A stretch of DNA of 64,000 bases from positions 77,624,001 to 77,688,000 of the forward strand of contig OZ241827.1 of assembly GCA_965202585.1 (NCBI GenBank), read 5' to 3'. Positions 1 to 64,000 of this stretch are shown piece by piece. The first letter of the stretch is position 1. Each line of letters opens with the position of its first letter. This DNA comes from Thalia democratica. Its lineage: Eukaryota. Position numbers and translations under genes: made by a program. The notes beneath the pieces are model-generated. The model saw nothing but the letters and a program-made list of their open reading frames with translations, was not told the DNA's origin and did not search any database.

Positions 1-79
1 AACTTATTAAACTGTGGGTGGCGTGATCGCTTTAATTTTATTAAATTTGCGCACGAAACAAATTTACTTCGTTTTTTAG

Positions 80-720
80 GATCAGCAGAACATAAAAAGT
101 GCGTAGGTCAAACATGATATTTTAGATGATAGAGACCTGAAATTTTGAAATTGCTTACAAAAGTTTGTTTAAATACCGAAATAAAATTAACGGTCCTGGA
201 AAGAAAATTTTCACTTATTCTAGTAACTACAACTGTCAAGGATTATAAAGACAACTAGCTAAAATTTCATTCAGAAAAGTTTAGTGCTGACGTACTTTAA
301 AATTATTTCCATCGTTTATTGGTTGCATGCAAGCGATCAGACTCTAAATTGACCAATGGGGGTATTTCTTACAGCGCAGTATCAAAAGGAAGCTTAGATG
401 AAGACACTCTGTTTGTGGTGGACAAAATTAGTGGGTCAATTAGATTAATGGGTTGTTTAGAGGCAAGAGTTACAGGCTAAGGATAAGAGCAAGAGATTTT
501 ACAGGGAAGAGCACTCAAGCCAGACTGGTTGTCAATGTGTTGCCTAGTAACCTTTGTTCGCGTAATGGCAATATGAAAAATAAACTGACCATGATAAATG
601 TAATTGAAATAACTTCCCCTGGACAAGTGGTTGGTACCATAAACACTACTAGATCTGATGTTGTTTATGACATCATAGATGGTTCGGGAAAGGGAGTTTT
701 TAGAGTTGATCGATATACAG
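80..720 (+). pseudogene. Heavily degenerate cadherin-repeat exon (P1)
   Basis: TVKDY(K)DN*LKFHSEKFSADVL* with TAG 256-258 and TAA 298-300. Frame changes between LHASD and DS..NGGISYS (about 335) and between MGCL and GKSYRLRIRARD (about 460). Donor G|gtcggt at 721. The 5' boundary (ttttttag 78-79) is tentative. Confidence 0.75.
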
Positions 721-3700
721 GTCGGTAAAAGATTGATTAAAAGAAAATTCTAGTCCTAAAATAAGTACATACTTTAAAATTTTATAAGAAAAAGTTAACT
801 TTTAGTATTTTAACTTTATCAATTGTATTTAATGTGAATAACTTTTAGTTTGAACTTTTTAAATCTAGTTTTTACTATTATGGACAAGTTATTTTCAGTT
901 TAAAATGTTTTAGTAGTATCATAACATGGTGTGTATTTTAAATAATAACTAGCCTGATTTTTCTTGTTTTCATAGTTAATATATCCTCTTTTTATACTTT
1001 TAAAACTGTCTAAGGTTCAAAGAAAACATAATATAAATTTTTAGTTTTTATATAAATTTTGCACATAATTTTAAAGTTAGAACATAAAAGATTTAATTAA
1101 TTTTACATATAAACATAAAATCCGAATTTAATTAATTTTTTAAAGTTATTTTATTTTTATCTGACAATCAAAAAACTTTCTAAAAAAGTTTTTAAATTTT
1201 AATTTTTTCAAAACCCAAGGTTTAAGTAAACAAGTTCAGTTGAATTTAATGAATTTTTGTTCAAACAAAACTTAAATAATTGTTTTGGAATTTTATATAT
1301 TTCTTAAACAGTCAAACAATTGTTTGATACGTTTTGTTGAATCGTGACTTGTTCATGTTTGCATGTTTTGTTTTTCATACAAGCAAGCAGTAATTGCATA
1401 CCATACATTTAATCTTTAATTGTTTGTAAATGTTTATAAACTATTGTAAAAATTTCCAATTCTCAGTATGTATAAACGTTTAAACTACCATAACATTTTT
1501 ATACAATATTTATTTTAACAGTTTATTACTAACAAAACTATGTTTTACTCCTATACTTGCATATAGGAGATCCTCAGTTGTTGTAAATAGATCTGAAAAA
1601 TATTTTTTGAACCAATGAATGGAAGTTCCATACATAGCTAAACAATAAAATTACATAAAAGTTTTATAAGTTTAAAGACAGTGTAGTTATATTTGTTAAA
1701 TTTACTTATAAACAGGGAAAGTATTTTTTTGACATACAAAAGCTTTCAATGTATACATATTAATAACTTGTTTAAACGATCAAGAAATTCGGCAAAAACA
1801 ACTACTTATGCCTTCTTATTGAAGATTATCGGTTTAAGTAGCAAAAAGGAAATTTATTTTTCTGAAAAGGATGTGCTCTATAAAGCTTGTTTATCACTAA
1901 ACTTGGTTATTACGTCACAGTAGTGCCCTTAAGCTGCACTAGTAATTTCTCCTAAGAAATTTATATGAAGCTACTTGATGAAGTGAAACAGTTATGATGC
2001 TTGATTTTTCTTACTTGAATAAAAAGCTTATACAGACATCCTTAAAAAATATATGTTGTACAAGCATGTTAAATGTTATTGTTTGTCTACTGTCTAGTTT
2101 TATCTGAAAGCAGTTATGTACTTATAAAACAAGTTTTAAAACTTACTATAACTATATTTTCATCGTGTTTCGTTTTTCTAAAATAAATAAACAAATTAAA
2201 ACACAAACTTATTTTTGTTCTATGTTTAAATTTTTGGATTTTATTCTTTAAATATCAAAAAACTACTTGAGGTTATAGTCGTTCTCTTATCTTAGGAAAC
2301 AACATAGTTTGAAAAAAATGGTTTCTTACTTATATTTAATGACAAATAAAGTGCAAAATTTCTATCTATGTTAATCTTTAAAGTTACAGTGATCTTAAAT
2401 CAAGACTATCAAGAAAGCACAGTTTTTTGCTATTTTTTCTTTATTAAGTTATATCTTCGAAAAAAGGTAAAATAAGGAAATTCTTAATCAATTTAAATGA
2501 CAAATTTCTTTAATATATGATTTTAAACATTTATGAGAGAGTAATTTGAAGTTGAATTAGAATTTTTTTAGTTAAGCCAAGTACTAAGATATTTGTATTT
2601 AAATTAGATGCTTTTGCTTCTGTTGAAGTTTTAGCTGCTTCATGAGCAATTAGTCTTGTGTAATTAAAAGAAAAAAGAAAAAAAAGCATAAGCTGAATAG
2701 TAGTAAAGATTCAAGAAAGTGCTTTGTATTTGCTCAAAGTTTAAATTTCGGTTGAAAAATTTACAAAGAAGAATTAAACAAGAATAATAACAACAAAAGA
2801 AATAAACTTTACCCGCTGTATACACAAATAAGTAGAATGGTAAATACTTGAAGCTTGTTTAAGTTACACAAAAGGTTCTCGACAGTTTATAAGTCTTTGT
2901 GCCAACAAAAAAATACTTTTTATTTCAAAAAGAGCAAGAAAATAATAATAGGGTCGGGCATGAGTCATATCTTTTGTTTAGGAAGTTGAGTTTGTACAAC
3001 GCAGATTCTTAATTTGAAAGTAAAGAATAAATTAACACCTTATTTTCTCCCCCTTTTTATAGTCATACTTAGTTGGGTTTTAGCTCGCTTTTGTTGTTTT
3101 TGTCTTGGTATGATTTAAATAAAATTTAAAGTCTTAACTACATATACACAATTATTTTAATTCTAAACAATTTAATTTTTGTAATACAACAAAAATCTTT
3201 AAACAATTTTTGAAAAACCAAGTAGGGAAAGTACTCTATGTTGTTTAAACTTTAAATGACAACAGAATATTAAGTCCCTTGACATTAAAAATCGGTCAAG
3301 TACATACAATAAGAAGTATAAAAATACTTGTCAAACTCTAGTTTGACACAAAAACTATCATGTTAAATTACAGCAGAGAAAATTTCCTCAAAATGACAGC
3401 GGGTTTGTATACTAAAGTCTCATTTGTCAGCTGTTTTTTTTTATGGTGCACTTGTTTTTAATTTCAGATAACAAGCAAAAACTAGAATTTTAACTTCGGG
3501 CGCTTGTCTAAAGAACAATTTCAGTCAAATTTTAAGTTTTTCTTTCATAAAGTTCTTTCCTAAGTTAATGCATATAACTTATGTCAGATATTTGTTTTCG
3601 CAAACTATCTGTTTGAAGTAATTTTATATTTTTGTATATAATCCATCCATTTTTTATTAAAAATCTTAGTATTTCTTCTGTGAGATTTACTTCACAGTTT

Positions 3701-4616
3701 CAGTATAAAACAAATAGCTGTAAAAACATAATAGTTAAGAACACAATAATTATACGGTATTAGTTTCATTCAATATATTTTCCTTAAAAAATGGTTTTTG
3801 AAAATAAAAAATCTACTAAAATATACTGATTGTAAAAAATGTGTGAAAACATTTTATCAGTAACATATGCATGCCCTTAATTAATTTGATATAGCATATG
3901 TTTTAAATGATCCTGTTCTTTTTTTAGTTTTACTGACATTTTAGTAATTTATCATTACGCCTGTAAGACTTAATTATGAACAGAAGCATACTGGAAATAT
4001 GTTTGGACATGCTTTTTTAATTATCTTTTTGTGTTGTCTGGTTTAGGAATTACCTCCTACTAAATCATTTTGAAATTAAATTTTCTTCAATAAACATTTT
4101 TTAGCTTTATTTGTGTAACTTTTTTTTCAATTTTAAAATGAAATTTTATCAAGCTAAGTTTTTATTTTAGTTTAAAAGCATTTCAGTTTATGTATGTTTT
4201 AATATAATTATTTCGATATATTTAGCTAATATAGTACTATGACTGTTCTCTCTTTTTTAAACATTAATCATGATCTAAATATTAATCGATCACGTATTTT
4301 TTGTACTAAATATTAAAAAAAACAATTTTTTCAGTTAAAAAAAATTATATACTTTTTAATAAAATATTTTTTACTACAATTTAGAAAATTTATAGAAAAT
4401 GACAAAAAAAAACTAAAACTAATGATAAAAATTGTAAACAACTAGAATTAAACTGTAAAAAATTGATTAAATACCTGTTGTTTTTGTTTATATAAAAAAA
4501 AGTTAAAAACTATTTTTTTAAAGTCGTGTTTTCCTAAACAAATTTTTACTTACTTGAAATAAAAAAAACAAACAAACTTAAAAACATGTAAAAAGTAGAC
4601 TTTTAATATTTTTCAA

Positions 4617-7600
4617 GACAAGTAGTTATTGCTCGATCATATGACAGAGAAATGGAGAAATATTATTGGCTGACAATAGCATCACGTGATAAGCAGGGTT
4701 CATATCTATCTGAAGACTACATAAAAGTAGCAGTGACAGTTATGGATGTTAATGACAACTATCCAGTTTCTGACCAGCCAAGCTACAATATCTCGTTAGT
4801 TAAATAGTACATGTTATGTAAAAAATAAACTAAATTACTATTAAAAGCTAATTGTTACAAAAGTTTTAAAAAAAGTACAGTAAAATAAAAAAATTAGTGA
4901 AACTTGTTTGTAAATATGATGGTCATTAACTTTACGTTTATTACAAAAACTTAAAGTATTTTAAAAACTACAAAATCTTGAATGTTTATATATGAAAAGT
5001 ATAATAAAATTTATTTTAAACGTTAAAGCAAATAGTTGTAAAAAGTAAATTAAATATATTTAATTACAGTGTGGATTCTGGAACACCTGTTAACACTCCT
5101 ATATTAAATATACAAGCATCTGACAAAGATGAAGGTTTAAATGGAAAGTTTACATACACTATCTTGAAAGCAGAAATATTTAAAATAAACTCTGAAACAG
5201 GTTAATTTCAAAAGTATTTATGTGTTTGTTTACTATTTTGGAATTACAGAAATTTTGTAAAAAAAAAAGTTTATTGAGCTAGTGTTCAGCAACATTAAAG
5301 AATTAAAAATTAAATTTTAAACTGAAAATGTGTTATGCATTTAGTTGCTATAGGTCTATTGGAACATCTTTAAAATAACTATTTATAAAAATCTATAAGT
5401 TAAAAAATAAATAAAAACTGTTCATAGTTTTATATTTTAAGTTCAAAAAGTTGTTTTGTTTAATATTAGATAACCCCTTAGCTAATATCTGTTTTGTAAC
5501 GTATGCATCTAATTTTTTGTACTACTTATAACTTTTATTGTTTATTAGTATAAGTTATTTATAGTTACCGTTTAAATAATGAGTTTGTTTGTAAAATTCT
5601 ATAGATTGTAATAAGTATTAAAAACTGCAAGTTTAAGCGTATGTTAAAAAAGATCCAAGCGAAACGAATTCACTGGAATATGTAACAATATTGGAAATCG
5701 TAGAACATTCTTAAATTTAAAAAATAACTTATATCAAGTAACTTTTTTATGTAATTAAACTTCAACTTGTTGTTGTAAATCCAAATTAAAAAAAAGTTAT
5801 CATTTACATTCAATTAAAGGCTAAATCATTAGCGGTATATAATTAAATACATTCTCAAATTTTTTTTTACAGTTACTGCTGATATATTGTTAGGAAATTT
5901 ACGTAGTAAAATTTAGTACATACGTCATGAAGTTCAACGTGACGTCGAAATTTTTATAAGTGGTTTTTATGTCATTTTAATTGGTTTTTGTCTACTTTTG
6001 TATGTACCTAGCTGAAAAATGTAGTCATATAAAGGTCAAAACGTTTGTCAAAATGGTAGGTATGCTAACGATAGTAATTAGTATTTAAACTTAAGACATA
6101 TAATGCACTTGTTAAGTACACTTACAAATAAAACGTTCTGCTAGAGCTATAACGAATTCGGTTACATCAAAAAAAAAAAGTTTGATTAAAAAGGTACTGA
6201 GTTTTACTCACTTAAATCTGTTTTAAATTTATATTTAATTAAACGTTGTTTCCTTTGTTGTACATGAAAAATTAGAATTACTAACAAAAAAAAATATATA
6301 GATTGATTCTTTAACAGAATACAATAGTCAAGTTGTAAAATTTTAACAAGATTTTAATAAAGTCTCAAAGTTGACAAAACAAAACTTATATGACCTGTAA
6401 GTCACAATAAAAATTAAATTTACTTACAATACCCTGTGGGTTTATAAAAGGAAGCCAAATTAAACAATTGAAACCGCTCTCACAGAAAGTGAGCTAATCC
6501 CTATTTACTTTTACCGTTTAACTTAGCTAGTCAAAAGCTATTTTGAATGTCTTTTGTTAATCAGTAGCGCGTAGAAGTAAAAGGATGACATTTTAATTTA
6601 CGTGCGATTAGACATATAAAAAGTCGCGGTCTCTATAAGAGCTAATTCCAACCGGATATTAATAAAGTTTTTAAATTTAGTTTGTCAAATATAATTTAAT
6701 ATATTACTGTTAAATTGCAATAAGTAAAATTTAAAATATTTTTAATAGTTATCTTAAACCAAGCCTATAGTTTGGTGAAACTGTTTATTTTTATTTTGAA
6801 TAAGGGGTTTGTTTGATAAACTGATGTATGGCTGGTTTATTTTATTTCAAAAGCTTTAAATTAATATTTTAAAACACATTTAAAGTGTATTATATTATTT
6901 TTTAACTTCAAATATCGTTTTTGCTTTAAAAATCATATACACAAATAAGAATTTTATAGTAAAACTAACTTTGATATAGTTTTGGTTATAGAAATGTTTA
7001 CCTAAAATGTGTTCCACAATAGTGTAAAAAACTACTTATATATATAAAGTAAAAATAATACACATACCTGTTTCAGTAAATGCGCATAGGTTGTGCTTAA
7101 CACTTATAAAAATTACCTTCAAAACATTAAATTGCCATAGAAACAAAAAAACCGAAATAAGTTGTAAAATTGCTCATAATAGCCAAGAGTTTGTTTACAT
7201 TCACTAGAAAGATCAAACGCAGTTATACTGCTCATTTAGCAATTATTTGTTTTAAAGCAACAATGCTTTGTGAGTGAACTTGTTTTGATTTGAAAGCATC
7301 AATCTAATTAAAAAAGAAAATATAATAAAGTAGTAATTATTTCCTGTTCATTTGATCCCTACCAATTATGCATAGCAAAGGTTAATTTTATGAGCAAGCA
7401 TTCTTAAATGATTAATAACTTAAGTAAAGATATTTGCAAAAAGTAAATAGTTCAGCAACTCAAATATAAAAAAAAATCTGATAAAAAAGTTATATTAATT
7501 TTATCCAAGATAAAACTTATCGAAAAATAGATATACTTTTGTTTCTAACAGAGACTTTTATTTAGCATATTGACATTTTTTAAATTTTAGAGAAATATCT

Positions 7601-10600
7601 GCTTTAAACACTTACAGTCTTTTATTTTGTTTTATTAAAATGCTAAAAAAAATGATATTTTTTTTAGTTTTTGAATAAGATAGCAATTGCTTGTGTTACT
7701 TAAGTTAAATTTAATTTTTAAATGATGTTACAAAACAATATTTGTTTAATCTTGCTTTGTGTATTGTCTCAACTATTGTTACGAAATATTGAATGAAGCT
7801 TATAAATAAACATAAAACTTTATTTTAAATAATCTTGTTTGTTCAAGAAATCATTATTCTTCTGCAATTTAATAAAACCACATGTTTTTATTATATACGA
7901 GTAAGGGTTTTTATTCAATGAAACACGTCAAAATACTTGTGTAAACCACAATTCCTTTAAAAATCTTAAATTCATCTGATAAAATAATAAAAATAAAATT
8001 AGAATCTTTTACATTTTTTGTTGGTTGAATTAAAACATAAAATGGGTAATTTATCAACTAATGTTATTGAAATGCCAGTTATGTAGATAAACAAGTATAC
8101 TTAACTCCTAAATAACAAAACATGTCTTATGCACTGAATTAACCTCAAACTAAATGCAGCAAAACATATAATGATTGCTCTCAAGTCTAATACTTGCGTT
8201 TAGTTCTAATTTTACAAAGTAGATCTTATTATCATTATTTTTGTCAAAAATATTTTTTAACACCTTATTAAATACAAGAATAAACTTGTTGCAATTCTAA
8301 AGGTAAAAATTAAAACAATTTTATCAAAAATGTTCTGTCATAAAACCTACATTTTGAAATGAACTTTTATTAAATACGTTGTCAAAAGTTTTATACAGAC
8401 TTTTGCAATTGATTGTATCCTGTATTTTTATGTTTTTAGTAATCAATAATACTAAAGTTTATTTGAAAACTCTTATGAACAAAATCTTTCGAACTATTTT
8501 ACGAATTGTTTGATGTGGTCAGACTTTGAATTTTCATTTCCTTACAACAATATGCATTTGACAGCAAAAATATACAAATTTTGTGTTAGCAGCAAGGTGT
8601 TTTATTTTTTAATTTAAAAGATATTATAAAAATAATACTTTAACAGCTACTTGTTTGTCTTAATTATTTGAAATATTAAGCTTACTTAACAAAGCAAAGT
8701 GTATGTGTTTAACATCAAAATAAGTTTAAACTAGTCTGAATAACTTGTTTAAAATGTAAACTTAAAAAAAATTAATTATTTTGATTAATTTGTTTTTATG
8801 TGATGTATAATTTATAAAATTGAACAGAAACGTCGTTAAAAAATCGTTTTTACTAAATTGTTAAAATACTGACTATTACTGTAAAGTTCATAATATATAT
8901 GTTATTCATTACATTCGTATATACAGTAAAGTAAACGACTGTTGAAAGGAAATCTTTTAAAAGCTTCAAGTACTTTATTTTTCTAAATGGAATCAAAAAC
9001 AAATAATATTAAAAAATAAAAACAATCTAATGAGTAATACACTTGATGTTATAACACAGTTAAAAAAAGTTGTACGACAACAAAAACAAATCAGTTAAGT
9101 TTTTGATAAACATTTCTTGTGTTTAAAATAAAATTACAGTACGGTACATAGGATAATAAAAAAGAAGAACAAATATAAACGTTCATGCAAAACTGTTACT
9201 TCTCAGCAGGAGACTAGTTCACAAAATATAATAAAATTTAGACAACTTGGGTGGTTACTTCAAAGGAAACCAAAAGTTTTAAAAAAATATTTTACCTATA
9301 AACTTTATAGAATTTTTTATTGTTTATTACCACAAAGATAAACAAATAACGTAATCGTAGAAAAGTAATTTATCATAATTTGTTGTCTTATAAACATTAA
9401 CCAAGTGGTTCTGTTTATTAACAAAAACGCTACCCTAGCTTATATTAAGATTTAAATAAACATAAGATTTTAAAGTATTAGTTAATTTTTATTACGTTTT
9501 TTCCTTTATATTACCTTATATTAAATAATTAAATAAAAAATATTTTTAAATGGAATTCTTTTTGTCCTTTTAAAACAGCTTAAAGTATTTAAAGTTATGT
9601 TATTGAAAAACATCAAAAAATGTATTTTAGTTTTCACAGCATTCCCACGCTTGGTAATTCTGTGTGTTTTTACCGCAATTATGACGTAATTAAGACTATA
9701 TTAATTGAACTTGTTTAATGCCAAGCTTCTGTACAACTAGACAAAACTAAATGTAATTATGTATTTGTGTATTAGGATAATTTATAAACTACTTTTACAA
9801 TAGTTTTAACTCTATTATTTAATAAACTGAAACTAATTAAAATGAACAAAATGTTTTAAGACTAGAGTATACGTTAGGTAAATAATACTTGTATTTTTTA
9901 TTTATTAATTCTTTTATAATTGACAAAGTTTAATTTTATTAACATTTATACGTAGTTTCTCTATAAATTAAAAAAAGACAACGTTTAATAACTAATAGAA
10001 GAAATAAGAATGTTAATTAAGAATTAGTTTATTTTTTCAAATGTTTAATTTTTAATGATGTAGTGTAAAACTAAATAAAGAAGTAATTCTTAAGTTTTAT
10101 ATAAAAAGTAAACTGAAAATTAGTTATGTTTTACTATTTTTTTAACTGTTTTAAATCTATTTCTAGGTCAAATTTACACTGCAAAAGAGCTGGTACCAAA
10201 TGTACTTGATGGATTAAAACAAATTTCGTTCGTTGTAAGTTTTAATTAAAATATTCATGAAACTATTTAAAAACTTTAGCCTAAACTCAAGATTTTATAA
10301 TGTAATATGACTCAACTTAAAAGCATAAGTTTTAAATTTTAATCTTCATTTAGTTTTGTGATGATTTCTGAGGTTTCCAATTTACAAAAAACTGAACGTA
10401 ATTTTTTTATAGCTGTGTTGATAGATATATTTATCTATCTTTAAAAGGTAAATGAGTGGAGTATATTTTATATCTTAAAGTAGCTTTTTTGTTTAAAACT
10501 TTATTTAAATTCTTGATTGTATTTAAAATTGTTAAGATTAAATAACGTAATTTCAAAAATTACTTAAAAAATAGAGAATACTTAAAACTTATCAAAATTT

Positions 10601-13600
10601 TGTTCAAAGTTACGATTTTATGACGTAAAAAAAACCCCGTCGTGAAATGAACTGTAAATTTTTGACACAATTTATTTTTTTGTATTTTTGCATAAATCTA
10701 TATTATTGAACTCTTGTACAATTGGTAACTTCATACTGAATAATAATAAAAACTTATTAAACTTACTTTGTTTACTTTAAGTTTAATTGAAGCTCCTTTC
10801 TTCTTTTAATAATGTTTATTATATAGTACCTAAATATTTGTACTAAACTACTAAAAAAATGTTTTTTTTTTTGGTTTACTTGTTGTATACATATTTAAGT
10901 ATAATTAATCTTAAATAATGATAAGTTTAAACTGTACTTAAAAAAAAAGCTAAAATAACTTTTATATTTTAATTACATTTCAAAACTAGAATACAGAAAT
11001 TGACAAAAATTATAAAGCTAGCTCTACTTTTTCATGTTTTCTTATAATATTAACAACTTTATCTCAAAGGTTTATGTTGCTATCAGAAAAACTTCTACTT
11101 AACAATACATAATATTATCAAACAAATTCTAATTTGACATGATTAAAAAGTATTTTAGCAAACAATCTACACAATATTAGCAGTAAATTTAAATTCGAAT
11201 TACTCATAAAATTTTCGACAAATCCTTAAAAAAAATTCTTTCTGATGACAGTTTCCAGATTTTACACTTTAAATTCATAATTTTTTTATTACTAGATTCT
11301 TAAGCTCTGCACTTATGTATTCTTTTTCTATGACCTTACTGATTAAATAAATCAAAAACCACTAAAAGAAAGCAGTCGATTTATTTTCTTCGCGTAATTA
11401 ATTATGACAACAATAAATATTTCAAATTGACCTTGACTTACGATTGTTTAGAGAAAAGGTTTAATAGTTTAAATAAAAAAGTTTTTACTTTTCCAAGAAA
11501 AACACTTGTGTTTTTAATTAACCAAAAAGTTATAAGCAAACAACTTTATAATAAATATCATGAAGTTTAATGCTATTTTATTTACGGTTTATTTAGGAAA
11601 CTGTTTTGTATTTTTATCTATAATGCGTTTTCAAGCTAGGTAAGTTATCATAATTAACTGATCATAAATTAAATCGTTGTATTTTCACATAAAGTTAGCT
11701 TTAGTAAAGAACATCTACTTTTTTCTGACAATTATTAATTTTTTTTAATTTGTAAGGTAAATATGGAAGATAAAGGAGTACCAAGTTTATCATCTCAAGT
11801 TTCAGTGACTATAAACTTTAACCAGAAAAACTTTAATGAAGGTGGACTTTTTAATTGGTCAGATAATAATTTATTGTCGGATATTCGGTTATGGAGAAAC
11901 GAACAAGATTCACAAGAAATGTCAGTTGTTAATTTAATTTTGATTTTTTACACGTTTATTTAATTATTAAGCCAAAAAAAAGTTTCCTTTTACGTTTTTG
12001 TTTAATTTAAATAAGATGAATTACAATAAAATAGTGTATAATTACAAACAATTATTTTAACCAACTAAAGTATTAGTTTTTTATCTTATTTCTTGAAACT
12101 TTACGAAAAAATTTATAGAGTTTTTATTGATCTGTTTTATTAGAAGTTAAAAACCCTTCGATTTTTAAATATTAATGATGATAAATAGGTCTAATGAAAC
12201 ATTTAATACCATTATGTTGTATTTAAACTACAGAATTCGAATAAAAGCATATGGTACTCACCAAGAAGCAGTAAATATTAAATACTCATTGATTGAAACG
12301 GATGATTACATAATAGATGAAAACACTGGAGTTATACACACAAGTAGAAGCAACTACCAACTAAACACAGTGAAAACAATTAGGGTAAATTTTTAGTTAA
12401 AAGATTTTCTACTGTAAGTGTTAAAAAAAAATTTTAGCACGGTACTTTAAATTTAAAAAAAGTTTTATACTTACTCTAAGTCCTTAATTATTACTATAGT
12501 GTTAGAAAAGAAGATTTTCTGCTTTTTAATTTCTTTTTAAGTCAAAACTAAATTTAATCGTTAGAATAACTATTTACAGGTAAAAGCAACGGACAAGTAT
12601 TCTAATGAAGCTTTTGTTTAATTAGCAATAACCTGGGTTGAATGACCAAGCTTGCCAAGAAAGTCTAAACTTGCATTTGAAGAGAAAATTCATAGGTACA
12701 AACATCAGGAACATACGAGTTTCAAACCTTACAGAGACAGATTTATAGCAAACATCAAACATGTAAAATCAATATACAACAAAAACTTACAGTATATGTT
12801 AATTGGTTAGTAAAAAAAAAACTATTCTGTGCAAGTATAACATCAAAAAAAAAACTTCGCGATAAAAAAAAATAAGTTTTTTTTTGATAAATGTTTCAAT
12901 AAAACATCTCAATTTTTTGCACAACACAACTACATGAATAATTACAGTTGAGTTAGCTCAAATCTAAGATATTATGTTTACTATTTATGCATAAAAATGC
13001 ACTCTAATTAAACTTCGACACATTATAAGAGACAAAAATGTTGTAGTTAAGTCACATAATAAAAAAATACTTAAGGTTCTAACTCGAAAAAAGATACTTA
13101 CTTTGTTTAGAAAAACTTTACTAGCTTTTTTGATAGCCTTGAAAGAAATTTTAACATTATATAAACTAATAACATCAGACGAAAACTAACAAAAACATGT
13201 TATTATGTATCATAATAAAAGTTAATGTGTAACAGAAACTTCTAATCCGACAACACATTGACCCGATAATCAGACAAAATAAACCGATAATCCGTCTAAT
13301 GCGGTTTAACACTGTTAACTAAAATATTTTGATAGTTCTTAAAGTTGTTTATCAAAAAAGTTATATTTACCAAGTCAAACATAGTTTGATAATTGTTGCT
13401 TAAATCTTTTAAGTATTTATTTTTTATTTAAAAGAAACTTAAATTTATACCTTTTAAAACTGAGCGCAGCTAAACAAATTAATTAACTTTTTATTTTATG
13501 TTTTCAAATTGAATAATTATTTTTGACTGTCACTCGTTAAAATCTTACACATAAGTAAAACAACAATAAATGTTGTAAAGTATAATTGACACAACCCTTA

Positions 13601-15157
13601 AAAACACATTCATTTTTGAGAAAGCAATTGATCAACTCAATCGATTTTTTGTCACCAGAGAATATCAATTTACTGCAGCTTATATCCGCCTCAAATGTAA
13701 AATATTTACTTTATATAAAAGATTTTGATTAATTGCTTTTTTTATTTTAGTTTATCTCTTAATTGTATCAGTATAGGCAACGCATTGCTGTTTTATTGAT
13801 TTTCATACACAGTTCATAGTTCAGCTTTTATAAAAACAAGTTTGAAAAGTATTTTTCTAATTTCAGGCAGAAAAGGATTTAAAATTTAAGAATAGTAAAA
13901 ATAACCTTTGTGGTTTATAACGAATTATTGTCAAAAAATTACAGGTAAAATTTTTAAAACCTAAACTTTTTAAGCTGAGAGTAACTAATGTATTTGGTGA
14001 GCTTAAACCACAAAAATAAAAATAATAACTTAAACCAATATGAATTTAATTCAAATTATCCATTTACTCAGATGGAAATAAAGATTTAATGTTCTTTTTG
14101 CATCCAAATAGTGGAAATTTGTATGTATTTGGTGAACTTAATGCTGAGAAAATAAATAAGTATCAATTAACCGTGCAAATCTCAAATGGACAAGCTACTA
14201 AATCAACACAAGTAATATACTTAGTTTAGATTTACTCAAATACTAAATGCATATTTTTTAGTGTTTAATATAATTAGAATTAAATTTATTATTCTATAAA
14301 AGGTGTAGTATTTAATTACTTTCTAATTAAACTATATGTTTACAAAACAAAGTATGTGAAGAAAGAGAAATTCTAACTCTTAGGTAACAATAGAAATTGA
14401 AGATAAAAATGATAATCAACCACGATTTGATTTTCCGATAATTCGTGTGAACTTAATGGAAAACGTCCCAATAAATAGTTTAAGAACAAAATTATCAGCA
14501 AATGATGCAGATAATCAAGCTTCGAACAGAAATTTCGTTTACAAATTAGTTGGTGCTGCAGACAAAAATAGTTTGGATAAATTTACTGTCACATCAAACG
14601 GTTCGTTTTATTCTATTGCTTATATATTTCTACTCAGTAGTAGTTTTATTTGAACAATTTAAACAGGTCAAGTAAGAACATTAAGTAAATTGAATCGGGA
14701 ACGTCAAACTAAACACCATTTAATTGTTCAAGTCTCTAATCAAGGATCACCTGATCAATTTAAGGTTAAATATCTTCTACTAGTATTCCGTTATCTTTAA
14801 TTATTTCTAATATTAAATAAAAATTTATTAGAAGTTCTAGTCTGTAGACTTTATACTTTTGTACATTTATATAGTATAAAACCATGTTTATTTAAGAAAA
14901 AGTTAAAACAAATTTGCTACAGAACAACTGTTACGTCATAATTACTTTGAATGACGTGAACGAACATACCCCTGCTTTTATCAGTCAAAATTACCGAGCC
15001 CAGTTTTTAATCGATGGTGAAAACCCTAGTTTGCCTGAAACCCAACAGGTGTATCGCATGATTGAAGGTAGCAAGTTAGGCGAAATTATTTTACTTGTAG
15101 ACGCAGTAGATGACGATATCGGTCGAAATGGAAAAATCACTTACTCTATTGTTAAAG
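4617..15157 (+). pseudogene. Cadherin-repeat exons P2-P11 of copy A (degenerate block)
   Basis: Exons 4617-4794, 5070-5200, 10167-10234, 11757-11920, 12234-12384, 12580-12805, 14072-14211, 14384-14600, 14667-14764 and 14923-15157, with matching phases. The P2 acceptor is mutated (ttttcaag vs ttttcagg in copy B). P7 has TAA 12619-21 and TGA 12643-45 where copy B has CAA and CGA. Confidence 0.8.
9642..9689. promoter_or_regulatory. Candidate intronic CSL/Su(H) site plus CRE-like site, conserved in copies A, B and C
   Basis: TTCCCACG (CGTGGGAA on the minus strand) at 9642-9649 and TGACGTAA at 9682-9689. The same pair occurs at about 49289/49329 and 58668/58708. Motif match only. Confidence 0.3.
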
Positions 15158-17424
15158 GTAAATACTTATTACAGTAATTGTAAATATATATTTTCTTGAA
15201 CATTTTTTTAAATTATAAAGACAATTTTACATCAATAGTTTGCTAACAAAAAAAAAACTCTTATAGCAAACTCACATTTTAAAATATCATATTTACTAAA
15301 CGTTAACTAAAATAGTTTAGCTAGAACAGTATATTATTGTTTCATAATAAAAAAAATACTATATAAACTTAAATGTATATTTTTGTTTAAAGAATATTCT
15401 TAAAGTTTTACTAATAATCATTATTATGAGCGTTTTTTCAAAGTTTTTGGTTTTGAATAACAAAAGGCAATAGCTCTTTTATAATTTTGTTTTCATAGCA
15501 AATATTTCGAATAATTCGAGAAATATAACTTTATAATAAGCCAAACCTAATAATAGTAATAAAAGTAAAAGTAATAACATTATTTTGACTTTAATACTAT
15601 TTTTATAAAGACCTCACCTCTATAATATTTTAATTAAAAAAAAAAGTTGGTCTTTTTAGTAAATGAAATCTTAGGTCGCTCCATTGTATAAAATGAGAAA
15701 ATCAATCTTTTCTTTACGAACTTGCGCTATGAAGTATATTTTATTATATTTTCGATTTTAAATATTTTTTTTTGCTCACTTCCAAAACACTTTCAATTTA
15801 TCCTAGACCGTATTTATTTTTATAAACTATTTGTTTTTGTATTCTAAGTGTTCTAAAATATTAAATTTTTTTTCTAATGTACTAAATAATTTATAAAATG
15901 TATAAATGTAAACAATTAGTAAATTAAATATTTTCAAATTTAAAAAGTAAATGATATTGAAATTCTTGACAAAAAAGTTCAAAACTAAACAAATTGGTTC
16001 CCTTAGTAGCATTACGTAAAAAAAAAGAATAAATGACAATTTTTGGTTCTAAGTTCTTTGAAATAAGACTACTAATTTAAAAACAGACAATGAGTTGGAA
16101 ACGCGTCAGGTTTTAGTATAACTGACAATTATATGTCACATATTACTTTGCCACTTTGTAATTACTTTATACTAACAAACACTTTCAAAAGTTAAATTAA
16201 AATTGAACATTTTAGCAATGCAAAATCATTATTAGTTTCAGTTTGTTTATTAGCTTTAGTTTTAGGCAAAATTATGAAATTTTATGAAATTAGTTTTAAA
16301 ATTAGGTTGACCTTAGTAAAGTTATACATTTTATCAGATAGTTTGTTGAATTTTTAAATTTTTGCAAAAGTTTAACCTATATAAAGTACAAGATATCCGT
16401 ACTTACTATAAAATAGTGGTTTTTAGTCCTAAAAAATCTGCAATAAAATAATTATCTTACTAGAAACATTTATGATTTGCATCAAAACAATAACAGATGT
16501 TTACAAAACTCTTAAAATCTACCTAAAACTGATCTTTTTAAACATTGAAAGTTCTGACACATAATTCAATAATCCAATTGATACCAGTCTGCATCAAGTA
16601 ACTTATACCGGTTTCAAAATAATTAGTAATGCTAATTGTTTTTAATATTTAATTACCTGTCAGATTAATCACCAATTCGTTTCCTCTGGTTTGTTAGAGA
16701 TCAATGAACAAAAATAAAATTTCGTGAGTGTCATTTAGAAAATTTAATTAGTTATTAAATTTACTTTATTGGAATTCATTATTAATGTTTATTTTAGACA
16801 GACACATGCTATTGAAAATTGTTGCTAACTAAACAGATTGAGATTTTTACTTAATACTTTTATTGTATAGCAGATTTAGGTAGCTATAAATGTATTCAAC
16901 AATTTAAAGCAAATTTAAAGAAATTAGTTTATGTTACTATCAAAAACACTATTAAAATAACAGTATATTACGTTTTAGCAATTTAATGAAACAGTTTATT
17001 AACGATGTGTGCAAATTTTCCTAGTAGACTTTAGCACTAAGTTTTGTAGAGCTTTCAAGTCCCATTATGACGTACGACTGTTGAAATTTGCTGAAAACAA
17101 ACAAAAGCACAAACTTTATGTCTGGCTCAAATTTATATTATTAAACAAATATTCTGTACTTAGGCGCGTTAAATTTATACCTAATATTTACCTTTTAATG
17201 AAGTTTTTTGAAAACCAAAGCTTTTCAAGAAATTAGTTCTTAAAAATCAGTTACTTATAAATTAGTACTGGTTTGTATTAACCTAAATTATTAATAATCT
17301 TTTTTTTTACGACATTGATGTATTAAATAAAACATTTAGTTTTATTTTTTTGTTCAAGATGTATGGACGTATATGCGTTTATTGTACAACACTAAAAATT
17401 ATAAACATAACCTTATTTTTTTAG

Positions 17425-19184
17425 GCAACAACGCTAGAGTATGGAGAATTGACGAAACCACCAGTGGTTTGAGCGCTGTCAAGTGGCCAACAATTCAAAA
17501 TGAAAACAGCGACATTGTGCGGACAAAAATTTTAACAGTAGAAGCTCGCAATGGCGGTCAAAATTCTCGCGCTTCAAGAATGAACGTTTCAATTGAAATA
17601 AGAAACTTTAGAGACAGTTCTCCTCAATTTAATAATGACGTCATTCATGTTAGCATCGCTGAAAACACAACTGTTGGAAGGTAAGATATTAACATTAACA
17701 GTATTTAGTTATCAAAAGCAAACTAATAATTGTCAATTTTTATTTCAGCTTGGTTGCCAAGGTAACAGCTTCCGGTCCAGCCGGTATATTTTATGACGTC
17801 ACAATAGGTGATTCTGATCACTTCCGGTTGGATTGGTTCACGGGCAGGGTGACTCTTTTGTTGCCGCTCGATTACGAAACTCGTCGCGATTACGTCTTGT
17901 GCGTCAAAGTGAGGGGCGGTGACGTAATGATGACATCATTAATGCAATTAAAAATTCATGTCACTGATGTTAATGATAACAGGTTAAAACTCTAACAATA
18001 TAAATAACTTAAAATTTTAACAGCGATTGTTTTACAAACAAAAGTTTTGTTGTAGTAGTATAAAACGCAAAAATACATATTTTAGGCCTGTTCTTGATCA
18101 GACAAGATATTCATCAAAAATTTACGCGAATTCATCTGATCAAAGTGTAACGTCGCAATTATTTGACGAACAAGGTAACGTCTTAAAAGTGGAAGCGCAT
18201 GATATAGATACTGGATTAGGGGGATCGCTTAAGTATCAAATAATTGCTCTCTCATCTGAAGATCAGGATTTCATTGATGACAAATTTTTAGTGGACGAAA
18301 GAAGCGGTGCTATTCTGAAACTTAATGGAAACCTTCTCTTTGACCATTCTTACAATAACATCTATCAATTCATGGTAAAATTAGTTTTTTTAGTGTATAC
18401 GTTAAGAAAAATAGTTAAGTTAAAGATTTACTTTGATCAGTTATAGTGTTTTTTTTAATTAAACATTTTTATTAAGGTTCAAGTGACAGACAGAGGAAGT
18501 CCTCCTCTTGTAGCAACTGAAAGAGCTTACGTCACTGTACAATCAATTTCTCATTATTCTTTAAAATTTGCTAAAAATCGCTATACGGTAGAAGTACAGC
18601 CACCTTTTGTGCCTGGATTTTTGATTCCAGTAAATTTAGAAGTCGTTGAAAACGGCTTCAATTCAAAATCAAAGTTAGAATACTCAATAGAGCCGGAAAA
18701 CTCATATTTTGAAATAAACAGACACAATGGCGAAATTAAAACATTTTCAAATCTAATTCCACATCAAAAAAAAACAACACTAAATGTAAAAGTATCAACC
18801 AAAGAAACTAGTTCTTATACTATTGTCAAAATAGTTCTTCTTGAACCTTATAGTGGTGATCTAAAATTAAAAGAGATATATGTCGAAGAAAATTTAAAAT
18901 AAGTATGTCAGTATAGTTTCATAACACATTTATTTTTAATTCAAATTAAACAAAGATCTAATTCTGACGAATTGTGTATAAGAACTTTACTATTTTTCAA
19001 CCTTTAATAAGGATTTTAAATTTTCAGGGAAAAGCATTGTATACATTGGCAAGTATTCACAACACAGTAGATGTTGACTGTGTTTACACTTTATTGAATC
19101 CAAATCCACATTTCAACGTTGTTGGATCTGCTATTCTTACCACCAATGTAACACTAGATATCAGATACAAATTCTTATCATAAA
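17425..19184 (+). pseudogene. Cadherin-repeat exons E12-E16 (contain a nonsense codon and a frameshift)
   Basis: Exons 17425-17680, 17749-17982, 18086-18374, 18477-18902 and 19028-19184. E15 ends EENLK-TAA|gtatgt. E16 is 157 nt between two phase-0 junctions, with the frame changing near LDI..DTNSYHK. Confidence 0.8.
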
Positions 19185-19322
19185 GTACGTTACAAATGAA
19201 TTAAAAAACTAATGTCAATATAATTAACATAAACCAAATAAATTTAGATTTATCACTATACTTTAGTTTTATTTAAGTTGTTGTATATTTAAACTATTAA
19301 CAAACAAAATTAAAACTTTCAG

Positions 19323-22300
19323 CTGTTAGTTGAAACAAATTATCCAGCTTCAAGTCGAAGTAGTCGAACTGAAATAAAGGTAAATGTCGTAGATGTGAAT
19401 GATAATGCACCTGAAATTTTACAACAACCGATTAACATATTTATACCTAGAAATGGTAAAATTGGAACAGCTGTCAAACAGGTTAATATTCATTTAGGTG
19501 ATATAACGTATTTCAAATCAAATTTAATATTTGATTTAAGGCTAAATATTTATTTTACTACAATTGTTTATAGAATACTAAACAAACATATCTCCAGATC
19601 AAGGCAATTGACAGAAGTTTTGGTCCAAACTCCCAAATTAAATTCAGTTTGAACGGTCCTGGTACTAAATACCTGAGAATAAATCCTAAAAGCGGATTGG
19701 TCACCACCAGAACTTACAAGTCACGTGAAGTCAGAACGACTAATGACGTCACGATAATCGCGGAAGATCAAGGTAAACCCCAATTGCGAAAAGAAGTGAA
19801 AGCGACTTTGCACTTCACAAACGGAAACCCGCTTTCAAAAGAGGTGAAATCCCCTGTTTTTGTAAAAGCGCGGGAAAATTTACGCATAGGAAGTTTAGTG
19901 ACTGATGAAATTGGATCGCAGTTTACAGATTCTGTTGAGAAAGCAAATTTTGAAATTGTTGATGGAGATCCTGAAAGTAAATTCCAAATTGATTTTAAAA
20001 CTGGTAAGTTATTATCTCAAATTAATTTTGAATACAATATAATTTCTTTAAAAAATGAAATGAACAAGCGATTGTTACTAAACTAATTGTTATTTAAAGT
20101 AAGCTATAAAAGTATTATAAAAAACTAGTAGTTTTCTTGAATATAAACCACTTTTTAGGAGCTTTATATACTCGAAAAAGTTTGGATAGAGAAAAACAAG
20201 ATACTTACCAGTTACAAGTGAGAATATTAGAACAAAACAGAAACTCAATCGCTTCAGTAACTGTTTTTGTTAATATTCAAGACGAAAACGATAATCCACC
20301 TATTTTTCAAAATAGCTTTTATTCAGTAAACATTAAAGAAAACTTGCCATCTAAATCGTTTGTTATCAGAGTAAGTTGATGTTAACTAGATATTTTTTTA
20401 TTAAAAATAAAGTTGTTTTAAGTTTTAATTTATTTATGTTATAATAGTTTTTATTTACAGTATAATCTGAGCTATACTCAACAAACTTTTCTTAAAAGAT
20501 TGATTGTGAATGTGATCATGAATTTTTTACAGTTTATTTTATCCTTTAATTTTGCTGTAACTCAACCTTAAGCTATACAAATGACATTGTTTTGCCTAAA
20601 GTTTGAAGCTTAAGTTTTAAAAGTGCGCATGAAATATGCGATTTAAAAATAATAGTTTTATATTTATTTAGGTACAAGCTACTGATGCAGACATAGAAAG
20701 CAACGCAATGATCAAATATACAATTCTATCCGGACACGAAAGTTTCGAAGTTGATGAAAATAGCGGAGTCATATCAACATCTGGTAATATTGACAGAGAA
20801 GAAGTTTCTCAGTTTATATTTACAGTAAGAGCAAGTGATTGTGGAAACCAGTCAATGTTTTCAGATGCTGAAGTTGTTGTTTTTGTTGATGATGTTAATG
20901 ATAATCCTCCATTTTTCTCTAATGTAAGTGTTTTTGTTAAAGTAAACATATCAGTGGAACCTTAAAAGCTCATATTTTCGTATAAAGTAACTAAAATTCA
21001 CGATTTTTTTTTCAATGGTTTATGTTTAAGTTTTTATTATTATTATTTTTACTAGAAAGTAATGTCTTAAGAAGAACTTAACCTTTAGTAAAATGTTATT
21101 AATGCAGAAAAATGAAGTGTTATCTGTATGCACTCTAATTGAGCCTGGATCAAAAATAGGTCAAGTAAGAGCTTACGATTTAGATGTTACTGATCAAAAT
21201 AGTTTGAAATACTTCATTGAAACTGATGGTCCAATAAATATAGATAAGGAGTCAGGTTTGCTAATTTTATAAAATATTATTTTTATGAGTGTTCATTAAA
21301 AAACAATAAAGTTGAAAAAAATTAGTATGCAAAGCTTATAAGTTATATAAAATACTCAAATTTAAAATTTACTTATAAAATTTAATTTCTACAACGTTTC
21401 TACTTACAGGTGAAGTATTTTTAAATGATCTAACTGAACCATATGAAAAACGAAACAATATTTATGCAATAACAATTGTTTCTGATGGAGTATATTCCAC
21501 ATCTACTAATCTTCAAATTAAATTTGTTACTAAATCTGCACGAGTATTAGAGTTTCATGATTGCTCAATTATGTTGAAGCCTAAAGTTTTCCGTATAAAA
21601 GAAGATGTTCCAATAAACACTTTTGTCGGAAAAGTAAGTATACGCTAGTTTTAAGATACTTGGTTTAGTATTCCTATATTTTAACTAATATTTTTCAGCT
21701 AAATTTATCATCTGGTTCTGTTAATCCAGTAATATTCACCATTGAAACGACAACTTCTGATTCTTCTCGATTTAGGGTAATTCCCTCAACTGGAGAGTTG
21801 TTCACTCAAGATTCCATCAGAAGAGAGTTTCTCACATCTACAAATGACATCATAAGATTTGTTGTTACAGCTCAGTCGAGCTCAGGTTTGATAATTGTTT
21901 AAAACTAATTAAATGTATATAAAAAATTATGCTAAATTTTGGTTTTACCTTATAGTTTTAAACAACATACCTGATTATACTAGGTTAATTTCTTACTAAA
22001 ACGTCTAATTGGTTTATATATGATACTAATTTGACATAGACTTATTCAAAGATAACAACAAATTACGCTATTAATTAAAAAAAAATGTTTTGAACTATTT
22101 TGATATATTGTTAATTTAATATATTCTCCTAGTTTATGTAACTTGTATACATATGTTACAGAAACTAAGATAACAAAACAATTATTGTATATGTTACAAC
22201 TTATTGAAAAGTTATTCGTTTACAGATATAGCAAGGTGTGAGACTGTTATTGTTATTCAAGACGTCAACAATAATAAACCTGAATTTGATAGAAAAAATT

Positions 22301-25300
22301 ATCAAGGAATTGTCGTAATTAATCAAACGATTGCCGGTGAACACTTACTGAAAGTTTGTATTTTGGTTGTTAATTTTACAATTTATTATAATAATAAGAA
22401 GGATTTGTACTTATTTGAAACTAAAAAACTAATTATGCAATAATTTAAAAGATAAAAGCATCAGATAATGACATTGGAGTGAATGGAAAAGTATCTTACA
22501 ACTGGTACGATAAAAATAACAATGCTTTTCAATATTTTGATACTATTACTGATAGTGGAATAATCTATTTGAAAAAGCCACTGACGGAAAAGGGTTTAAA
22601 TTGATTTTTTTTTAATTCAAGTTTTTATTATAAATATGATTGATTAGTTATTTAGCTTATAAAAGTGGAATTGAAATAATATGTGCATATATCAGTTTAT
22701 TTTATTTGTTTTTCGTAATATAAAGTTAAATATTTGTTGAATGTCTCAGTCGTGAAACGAACGGAAGTTTTAAATTGAAGCAGACATTAATAAATAAGTA
22801 AATTTAACACCTGCAACAATAAATTTATTGTCTGAAATAATTTTACACTTACTACTTATAAACAGCACAGTTGCAAACAATTGGTTATTTTGTTGCAGAT
22901 GAAGAAAGTTTTAGTTTTTTTATTCAAGCAATAGACGGAGATGGGAAATATTCTCTTGTTGGAGTGAATATTAATGTTATTTCAACAACAATTCAGTTAC
23001 CAGTTTTTGAAAAAAGCATAATAAACGTTGTTGTACCTGAAGATATAGCTATACGATATAAAGTAAGTTTCCCATTTTTTTACAAATTGTCTTTGTATTA
23101 TTAATCGTTAAATAAACTATGAGTATGCATTGTGACGAAAGAAACTTTCAGAAATAAGTTGAACAGTAAGTCACAAAATATTATATTTATTTCAAGTGTT
23201 ATACAAACATTTAACTTATATTTAAAAACATACAATATAAGTTGAAATAGTAGAGAATAAAAACTGATTAGATTTAATTTATATACTATTCATTATAGAT
23301 TGCTCAACCACAAGCTTTAGCAAAAAACCGAGAAATTTACTACAAATTTGCAAATCATCAAGGTAATTACTTTTATACATATCAATGCTATCATAATAAA
23401 CCATGATAACTTGGCAATAATTTTTTGTCAAGTACAAAACTGTTAAGTAATTTTTGAAGTTTTTGTTGAAAACTATTTAAACCAAGTGAAAATTTTTGCT
23501 AAACAATAAAGTAATAAAGTTGAAAGGTATTCAATGAGAAAATAATCGTCATAACTAAGTTACAAATATATGATAATAAAACAAACAGATGGTGATGAAA
23601 CACAAACGAGAAACTTCAAAATAAACAAACTGAATGGAGCAATTACCCTAACACAAGAGTTAGATTATGAAAATAAAAATTATTTTGAGCTTATTGTAGT
23701 TGCATATGTAAGAGAAGAAACTGAACTTATGGCTGAATCTAAAGTAAGAAAAACTTTCTTGAAGTTTTAAAAAACTGTTTAATTGAAGTAAACAATTCAA
23801 TTTCAAAGAAATTATACTGTTAGGTTTAATAATATATATTTGTAAACAACACAAAATATATTGCTTATTCAGATAACAATTGAAATTGAAGACATAAACG
23901 ACAATCCACCTCAGTTTGATAGTCTTTCATATAAAACTTTTGTTGTTGAAAATAAATTGCCATATGAACCGCTTGTACAAGTCAAATGTAGTGATAAAGA
24001 CTCTACAAAATATTCAACTATCAAGTATAGGTAACGATTTGAACTAAAATACCAAATATTTATACTGTCTTTTTTAAAAACTAAAAGAAACTAGATACTA
24101 CATATAAATTAGATTTCATTTAATTGCTTTTTGTTGGCAGTAAAGTGTAAAATTACTGAAGTTAACTCAAATGAATTTAATTAAATTTTCGTAAATAAGT
24201 TTAGTTTAGTTGATAGTACTGCTTAATTAATAAAATATAAAACAACACTGAGTTTTGTAAACTGAATTATTTTTTTTCAGGTTCAATGAAAGTCATCCAT
24301 CTTTTAATATCAACCCAGTGTCTGGGATGGTTTCCCTGAAAAAATCTCTGGACAGAGAAAACTACATTGAAACAAAAGGAACAATTAGTCTCAAAGTGTC
24401 TTGCACAGACGGAAAATATGTTGATAGTTCAAACATAATTGTCACAATTAAAGATGTTAATGACAGAAAAGCTGTGTTTAAAACCGACTCAAACCAGTTT
24501 AATATTTCTGAAGGGTAAGTGTTGTATAAAAACTATAGAAGTTTAAATATTTATGTGGTCAAACAAAATTATTTTTTTTGTTTCTTTCAGGGCTAAAGCA
24601 GGATACAAAACAGCATCAGTAATGTCAGCGGTAGATCAAGATTCTTCAACAAATGCTTCACTTGTAACAACAAGTATTATTAAAGGAGATCCTCTTCATT
24701 ATTTCGATGTGTTTTTTCAATCGAAACACTCTTTAGAAGCTTCAGGAATGTACTTAAACATTGGATTTGAAGTAAGGATTTGCTTATGTTTAAACTTAAA
24801 TGCTTTGTATTACAAAGTGTTGTAATAATTCTTCTATTCTTAGGTTGCTAATGATATTGATTCAAACATTCCTGATGTAAATGAAGTTACTGTCTCAGTT
24901 TTTGACGGAATTCATCACTCTTATGCACAAGCTACTATAAACATTGTAAACCGAAAGTACAAACTACCAATTGGAAAACCGCTTTGCAAAAAGGTCGACT
25001 TCTTTTATTCCACTTTAGTTACTACGTTTTATACTTAAAATAGCTTTACAAATTAAAAAAATACATTATTACAAGATATAACAACTATATGCTACGGTCG
25101 TTAAATACATTTTATTTTTTTACAGCTTTTTTACAACGTATCTGTCAATGAAAACAATAAAGTAAACTCACAAATAGCTACAATCGACATTGCAGACAAA
25201 TATAGTAAAGCTATTTACACTTTGATTGGAGAATTTAAAAATAGATTTTCATTCGATGAAAGTACTGGTTAGTAAAACTTTAAAAGTAAACCAACAGTTC

Positions 25301-26844
25301 TATAACTATAATACTATCTAAATATACTTTTTTTAGGAATAATTTATGCGACTGAAAGTTTAGACAGAGAAGAAAGAGATAGCTACCACTTAAACCTTCA
25401 AGTTAAGTACTCGAACGATTTAAAGTGCCTGATACAGGTAAAAAAAATTAAAACAACTAGATTAATTAATCATTCAAAAAAAAACGATTATGTCTTACTC
25501 AAACTTATTTTCTAGATCTTTATAAAAGTGTTAGATGTGAATGACAACTGGCCAACATTTACAAAAAGTCAATTGAGGGTTCGTGTAAAAGAAGATTCGG
25601 TTGTGGGAAGCGTTGTTTGTCAATTTGCTGCATTTGATGCTGACATTGGTTTGTTTTTTGAAATCAGCTACAACTACCTGAATAAAAAAATAAACTTAGT
25701 TTAAAACAAAATAAAAAACATTTTTTTAAGATTATTTTTTGTTTCCAAACTATAAATAAGTTTAAAAACAAAAAGACACATAGTATTTTATTTTAACTCC
25801 TTTAACTAACATTTTAGGTGAAAACTCTCAACTGAAATATGCTCTACAACGTCACAGTTTAGATTCAGTTCCTTTTGAAATTGATGAAAAACATGGTTAT
25901 TTGATATTACAAAGACCCGTTGATCGTGAAATTAGAGACAAATACCTTTTCAACATTACTGTTAGTTAAATTTTTTCTTGAAATTCATATAACTTTAGTT
26001 ACAATTTTAATAAAGTTTCTTAAGCAGTTAAAGCTACAATAGGTGAAGTTTTATTTTGTCGACTAAGCTGAAGAAAATTGGCAAACATGCTTTGATTTTC
26101 AAACATAGAAAAATATTGTTAACTCTATACACGAGATACAACTATAGTTTTACTATAATTCTTTTTAAAGGTAAAAGACCAAGGGATTCCAGTTAAGTCA
26201 ACATCAGTTCAAGTTAATTTAAGAGTAACAGACGTGAATGACAATGCTCCTGTATTCAATCAAACAAGTGTTAGCTTTCAGTATTTAAAATGTTTTATGA
26301 CTAAAAATCCGTTGACCGTTACTTATTTACCATAAATTTTACTTTACAAAGAGTGGTGTGCTTTACTCTAACAAAATACAAAATTTAATAAAGAAACCTT
26401 TTAATTGTATAATTAATATTAATCGACTCTTTTTTTTCAGTACAAAGCTGAGGTTAAGGAAAGTGCCAAAATTAGCCATCTAGTGGCAAAAGTTGAAGCA
26501 TTCAGTTTAGACGATGGAGTAAATGCGGATTTGCAATACCTCATTGTTGGAGGAAATGAGCTTAACAAGTTTCAAATCGACAGTAGATCAGGTATAAGAG
26601 AATGACTTAAAAAATAACTACTTAAATCATTTATATAGTGACAACATTCAAATACAACTTTCATTCAAATACAGGAGAAGTTGTTCTTCTTGATGAAGTG
26701 GATTATGAGATGAACAAATATTTTGTGTTGACAGTCCGGGCGCAGGATCTTACAGATGACCCACTTATGAGCGACACTTCTCTCAACATACGTGTCATTG
26801 ACGTCAATGACAACAAACCTACTTTTAACAACATCAATTTTCCT
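19323..26844 (+). CDS. FAT1/FAT3-like: Uninterrupted cadherin-repeat exons E17-E39
   Basis: Exons 19323-19481, 19598-20003, 20159-20370, 20672-20923, 21108-21255, 21410-21633, 21699-21885, 22226-22353, 22452-22593, 22899-23062, 23299-23362, 23589-23743, 23873-24030, 24281-24514, 24591-24771, 24844-24993, 25126-25267, 25337-25437, 25516-25648, 25818-25960, 26171-26269, 26441-26591 and 26675-26844. All are GT-AG and phase-compatible with no stops; motifs include SLDREKQD, QDENDNPP, ELDYENK, DVNDNAP. Confidence 0.85.
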
Positions 26845-27024
26845 GTGAGTATAAACTGTTTGAATAAAAAGGTTTAAATAAAAAGCTAATGTCTTTTGTC
26901 TTTCAAATTAAAGATATTCGAAAGTCAACTATTATTTATTATTTTGTAAAAAGTTCAAATCTGGTCATAGTTCGTGCTTAAATCGTAATTTAGATTCAGT
27001 TTTCAAACAAGTTGTTATTTTCAG

Positions 27025-27947
27025 ATATTCGTCAATGAAGATATCATTGATGACGTCGTAGCAACGATAACTGCTTTCGACAAGGACCAAGGCGCAGGGG
27101 GCGAGGTCAAGTACTCGTTGCTAAGCAACGAAGCGGACCAGCTGCCGTTTCAATTGGATGAGGACAGCGGTCGGCTGTCAGTGGTCGAACCAGGTCTGGA
27201 CTTTGAAGCCCGCCGTTCGTATGCCTTTGAAGTAGTTGCCAGGGACAACGGAACTCCTTCCCTAGCAACGAGCGTCGACGTCGCTGTCAAAGTGAGAGAC
27301 GTCAACGACTGTCGACCGCGGGTGGCGCTCAAGAGTTTGCATGACAACGTTGCGTTGCGTTGTCAAAGTGACGTCACGACAAAGTGCACTGCGAGCGTGT
27401 CGGAAGCAGAATGGAGAAACTTTTTTTTCGGAGGAGGGCATAGTAACGGTGGGGGCGACGGATAATGACGTTGCCAAGGGAAACGCGGCCCCTTTTAAAT
27501 TTAATCTCGACTCACAAATAGCAGGTTAAATAACTTGTTTGTTTTGTGTATACATTTATTTAGCTCAAACTTACTTATATAAGCATTTTAAAAAGCCCAT
27601 TTCAACTTATTAGTTAATGTACGGTATATCTTTTTATACATGAAACATAATTTTTTTTTTTTTTTATGAAGAAAAAATTAAAATAAAGTCATAGCTTAAA
27701 CCAAACACTTTTCTTTTAACAGGTGAATTTGTTTTTAATGACAAAAATGTGCTGATATCAAACAACCCGTACGAAATAGAAGACATTTCATCAGATAAAG
27801 CGGCTAAAACGTTCCATTTCACCATAACTGCTACTGACAGTGGAAATCTCGAATCTTTGCCTCTTTATTTAGAAGTTGTCATTTTGAAAGAAAGCAAGTA
27901 TCCACCGGTTTTGATCTCTCAAAAGATTCAAATTATGACTACTGAAG
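27025..27947 (+). CDS. FAT1/FAT3-like: Late cadherin-repeat exons E40 (27025-27524, one frameshift) and E41 (27723-27947)
   Basis: E40 is 500 nt where 3n+1 is needed. The frame switches between ...TASVSE and FFSEEGIVTVGATDND (27403-27428, which includes an 8-T run). E41 is in frame. Confidence 0.8.
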
Positions 27948-28138
27948 GTTTGTTCAAATATAAACTAATTTCGAGTATTATAAAAGGATTTTATTATAAC
28001 AACCAACATGTATACACGAAAAGATATATTAATAATTACCCAAACTTAGCTACCTTTTATACGACGGTCTTTATTTTACTGAATTGAATATTAATTATTC
28101 GTCTTAAACTAGTTTTTAGTTTTACTGTTCTGTTTCAG

Positions 28139-29889
28139 ATTACTTCAAAGGAGGAGTGATATCCTCAAAGCTGTACGCCACCGACAAGGACCCCAACGAC
28201 TTGCAGCGGCTCACTTTCAAGATCGACTCGCTCGCCGACTTCGAGTCGTTCACGGTGAACCCCCTCACCGGCAAGCTGTCGGCGACCAATGGCGTGCGAG
28301 GTCGCCACAACGTCACGATTGGCGTCAGCGATGGCAGCAGGTACTCGACGGGCCGGGTCGCCATCGAAGTGGTGAAAATTTCAAAGGAGTCGATTCAGAG
28401 TTCGGTCCAGGTCACTTTCGAGGGGATTTCCCCAGAAGCGTACCTTTCGACGGTTCACGGCAAATTTTTAGCGGCCCTCGGTGACATTCTTCCAAGGGGT
28501 TCGAACCCCGGTGAAAATGTGGAAATTTTGTCCTTGAAACGCATGAATGATTTCAATGCCCAGCTGGTGTTCAGCGTGAGGTCGCCGAAGCGTGAAGGCC
28601 AGTACCTGAAAGTCGGCCGCCAGCTGAAAGACTCGCTGCCGCTGCTCACCGAGAAGGCGGGGGTGAGGGTTACGGACGTCAGGGGGGAGGAGTGCGACCT
28701 CGAGTGCGCCCACGAGTGCCGGCACGACGTAATTGTGACGTTATCAGGGGAAAGTCCCGTCACCACGAAAAAGTGGAGCTTGCTGACCCCTCATTGGTTC
28801 GAACGCGAGGAGAAGTGCGTGTGCAGGAAAGGTCACGCGGGTGTGAATTGCGCTTCCGTTTGCGCTGGAGTAACGGACGTGTGCGAGGAAGTTGGCGGAA
28901 AGTGCGAGCTGGACGCGAACGAGGTGCGAGGCTACCGGTGCGCGCAGAAGAACCGAAGGAACAGCGCGGTTTCTTTCGGGGGAAATTCCCTGATCGAGTA
29001 CAAGCTGAACAACCCTGAAGTGTTCAGTTTGTCGCTGAGGTTCAGAAGCCGGCAGCGCGACGCAAAACTGCTGGAGGCCGCGGAAGAGTCGGGAGGCAGC
29101 TTGGCGCGCGTCAGCGTCGACGAAGGGAAACTGAAGCTGGAGTTCGCGTGCGGGTTGGACGGCGGAAACATGCAAACCATGGAAATGAGCGAGTCGGAAA
29201 TGAGCGACGGAAACTGGCATGACGTCACAATCGAACCCATTTCCGACAAAGATTGCGCTTATAGGTATGAAGTTTTTATTAATATTTACCATTAAAATTT
29301 TTATCAAGATTTTAATTGTATTTTCGTAAAAAACTTATGCTTGTTACTAGTAAGATATACTAAGTGATAGTTTTCTGGCTTAGAGTTTTATATTAGCTGC
29401 TTACTCTTATTATAACGACTTTTATTAATGCTAAAACATAACTACAAAAGATTGCGCTTAGATGTATTTAGCTTTAGTTTTCTATACTAGTTATTTAGTT
29501 CTTTATCAGTTAGTTTTATATGCTTTTCTTTGCTAACTGTTAAAAAGCATGCAATGGATCTAATTTTACCAATCAAGTTACGACATGCTATTGTTAGTAA
29601 ACATTTGCATGTACTATATATTGCTATATATTAACTATAACTAATTTTGATTATTCTAAATAAATTTTTACAGGTTGGTAGTAGACAGTAAATACGAGGC
29701 TACAGGAGCATTGGGTGAGAACAAAAAAAGAAAGTTGAAATTTGACAAACTTACACTGGGAGGATTAGATAAAAATAATGATGGTATGATTGGATGCATT
29801 GAAGAAATTAAAATTAACCAAATTTTAATTCAAGATCTTCTTCATTACAATAAATTGAGAATTACTAAGAAACAAGAAGTTCTTGATAG
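28139..29889 (+). CDS. FAT1/FAT3-like: Last cadherin repeat, non-cadherin/Cys-rich segment and laminin G domain (E42 28139-29264, E43 29674-29889)
   Basis: ORF 28156-29295: GGVISSKLYATDKDPND..., SVQVTFEGISPEAYL (Fat-type membrane-proximal segment), Cys-rich CVCRKGHAGVNC, then SFGGNSLIEY..LSLRFRSR..DGNWHDVTI and LTLGG..GMIGCIEEIKIN (LamG). Confidence 0.9.
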
Positions 29890-30089
29890 GTTAGTTTCTG
29901 TTTCTATACTCTTTATACGTTAGAAGAATATATGGTTATGCTAAATAAAAACTATACAAAATTCCTACTATGTTTTAAGAAAATGTATAAATCTAACTAT
30001 TTTGATGCAACATAGACATTTAGTTTTAATAAAATGAACTTCATTGAAGTATCAATAAACAATATGTTAAAATCTACCTAATTTTTCAG

Positions 30090-30629
30090 ATGTAGCATGG
30101 ATATTGGGTCTTGCGTGAATCATTTTTGTAGCAACGGCGGTAAATGCGGACTAGACATGTCTTTAGAGGGAAATTCCCCAATATGCAAGTGTAGTTCGGG
30201 TTATGCAGGGCCTGATTGTCGCAAAAGGAAGGTTTGTGAAGACTTGCCGTGCAAAAATAAAGGAATTTGCCATTCACAAGCTGTTGAAAGTTTTAGGTTG
30301 GTGAAATTTAAAATAGTTTTAGTTATTTCCTCGAATATTCAATACTTATTTTAATAAAAAAAGCTTAATCTGTTTTACAGATATGAACTTAATGTTTTTA
30401 TGAACTTGTTCTTTGCTCACTTTTAGTAATTAGTAGTACTTTACTTATAGGATATAAAACCATTAGTTTTATCATTATCACAGATGCGAATGTAAAGAAG
30501 GTTTTGGAGGAGAATTTTGTGACGTCATATGCAAGGAGGGGTTCACCGGAGTGAATTGTGACGTCATAATAAATAAATGTTTCAGTTACGATGAAAATTT
30601 TGCTTGCAACTGCTCTTTATCAAATGAAG
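30090..30629 (+). CDS. FAT1/FAT3-like: EGF-like repeats (E44 30090-30296, E45 30484-30629)
   Basis: CVNHFCSNGGKC..CKCSSGYAGPDC; CEDLPCKNKGIC..RCECKEGFGGEFC. Confidence 0.88.
30491..30568 (+). repeat. In-frame 39-bp (13-aa) tandem duplication in EGF exon E45
   Basis: tgtaaagaaggttttggaggagaattttgtgacgtcata / tgcaaggaggggttcaccggagtgaattgtgacgtcata = CKEGFGGEFCDVI / CKEGFTGVNCDVI. Confidence 0.8.
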
Positions 30630-31299
30630 GTAAGCTTTTTTACTATGGATATTTGCTTTGGATGTAGTAATATGTAACTACAAGCAACAAACTAATTTTG
30701 ACTGCAAACATATTCTAAAATTTTTATTATGTAAAAAATTTGCTGCTAATAAACGTAAAGTTTGAAGCTTTCATGAGAAATGCTTAAACATTTTTTTTTC
30801 ATAATATGTAAAGTTTATTGAAATAAAACACTATCTTATCTTAAAAAGACGTTATTTACTAATATTAAACATATATGCTTTTAAAAGCTTAAGACTTTAA
30901 ATTTCAACAGCAGTATTATAATCAACTACCAAAGTATAATTTGTTTAATATGGATTCTTAAAGACGACTTTATCGCTTGTTTATTAAAACTAATCCTGTT
31001 GTTTAAATAGGGATGTATTTTTGTCACGCAATATTTCTTTTTTTTGTATGTCACGCAAAAACTTACAAATCTATTATTTATTGAAAAGTAATAATAAGAA
31101 CGTAATAAAATACTATTTATTAGCTGTATGTGTAAAAAAATTATAAAAAAGTAGCATAAAAAGTACGTAGTTGAACTTGTAAAATTCATAGAAAAAAAAA
31201 GCTTAAACAATTGTAATGGTTTAAAATAGCTTATAAGTTCCAAGTTTAAAAGTTTTAGTTAAAAACTTCAAATCAACAAAATAATAATGATGCTAACAG

Positions 31300-31515
31300 G
31301 TTGCAAAACTATCCTAGAAAATCAGACTAACGCGAAGAAATCATCATTTCCTTATTTAATCCTCATAATTATTATTTTAATCGTCATAATCGTTGCCACC
31401 ATAGCAACTGCAGTCGGCTGCTACGTAAGAAGGAGGCGAGGAAAAAGAATGCGAACCGGAAGTACTATTTCCACTAAAGAAAAGTTTTATTTGACACAAC
31501 TGAAACACAGAGAAG
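31300..31515 (+). CDS. FAT1/FAT3-like: Transmembrane exon E46
   Basis: FPYLILIIIILIVIIVATIATAVGCYV followed by the basic stop-transfer stretch RRRRGKR. Confidence 0.9.
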
Positions 31516-31627
31516 GTTTAAACAGTTTACATTAATTAATTTTAAAGTTTATTATTATATAAGTCTTTGAAGTTTAATTCACTAAAAGCAGAAATATTAA
31601 CGATCTATAAAATGGTTTATTTCATAG

Positions 31628-34600
31628 ATCACTCGTCAGATGGAAACCAGTCGATTCCAAAGCCACCGATTCCTGCAAGACCTGTTGATTATCAGAGATG
31701 TTCAAGAGAAATTATTGACAGCATGGTTGAACAAGTAAATATAATTATTATTATATATTCAGTTCTTAGTTTACAGTTTGCATACTTCTAATTACTACAA
31801 TTTAACTATTTAATTATCTGTTTTTAAAAAATTTTCAGTTGAAAACCAACAATGAAATCAACAATTTATCATTAAAAAAATTAATTACATGTTTTAAAAT
31901 AATTTTTCAGGAGCTAAAGAACAGGAAACAGTCAAATGACGTATTCGACAAAAGTATGACGTCATTCCAGGACAATGAAAAATTGACGTCATACCAGGAT
32001 AGTGGAAAGCTAACGTCATTGGCTTCCGATTCAACTTCGTTTCAGAAAATTCCCATGTCTTGGACTGACTATGAGCACAATCATGTAAGTAGTATAATTG
32101 TTAACACCAAAAATATTAGCTCAATTTGAAGTTGTTATTTCTGTTAATTAATTATTATAGTTCACACCTGTAAACTGACACAATGGTTATTATATTATTT
32201 TAACTATAATTAAAAAAAAATACAATCTTTATATTTATAAGTATGATTAAATAAAATTTTAAGTTATTGTAAGCTTTCACTGACTGTTCATTAAAACTAT
32301 AATAACTTTTTTAAGTAGATATTTAATTTCGTTTAAACAAAATGCTTCAACTAATTTTTAAACCATCACAGTTCAGCGGAAGTATATCTGGTTGTTCGTC
32401 TTACAGCAAAAGAACTCCGATCCCGTCTGCGAAATCACCGAAACTGTTCACCAGGATTCCCAGATTTCAGCAGCAGTCAGTTCACAAAGTAGCAAGCAAG
32501 CAGTCCATTGCAGAACAGCGTAAGTTTTATAACAGTAGTCGAGTGGTAGTCAGGCGTAGATTGATTCTTTATTAACTTTTTCAGTTGACTTCCTTGTTTT
32601 ATATATTATTTTAATACACTTTTCTATTTATTTTTAGCAGTGTTTTAGACTCTAATAATAATATGATTTTTTTGGAAAACATTTAAAAAATCCAATAGTT
32701 TTAAAGATTTTTTTTTATTTGAAAAACATGTTAGTTCTCACTTTTTAAAATTCTTATAATGTAAAATTTTCTTTAAGACTTGATCTCTTATCATGTATAA
32801 TTGTTATTAAATTAATTCAATCACTGTTTTAAAATTTTAACAGTATGTTAGCTAGACGTAGATATACACTGATTTTGTTTTAATTTTTCAGTAAAACTTT
32901 ATAATTTTTAGATTTTCAAATTTTTAACATTTATTTTACTTTATTGTATCTTTTGAAAAAATTTTTGATTCGTAACGTATTTTTATTACAAGATATACTT
33001 ACAAGTTTAAAAATTTTTAATATCTAATTTCAGTTCTAAACAAAGTTAAAAAAATATTAATTTTTAATTAGAACATCTTTAAAATGTAAATTTTGTAACT
33101 TTGTTTTTTTTTCTCACTGTTTTCTTAACTAAAATTTGTTTAACCACAGTTTTGTAATTCTAAACAGTTGGAAGAAAACCAAAAAAATTGAATTTAGCAG
33201 AATTCAACCGTAATACAGGTCTATAAATAAAAAGCTTGGTTATGGTGTTTTTTGTACAAATTTAGCATGTACTCAAAAACGTGGTGTTAATCATTATAAT
33301 AAATAACTTCAACTGTTTTTTTCTGAAATTATCTGAATTTTGAAAGTTACTTGTTTATGCTAACTTTCAAATAATTTAACATGAAAGACTTAAAATTACA
33401 TAAAACATTGAAAAATAATTTTGATTTCATATAGCTAGGTATATCCAGTTATAAGCTTTTGCTTTATGTTTCAAAATTTAAAGATAAGTATGTCAACTAT
33501 TATTATCTATCCTGTTATACTTAGTGGTTTTACATATGTTGTACTGTTGTTTGTTTTTAAGTTTCATTTTAAAACTTTCATCTAAATGAAAAATTTCTAA
33601 GTTTACCATGGTTATTAAAAAAATTTAATGTTAAACTTTATTGTTTAATGTTAAAACTTTTAATGTTAGTAAAAGTGTTAATTTATCTGGCTTCAAAAAT
33701 TTTTAGTTTTTATTCTAAACGTATTTTTTTAAACTCAAATGATAACACTTATTTTAACTGCTCTTCATTTTTAGCATGTAAATTATTAAGTTGTGATGAA
33801 TTTTATATTTCGTACAAAACAAAAGTTATTAATGGTTTTATTAGGCTGTTATTTTGTAATTCGAAATATAACTTGTTACTTTTATTACGAAATCTCAAAG
33901 CATGTTGATAAATCTCATAGCATGTTGTTTTTGCATGTGTATTATCATGTAACTTGCATTTATTTCAGTATGTTATATTAGGTTTTTCTATACATGTTTT
34001 TTTTTTTACAAGAAGTTGTTTTATTAATTGCATATTTTGAAAAGAAAACTAGTTATCTAAATATTTAATAAAATGATTCTTAAGAACCGATTAACTCTTT
34101 AAACTCAATGAGAAAATGTTAACTTTTTATTTTTAACTTAAAAAGAAACTTTAAATAAGTTGTAAAAGTCTCTAAAACTCAATTATAAAATTTGACGAAT
34201 CCTTTTTAATACTTAAATAATTTTATTCACCAGATTACGCATGGGACGTTTCTGATTGGATTAAAAACAACTCGTCGGCGGCCAATCACGTTCCTGAACA
34301 CGTGACGTCAGTACCAGTGAGGCTGAACAACAGATCCGACGGTGTGACGTCATCAAACAATCGCGTGACAGCACATTACAACTTGGCTGGTAGAAAACCG
34401 AAAAGGAAGGGGAGAAAATGCAGCGACGCTTCCACAACAGATTCAAAACTGGTTTGTATAAATTTATAAACTTAAAAAGTTTTATAAGTATAAATATATA
34501 TATCTAGACACAAAATAGACAAGTGAATGTTGATAAAACTAAACATTTGAAGCTTTTATATAATAAGTATATAAATATTTACGTAAGTTACAAGTCAAGA

Positions 34601-35169
34601 TCATTAAATGACAAAGTAATTATTTATTAGTTTTGATTCGAGTATTTATTTTTTCAAACCAGATACGTCATCCGCAAGACGACGAAAGCTCCCAGTATGA
34701 CGTCAGTAGCGAGGTTACGACGGCTGCCAGGCAACCCGGGCGCCTATTACGTAGCAACTATGACGTCACCAACCCCCGATTCGAACCTTCGAACATCCTG
34801 CCATCCGTTTCCATGGAGCACGAGCGTTTCTCAATGGACGAAAAAATCTCTGAGGCCTCGGAGGATTTCTATGACGACACGGACGAGTACGAAATTTCCG
34901 CTCCGATGCCCACCGACATTATGACGTCACTTTTGGAGGGCGAGATGGAGGTGGACATGCCGACTCCGGCGAGGGCGCGCAAAAACAAGTTTCACCCCGA
35001 CCAGTACCTACCCGCCGTCGTCACCATGGCAACCAGTTCCTCGTCGTCGGTCGACGGTGACGTCACTGTACAGTTGCTTGGCAACCAGCTGCAGATGTCG
35101 TCGCTTTCCGACTTGGAAGAAGATGACGTCAACAATTCGTTGATGTTACGTCATAATGACAACGCTTGA
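31628..35169 (+). CDS. FAT1/FAT3-like: Cytoplasmic-tail exons E47-E51, ending at TGA 35167-35169
   Basis: Exons 31628-31734, 31911-32084, 32372-32519, 34234-34451 and 34663-35169, all phase-consistent. Motifs PPIPARPVDY, HYAWDVSDW (spanning the E49/E50 junction) and KFHPDQYLP. Confidence 0.85.
31956..32024 (+). repeat. In-frame 27-bp (9-aa) tandem repeat, about 2.5 units, in cytoplasmic exon E48
   Basis: atgacgtcattccaggacaatgaaaaa / ttgacgtcataccaggatagtggaaag / ctaacgtcattggct = MTSFQDNEK / LTSYQDSGK / LTSLA. Confidence 0.75.
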
Positions 35170-35240
35170 AAAACTTTACTTTTGAGAAACATTCCCTCTT
35201 TTCTCGTTTTCAGTGTCGAAGTATTTTTGCTGCTGCTTGA

Positions 35241-35646
35241 AATAAATAAAAGTTTTAATGAAAGCAGCTTGACGGAAAGCCTTTTAATTTTTGCTGTGAT
35301 TTGAGGCTTCATTTTTTTAATTACTTTAAATATAAAGCTTACATTTTGACATACAAAAGATTTACCTTTTCTAAATAATTTTTCAGTTACCTTTTATAAA
35401 TAAAATAGCGTTTTTGTTACTAAGTACTTTTTTCTGTTGTTCGTTTTTTTAAATCAGTTTTTTACAGTAAAGTTACTAAGGTACTCTCTAGTTTTTATCA
35501 TCATCCTGTTAATACAAATAAAAGTGCCTGGAAAAAAATTTCAAATATTCAAGAAGTTTGAATATGTGGGTATTTGTTAATCGAACATGAGTTGATGTTA
35601 TATGTGTATTGTGACTGTTTCAAAATTGTGATGTTAAACAAATAAA
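35241..35646 (+). terminator. Candidate polyadenylation signals in the 3' UTR
   Basis: AATAAA at 35241, 35245, 35517 and 35641 downstream of the stop codon. AATAAA is common by chance in this AT-rich DNA, so which one is used is unknown. Confidence 0.3.
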
Positions 35647-38170
35647 CATAAATCATCTAAATAGTTTTTTATTTATACTGTAAGTCTTTTGATTTTTTTT
35701 TTAGTTGTTTATATGTTTAACATTTGATAACGAATATTAAAATACCTAAATGGTTTAAGCTTATAGGCATATTTGAAAACTGCATGATTTAGGTTGAACA
35801 TTATTATAATTTTATTTCAGTGTTAAATTTTATAAAACAACTATTAAATAAGTTGTTTTAATTTACTCTCAATAAATTAAACCATTTTATACTCTTGTTT
35901 CAATTTAAATTGAAGTTTAAACCACTTTATGTTGCAAGTTTTCTTTTGTAAGTAATAACTGAACATAAACTTCTAAAATCTGTTCAAACTCATTAATATT
36001 AAGTCGCTAGAAGACTATAAAGAAAATAAGAATGACTTTTGTTTTTTTAATTTAAAGCACGTTTTGATACTAAAAAGATTTATTTTAAGTTTTCTGAACC
36101 CTTAATTAAAACACTATTGGCTAATTTTTCAGTTATACTTGGTCGATTTCAAAATGCATTTATACTGTCAAATTATGTAGTGAGAAATAAAACATCGATA
36201 TTCTTTCGGTTTGCACTTAAGCTAGTTTGACCTTTTGGTTAGTTCGTTTGTTATGATGTAAAAATGAACCCGTTTTGATCTTAAATAAAAGCTATAAAAT
36301 TATACTTTGACTACTAAAAATAATTTTCGAACTCCAAAATAAATTCCTTGAATATTGAAACTAGTAACATCTAGTACCAAAGTGTTTAAAATCAAGATTT
36401 TAAAACAAACTAAAACTTTTATTTGGCTTTGATATACGTGTAACACAGTTATAATCATTTTATTTCTGTAAACAATTTTTTATATTGATTGTCAAGAAAT
36501 AAAAACCATTATAACCTTTTTGCTACCTGAAAAAAACATCTAAACACCAACTTAATCAAATTTTTAATTTTTAAATACGTTGATTAGAAAGTAAGGTTCC
36601 ATACGCAATTATAACGTTCTAAAGTCTTCTTGGAAGAATTTATTTATAAAAAATATCAAGGACTTCAATGGTTTGTCACAAGAAACGAATATAAACATGT
36701 ATAAAGAAACAAAATGGTTAGTATATTTTTATTGCAATTTAAAATGTATCTAAAGGAAAAAACTAAATAAAAACTAAGTAGCTACTTTTTAGTAAAACCT
36801 AATTAATTTATCTAAATGGTTATTAATAATAAAAATATGTGTTTGTCGGAATGCTAAATACTACTTTTTCTTATTTTCTTTCCTATAATTAAATGATTAA
36901 GTTATTTTATTGCTGTAATGTAATTTAAGTTTATCAAACTTTTTATTTATAATTTTTTATCTAAAATATATCTTGAATATTTTCGTAGTTTGAATTTTTA
37001 TTCAACGTTTTGATTATACTAATCTCTTTTTGTCGATGAAAAAAACTCCCAGAACTTCACTTTAAATAAAATTAAACTTTACAATGATGACGTAGAAATC
37101 AACATGCATAAAATTTCTAAAAATTTTTGGTATCATTTTTACTTTATAAATAGACTTTTGAACTTGAATAAAATTTTGTAGGGAGTGTACTTTCTAATTT
37201 TTTCAAATAGTTAAAAATATAAAATACAAATTAGTCAACTTAGTATGTAGATAATTTTTAAGACTTTGAATTTATAATAACTAAGAGATATTTTACAACC
37301 ACTTAGCAAACAACTAATTTTTGAACAAGTTTAATCTTAAGTATATTTTTAGTAAATATTTTAAACGCTAAAATTAACATTTGTTTTTTTTTGATACTAC
37401 GCTTAAAATTTAAACTTTTTAAACAGAATGAAATTCTACTTATTCATTTGATTGCTTACCAGAAATGCGAGAGAATTAATTTGAGAGAAATTAAAAAAAA
37501 GAGAAACGAAATGAAGCATATCATAGTTTGCCGGCAGTTTTATGATTATAAACTACAAAGAACAAAATATGTTTCAGTGTTCACGGTATCTTAAATTAAA
37601 CATTAATCATTACAAAATAAACGTTCGAAGTTTGGTCTAATCGACTTAAATATAAAACGTGTCGTTTTTTTAAAAAATATTCTAAGTTTCTCTTTTTCAA
37701 GTTTAAATTTTTTTTTTCTCAACATCATAAATTAACAAAACATTGTTTTAAACATTTTAGACTTTTTTAAATTGAACCTCTTACGAACACTTTAATATTT
37801 GTTTTTTTAAACAAACTCATTTTTTATCAAAAATCTAAACAAACGTTCCGCATGAGTGAGTAGAGTCGAACAGGTACAATACTCGGTGAATTAACGGGAG
37901 AAAATCCGAAAAAATCCCACGTTACTTGCCAAATTGTGGATTATAAATCTAAAAGCTGACTAACTTATTAAACTGTGGGTGGTGTGATCGCTTTAGTTTT
38001 ATTAAATTTGCGCACGAGACAGGATCAGCAGATCATAAAAAGTGCGTAGGTCAAAAATGTTATTATGTATGACAGAGACCTAAAATTTTCTAATGGCTTA
38101 CTTAAGTTTGTTTAAATAACGAAATAAAATTAACGGTCCTGGAAAGAAAAATTTCACTTATTTTAGTAAC

Positions 38171-39714
38171 CAGGGGTGTGTCTAGATTTTTTCAAAGGGG
38201 GTTCACAATTTTTTTTGTTCTTAATTTCCCGCTTAAGTACGCATATCTTAGGTTTGCACTGCCAGTTAAGTATGCAATATTAAGCCGAAAAACTCTGTGT
38301 CTAAGATGCTTTTTTCTGCTTAGAAATAAGAAAAAACATATAAGTAGTATAGTAATGGTAAAATATTATATATTTTTATTTATTATACTGTATTAAATTT
38401 AGATAAATTGAAACTAAAAGAGCCGGAAAAAATATATTTATAATAAAAACATTTTTTAAGTAATCTAATCTATAAAAATTCAAATTTTACTAAAAAATGG
38501 TTAATTGCCTAGGATGATGTCGCACCAATATCAAGCTGAAATTATATTAAATTCAATGTTGTTTTTTACCATAATTATAGGCTTAAAACTTATATTTTAT
38601 AAATACATAAATAAAACTTATTTATTATAAACCAAAAAAACTTAAATTTTTTATTCCTTTTTATTTCAAAACAAAGTAAATAATACAATAACTTATATAC
38701 ATTACTATGAATAAAATCAATTAAGTATTTTAGTTTATAACAAATGAATTTAATTCTAACTATGTATTTATATAGCTTGTTTAAAACAAAGTATAATTTA
38801 AGATCAATCATACAAGGCTCACAATATTGATTTTAAGCTAAATTCATTGTTCAAAAAGAGATTAACACAATATAATTTCAGCTTGATATTGTGCGACATC
38901 ATCCTGGGTAATTACCAAAAAACGTTTAGACTTTTACAACTAAATCAAAATATATTTAAATTATAATTAAATATTTGCCTGATGATGCAGGAATTCTAAT
39001 AATGATTCTGAAATCTCTCTGAGTTAAAAATTTCAGAAAATCAAGAACAAAATTTGTGGCTAACAGATATACAAAAATAAAACAACTTAAATAAAAAAAT
39101 ATTAAAATACCATTAACTAAAAAAATAACTAATTTGCAGGTGGTGTATTGGTGTAAAGATAGTTTTGAAAACTCTCTAAATTAAATTTTTCAAGGTTTAA
39201 ACCCAGTTAGTTGACATATCAACAAAAAATATAAATTTTAAAGTACAAAAGCTTCACACAACATTATTATATACAACCAAATAAGTAAAATAAAGTTTTA
39301 GTGATTACATTGGAAATTTTTTTAAGTAAAATTGTACTTAGTAGTTCAAAAACAATACTGTATTAAAAGTTATTTACACTAATTATCAATTTATATCGGG
39401 AACTAAGAGCATCTTAGTAAAAAGTTTCCTAGAAAGAAAATGCTACTTTAAAACGTTTACCTTTTATGACGCCACAATTGAAATTCTATTTAAAATCAGT
39501 TTCAGCTGGACAAGAAAGAGCATTTTTTGTTAAGGAAACTTTTTTATCTTTCAGTGTTATAAATTCAACATTCATTATTCAAAGTTTATCAAATAACCAA
39601 AACAAAGTCAATCAACAACGTTTTTAGTCATATTTTACGAAAATTATTTCTTTTTTTTCTATTTTTTTTCATGGGGTTCACAGGAAACAGGAAACCAATC
39701 AAAACACGCCCCTG
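38171..39714. mobile_element. Non-autonomous hAT-superfamily DNA transposon, 1,544 bp, inserted in copy B exon P1'
   Basis: Termini CAGGGGTGTGT... and ...ACACGCCCCTG (11-bp TIR, 1 mismatch). 8-bp TSD: ttagtaac 38163-70 and ctagtaac 39715-22. Copy A has the empty site (single ctagtaac at 220-227). No transposase ORF. An 8-bp TSD with CAG-start TIRs is typical of hAT. Confidence 0.85.
38502..38914. mobile_element. MITE-like element nested in the hAT element (about 46-bp inverted arms)
   Basis: taattgcctaggatgatgtcgcaccaatatcaagctgaaattatatt (38502-38548) is the reverse complement, with about 3 differences, of 38869-38914. The interior is AT-rich and non-coding; a TA target duplication is possible. 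Confidence 0.6.
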
Positions 39715-42700
39715 CTAGTAACTACAACTGTCAAGAATTATAACGACAACTAGCTAAAGTTTCATTCAGAAAAATTTAGTGCTGACGTACTTTAAAAATT
39801 TTTCCATCGTTTATTGGTTGCATGCAAGCGATCAGACTCTAAATTGACTAATTTGGCTTTTTCTTACAGCGCAGTATCAAAAGGAAGCTTAGATGAAGGC
39901 ACTCTGTTTTTAGTGGATAAAATTAGTGGGTCAATTAGATTAATGGGTCGTTTAGAGGCAAGAGTTACAGGTCAAGGGTAAGAGCAAGAGATTTTAAAGG
40001 GAAGAGCACTCAAGCCAGTCTGGTTGTCAATGTGTTGCCTAGTAACCTTTGTTCGCGTAATGGCAATATGAACAATAAACTGACCATGATAAATGTAATT
40101 GAAATAACTTCCCCTGGACAAGTGGTTGGTACCATAAACGCTACTAGATCTGATGTTGATTATGACATCATAGGTTGTTCTGGAAAGGGAGTTTTTAGAG
40201 TGGATCGATATACAGGTTGGTAAAAGATTGATTAGAAGAAAATTCTAGTCCTAAAATAAGTACATACTTTAAAATTTTATAAAAAAAAGTTAACTTTTAG
40301 TATTTTAACTTTATCAATGGTATTTAATGTGAATAAATTTTAATTTGAACTTTTTAAATCTAGTTTTTACTTTTATAGACAAGTTATTTTCAGTTTAAAA
40401 TGTTTTAGTAGTATCATAACATAGTGTGTATTTTAAATAATAATTAGCCTGATTTTTCTTGTTTTCTTGGTTAATATATCCTCTTTTTATACTTTTAAAA
40501 CTGTCTAAGGTTCAAAGAAAACATAATATAAATTTCTAGTTTTTATAGAAATTTTGCACATAATTTTAAAGTTAGAAAATACAAGATTTAATTTATTTTA
40601 CATATAAACATAAAAACCGAATTTAATTATTTTTTTAAAGTTATTTTATTTATATCTGACAATCAAAAAACTTTATTAAAAAGTTTTTAAATTTTAATTT
40701 TTTCAAAACCCAAGGTTTAGGTAAACAAGTTCAGTTGAATTTATGAATTTCTGTTTAAACAAAACTTAAATAATTGTTTTGGAATTTTATATATTTCTTA
40801 AACAGTCAAACAATTGTTTGATACGTTTTGTTGAATCGTGACTTGTTCATGTTTGCATGTTTTGTTTTTCATACAAACAAGCAGTAATTGCATACCATAC
40901 ATTTAATCTTTAATTGTTTGTAAATGTTTATAAACTATTGTAAAAATTTCCAAGTCTCAGTATGTATAAACGTTTAAACTACCATAACATTTTTATCAAT
41001 ATTTATTTTAACAGTTTATTACTAACAAAACTATGTTTTACTCCTATACTTGCATATAGGAGATCCTCAGTTGTTGTAAATAGATCTGAAAAATATTTTT
41101 TGAACCAATGAATGGAAGTTCCATACATAGCTAAACAATAAAATTACATAAAAGTTTAATAAGTTTAAAGACAGTGTAGTTATATTTCTTAAATTTACTT
41201 ATAAACAGGGAAAGATTTTTTTTTGATATACAAAAGCTTTCAATGTATACATATTAATAACTTGTTTAAACGATCAAGAAATTCGGCAAAAACAACTACT
41301 GATGCCTTCTTATTGAAGATTATCGGTGTAAGTAGCAAGAAGGAAATTTATTTTTCTGAAAAGGATGTACTCTATAAAGCTTGTTTATCACTAAACTTGG
41401 TTATTACGTCACAGTAGTACCCTTAAGCTGCAATAGTAATTTCTCCTAAGAAATTTATATGAAGCTACTTGATGAAGTGAAACAGTTATGATGCTTGATT
41501 TTTCTTACTTGAATAAAAAGCTTATACAGACATCCTTAAAAAATATATGTTGTACAAGCATGTTAAATATTATTGTTTGTCTACTGTCTAGTTTTATCTG
41601 AAAGCAGTTATGTACTTATAAAACAAGTTTTAAAACTTACTATAACAATATTTTTATTGTGTTTCTTTTTTCTAAAAGAAATAAACAAATTAAAAAACAA
41701 ACTTATTTTTGTTCTATGTTTAAATTTTTGGATTTTATTCTTTAAATATCAAAAATTTACTTGAGTTTATAGTCGTTCTCTTATCTTAGGAAACAAAATA
41801 GTTTGAATAAAACGGATTCTTACTTATATTTAATGACAAATAAAGTGCAAAATTTCTATCTATGCTAATCTTTAAAGTTACAGTGATCTTAAATCAAGAC
41901 TATCAAGAAAGCACAGTTTTTTGCTATTTTTTTCTTTATTAAGTTTTGTCTTCGAAAAAAGGTAAAATAAGGAAATTCTTAATCGATTTATATGACAAAT
42001 TTCTTTAATACATGATTTTAAACATTTATGAGAGAGTAATTTGAAGTTGAATTAGAATTTTTTTAGTTAAGCCAAGTACTAAGATATTTGTATTTAAATT
42101 TGATGCTTTTGCTTCTGTTAAAGTTTTAGCTGCTTCATGAGCAATCAATCTTGTGTAATTGAAACAAAAAGACAGAAATGCATTAGCTAAATACTAGTAA
42201 AAAGATTCAAGAAAGTGTTTTAAATTTGCTTAAAGTTTCAATTTTGGTTAAAAATTTACAAAGAAGAATTAAACACGAATAATAACAACAAAAGAAATAA
42301 ACTTTACCCGCTGTATACACAAATGAGTAGAATGGTGAATATTTGAAGCTTGTTTAAGTTACACTATAGGTTCTCGACAGTTTATAAGTCTTTGTGCCAA
42401 TAAAAAAACTTTTTTTCATTTCAAAAAGAACAAAAAAATAATGGTAGGGTTGGGCATGAGTCATATCTTTTGTTTAGGAAGTTGAGTTTGTACAACGCAG
42501 ATTCTTAATTTGAAAGGAAAGAATAAATTAACACCTTATTATTCTCTCCCTTTTTGAAGTCATGCTTAGTTGGGTTTTAGCTCGCTTTTGTTGTTTTTGT
42601 ATTGGTAGAGTTTAAAGAAAATTTAAAGTCTTAGGTACAAATTCAAAACTATTTTAATTCTAACAAATTTAATTTTTGTAAACCATAAACAATCTTAAAA

Positions 42701-45700
42701 ATTTTTGGAATAACCAAGTAGCGAGAATGCTTTTTATAATAATAATTTTTAATAATAACTAATAATTTTTTGTATATAATCCATCAATTTTGTAAAAAAA
42801 ATCTTAGTATTTCTTCTGTGAGATTTACTTCACAGTTTCAGTATATTTTTAATTCTAAATGACAGCAAAACATCAAGTCCCTTGACATTAAAAATCGGTC
42901 AAGTACATACAATAAGAAGCATAAAAATACTTGTCAAATTCTACTTTGACACAAAAACTATTATGTTGAATTACAGCAGAGAAAATTTCCTCAAAATGAC
43001 AGCGGGTTTGTATACAAAAGTCTCATTTGTCAGCTGTTTTCTTTTATGGTGCACTTGTTTTTAATTTCAGATAACAAGCAAAAACTAGAACTTTAACTTC
43101 GGGCGCTTGTCTAAAGAACAATTTCAGTCAAATTTTAAGTCTTTCTTCCACAAAGTTCTTTCCTAAGTTAATGCATATAACTTATGTCAGATATTTGTTT
43201 TCGCAAAATATCTGTTTGAAGTAATTTTATATTTTTTTATATAATCCATCCATTTTTTATTAAAAATCTTAGTATTTCTTCTGTGAGATTTACTTCACAG
43301 TTTAAGTATAAAACAAATAGCTGTATAAACATAATAGTTAAGAACACAATAATTATACGGTATTAGTTTCATTCAATATATTTTCTTTGAAAAATGGTTT
43401 TTGAAAATAAAAAATCTAATAAAATATACTGATTGTAAAAAATGTATGAAAACATTTTATCAGTAACATATGCATGCCCTTAATTAATTTGATACAGCAT
43501 ATGTTTTAAATGATCCTGTTTTTTTTTTAATTTTACTGAAATTTTAGTAATTTATCATTACGCCTGTAAGACTTAATTGTGAACAGAAGCTTACTGGAAA
43601 TATGTTTGGACATGCTTTTTTAATTATTTTTTTGTGTTGTCTGGTTTAGGAATTACCTCCTACTAAATCATTTTGAAATTAAGTTTTCTTCAATAAACAT
43701 TTTTTAGCTTTATTTGTGTAACTTTTTCTTCAATTTTAAAATGAAATTTTATCAAGCTAAGTTTTTATTTTGTTTAAAAGCATTTCAGTTTATGTACGTT
43801 TTAATATAATTCTTTTGATATATTTAGCTAATATAGTACTATGACTGTTCTCTCTTTTTTAAACATCAATCATGATCTAAATATTAATCGATCACGTATT
43901 TTTTGTACTAAATATTAAAAAAAACAATTTTTTTCAGTTAAAAAAAAATATATATCTTTTAATAAAATATTTTTTACTACAATTTAGAGAATCTATAGAA
44001 AATGACAAAAAAAAACTAAAACTAATGATAAAAATTGTAAACAACTAGAATTAAACTGTAAAAAAAATTGATTAAATACCTGTTGTTTTTGTTTATTAAA
44101 AAAAAAGTTAAAAACTATTTTTTTAAAGTCGTGTTTTCCTAAACAAATTTTTACTTACTTGAAATAAAAGAAACAAACTAATTTAATAACATGTAAAAAA
44201 TAGACTTTTAATATTTTTCAGGACAAGTAGTTCTTGCTCGATCACTTGACAGAGAAACGGAGAAATATTATTGGCTGACAATAGCATCACGTGATAAGCA
44301 GGGTTCATATTTATCTGAAGACAACATAAAAGTAGCAGTGACAGCTGTGGATGTCAGTGACAACTTTTCAGTTTCTGACCAGCCAAGCTTCAATATCTTG
44401 TTAGTTATATAGTACATGTTATGTAAAAAATAAACTAAATTACTAATAAAAGCAAATTGTTACAAAAGTTTTAAAAAAAGTACAGTAAAATAAAAGAATT
44501 AGTGAAACTTGTTTGTAAATATGATGGTCATTAACTTTACGTTTATTACAAAAACTTAAAGTATTTTAAAAACTACAAAATCTTGAATGTTTATATATGA
44601 AAAGTATAATAAAATTTATTTTAAACGTTAAAGCAAATAGTTGTAAAAAGTAAATTAAATATATTTAATTACAGTGTGGATTTGGGAACACCTGTTAACA
44701 CTCCTATATTAAATATACAAGCATCTGACAAAGATGAAGGTTTAAATGGAAAGTTTACATACACTATCTTGAAAGCAGAAATATTTAAAATAAACTCTGA
44801 AACAGGTTAATTTCAAAAGTATTTATGTGTTTGTTTACTCTTTTGGAATTACAGAAAATTTGTAAAAAAAAAAAGTTTATTGAGCTAGTGTTCAGCAACA
44901 TTAAAGGATTAAAACTTAAATTTTAAACTGAAAATGTGTTATGCATTTAGTTGCTATAGGTCTATTGGAACATCTTTAATATAACTATTTATAAAAATCT
45001 ATAAGTTAAAAAAAAAAATAAAAACTGTTCATAGTTTTATATTTTAAGTTCAAAAAGTTGTTTTGTTTAATATTAGATAACCCCTTAGCTAATATCTGTT
45101 TAGTAACGTATGCATCTTATTTTTTGTACTACTTATAACTTTTATTGTTTATTAGTATAAGTTATTTATAGTTACCGTTTAAATAATGAGTTTGTTTGTA
45201 AAATTCTATAGATTGTAATAAGTATTAAAAACTGTAAGTTTAAGCGTATGTTAAAAAAGATCCAAGCGAAACGAATTCACTGGAATATGTAACAATATTG
45301 GAAATCGTAGAACATTCTTAAATTTAAAAAATGACTTATATCAAGTAACTTTTTTATGTAATTAAACTTCAACTTGTTGTTGTAAATCCAAATTAAAAAA
45401 AACATGCTTTCTGACATAATAAAAAAAAAGTTAACATTTACATTCAATTAAAGGCTAAATCATTAGCGGTATATAATTAAATATATTCTCAAATTTTTTT
45501 TTACAGTTACTGCTGATATATTGTTAGGAAATTTACGTAGTAAAATTTAGTACATACGTCATGAAGTTCAACGTGACGTCGAAATTTTTATAAGTGGTTT
45601 TTTTGTTATTTTAATTGGTTTTTGTCTACTTTTATATGTACCTAGCTGAAAAATGTAGTCATGTAAAGGTCAAAACGTTTGTCAAAATGATAGGTATGCT

Positions 45701-48700
45701 AACGATAGTAATTAGTATTTAAACTTAAGACACATAATGCACTTGTTAAGTACACTTACAAATAAAACGTTCTGCTAGAGCTATAACGAATTCGGTTACA
45801 TCAAAAAAAATAAGTTTGATTAAAAAGGTACTGAGTTTTACTCACTTAAATCTGTTTTAAATTTATATTTAATTAAACGTTGTTTCCTTTGTTGTACATG
45901 AAAAATTAGAATTACTAACAAAAAATAAATATATAGATTGATTCTTTAACAGAATACAATAGTCAAGTTGTAAAATGTTAACAAGATTTTAATAAAGTCT
46001 CAAAGTTGACAAAACAAAACTTATATGACCTGTAAGTCACAATAAAAATTAAATTTACTTACAATACCCTGTGGGTTTATAAAAGGAAGCCAAATCAAAC
46101 AATTGAAACCGCTCTCACAGAAAGTGAGCTAATCCCTATTTACTTTTACCGTTTAACTTAGCTAGTCAAAAGCTATTTTGAATGTCTTTTGTTAATCAGT
46201 AGCGCGTAGAAGTAAAAGGATGACATTTTAATTTACGTGCGATTAGACATATTAAAAGTCGCGGTCTCTATAAGAGCTAATTCCAACCGGATATTAATAA
46301 AGTTTTTAAATTTAGTTTGTTAAATATAATTTAATATAATACTGTTAAATTGCAATAAGTAAAATTTAAAAGATTTTTAAGGTTTTAGTTATCTTAAACC
46401 AAGCCTATAGTTTGGTGAAACTGTTTATTCTTATTTTAAATAAGGGGTTTGTTTGATAAACTGATTTCTGGTGGATTTATTTTATTTCAAAAGCTTTAAA
46501 TTAATATTTTAAAACACATTTAAAGTGTAATATATTCTTTTATAACTTCAAATATCGTTTTTGCTTTAAAAAATTTAAAAATTATCATTTACACAAATAA
46601 GAATTTTATAGTAAAACTAACTTTGATATAGTTTTGGTTATAGAAATGTTTACCTAAAATGTGTTCCACAATAGTGTAAAAAACTACTTATATATATAAG
46701 TAAAAATAATACACATACCTGTTTTAGTAAAAGGTTGTGCTTAACACTTATAAAAATTACCTTTAAAACATTAAATTGCCATAGAAACAAAAAACCGAAA
46801 TAAGTTGTAAAGTTGCTCATAATAGCCAAGAGTTTGTTTACATTCACTAGGAAGATCAAACGCAGTTATACTGCTCATTTAGCAATTATTTATTTTAAAG
46901 CAACAATGCTTTGTGAGTTAACTTGTTTTGATTTGAAAGCATCAATCTAATTGAAAAAGAAAATATAATAAAGTAGTAATTATTTCCTGTTCATTTGATC
47001 CCTACCAATTATGCATAGCAAAGGTTAATTTTATGAGCAAGTATTCTTAAATGATTAATAACTTAAGAAAAGATGTTTGCAAAAAATATATAGTTCAACA
47101 ACTCAAATATAAAAAAAAATCTAATAAAAAATTTATATTAATTTTATCCAAGATAAAACTTATCGAAAAATAGATATACTTTTTTTTCTAACAGAGAATT
47201 TTATTTAGCATATTGACATTTTTTTATATTTTAGAGAAATATCTGCTTTAAACACTTGCAGTATTTTATTTTGTTTTATTAAAATGCTGAAAAAAATGAA
47301 ATAATTTTTTTAGTTTTTGAATAAGATAGCAATTGCTTGTGTTACTTAAGTTAAATTTAATTTTTAAATGATGTTACAAAACAATATTTGTTTAATCTTG
47401 CTTTGTGTATTGTCTCAACTATTGTTACGAAATATTGAATGAAGCTTATAAATAAACATAAAACTTTATTTTAAATAATCTTGTTTGTTCAAGAAATCAT
47501 TATTCTTCTGCAATTTAATAAAATCACATGTTTTTATTATATACGAGTAAGGATTGTCTATTTAGTGAAACACGTCAAAATACTTTTGTAAACCACAATT
47601 ACTTTACAAATCTGAAGTTCATCTGATAAAATAATAAAAATAAAATTATAATCTTTTACATTTTTTGTTGGTTGAATTAAAACATAAAATGGGTAATTTA
47701 TCAACTAATGTTATTGAAATGCCAGTTATGTAGATAAACAAGTATACTTAACTCCTAAATAACAAAACATGTCTTATGCACTGAATTAACCTCAAACTAA
47801 ATGCAGCAAAACATATAATGATTGCTCTTAAGTCTAATACTTGCGTTTAGTTCTAATTTTACAAAGTAGATCTTATTATCATTATTTTTGGCAAAAATAT
47901 TTTTTAACACCTTATTAAATACAAGAATAAACTTGTTGTAATTCTAAAGGTAAAAATTAAAACATTTTTATTAAAAATGTTCTGTCATAAAACCTACATT
48001 TTGAAATGAACTTTTATTAAATACGCTGTCAAAAGTTTTATGCAGACTTTTGCAATTGATTGTATCCTGTATTTTTATGTTTTTAGCAATCAATAATACT
48101 AAAGTTTATTTGAAAACTCTTATGAACAGAATCTTTCGAACTATTTTACGAGTTGTTTGATGTGGTCAGACTTTGAATTTTCATTTCCTTACAACAATAT
48201 GCATTTGACAGCAAAAATATACAAATTTGATGTTAGCAGCCAGGTGTTTTATTTTTTAATTTAAAAGATATTATAAAAATAATACTTTAACACCTACTTG
48301 TTTGTCTTAATTATTTGAAACATTAAGCTTACTTAACAAAGCAAAGTGTATGTGTTTAACATCAAAATAAATTTAAACTAGTCTGAATAACTTGTTTAAA
48401 ATGTAAACCTAAAAAAAATTAATTATTTTGATTAATTTGTTTTTCTGTGATGTATAATTTATAAAATTGAATAGAAACGTCGTTAAAAAATCTTTTTTAC
48501 TAAATTGTTAAAATACTGACTATTACTGTAAAGTTCATAATATATATGTTATTTATTACATTCGTATATACAGTAAAGTAAACGACTGTTGAAAGGAAAT
48601 CTTTTAAAAGCTTCAAGTACTTTATTTTTCTAAATGGAATCAAAAACAAATAATATTAAAAAATAAAAACAATCTAATGAGTAATACACTTGATGTTATA

Positions 48701-51700
48701 ACACAGTTAAAAAAAGTTGTACGACAACAAAAACAAATCAGTTAAGTTTTTGATAAAAATTTCTTGTGTTTAAAATAAAATTACAGTACGGTACATAGGA
48801 TAATAAAAAAAAAGAACAAATATAAACGTTCATGCAAAACTGTTACTTCTCAGCAGGAGACTAGTTCACAAAATATAATAAAATTTAGACAACTTGGGTG
48901 GTTACTTCAAAGGAAACCAAAAGTTTTAAAAAAATATTTTACCTATAAACTTTATAGAATTTTTTATTGTTTATTACCACAAAGATAAACAAATAACGTA
49001 ATCGTAGAAAAGTAATTTATCATAATTTGTTGTCTTATAAACATTAACCAAGTGGTTCTGTTTATTAACAAAAACGCTACCCTAGCTTATATTAAGATTT
49101 AAATAAACATAAGATTTTAAAGTATTAGTTAATTTTTATTACGTTTTTTCCTTTATATTAACTTATATTAAATAATTAAATAAAAAATATTTTTAAATGG
49201 AATTCTTTTTGTCCTTTTAAAACAGTTTAAAGTATTTAAAGTTATGTAAATTAAAAACATCAAAAAATTTATTTTAATTTTCACAGCATTCCCACGCTTT
49301 GTAGTTCTGTGTGATTTTACCGCAATTATGACGTAATTAAGAATATATAAATTGAACTAATTTAATGCCAAGTTTCTGTACAGCTAAACAAAACTAAATG
49401 TAATTATGTATTTGTGTATTAGGATAATTTATAAACTACTTTTACAATAGTTTTAACTCTATTATTTAATAAACTAAAACTAATAAATATGAACAAAATG
49501 TTTTAAGACTAGAGTTTACGTTAGGTAAATAATACTTGTATTTTTTAATTATTAACTTATTTATAATTGACAAAGTTTAATTTTATTAACATTTATACGT
49601 AGTTTCTCTATAAGTTAAAAGTAGACAACGTTTAATAACTAATAGAAGAAATAAGAATGTTAATTAAGAATTAGTTTATTTTTTAAATGTTTTATTTTTA
49701 ATGATGTAGTGTATAACTAAATAAGAAGTAATTCTTAAGTTTAATATAAAAAGTAAACTAAAAATTAGTTATGTTTTACTATTTTTTTAACCGTTTTGAA
49801 TTTATTTCTAGGTCAAATTTACTTTGCAAAAGAGCTGGTACCAAATGTACTTGATGGATTAAAACAAATTTCGTTCGTTGTAAGTTTTAATTAAAATATT
49901 CATGAAACTATTTAAAAAGTTTAGTCTAAACTCAAGATTTTATAATGTAATATGACTCAACTTAAAAGCATAAGTTTTAAATTTTAATCTTCATTTAGTT
50001 TTGTGATGATTTCTGAGATTTTAAATTTACAAAAAACTGAATGTAATTTTTTTATAGCTGTGTTGATAGATAAATTTATTTATCTTTAAAAGGTAAATGA
50101 GTGGAGTATCTGTTGTGTCTTAAAGTAGCTGTTTTGTTTAAAACTTTATTCAAATTCTTGATTGTATTTAAAATTCTAAAGATTAAATAACGTAATTTCA
50201 AAAATTACTTAAAAAATAGAGAATTCCTTAAACTTATCAAAAGATTTTTTCAAACTTACGATTTTATGACGTAAAAAAACCCCGTCGTGAAATAAACTGT
50301 AAAATTTTGACACTATTTATTTTTTGTATTTTTGCATAAATCTATGTTTTTGAACTCTTGTACAATTGGTAACTTCATACTGAATAATAATGAAAACTTA
50401 TTAAACTTACTTTATTTACTTTAAGTTTAATTGAAGCATCTTTCTTCTTTTAATAATGTTTGTTATATAATACCTAAATATTTGTACTAAACTACTAAAA
50501 AAAATGTTTTTTTTTTTGGTTTACTTGTTGTATACATTTTTAAGTATAATTAATCTTAAATAATGATAAGTTTAAACTGTACTTACATAAAAAGCTAAAA
50601 TGACTTTTATATTTTAATTACATTTCAAAACTAGAATACAGAAATTGACAAAAAGTATAAAGCTAGCTCTACTTTTTCATGTTTTGTTATAATATTAACA
50701 ACTTTATCTCAAAGGTTTATGTTGCTATCAGAAAAACTTCTACTTAACAATACATAATATTATCAAACAAATTCTAATTTGACATGATTAAAGAATATCT
50801 TATCAAACAATCTACACAATATTAGCAGTAAATTTAAATTCGAATTACTCATAAAATTTTCGACAAATCCTTAAAAAAAATTCTTTCTGATGACAGTTTC
50901 CAGATTTTACACTTTAAATTCATAATTTTTTTATTCCTAGATTCTTAAGCTCTGGACTTATGTATTCTTTTTCTATGACCTTACTGATTAAATAAATCAA
51001 AAAACCACTAAAAGAATGCAGTCGATTTATTTTCTTCGCGTAATTAATTATGACAACAATAAATATTTCAAATTGACCTTGACTTACGATTGTTTAGAGA
51101 AAAGGTTTAATAGTTTAAATAAAAAAGTTTTTACTTTCCCAAGAACAAACACTTGTGTTTTTAATTGACCAAAAAGTTATAAGCAAACAAATTTATAATA
51201 AATATCATGAAGTTTAATGCTATTTTATTTACGGTTTATTTAGGAAACTGTTTTGTATTTTTATCTATAATGCGTTTTCAAGCTAGGTAAGTTATCATAA
51301 TTAACTGATCATAGATCAAGTCGTTTTATTTTCACATGAAGTTAGCTTTAGTAAAGAACATCTACTGTTTACTAACAATTATTAATTTTCTTTAATTTGT
51401 AAGGTAAATATGGAAGATAAAGGAGTACCAAGTTTATCATCTCAAGTTCCAGTGACTATAAAGTTTAACCAGAAAAATTTTAATGAAGGTGGACTTTTTA
51501 TTTGGTCAGATAATAATTTATTGTCGGATATTCGGTTATGGAGAACCGAACAAGATTCACAAGAAATGTCAGTTGTTAATTTAATTTTGATTTTTTACAC
51601 CTTTATTTAATCATTAAACCAAACAAAAAAGTTTCCTTTTACGTTTTTGTTTAACTTAAATAAGATGAATTACAATAAAATAGTGTATAATTACAAACAA

Positions 51701-54700
51701 TTATTTTAACCAACTAAAGTATTAGTTTTTTATCTTATTTTTTGAAACTTTACGAAATAATTTCTAGAGTTTTTATTGATCTGTTTTATTAGAAGTTAAA
51801 AACCCTTCGATTTTAAAATATTAATTATAATAAATAGGTCTAATGACACATTTAATACCATTATGTTGCATTTAAACTACAGAATTCGAATAAAAGCATA
51901 TGGTACTCACCAAGAAGCAGTAAATATTAAATACTCATTGATTGAAACGAATGATTACATAATAGATGAAAATACTGGAGTTATACACACAAGTAGAAGC
52001 AACTACCAACTAAACACAGTGCAAACCATTAGGGTAAATTTTTAGTTAAAAGATTTTCTACTGTAAGTGTTAAAAAAAAATTTTTAGCAGAGTACTTTAA
52101 ATTTCCAAAAAGTTTTATACTTCCTCTAAGTCCTTAATTATTACTATAGTGTTACAAAAAAAAAAATTCTGCTTTGTAATTTCTTTTTAAGTCTAAACTA
52201 AATTTAATCGTTAGAATAATTATTTACAGGTAAAAGCAACAGACAAGTATTCTAATGAAGCTTTTGTACAATTAGCCATAACCTGGGTTGAACGACCAAA
52301 TTTGCAATAAAGGTCTAAACTTGCATTTAAAAACAGAATTCATAGGTACAAATATCAGGAACATACGAATTTCAAACCTTACAGAAACAGATTTATTGCA
52401 AACATCAAACCTGTAAAATCAATATACAACAAAAACTTGCAGTACATGATAATTGGTTAGTAAAAAAAAAACTATTCTGTGCAAGTATAACGTCAAAAAT
52501 AAAAATATCGAAATGAAAAAAAAAAAAATTAGCTTATTTTTATATGTATGTTATAATAAAACATCTCTATTTCTTGCATAACAATACTACTTGAATAATT
52601 ACAGTCGAATTAGCTCAAATTCATAAATACTATTTTTATGTAAAAACGAATAATTAAATATTTTTCTTTAATTTTACTTATGCATAAAAATACATTTTAA
52701 GTAAACTTTGACACATTATAAGAGTCAAAATTGTTGTAATTAAGCTTTAAAATGATAAAATACTTAAAGTTGTACCTTTAATAAAAGAAACTTACTTGGT
52801 GAAAAAAAACTTTACTAGCTCTTTTGATAGCCTTAAAAGAATTTTTAACATTCTTTAAACTACTAACGTCAGACGAAAACTAATAAAAACATGTTATTCT
52901 GTATCATGATAAAAGCATATGTGTAACAAAAACTTCTAATCTGACAAGACATTTACCCGATAATCAGACAGAGTAAACCGATGATCCATCTAAAGCGGTT
53001 AAACGCGGCCCACAAAATGTCTTGATTGTTCTTTAAGGTGTTTATAAACAAAAAGTTATATTTACTAAGTCATACAAAATTTGATAGTTGTTGCTTAAAT
53101 CTTTCAAGTATTTATTTTTTATTTAAAAGAAACTTAAATTTATACCTTTTAAAACTGAGCGCAGCTAAACAAATTAATTAACTTTTTATTTTATGTTTTC
53201 AAATTGAATAAATATTTTTGACTCTCACTTGTTAAAATCTTGCACATAAGTAAAACAACAATAAATGTTGTAAAGTATAATTGAAACAACCCTTAAAAAT
53301 ACATTCATTTTTGAGAAAGCAATTGATCAACTCAATCGATTTTTTGTCACCAGAGAATATCAATTTACTGCAGCTTATATCCGCCTCAAATATAAAATAT
53401 TATACAAAAGATGTTGATTAATTGCTTTTTCATTTTAGTTTATCTCTTAATTGTATCAGTAAAGGCAACGCATTGCTGTTTTATTGATTTTTATATACAG
53501 TTAATAGTTCAGCTTCTTTAAAAAAAAGTTTTAATTTTTTTTTTCTAATTTGAAGCAGAAAAGGATTTAAAATTTAAGAATAGTAAAAATAACCTTTGTG
53601 GTTTGTTTAGGATTATTTTGAAAAAGTTATAGCCAAAATTATTGAAACCTAAACTTTTTAAGCTGAAAGTAACTGATGTGTTTGGTGAGCTTAAACCACT
53701 AAAATAAAAATTATAAGTTAAACCAATATAAATTTAATTCAAATTATCCATTTAATCAGATGGAAATGAAGATTTAATGTTCTTTTTGCATCCAAATAGT
53801 GGAAACTTGTATGTATTTGGTGAACTTGATGCTGAGAAAATAAATAAGTATCAATTAACCGTGCAAATCTCAAATGGACAAGCTACTAAAATAGAAATTT
53901 TGTTTACAAATTAGTTGGTGCTGCAGACAGAAATAGTTTGGATAAATTTACTGTCACATCAAACAGTTTGTTTTATTTTATTGCTCATATATTTCTACTC
54001 AGCAGTAGTTTTATATGAACAATTTAAACAGGTCAAGTAAAAACATTAAGTAAATAGAATCGGGAACGTCAAAATAAACATCATTTAATTGTTCAAGTCT
54101 CTGATCAAGGACCATCTCATCCATTTAAGGTTAAATGTCATCTACTAATACTCCATTATCTTAAACTATTTCTATAATTAAATATAAATTTTTTATAAGT
54201 TCTAGACTGTAGACTTTATATTTTTGTACATTTATAAAAAATAAAACCATGTTTATTTAAGTAGAAAATTAAAACAAATTTGTTACAGAACAACTGTTAC
54301 GTCATGGTTACTTTGAATGACGTTAACGAACATACCCCTGCTTTTATCAGTCGAAATTACCGAGCCCAGTTTTTAATCGATGGTGAAAACCCTAGTTTGC
54401 CTGAAACCCAACAGGTGTATTGCATGATTGAAGGTAGCAAGTTGGCGAAATTATTTTACTTGTAGACACAGTAGATGACGATATCGGTCGAAATGGTAAA
54501 ATCACTTACTCTATTGTTAAAGGTAAATACTTATTTTAGTACTTGTAAATATATAATTATTAGTATATACACTTACTCAATAGTTGAAGGTTATCATTCA
54601 TAACGTACTCGTGTGTATTCAACTAAATCTACTTAGTTTCCATGATAGTTAAAATAAACATTTTATTTAATATTGATAAGTTATTAACATATCAAATGAG

Positions 54701-57539
54701 CCTATAGTTAGAAAAATATCCAAATAATTTATTTAATAGTTAAACAATGACTAGCTACTATTTAGTTAAAGCAATGTAGTTTTGTATTTATTAACATTTA
54801 ATAAACAATTGTAAATAAGTTTTTTCTTTACCATAAAACTAAAGCATACCTTTACTTTTCTTCAAAATTAATGAAAAAAATTTCAGCTTTAAAATTTTTT
54901 ATATATGAGAAACAATAAAGATAGTGTAATATAAAAAAGTGTTCTGAAAGAGTTTTTTTGGATATTGAAACACAAAAGGTGATAACACTTTTATAAACTT
55001 GTTTTCATAGCAAGTATTTCGAGTAGTTCGAAAAAAATAGTTTTATAACAAGCCAAACCAAACAGAAGTAATAATATTATTTTGACTTTAATACCCTTTT
55101 CTTAAGGACCTCACCTCTGTAATATTTCAATGTTGAAAAAAGATTGTTGACCTCTTTAGAAAATGAACTATTTAGTCCTATTTGTATAAAATCAATCGAT
55201 CTTTTCTCTACGAACTTGCGCTATGAAGTTTATTTTATAATATTTTCAATTTTGAATGAAAGATTTTAGTTTACTTCCAAAACAGTTTTAATTTATATTA
55301 GTTCGTCTTAAGTTTTTATTAGTTTAATGATTTCACTTTTAAGATTTATTAAAACTAGGAGTACATTTTCTTTACCTATATTTCCTAAACCGTTTAAAAT
55401 TTAAATACCTAATAAACTATAATTTAAGAAAATAATCTACTTTATTCTGTTACTGATACTAAAGGAAAATATTTTTTTAATGAGAATCTTTAAATTTTAA
55501 ATGTCTACAATATTTTTAGTATTTCTTTTAAAACTTCGATAAAGAATAAATTTTAAAATGTTTTGTTTTTACAAAAGCTAAATCCATTCAAAACTGAAAA
55601 TCTAGACTATACTAGTTTAAAAGCAAAATACATTTGTTTCCTTATTAGCCTTCAATAAAAAAGCATTGAAAAATGACAAAATAAAACAATTTAAGGTTTT
55701 TGAAGTGTAACTACTAATAATTTAAAAACTGATAAAGGGTTAGAAACGCGTCAGGTTTTAATATAACTGAAAATTAGAGGTAAAACTTGAATTTGCCAGT
55801 CAGTAATTATCTAATACCAAATTCAACTTGTCTAAACTCAACTGCACAAGAATTTAAAATGCATATTTTAGGTTGACGTAAATTTGTTAAAACTTACTGT
55901 TTATCTATTAGATATATTTCATAAAACAATTAAGCTAATTTAGGAATGCCATTTCATAACCCAAATCGGGTACAAAACACCTTTAAAAAGTATATTTGAT
56001 ATTTGTAAACCTTTAACATAAGTAAACAACTTCAATTAGAAATAGATTAAAATAAATAAGGACTAAGGTAAAAAAAGTGGTTGTAGAGACTTAAAACAGA
56101 AGAGATAGTATAATTACCGAATTATAAATGTTTTTATAAAAACATATTTTTTTAGAGCCTTTAAATTTTAACTTACACCGATCTTATTAAACATTGCAAG
56201 TTCTGACACATAATTCAACAATCCAATTTATCCCAGCTCGCTTCAAATAACTTATACCGGTTTTTGAATGATCTAGTAATGCTAATTCTTTTCAATATTT
56301 AATTACCTGTCAGATGAATTATTATTTCATTTCCTCTACTTTGTTTCGATTCACAGAAAAAAACAAAACTTTGAAACTGCTACTAAAACGTTTATATTTG
56401 GTAATCAATAATATTGGAAAAGTAGCAATGGAAATTTACCTGTAATAGTTTTATAAATTTACTTAAAGTTTTTATGTTGACATTCTTATTTGCTAGCAGA
56501 TTTACTTAAACTTAACTGCGATAATTTATTAATATTAAAGCAAAACGTAGAAAAATTAGATATATTACTCTAACTATTAAATAATTAAACAAGACTTTAA
56601 GTAGTATGTATATAATATATCAGATCTTAGTAATTTAACGAAGCATTTTATTAGTTATTAGTTTCCATTATAAACTTTAGCACGAAATTTTTTAGAGCTT
56701 TCAAGTCCCATTATGACGTATGGCTGTTTAAATTTGCTGAAAACAAATAAAAGCACAAATTATATGTCTGGCTCGATTTCTGAACATTTGATAAACATTT
56801 TTTCTATATGCGTTGTTTGTACATAAATCAAGTAAAGTATACTTTAGTAATTATGTAAGTAATTTCGGTTGTGTTAATTTGTTATTTCTATGATTATTAA
56901 CCAACATTTATTATTAAGTTTTTACAGTACTAATTCTATTTACATATGTAGATAAGATTGTTTGATAAAGTAGTTAAAGTCTTATTGTAAACAAAATATG
57001 CTACTTACAACTTTTAAACAAAAAGTATAGTTTAGTATAAATTAATTTATAGGCAACAACGCTGGAGTATGGAAAATTTAAAAAACCACCGGTGGTTTGA
57101 GCGTTGTTAAGTGGCCAACAACCCAAAATGAAAACAGTGACACTGTGCGGACAGAAACGTTAACTGTAGAAGCTCGCGATGGTGGTCAAAATTCTGGTGC
57201 TTCGATTCTATAAAACATGGTATATGCACTAAAATAACCACAAACTGAACTTAGTAAATTGTTTTTCTATTTATTGTTTTTGTTGTCAAGAAAAATAAAA
57301 GTTTCTGTTGTTGATAAAAGACATTACTTTTAGATTTTAGGCTGAGTACTTAAAAACAGTTAGTAAAAAAACATTGTTATACTTAGATATTTACTTTACT
57401 TACGATGATAAAAGTTGTTAAATAAATCAACATGGGTTTTATAGTTGATTGATTCCTAATTTTTACCATAAGTGTGTCCTTATTATGTTTTAAGCTAACA
57501 TAATTACTGTACTATATTATAACGATAGTGTCATCACTT

Positions 57540-60500
57540 TTGTTTGAAATATTTCACGGATTGTTTGAAGTGGTCAAATTTGAATTTTTGTTTCCTTACA
57601 AAATACATATTTGACAGCTTAAATATAGAAATTTAATAAAAGCAGCCACAAGTAAAATATTTTAATTTTTTCTTTAAATTTTATCAAAAGTTCAACTTTT
57701 ATATTGTAACCTTTTTACTTTAAAAACTTGTTGTTGAGATCAAAACAAGTTGAATTTAATATGTATGACATGTTTTAAGAATATAAACGTGAGAAATACA
57801 TTAAATTTTTTGATTTACAGATTTTTCGTTATTTAAAGTTTATACACTCTAAATACTGACAGAGTTTTAATAAAGATGTTTAGAATATGTAAATTTTTTT
57901 TGCTATAACTTTACACCAGTTTACATTAAATTGTTTGTACCTTGCATTGAACATACACAAAAATAAACAAAGTTGTTAAAACAAAAAAAACTTTGAAAGC
58001 TCGAGTTACTTTATTTTTATACCCAAGCTACAACAAACAATGTTAGATATTTTGAAATCTATTGAGTGGTACATTTAATGGTTTAGTGCAGTTTGAAAAA
58101 ATTAAAACATTAAAACAAGATAAATTAAATTTTGACATAGACTACTTGAATTCAAAACAGTAAATTGAAATAAATTGTTGAAATAGAATAAAAATAAAAA
58201 TTAAATGAACAGAAAAAATTATTCTTTATTTACAGGAGACTAGTTTAAAATACTTAATAAAATTCAGACTTCTTGGGTGGTTACTTCAAAGGAAACCAAA
58301 AATCTAAAAATAATAATAAATAATAATATAAACTATTATAAGTTTTACCAAAATGTTTATTCTTAATTATCACAAAGATAAACAACAACGTATTCTTAGA
58401 CAACTTAATTTATCATATGTTATCTTAAATATTAATAAAATATTTTTATCAACAAAAAATATAATCTAAGTACATTTTCGAACATAAATAGATTACTTAA
58501 TTTTAGTATAAGAAAAATTAAGCATTTGATAATAAGGTTTACCATACTTCCAAACGATTTAAACAAAAAATTATTCAAGGAACAATTTTTATGCCCTAAA
58601 AAGTAGCTTGTAAACTCTAAAGTTACGTATCATAAAACGTCAAAAATTTACGTTAATTTTCACAGCATTCCCACGCTTTTTAGTTTCTTGTGTTTTTACC
58701 GCAATTATGACGTAAAAAAGGATACATTAACTGAACTTGTTTAATTTTAAGCTATGTTATCACTACGCTAAGTTAAGTGATTTTTTTACATTTGTCAATT
58801 TAAGATAATCTAAAACATTTTAAAACTATTTTAAGTTTATTTATAGTTAACTAAAAATATATCTGTACATTTTACTCAATTAAAACCAGTGTAATTTTTG
58901 TTTGTAATAAAAACTATGGACTCAGTGAAACTCATAATAGTTTTATATAAAACCTCCACTAACAGCACGATCAAGTATTTTACTAAAAAGTCTAAAAATA
59001 ATTTTAGACTAGTTACACCCTGAAATATAGCATAACATAGAGTAATATAAGTGAAATCTATGTTGTGGTTTTATGTTTAATGAAGTTTAAGAAAATTATG
59101 TTCTATTGTTTTATCAACTTTTCATTATATTTCTAAGTCAAACTTGTACTGCAAACTAGCTGGTACCGAATTTGGTTGATGGATTGAACTAATACAAGTT
59201 TCGATTGTAATCAGTTTTAGATTATTAATTGTCTAACTTTTATATAGTGTAATATATGTAACTTATATAGTTTACTTTTTAACTGAAAGTTTTTTAAACA
59301 AAACTAGACTTTACTAAAAGAAACAAAATTTCAATTTTAGTTTTATATTGTTTTTTTTAGTTTATTAGTCAATAAAAAAGTCAATTTTTACGACTGAACG
59401 TAGTTTTTTAGGGATTTATTTTAATTAAAAACAATTTTTTTTAAAAATTGTTTTATTTAAACTAATTTAAATATATAACTTTGTGTTTAAAACTATCGTT
59501 TATAATTAATATTTTTAATTTTGTTTACATTAAGCTCTACATTTATTGTTTGCTCATACAAATAAAACAATGAAATCTGTCAACAAAGTGGAAACTCTTC
59601 TGAAAGTTTTAACTCTATGACGTAAATAACTCCCGTCGTGAAATTAAATTTTTAATTTCTTACACAACTGTTTTTTGCATTTTAAATAAACTTTTTTAAC
59701 TGAACTCTTGGTTTGAGATTTATGTCAGTGTAGTTAAGAATCTAACTTTACTTAAAAAAGAATATCTGTTAAAATATTCTTGTTGAAAACTCAACTATAT
59801 AAAAGTACTGTTTCACTTTAAATAGCATTTGACTACGTGTTTTAATTAGATTTTCTTTCTTTTTAGGTCTGATAATCTGAACACTTTGAACTGTCCTGAC
59901 ATGAATCAAAAACTCTAAGTTTACACAAAACGATAAAAACTTTTTAAATAAAAACATATTGTCTAATTTGATTTGAAACATTTTTAATTTACAAAATACT
60001 TACTTAACGCGTAGTTTATTTAAATTTAGACTACTTATAAAAAATTTCAAATAATTTATGATTTTTTTTTAATTTGCTACTAAAAGATTTTTTTCCAGAT
60101 TTTACATCATTTAAAAAAAAAATTGTTTATTATTTTTTTCTCCTTTTTTTTACATGAAAATACTAACCAATTAACTCTAAAACTATTAAAAACCCTAAGC
60201 TTATATATTTTTTCTTTGCGTAATTAGTTTTAAAAACAATTAATATTTCAAATTGATCTTGACCTACGATTATTGAGAGAAATCTTCAAGCAATTTAAAT
60301 AAAAAAGTTTTTATTTTCCCAAGAACAAACATTTGTGTTATTAATTGACCAAAAAGTTATATGCAAAAATTTTAGTAAAATAAAAATATTTATTGAACGC
60401 AAATTTACAGCGAAATGTGTATTAGTTTGTTATACATTTTAAAATTAATATAGTTATCATAATTAATTGATCGTAAATCAATTAATTAAATGTTGTATTA

Positions 60501-63500
60501 AGTTTCTCATTGAGTAAGTCATACTAGTATAACATATTCTTTTTTGATTTGTATTTGCAAATTCTAGTTTTAATTCTTAAAACAAAATTAGAATTCAAAC
60601 GTAATTAATTTTATCATCCTAAGGTCCAGTGAGTATAAATCTTAACCAGGAAAACTTATATAAAGGTAGACTTTTTATCTAGTCACATAAAAATTTAATG
60701 TCGGATATACGGTATTGGAGAAATGAACAAAATTCACAAGAAATATCAGCTATCAATTTAATTTCATAAGTTTAAATTGATTAACAGTTTCTTAATAGAC
60801 ATTTCCTTTTTTTACACTATTACTCCTAAAAAATAAGTATAAAACTCCTAAGTTTCAATAAAAATTACAAAAAATGTTCAGATATTACCTGATTCACCAA
60901 CAATTAGTTCAACCAACTAAAGCAAACATTTTTGTGGCAATTGGTCAAAGTGTTTGCAACTTATTTACAAGTTGTTTTTTCAGTCTTCTGTGAAAGATAT
61001 CAAAAAAAATTATAAGCTTCAAAAATATAAACTATAACTAATAAATTACGGGTGTGTTTGAAACTCCAACGATACATTTAAAGCTACAGAATTCAAATAA
61101 AAGCGTATCGAACTTATCAAAAAGCAATGAATCTTAAATACTCATTGATTAAAATGAATTGCTACATAATAAATGAAAATACGGGAGTTATATACACAAG
61201 CAGAACCAATTACCGACTAAATTCAAAGCAAACAATAAGGGTAAATGTTTATTCAAAGACATTCTATTGTAAGTTTTATTATATAATTCAAAAAATACGA
61301 TAACTCTCCTTGTTTGCTAAATTTAAGAAAAAAAAAACAAATCAAAACTATTTAAATTACAGGTGTTAGTAACTAAATTTTTCTAGTTCATTTTCTGTAC
61401 AATTAACCATAACCTGGGTTGAACAACCAAGCTTGCCAAGAAAGTCTAAACTTGCATTTGAAGAGAGAATTCATAGATACAAATATCATGAATATATAAT
61501 TTCAAACTTTACAGAGACAGATTTATAGCAAACATCAAAAATGTAAAATCAATATACAACAAAAACTTGCAATACATGATAATTGGTTAGTAAAAAAAAA
61601 CTTGTCTGTGTAAAAATAACGTCAAAAATAAATATACTGTAATAAAAATTCTTTTTTTTTATATATGTTTCACAAACATCTCTATTATTTGCAAAAAACA
61701 ATTACTTTAATTATTTTTTTGGAGTTAATATTAATTTGTAAATATTAGTTTTAGGTAAAAATGATACTTTTGTTCAAATTTTCTTATGCACAAAAGTACA
61801 GTTTAAAAAATTTTTGATATGTTATAGGGACAATAAATTAGTAGTAAATATATATATTTAGAAAAAGTATTTAAAGTTTTATTTTTTGAAATAGGATACT
61901 TACTTTGTATAATAAACTGTTTAGCTTATAATTTTGACAATTATTAAAGAATTTTTAACAATATTTAAAGTTCTAACATCAGACGAAAACTAATAAAAGC
62001 AAGTTATTTTGTATCATAATAAAGATTAATGTATAACAGAAACTTCTAATCTGACAACACATTGACCCGATAATCAGACAAAATAAACCGATATCCGTCT
62101 AATGCGGTTAAACGCGGCCTGCCAAAATATTTTGATGGTTTTCTGAAGGGTTTACAATATATAAAAAGTTTAAATTTACAAAATTCCAATGTAGTCTGTT
62201 AATAATTGCAAAAAATTTTAAAGAGTTTATTTGAAATATTTTAAGAAAAAATTTTATTTGAAAAGTAGCTACAGGTGAAAGACCCAATAAACGTTTTTTA
62301 GTTTTTTAATGAGGATTAAGAATCATATATTGTGTTCAAACGTTTCAAGTATTTTAGACTATCACTTGTTAGAAAAAACCCATAGTTAAAACAATTGTAT
62401 TATAGAGTGTGCTCACACAACGCTTTTAAAACGCTGTAAACTTTGAGACATCAATTGATATATTCAATCGATATTTTTTGTCACCAGAGAATATTAATTT
62501 AATGCAGCTTATATCCGCCTCAAACTTTACTAAACGAATCACACATAAGATGGTGATTAATTGTAATTTTCAATTTAGTTTATTTTCTAAGTATATAAGA
62601 AAAGGCGACATATTGCTGTTTTATTAATTTATTTTTTTTATAAAACTTATTTTTTGATATCAAAAATGTATAATGTATTTTTAAACTTAAACAAGAAAAG
62701 GTAACATAAAACAATAAAAATATATAGTTATTTTTTCTGTCAAAACAGATGGTAATGAAGATTTTATGTTCTTTTTGTATCCAAACAACGGAAATTTGAA
62801 TGTATTTGGTGAACCTTATTCAGAAAATATAAATAAGAATTAATTAAGTTTTCAAATTTAAAATGAACAAGCTACTAAACCAACACAAATAAACTGTTTT
62901 ATTTGACCTTTATAAATGTTTAATTAAAAACTTGAAAAAAGTTATTTGTTTTTTAAGGTTTAATATCACTTAATTTTTAATCAGTAAATTATAATAGTTT
63001 TGATAACAAATTTTGACAAAAGAAAAACACTACCGTTAAGAATACAAAAAAAAAAAAATTTAAGGTATATTTAATCTTTAAGTAACTGTATTCTTTGAAG
63101 ATAAAAATGATAATCAACCACAATTTGATAGTTCGATTATTCGTACAAATTAATGGAAAACGAATAAACAATTTAGTGACTAAACTATCAGCAAATGATG
63201 CAGATAATCAAGCTTCGAACAGAAATTTTGTTTACAAATTAGTTGGTGCTGCAGACAGAAATAGTTTGGATAAATTTACTGTCACATCAGACGGTTTGTA
63301 ATACTTGTACAAATTAAAACTGTATACAGCAAGGGCTTTATATAAATAAACTTTCTAAGCAGGTCAAGTAAGAACATAAAGTAAATTGAATCGAGAAAGA
63401 CAAAATAAACATCATTTAGTTCAAGTTCATCTGATTAACTTAAAGTTAGAAGTATTTTTTTACATTGATCGTTTTCTTGTGTCTATTAAGTAATAACAAG

Positions 63501-63820
63501 TTTCTTCAGTTAGAGATTGTTAATTTATTACTTTTTGTTGAGTATACAAAAGATAAAGCACAAGCTTTTGACTTATCTTGCAAAAAAAAACTGTTACGTT
63601 ATAATTACTTTCAATGACGTCAACAAACATTTCGTCATCAGTCAAAATTATCGAGCCCGTTTTTCACCGATGGTGAAAACCCTAGTTTGCCCGAATACAT
63701 AAAAGTGTATCGCGTGATTAAAGGTAGCAAGTTAGGGGAAACTATTTGTGGACGCAGTTGATGAAGATTTTAGTCGAAATGGAAAAATCACTCAGACAGT
63801 TGTTGACGGTAAATATTTAG
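57540..63820 (+). pseudogene. Copy C: older, more diverged duplicate of copy A about 8490-15170 (exons P4-P11); may continue beyond the window
   Basis: Collinear remnants at about 59137-59208, 60622-60742, 61089-61240, 61362-61585, 62749-62888, 63095-63293, 63363-63440 and 63588-63808. KLSANDADNQASNRNFVYKLVGAAD is retained (ORF 63095-63301). Splice sites are lost and there are many indels. Confidence 0.88.
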
Positions 63821-64000
63821 TAAAGTTTTTGTAAATAGTCAATTAAATTTAATTAATTTTTGAGCTATTTTAAAGCAGCTTTTTATGTTTTGTCAACAAC
63901 TTTTTAACGTACTAGATAAGGTAATATTTAAAAGAAGTTTTATTGCTGTCAGATAACTTAAGTGTATTAATTACCAGTTGTTTAATAAAACAGTTTAGCT

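Follow-up and report, generated by a model that had tools for sequence, protein, structure and literature searches.

The window analysed here, a stretch of 64,000 nucleotides from Thalia democratica, contains a giant cadherin-type coding stretch whose 5' exons are heavily damaged and whose 3' part is better preserved. An earlier note on this DNA had considered that a Fat cadherin might be present as a natural null or truncated allele, and also a 3' part still working as a truncated transcript, and a pseudogene joined to a functional gene in the assembly, which raises the question of what kind of gene this stretch represents. The Fat stretch is not a whole gene and belongs to a Fat cadherin array, as window positions 199-35169 (plus strand) constitute unit 3 (U3), comprising exons E02-E51 of a 51-exon model.

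The array is arranged head-to-tail on contig C2 and comprises about 10 units of 38-40 kb over some 450 kb, including about 8 near-complete Fat bodies as well as fragments. Probes from E42, exon 2 and the last exon find 8-10 copies each, all within 77.548-77.995 Mb of C2; the unit map spans 264 kb, and the units past C2:77798000 are known from these short probes only. The repetition is also visible inside the window itself when it is compared with itself. All units after U1 begin about 40 nt into exon 2 and thus contain no promoter, start codon, signal peptide or EC1-8. Within the window, positions 1-198 represent inter-unit spacer and the U2/U3 junction (exon 2 homology starts at about 199), and positions 1-227 are similar to 37962-38170. 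U3 is followed on the same strand by its 3' flank and spacer (35170-39714), where a piece of about 95 nt (37845-37939) shares 84% identity with a portion of U1 exon 1, and then by the 5' part only of unit 4 (U4, 39715-57203), which runs from the exon-2 relic to E13 and contains many lesions of its own. The last element (58233-63837, plus strand) is a fossil layer of the array, namely an older unit fragment matching unit positions 9207-15186 at 77-85%.

The first unit of the array, U1, lies 79 kb upstream of the window at C2:77545278-77583044. As the only complete unit, it is an intact Fat1-like gene and the intact paralogue for which the earlier note had proposed a search. Its 51-exon chain contains 0 stops and 0 frameshifts and encodes 4601 amino acids with 34 EC matches, as counted with a profile built from named Fat proteins. 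Exon 1 (2666 nt; start codon, predicted signal peptide and EC1-8) occurs just once in the genome, in U1; a 923-codon open exon there holds MKKLPNY, a hydrophobic leader and the F-x-F-T start also found in named Fat proteins, and exon 1 matches Pfam Cadherin with an E value of 9.5e-75. By blastp, U1 gives single alignments of more than 4100 residues to Fat 1 or Fat 1-like proteins of Ciona, Glandiceps and Myxine and to Fat 3 of Pelodiscus. It is colinear over almost its full length (about 4170 aa) with protocadherin Fat 1 from Ciona intestinalis (XP_018670260.2 and members of its cluster), residues 151-4318 aligning with 24-4342 at 29.8% identity, and has the same order of 34 cadherin repeats, LamG, EGF, one putative transmembrane segment and tail as Ciona Fat 1, the hagfish and hemichordate Fat 1-like proteins and turtle Fat 3. 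However, U1 shares only about 26-30% identity with the named Fat proteins and thus represents a very divergent lineage, and the gene is followed by about 9 truncated tandem copies, an arrangement for which a literature search found no report behind a Fat gene. Because this intact copy, with the only exon 1 of the genome, is present 79 kb upstream, Fat cadherin is neither lost nor truncated in the organism, and the natural null or truncated allele is a false lead that can be removed.

Unlike the named Fat proteins, the window copy is broken and lacks exon 1 with the leader and EC1-8, the reason why it retains only about 26 cadherin repeats; a leader-like N-terminus, as judged from sequence, occurs in U1 only. 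The Pfam matches in the window (cadherin, LamG and EGF; plus strand) include Laminin_G_2 on E42 and E43 and EGF on E44, while E45 has EGF-type matches (Jagged-like atypical EGF2, over its cutoff) and E46 contains a hydrophobic stretch followed by RRRR, which is predicted from the sequence alone to be the transmembrane segment. Together with the tail and its stop codon (35167-35169), these matches bear out the assignment to the Fat1/3 type.

The lesions of U3 were scored in the assembly against the intact paralogue U1, and RNA validation of the exon model covers E10-E20. The unit starts with an exon-2 relic (199-720, plus strand as all exons below; EC9-EC10), which has lost its first 40 nt or so together with the acceptor and shares 84% identity with U1. 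In the parental frame, it contains stops at 256 and 298, as well as frameshifting deletions of 8 nt (about 304-308), 1 nt (about 337) and 1 nt (about 463), of which the first two are common to U2, U3 and U4 and the third to U3 and U4 only; these deletions are thus old. E03 (4617-4794) is open and 96% identical to U1, and its acceptor has changed from CAG to CAA (4615-4616) in U3 alone, which shifts the AG by one base, with an in-frame AG lying 6 nt downstream. E04 (5070-5200) is open, as are E05 (10167-10234), E06 (11757-11920) and E07 (12234-12384) with AG/GT splice sites, while E08 (12580-12805) contains two private premature stops (CAA to TAA at 12619; CGA to TGA at 12643). The following exons E09 (14072-14211), E10 (14384-14600), E11 (14667-14764) and E12 (14923-15157), and, behind intron 12 (15158-17424), E13 (17425-17680), E14 (17749-17982) and E15 (18086-18374), are all open, the last three having junctions confirmed by RNA.

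Further downstream, E16 (18477-18902) has a private stop at 18900 (AAA to TAA; AAA in U1, U2 and U5') and E17 (19028-19184) an extra base (+1) near 19161-19162 that is likewise private. The 22 exons E18-E39 (19323-27024; EC19-EC32) are open, with the E18/E19 and E19/E20 junctions confirmed by RNA; two possible donor lesions, AT at 23043 behind E27 (also in U2 and U5') and GT to GC at 25667 behind E35, concern borders without RNA validation. E40 (27025-27524; EC32-33), which is 499 nt long in seven other units, is frameshifted in U3 alone by one added base (+1) within a run of Ts near 27421 (C-GTTTTTT to CTTTTTTTT). E41 (27723-27907) and E42 (28120-29264) encode EC33-34, the linker and the start of LamG, E43-E45 (29674-30629) the remaining LamG and the EGF-like repeats, and E46-E51 (31318-35169) the predicted transmembrane segment (E46) and the cytoplasmic tail. 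From E03 onward, U3 thus has 6-8 disabling lesions (three stops, two +1 frameshifts, one slipped acceptor and, if counted, the two possible donors), the first six all scored as private to U3. Three further splice-site lesions and one exon proposed by a gene finder were artefacts, overruled by RNA junctions or domain logic.

These lesions agree with the tally of the earlier note (at least 7 in the 5' part, then 2, then 1), whereas its description of the 3' two-thirds as nearly pristine does not stand, in view of one stop (18900) and two frameshifts (19161 and 27421); the same three lesions speak against the idea that the 3' part of U3 was retained as a working truncated transcript. A uniform density of lesions per coding base is rejected (exact multinomial P=2.5e-5), and the decay is polarised, as the earlier note had it. 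The excess, however, lies mostly within the old exon-2 relic, and without it the contrast between E03-E12 (3 lesions) and E13-E51 (3-5 lesions) is marginal (P=0.05-0.11). A model weighting lesions by age fits only moderately (P=0.035-0.13).

The age of the sequence changes along the unit. The distance between U1 and U3 outside exons is 0.182 in 309-6780, 0.074 in 6800-16000 and 0.042 in 16000-35169, so the proposal of an older pseudogene layer at the 5' side comes close to the data, with three layers (0.18, 0.07 and 0.04) in place of two and with homogenisation that covers introns as well as exons. Similarity to U1 changes sharply about 6.8 kb into the unit and similarity to U4 does so about 15.2 kb in, U4 being 94-97% identical to U3 up to that point and 70-87% beyond; within intron 12, the identity of U3 to U4 drops from about 92% to 70-77%, which marks this intron as the recombination border of a homogenised U3/U4 tract. 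In sliding comparisons, the nearest neighbour of U3 switches repeatedly from one unit to another over the length of U3, a pattern that fits unequal crossing-over and gene conversion, i.e. concerted evolution of the array. E03-E04 form an island of conservation within introns that are about 80% identical, with identity dropping abruptly at the exon borders.

Expression was assessed over window positions 14500-20499 with Logan contigs, in which rare variants are dropped. Contigs from marine metatranscriptomes are spliced from E10 through E20, with the E10/E11, E11/E12 and E12/E13 junctions observed and intron 12 removed (15157 joined to 17425), and only RNA of the intact type was observed in this region. 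They read AAA at 18900, where U3 has its stop; the +1 at 19162 is absent from RNA contig X2, and X1 does not show the gap. The cDNA check proposed earlier thus yields intact codons at two lesions, but the RNA differs from U3 by 2.4% and therefore derives from another copy or allele, so that these codons are no proof of assembly error in U3.

Taken together, U3 is most probably (at a probability of roughly 0.8) a non-functional partial duplicate, i.e. an unprocessed pseudogene, in a tandem array of a Fat1-like gene, representing a mosaic of age layers with a 3' part refreshed by exchange, and it is presumably not translated. The polarity reflects uneven ageing of a pseudogene, not a natural loss of Fat. 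The exon-2 relic beside the truncation point would have been decaying since an early duplication, while the middle layer, and more so the 3' layer, would have been overwritten much later through unequal crossing-over and gene conversion, with the functional gene or other units as the source. When the head gene and a truncated unit recombine unequally, the resulting hybrid would retain the truncated unit's sequence on the 5' side of the crossover and take over head-gene sequence on the 3' side, for which reason the 3' end would be refreshed most often. Since the last refresh, U3 has accrued private stops and frameshifts over its whole length.

An unlikely alternative, though not a negligible one, is that the truncated units are used, or were until recently, from exon 3, either as 3' bodies reached by read-through and spliced to head exons 1-2 or as truncated Fat proteins transcribed separately and possibly trans-spliced, with U3 having died recently. 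It draws on E03-E04, which on the deep alpha/beta branch between unit types show 1.9% fixed differences as compared with 12.5% in introns and 11.0% in the exon-2 relic (P=7e-11); this part, 6.5-fold better conserved than its surroundings, was therefore conserved in the truncated lineage long after exon 2 died. In addition, U2, U4 and U5' still have the E03 acceptor with its pyrimidine tract, E42 (1145 nt) is without stop or indel in all 8 copies examined, and U5' has just one clear lesion (a 4-nt deletion) in 11 kb of coding sequence. The omega values among the truncated units are also below 1: 0.2-0.5 in pairwise comparisons, 0.41 (P=0.003) for unit-private changes of seven truncated units in E41-E42, and 0.38-0.44 for the 'private' changes of U3, including 0.38 in E13-E51 (P=0.0003 against neutrality), as compared with 0.23 for the private changes of U1. 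However, all three truncated units readable end to end contain disabling lesions, while U1 has none: besides U3 and U5', U2 has about 10, with three frameshifts and two premature stops in its 5' exons and three premature stops in its 3' body, and it has also lost a donor as well as two exons, the latter through an 857-bp deletion. The private changes of U2 are neutral (omega 0.77-0.92), E03-E04 evolve at the intron rate on both the U3 and the U4 terminal branch, with a U3-U4 omega of 1.5, and the terminal branch of U3 in stratum I has an exon rate (1.9%) equal to the intron rate (1.8%). The low omega may also be explained by copying, on the assumption that the variants were imported from functional templates or alleles, and the observed RNA lacks both the stop at 18900 and, in X2, the +1 at 19162.

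It is somewhat less probable again that the units were kept for a long time from exon 3 onward, as alternative 3' bodies or as a conversion reservoir, with U2 and U3 as dead members. The narrower proposal that silent units serve as a gene-conversion reservoir diversifying a single expressed head gene for cell-surface recognition is very improbable. The layout would suit it, with a single full-length gene that is expressed and, behind it, many copies that are promoter-less and 5'-truncated, as would the mosaic similarity of U1 to single units and the mainly synonymous or conservative variation between units. The RNA contig is itself a mosaic: of the 33 variants listed, it has 17 in common with U1, 18 with U2 and about 15 with none. 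On the other hand, the units are 97-99% identical in protein, so conversion would add little diversity, any lesion copied from a donor unit would do harm, nothing points to somatic or elevated germline conversion, and polymorphic recognition genes are not known among Fat cadherins. Equally improbable is that the array or the U3 lesions are assembly artefacts (repeats expanded too far or joined wrongly, or homopolymer errors) around one intact Fat gene. In its favour, the +1 at 27421 lies in a T run, and the high-depth DNA contigs of X6 and X7 are without the +1 at 19162, although absence of the U3 allele there is not evidence, since rare variants are dropped. Against it, most lesions are base substitutions rather than length errors, and the units diverge by 2-18% and have their own indels, the 857-bp deletion and distinct 5' types, where assembly duplicates would be near-identical. 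In two independent DNA read sets, exon words reach depths of about 250-270 against about 60-140 for contigs of unit-specific introns; this, the E12-E13 splice in RNA and the same 5'-plus-3' arrangement in U1, U2 and U5' speak against the misjoin of pseudogene and functional gene.

As a partial duplicate that exchanges sequence with its parent, U3 resembles the copies of PKD1 and its pseudogenes, CYP21A2/CYP21A1P and the red/green opsin arrays, as in all of them a functional parent stands beside copies that are truncated, have no promoter and carry private lesions, while similarity is mosaic, introns are homogenised and unequal crossing-over has produced hybrid units. The Fat array differs from these in its very large unit (38-40 kb, 50 exons) and many copies, its clear 5'-to-3' age gradient, and the conservation of E03-E04 beside a decayed exon-2 relic. 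Chicken immunoglobulin pseudo-V genes and Neisseria pilS are silent, 5'-truncated donor cassettes for conversion and share with the Fat array an expressed full-length gene, copies without promoter or leader and patchwork similarity, whereas the Fat copies contain stops and frameshifts, offer small diversity and show no sign of programmed or somatic conversion. In Drosophila mod(mdg4) and lola, common 5' exons are combined with alternative 3' modules, and the geometry of the Fat array would likewise permit head exons 1-2 to be spliced to a later unit's exon 3, where the exon-2 relics would be skipped because they have no acceptor; in contrast to those loci, the modules U2, U3 and U5' are broken, and RNA joining head exon 2 to a later exon 3 was not seen in the comparison, which covered 14500-20499 only.

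U3 is thus a large and clean case of uneven pseudogene ageing, in which an incomplete tandem copy can seem half alive, since its 3' end is renewed by exchange with the head gene more frequently than its 5' end. Gene finders will tend to call about eight 50-exon bodies Fat genes at this locus or stitch units together, and inferences of function from dN/dS should take into account that omega below 1 occurs here in copies bearing stops. If the conservation of E03-E04 stems from use of the truncated units, the locus would represent a new route to diversify a giant adhesion receptor, and if units have indeed been kept from exon 3 onward, the locus would vary a 25-repeat ectodomain, the transmembrane segment and the tail by choosing among tandem modules.

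The blocks at 199–35169 (+ strand; E02–E51, numbered after the exons of the model for U1, the head unit) make up unit U3 of a Fat1-like tandem array and, at a probability of about 0.78, represent a tandem duplicate that has lost its 5' end and is broken, the parent Fat1-like gene being intact; the polarised decay of the duplicate would stem from layered replacement within the array. The assignment to the Fat1/3-type cadherin family in the earlier note holds, as open stretches of the + strand at 300–35169 encode cadherin, laminin-G and EGF domains. The A+T content of the window is very high (22–29% G+C), with exons richer in G+C, up to 43% at 28–30 kb. In 2-kb windows across 1–64000, introns and spacers lie at 22–25% G+C against up to ~43% for exons, and most exons in the Thalia genome are outlined by open frames and G+C alone.

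The proposed search for an intact paralogue leads to U1, 79 kb upstream. A cadherin profile derived from named Fat proteins gives eleven matches just upstream of the shared part of U1, 8 of the 11 within one 923-codon open stretch. This stretch opens with MKKLPNY..., after which come a hydrophobic leader and DEFRFTRFHYDG, the F-x-F-T start found in reference Fat proteins. The U1 exon model, corrected by RNA junctions and domain logic, comprises 51 exons and a coding sequence of 13806 nt for 4601 aa with 34 cadherin repeats, and contains no stops or frameshifts. The protein can be aligned over its length with protocadherin Fat 1 of Ciona intestinalis (29.8% over ~4170 residues) as well as with Fat1/3 of a hemichordate, hagfish and turtle. 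That a tunicate protein is its closest full-length relative and that matching RNA lies in marine metatranscriptomes would fit a planktonic tunicate as source. The idea of a natural null of Fat falls away, as U1 is intact upstream and its exon 1, of 2666 nt, occurs once in the genome. Pfam matches to Tox-ART-HYD1 and Fibulin_C on exon 1 are both below the cutoff and overlap cadherin repeats, and these domains were set aside. The gene finder erred in calling an 'exon 3' of 71 nt and in shifting the exon-2 donor; both calls were rejected because FRVDRYTG/QVVLARSLDRE (slash at the junction) links exon 2 straight to the next exon, in phase.

Gene-finder runs on U3 showed 10-exon differences, and, because the gene finder bridged real lesions with invented exons, lesions were counted against the U1 model, as read in the assembly. 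The homology of later units to U1 starts ~40 nt inside exon 2 (window ~199 in U3), and U3 therefore lacks exon 1 and the exon-2 acceptor. Its exon-2 relic (199–720) contains stops at 256 and 298 and deletions of 8, 1 and 1 nt, of which the first two are common to U2, U3 and U4 and the third to U3 and U4 only. Private to U3 are an acceptor change of E03 (4615–4616, CAG>CAA), two stops in E08 (12619 and 12643), a stop in E16 (18900), and +1 lesions in E17 (~19161) and E40 (~27421); the donor changes of E27 (23043) and E35 (25667) are possible lesions only. The stop at 18900 and the two +1 lesions speak against the proposal that the 3' part was kept by selection as a truncated Fat transcript. Among the other units, U2 has about ten lesions over its whole length, U4 a wrecked 5' half and U5' a 4-nt deletion in E49. 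Two apparent losses of acceptors in U3 (14897 and 20140) were discarded, as RNA uses 14923 and 20159. The AG before E42 (28118–28138) reads AT in 5 of 8 units (U2 and those at 77826k, 77908k, 77947k and 77980k); the change may be a splice lesion common to these units or the border of the exon may be wrongly placed. It was left out of the count because its effect is model-dependent, every unit having a strong TTTCAG acceptor 19 nt downstream. Of the palindrome TGACGTCA, the window has 18 copies (0.38 expected; all in the + strand listing), 17 within 17636–35131 and one at 63615, nearly all in 3' exons; in the exon-2 relic, TATGACGTCATAG of U1 reads TGACATCA in U2, U3 and U4 (CpG>CpA), so that the motif is lost from the dead copies.

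In three blocks (exon-2 relic to E04, E05–E12 and E13–E51), U3 has 6, 2 and 3 lesions in 831, 1299 and 8960 coding bases, respectively. An exact test rejects a uniform rate (P=2.5e-5), and with it Poisson scatter, the excess being mostly in the exon-2 relic; without the relic, E03–E12 against E13–E51 is marginal (P=0.05–0.11). The polarised decay described earlier thus stands for the unit as a whole, mainly through the relic, and is marginal beyond it.

In a self-comparison of the window, 220–17575 is repeated at 39715–57203, with 95% identity to ~13 kb, 90–92% to 15.2 kb and 77–87% thereafter, while a third, older piece (58233–63837) is ~80% identical to 9207–15186. The drop in identity beyond 15158 is explained as the end of the tract common to U3 and U4. 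When probes were run against the 802-Mb assembly, every match fell on the same contig (OZ241827.1, C2) at 77.548–77.995 Mb, with weaker fragments out to 78.025 Mb: E42 (1145 nt) gave 8 full copies and 1 partial copy, 97–98% identical and spaced at ~38 kb, the exon-2 block and the last exon 10 copies each, and E13–E16 8 copies at ≥95% plus fragments. The unit map, built on a contiguous 264-kb stretch (the window and 200 kb around it), contains U1 as a full unit, U2 as a full unit with an 857-bp deletion, U3 at window 1–39714, U4 as a 5' part alone, followed by old fragments and ~70 kb of unrelated sequence, and U5' with unit positions 2742–37765; units 6–10 are known from short probes and 4-kb pieces alone. 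The ~70 kb without array homology (C2:77688001–77755000) separates U4 and the fossil fragments from U5', and has isolated weak cadherin-profile matches and old unit fragments (70–85% identity) at its edges; the array is thus interrupted and has at least two age layers. A ~105-nt piece (95 nt at 37845–37939), 84–92% identical to U1 exon 1 positions 1064–1168, lies upstream of every unit, ~330–430 nt before each exon-2 relic, including one just upstream of the window (C2:77623874–77623978), and occurs twice more, inverted, upstream of the array (C2:77525589 and 77539522). The piece could derive from the junction of the original duplication, or else be a small dispersed repeat.

The non-exon distance between U1 and U3 falls from 0.182 in stratum I (309–6780) to 0.074 in stratum II (6800–16000) and 0.042 in stratum III (16000–35169), with a sharp step at ~6.8 kb, which comes close to the suggestion of an older pseudogene in the 5' part. 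Selection on exons cannot cause the strata, because introns show the same pattern. The nearest relative also shifts along the unit: at 2.8–5.8 kb, U5' is 98.4% identical to U1 and U3 83–87%; at 23.8 kb, U3 is 99.0% identical to U1 and U2 95.6%; at 26.8 kb, U2 and U5' are 99% identical to U1 and U3 96.4%. Judged from these comparisons, the strata and the changing relative are read as the pattern that unequal crossing-over and gene conversion leave behind. If the head gene exchanged unequally with a truncated unit, the resulting hybrid would retain the old unit on the 5' side of the crossover and carry the head gene on the 3' side; given this geometry, the 3' end would be refreshed most often and the stretch beside the truncation point least often. 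With coding length weighted by stratum divergence, 2.7, 1.7 and 6.6 lesions are expected against the 6, 2 and 3 observed (P=0.035, or 0.13 with the two possible splice lesions). This fit is only moderate, as is expected because divergence in the young strata partly consists of differences among functional templates rather than decay time.

The proposed comparison of dN/dS by block gives pairwise values below 1 everywhere (0.23–0.70 in the 5' block and 0.17–0.32 in E33–E51, which a first-pass model had as its final 19 exons); dS about equals intron divergence. For private changes, omega is 0.23 in U1 (selected), 0.77–0.92 in U2 (neutral), 0.38–0.44 in U3 (intermediate) and 0.03–0.22 in U5' (low). 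The private changes of U3 in E13–E51 comprise 26 synonymous and 36 non-synonymous ones, ~24 of the total being neutral by a two-component split; as 4.7% of random substitutions make stops, these should include about one stop, the number found. We assume that the low omega of U3 reflects variation copied from functional templates or alleles, with a brief phase of neutral change since then. Unit-private changes of E41–E42 in seven truncated units have an omega of 0.41, and E42 is open in all 8 copies.

E03–E04 (4617–4794 and 5070–5200) are 96% identical to U1, against 76–87% for the flanking introns and 84% for the exon-2 relic, and identity falls sharply at their borders. On the deep branch (U1 and U5' vs U3 and U4, the two unit types in the 5' stretch), fixed differences amount to 12.5% in the introns of 2800–6780, 11.0% in the dead exon-2 relic and 1.9% in E03–E04 (P=7e-11), while exon and intron rates are equal on the terminal U3 and U4 branches. 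Hence the conservation of E03–E04 in the truncated lineage far outlasted the death of exon 2, and these exons became neutral only recently. Possibly the truncated units were in use from the third exon onward, or a second functional lineage, deeply diverged, was the recent source of this stretch. Conversion limited to exons is another possibility, against which the abrupt drop in identity at the exon borders speaks.

Two contigs of 4409 and 2577 nt, from one metatranscriptome sample, match 14500–20499 as perfectly spliced exons, with junctions at 14600/14667, 14764/14923, 15157/17425, 17680/17749, 17982/18086, 18374/18477, 18902/19028, 19184/19323, 19481/19598 and 20003/20159, which shows that the exons of the 5' block are real, belong to an mRNA that is expressed and are spliced in phase to those of the 3' block. 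The 4409-nt contig extends ~2 kb 5' of E12, into exon 1. A false join of a pseudogene to a functional gene is countered by the splice 15157/17425 and by read depth: in DNA contigs of two read sets, exon word depth is ~250–270 against ~60–140 for unit-specific intron contigs, in agreement with a real multi-copy array. These DNA contigs drop rare variants and speak neither for nor against the private lesions of U3. The suggested cDNA check found intact codons, in that RNA reads AAA at 18900 (TAA in U3) and the contig from run X2 lacks the extra base at 19162; this RNA, 2.4% different from U3, must be from another copy or allele, and so is no sign of an assembly error. RNA could not be assigned to one unit, 17 of 33 listed differences being common to U1, 18 to U2 and ~15 to no unit compared. 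The variant pattern and intact codons therefore point to an intact-type copy as source, probably another individual's allele. Compared with the units of the assembly, the expressed sequence in this marine metatranscriptome of 2016 is a patchwork, with ~1% private differences, mostly transitions, which hints at high population diversity or at exchange among units in other individuals.

A literature search returned no report of a Fat tandem array, nor of such a 5'–3' decay gradient. The phenomenon is of a known kind; what is unusual is its scale (~ten units of 38–40 kb) and the conservation of exons 3 and 4.

Follow-up and report, generated by a model that had tools for sequence, protein, structure and literature searches.

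An exon-limited palindrome, TGACGTCA, in the coding sequence of a Fat-like cadherin gene of Thalia democratica

The cadherin gene and its copies of the palindrome

The window, by which we mean the whole 64-kb stretch of Thalia democratica DNA analysed here, carries the 3′ part of a Fat-like cadherin gene (cadherin repeats, laminin-G, EGF, membrane span and tail) together with cadherin pseudo-exons in copies A, B and C, the last of these an old duplicate. Nine splice junctions of the gene model are backed by metatranscriptome contigs; a 37-nt “intron” at 27397-27433 was dropped from the model, as a relative's RNA runs straight through it, with one letter missing at 27422. No bZIP gene was found in the 64-kb window. 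An exact search retrieves 18 perfect copies of TGACGTCA, each at a coordinate already listed in an earlier, sequence-only reading of this DNA, and together with the gene model it bears out the assignment made there: 17 lie in coding exons of the cadherin gene and the 18th (63615) in a pseudo-exon of copy C. Window shuffles that keep dinucleotides (n = 100) give a mean of 0.38 copies and a maximum of 2. For comparison we used relatives L001 to L006, L008 and L009, sequences from Tara Oceans marine metagenomes and metatranscriptomes; a scan of JGI metagenome contigs found no further ones. The features are as follows, with the flanking amino acids given for each exonic copy.

301..15174, + strand: copy A cadherin pseudo-exons; no perfect TGACGTCA, one-letter relics at 668, 14931 and 14952
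17425..35169, + strand: Fat-like cadherin gene, 3′ part (gene model; 40-41 exons, 8904 nt CDS; Pfam Cadherin, Laminin_G_2, EGF)
17636..17643, + strand: TGACGTCA, N-D-V-I; 37 nt from exon 3′ end; imperfect in L006, L008 and L009
17794..17801, + strand: TGACGTCA, Y-D-V-T; 45 nt from exon 5′ end; retained in L006 and L009
19744..19751, + strand: TGACGTCA, N-D-V-T; mid-exon, with an E-box palindrome, TCACGTGA, 23 nt upstream
20159..26591, + strand: 20 consecutive exons without TGACGTCA; 3186 nt CDS; GC3 0.11-0.41, near intron GC
26799..26806, + strand: TGACGTCA, I-D-V-N; cadherin D-V-N-D-N linker; 38 nt from exon 3′ end
27369..27376, + strand: TGACGTCA, S-D-V-T; exon 27025-27524, a single exon by its contiguous RNA contig
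29220..29227, + strand: TGACGTCA, H-D-V-T; laminin-G part; 37 nt from 3′ end of a 1126-nt exon; retained in L005
30520..30527, + strand: TGACGTCA, C-D-V-I; EGF exon; 36 nt from exon 5′ end
30559..30566, + strand: TGACGTCA, C-D-V-I; EGF exon
31957..31964, + strand: TGACGTCA, M-T-S; unit 1 of a 27-nt tandem repeat
31984..31991, + strand: TGACGTCA, L-T-S; unit 2 of the same repeat, of which unit 3 (32011) reads TAACGTCA
34303..34310, + strand: TGACGTCA, V-T-S; tail; retained in L001
34345..34352, + strand: TGACGTCA, V-T-S; tail; L001 reads TTACGTCA and has gained a perfect copy 21 nt downstream
34698..34705, + strand: TGACGTCA, Y-D-V-S; 35 nt from 5′ end of the last exon; perfect in L002 and L003, TGACGTTA in L001
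34761..34768, + strand: TGACGTCA, Y-D-V-T; tail; retained in L001-L003
34922..34929, + strand: TGACGTCA, M-T-S; tail; retained in L001-L003
35058..35065, + strand: TGACGTCA, G-D-V-T; tail; retained in L001-L003
35124..35131, + strand: TGACGTCA, D-D-V-N; tail; retained in L001-L003; CGACGTCA in the distant L004, which differs synonymously
63615..63622, + strand: TGACGTCA in a pseudo-exon of copy C; the corresponding site is TGACGTGA in copy A (14952), TGACGTTA in copy B (54318)

The frames of the gene model confirm that the reading is D-V at 12 exonic copies and M/L/V-T-S at five, and that just one, 26799, is a cadherin D-V-N-D-N linker. One unit of the 27-nt tandem repeat at 31957 is missing in a relative's RNA. 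The copies are unevenly spread, and the block of 20 exons without the word is improbable by chance (binomial P = 5e-4). The introns of the cadherin gene (8.8 kb) contain no copy, as the sequence-only reading had said, but composition predicts only 0.03 there, so that the absence is uninformative by itself; what counts is the contrast with the 17 copies in 8.9 kb of exons, to which the excess over composition is confined. The variants reported at 1910, 9682 and 10621 are present. The description of the genome as CpG-poor was wrong: the observed/expected ratio of CpG is 0.93 in the window, 1.26 in GC-rich exons and 0.75 in introns.

New relative to the sequence-only reading are the copy-free block of 20 exons, the turnover of sites at stable density, the decay of copies in pseudo-exons, the lack of GC spill-over into introns beside copies, the symmetric flanks, and the scarcity of wobble variants and of cross-intron partners.

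Excess over protein and codon controls

Base composition predicts ∼0.10 copies in the CDS, an excess of ∼170-fold; the 100-fold enrichment claimed earlier stands against base composition only, the excess over codon-preserving controls being ∼6- to 14-fold (∼3-fold for the strictest control). Six kinds of CDS shuffle, 2000 of each, keeping amino acids, codons and dinucleotides, gave 1.2 to 5.5 copies with a maximum of 11, and 0/2000 reached the observed 17; dinucleotide-keeping shuffles confined to single exons fell short as well. Among 8-mers TGACGTCA ranks first (z = 12.8), the runners-up are all shifted versions of it, and each of its 24 one-letter variants occurs at most twice in the CDS, as compared to 17 for the perfect word. 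No other 8-mer comes near, CpG-containing ones included, for which equal enrichment had been raised as a possibility. A synonymous T precedes in-frame GAC-GTC in 13 of 16 cases (5.6 expected, P = 1e-4). The signal thus acts at the level of nucleic acid rather than protein, as had been proposed, and is tied specifically to the perfect 8-mer.

It is also exon-limited and bends the protein sequence. Places where the protein permits the word are themselves in excess (23 of D-V type with 6.3 expected, and nine of x-T-S type with 2.8 expected), 17 of these 32 are filled as compared to 1.5 expected, and the codon after GAC-GTC begins with A in 15/17. One might ascribe the copies to protein composition, or to codon or codon-pair habits in the GC-richer exons, given that cadherins are rich in D-V-N-D-N and that GAC, GTC and ACG are favoured in GC-rich exons. 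There is next to no chance that this is so: for the cadherin gene it is refuted by the shuffles, the permitted-place count, the 8-mer ranking and the flank test, in which the preceding T and following A are enriched even given the codon pair, and the word occupies 1/8 cadherin linkers as compared to 10/14 other D-V places.

Exon borders and splicing

Both TGACGTCA and the raised GC end sharply at intron borders, even within the densest cluster: sequence 51-100 nt away from a copy has a GC of 0.47 where it is exonic and of 0.19 where it is intronic, as compared to 0.215 in distant introns. Such sharpness tells against a reader of DNA, whose site need not respect exon borders. No copy lies at an intron edge in the cadherin gene. 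Word density rises with exon GC3 (rho = 0.63, P = 9e-6), and we found no link between exon GC3 and the GC of flanking introns (rho = 0.19, P = 0.24).

An RNA-level signal of exons, in which UGACGUCA is bound by protein in the pre-mRNA as a splicing enhancer or as an exon-definition mark where exons and introns alike are AT-rich, would suit the strict exon limitation with its sharp borders, and a turnover of sites like that of splicing enhancers. It would also suit a possible edge bias: 2.5 copies are expected in the zone 30-50 nt away from exon edges and 7/17 are found there (P = 0.005, for a range picked after seeing the data), which leans toward a splicing or RNA role and away from a DNA-level reader. 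We nevertheless consider it rather unlikely. The word is missing from 26/40 exons, five of which are confirmed as correctly spliced by RNA contigs; six of the 17 copies lie >100 nt from any junction, and the last exon holds five. Presence of the word showed no association with weakness of the splice sites or of the pyrimidine tract (acceptor P = 0.12; donor P = 0.07, with the trend in the opposite direction), and neither the word nor any one-letter variant of it occurs within ∼16-20 nt inside either end of the 39 introns. The motif-free exons, the splicing of five of them and the unrelated splice-site strength rule out a general need for TGACGTCA in splicing, and a reader of single-stranded RNA leaves the perfect palindrome with its symmetric flanks unexplained.

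A signal read only after splicing, in the mature mRNA (for export, stability, localisation or translation), would account for the exon limitation and the high synonymous GC, as both the word and the elevated GC at third positions end exactly at exon borders and word density tracks GC3. We regard it as improbable, because such a signal could sit without cost in the untranslated region, yet the highly conserved ∼150 nt after the stop codon contain none; the dense part and a 3.2-kb copy-free part belong to one mRNA, and here too the palindrome and symmetric flanks are unexplained.

Turnover among relatives and decay in pseudo-exons

Single sites come and go between relatives while the density holds steady, a pattern that resembles clusters of binding sites. 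In the closest relative, L001, 2/7 sites differ, and its new copy came about through a cluster of three changes, which recreate the ten letters found at another copy. Against L002, the third-codon-position letters of the word are all kept (15/15), only modestly above the synonymous background (0.84, P = 0.07), which for this gene tells somewhat against a selected site.

Where selection is relaxed, TGACGTCA decays toward AT. Between copies A and B, codon positions 1 to 3 differ by 4.9%, 3.8% and 4.7%, close to the 5.2% of introns, and in these neutrally evolving pseudo-exons the word survives in decayed form only, altered chiefly by GC-to-AT changes. The one perfect pseudo-exonic copy is that in copy C.

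These observations leave a slim chance for a non-selective origin, be it a mutation, repair or gene-conversion bias or a CRE-type (M26-like) hotspot with GC-biased conversion. Consistent with it are the tracking of exon GC3, the copied letters of the new L001 site and the presence of the M26-type heptamer ATGACGT on one strand in 14/18 copies. However, introns and other non-coding DNA show no excess, the neutral pseudo-exons lose the word rather than gain it, and hotspot motifs are expected to erode, not accumulate. That GC does not spill over into the introns beside copies argues against an origin in recombination or mutation, and on this ground regional GC-biased conversion or a hotspot was rejected. 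The motif-directed mutational bias and recombination motif suggested earlier accordingly find no support, introns at 51-100 nt from copies being as AT-rich as distant ones and the pseudo-exon copies having decayed.

Flanks, palindrome and pairing

A purine precedes the word at 16/18 copies and a pyrimidine follows at 13/18; with five independent sites of relatives added, these become 21/23 and 18/23. We take these R-...-Y flanks to be the R-TGAC half-site form of bZIP sites. The self-complementarity of TGACGTCA points to a double-stranded target, which could also be formed by RNA, with copies pairing to bridge introns or fold exons. This is slimmer still as an explanation, although 12/17 copies are in close pairs, 17636 and 17794 stand on either side of a 68-nt intron, and 26799 and the variant TGACGTCG (27051) on either side of a 180-nt intron. 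Only two or three of the seven edge copies have a cross-intron partner (29220, 30520 and 31957 have none), L006 retains a single member of the 17636/17794 pair, and the flanks of paired copies do not consistently extend the helix. The 15 wobble-tolerant variants are rare despite AT pressure, with seven exonic copies altogether. With wobble variants and cross-intron partners so few, a reader of double-stranded DNA, such as a bZIP dimer, fits slightly better than a reader of RNA.

A putative second signal over the genetic code

An excess beyond protein and codon habits, together with upkeep by selection, amounts to a second signal overlying the genetic code. The reading that we prefer, and hold tentatively as quite possible but short of probable, is that selection maintains R-TGACGTCA-Y as a cis-element across the coding sequence of working exons, with a homodimeric bZIP of CREB/ATF type as its likeliest, putative reader. 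Such a dimer would bind the double-stranded DNA of the gene body. Exons would be where GC-rich sites can persist in a genome of 22% GC under strong AT pressure. Five of the eight letters are fixed by the protein as well, and what non-coding DNA retains are AT-shifted forms alone, for instance TGACGTAA and TTACGTCA. The bound factor might boost or license transcription, or mark the chromatin of exons.

More doubtfully, though we think it worth considering, salps and their close relatives may use an exon- or gene-identity code, in which one exact palindrome in the coding exons of host genes, bought at the cost of amino-acid changes, is read by a specific factor and sets working exons apart from AT-rich, repeat-filled DNA. 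If true, this would be a gene-marking layer without described counterpart in animals.

Comparison with known systems

In the literature, including the salp genome papers PMC5174732 and PMC10686999, we found no description of TGACGTCA in exons. Signals that overlap codons are known, yet they are usually weak, degenerate and disputed, whereas here one exact 8-letter word stands out, with effects on the protein sequence and upkeep across several related species. So clean a case offers a single system for testing directly what, besides the ribosome, reads codons; ignoring the word would bias codon models, selection tests and gene finders on such genomes.

The closest likeness is to the cAMP response element (CRE) bound by CREB/ATF bZIP dimers, which has the identical 8-bp palindrome, symmetric R/Y flanks and ACGT core, and for which, as here, one-letter variants rank far behind the perfect word. 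Classical CREs come one or a few at a time, in promoters and enhancers; by contrast, the gene model places 17 copies in predicted coding exons that make up half a gene, the introns between them being free of the word. The fission yeast M26/CRE meiotic hotspot, where Atf1-Pcr1 acts on ATGACGT, shares the core heptamer within coding sequence (14/18 copies here), but adjacent introns bear no footprint of GC-biased conversion and the word accumulates instead of eroding. In teleost fish, complementary repeats at intron ends bridge introns, and where self-complementary words closely flank an intron, as they do in some cases here, they could likewise pair; unlike those repeats, most edge copies have no partner and wobble variants are unused.

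Known exonic splicing enhancers occur in most exons as short degenerate motifs, for the most part rich in purines (PMC6169883, PMC4868121). TGACGTCA resembles them in its exon limitation, synonymous-site selection, turnover and possible exon-end bias, and differs in being a perfect 8-nt palindrome that 65% of exons lack and whose presence shows no relation to the strength of splice sites. Exonic enhancers and dual-use codons (“duons”, eExons) involve many factor motifs with modest excess (PMC4745165, bioRxiv 10.1101/2021.09.06.459186). As in those, a regulatory DNA word, putative in our case, shares its letters with codons and limits the choice of synonymous bases and, beyond that, of amino acids; unlike those, it is a single exact word, at 6- to 14-fold over codon-preserving controls.

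Gene model and inventory of the palindrome

The 8-nt palindrome TGACGTCA, a CRE/ATF site, occurs 18 times in the window, and a sequence search places the perfect copies exactly where the sequence-only reading had listed them (17636, 17794, 19744, 26799, 27369, 29220, 30520, 30559, 31957, 31984, 34303, 34345, 34698, 34761, 34922, 35058, 35124, and 63615). The window is very AT-rich (GC of 22-28% outside exons), and 100 shuffles of it that preserve dinucleotides contain on average 0.38 copies and at most 2. Among window 8-mers with four G/C letters the palindrome is the commonest, the runners-up being its own one-letter shifts.

The window holds the 3' part of a Fat-like cadherin gene on the + strand, with Pfam domains Cadherin, Laminin_G_2, and EGF. 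Our exon model, produced by dynamic programming over open frames and GT..AG sites, has 41 exons (17425-35169, CDS 8904 nt), and nine of its junctions are confirmed by contigs from four marine metatranscriptome runs. Coding exons of this model contain 17 of the 18 copies, in the frames described earlier (12 as D-V and five as M/L/V-T-S); the copy at 63615 lies inside a pseudo-exon, the exon-like part of a duplicate discussed below.

Exon junctions confirmed by RNA (+ strand, exon end/next exon start)
First five: 27524/27723, 27947/28139, 29264/29674, 29889/30090, 30296/30484
Last four: 30629/31300, 31515/31628, 31734/31911, 32084/32372

The 37-nt "intron" 27397-27433 of the model is not real, since RNA of a close relative is contiguous there. 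At 27422 the window has one letter more than that relative's RNA contigs, which disrupts the reading frame of exon 27025-27524 and represents an assembly indel or else a genuine frameshift allele. In RNA of a relative, exon 29674-29889 is joined to the next with three extra letters (CAG) compared with a near-identical run (window 29887-30091), which could come from alternative acceptors separated by 3 nt or from a difference between species. A 27-nt unit repeated three times at 31957-32037 encodes x-T-S-... and carries the perfect palindrome in two units and TAACGTCA in the third. RNA of a close relative has one unit fewer; copies of the palindrome can therefore multiply through tandem duplication. 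The E-box palindrome TCACGTGA occurs at 19721, 4682, and 44287 (three occurrences, two of them independent, too few for a test), always in an exon or pseudo-exon and once 23 nt upstream of the copy at 19744.

Excess over codon and protein controls

The excess survives the tests that had been proposed to refute it. When synonymous codons are permuted, 1.2 copies are expected over the whole CDS, 1.5 within two classes of GC3 (GC at third codon positions), and 2.8 within exons, as compared to 17 observed; with every dinucleotide preserved as well, the three figures rise to 2.2, 2.7, and 5.5, and the maximum over all schemes, at 2000 shuffles each, is 11. Nor are other CpG-containing 8-mers equally enriched: the palindrome ranks first (z = 12.8 relative to such shuffles), and the words that come close to it are shifted versions of itself. 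Each one-letter variant occurs at most twice in the CDS. How large the excess is depends on the reference chosen: it is ~170-fold relative to base composition, 6- to 14-fold relative to codon-preserving controls, and ~3-fold relative to the within-exon control, which is deliberately over-strict.

The flanks of the 17 in-frame GAC-GTC pairs allow a test independent of the codon pair itself. The preceding purely synonymous base is T in 13 of 16 informative cases (5.6 expected, P = 1e-4), and the following codon begins with A in 15 of 17, compared to 34% of all codons (P = 6e-6). Overall, the protein permits the palindrome at 32 places, and it is present at 17, where codon usage in the respective exon class would give 1.5. 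It is not simply using D-V pairs offered by the protein, because it occupies only one of eight cadherin D-V-N linkers, where D-V is demanded by the protein, as against 10 of 14 other D-V places. The permissive places are themselves in excess, with 23 of D-V type (6.3 in shuffled protein) and nine of x-T-S type (2.8; P = 0.0015), which bears out the earlier suggestion that the palindrome shapes the protein: many of its D-V and T-S pairs appear to owe their presence to the palindrome. We conclude that the excess is real, resides at the nucleic-acid level, and is upheld by selection.

Decay in neutrally evolving pseudo-exons

Duplicates of a stretch of cadherin exons provide a control for selection.

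Duplicated cadherin-exon stretches and one-letter relics of the palindrome
1-15190: copy A, with the cadherin-exon stretch at 220-15190
39715-54560: copy B, ~95% identical to A, introns included
57540-63840: copy C, older and partial, 66-73% identical to A
668 (A), 40163 (B): relic TGACATCA
14931 (A), 54297 (B): relic TTACGTCA
14952 (A), 54318 (B): relics TGACGTGA (A) and TGACGTTA (B)

Divergence of the cadherin "exons" between A and B is 4.9, 3.8, and 4.7% at the three codon positions, similar to the 5.2% of the flanking introns, and copy B contains stop codons; the evenness across codon positions and these stops indicate that the cadherin exons of A and B evolve neutrally. The part matching ~14202-14525 of A is missing from B, and A/B identity falls after ~15190, as had been noted from the sequence. 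No perfect palindrome is found in the pseudo-exons of A or B, only relics whose changes are mostly from G or C to A or T; at the site matching 14952/54318, copy C retains the perfect form (63615). The palindrome thus decays without selection, which speaks for selection linked to a working gene, as opposed to a process that generates the palindrome.

Composition along the gene

The genome had been called CpG-poor, but CpG observed/expected is 0.93 for the window, with 1.26 in GC-rich exons, 0.79 in AT-rich exons, and 0.75 in introns. Exon GC3 spans 0.11-0.74 within this one gene, and density of the palindrome tracks it (rho = 0.63, P = 9e-6). No copy occurs in 20 consecutive exons (20159-26591, CDS 3186 nt; binomial P = 5e-4), a block where GC3 is close to intron GC, as though its synonymous sites were under free drift. 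The GC-rich exons 27025-27524, 28139-29264, and 34234-35169 are also CpG-rich and include the three longest exons.

GC-rich exons are sharply bounded (flanking intron GC 0.26, compared to 0.21 at other exons), and exon GC3 shows no significant correlation with flanking intron GC. At 51-100 nt from a copy, intron GC is 0.19, as against 0.215 far away, while exon GC at the same distance is 0.47-0.48. Because intron GC is not raised near copies and the borders of exon GC are sharp, forces that act regionally, for instance GC-biased gene conversion near a hotspot, are ruled out.

Turnover of sites among relatives

Orthologous exons of related taxa were taken from short marine metagenome contigs. 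Of the five last-exon copies, four are perfect in each of the three relatives L001, L002, and L003 (87-94% identity); at the remaining one, 34698, L002 and L003 also have the perfect form and L001 has TGACGTTA. L002 and L003 have an additional copy where the window has TGACGACA. Third-codon positions within the palindrome are unchanged in 15 of 15 cases relative to L002 (background 0.84, P = 0.07), which is no more than suggestive of conservation above background. In exon 34234-34451, L001, the closest relative, keeps 34303, has lost 34345 (now TTACGTCA), and has gained a perfect copy 21 nt downstream of the latter through three clustered changes. L005 retains 29220 within the 1126-nt exon and shows a second copy at a site that reads TGACGTTA in the window. 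Across exons 17425-17982, both L006 and L009 retain 17794, and 17636 is perfect in neither; at one TGACGTAA of the window, L009 has a perfect copy. In the distant L004 (64% identity), none of the five last-exon sites is present, but it has one of its own. Density is thus stable while single sites turn over, the pattern expected of redundant sites under stabilising selection.

Directly past the stop codon, ~150 nt (35170-35320) are almost unchanged across four related taxa, even in L004, with its coding part at just 64% identity. The stretch has three predicted hairpins, with no covariation because there is too little variation, and no match in Rfam; we regard it as a candidate for a conserved element in the 3'UTR of the Fat-like gene.

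What reads the palindrome

The palindrome is self-complementary, which implies that its target is double-stranded, namely DNA occupied by a dimer or RNA paired into a duplex. Its flanks are symmetric, with a purine before 16 of 18 copies and a pyrimidine after 13 of 18 (21 and 18 of 23 when five independent sites of relatives are included), which is the R-TGAC half-site form known for bZIP sites. The reading that we prefer, tentatively, is that a bZIP protein may bind it on DNA. Under strong AT pressure, a GC-rich 8-mer would survive only at places where five of its eight letters are constrained by the protein as well. Exons would thus become the places where target sites of a DNA-binding dimer accumulate, with nothing but AT-shifted relatives of the palindrome left in non-coding DNA. 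The hybrid forms TGACGTAA and TTACGTCA together number 14 in the window, ~8 of them independent, with ~1.9 expected by our own composition estimate; they may be decayed or AT-shifted relatives. They lie at 1910, 9682, 10621, and 55874, plus duplicates, several in non-coding DNA.

Counting against bZIP binding on DNA are the sharp limitation to exons and a possible exon-end bias (seven of 17 copies 30-50 nt from an edge, 2.5 expected, P = 0.005, with the range picked post hoc). These same features lend something to a signal in pre-mRNA read by a protein, which we consider less likely than binding on DNA. A general splicing role is itself unlikely: the palindrome is missing from 26 of 40 exons, five exons without it are covered by RNA contigs and spliced correctly, splice-site strength is no different, and neither copies nor one-letter variants occur at the intron ends of this gene. 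A signal in mature mRNA is more doubtful still, and the remaining readings are graded lower again. Among these, pairing of copies in an RNA duplex predicts tolerance of G-U and partners across introns, but the 15 wobble-compatible variants total only seven exonic copies, the edge copies 29220, 30520, and 31957 have no partner, and L006 retains only one of the pair 17636/17794.

Comparison with known systems

The salp genome papers PMC5174732 and PMC10686999 do not mention the palindrome, and full-text literature searches found nothing. Conceptually closest are exonic enhancers and dual-use codons (PMC4745165; bioRxiv 10.1101/2021.09.06.459186), exonic splice regulation (PMC6169883), and selection on codon usage for reasons other than translation, the subject of a general review (PMC8410138), but a single exact palindrome at such excess is described in none of them. 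The palindrome is the canonical form of the cAMP response element, yet its placement and number of copies here are unlike any described use of that element.
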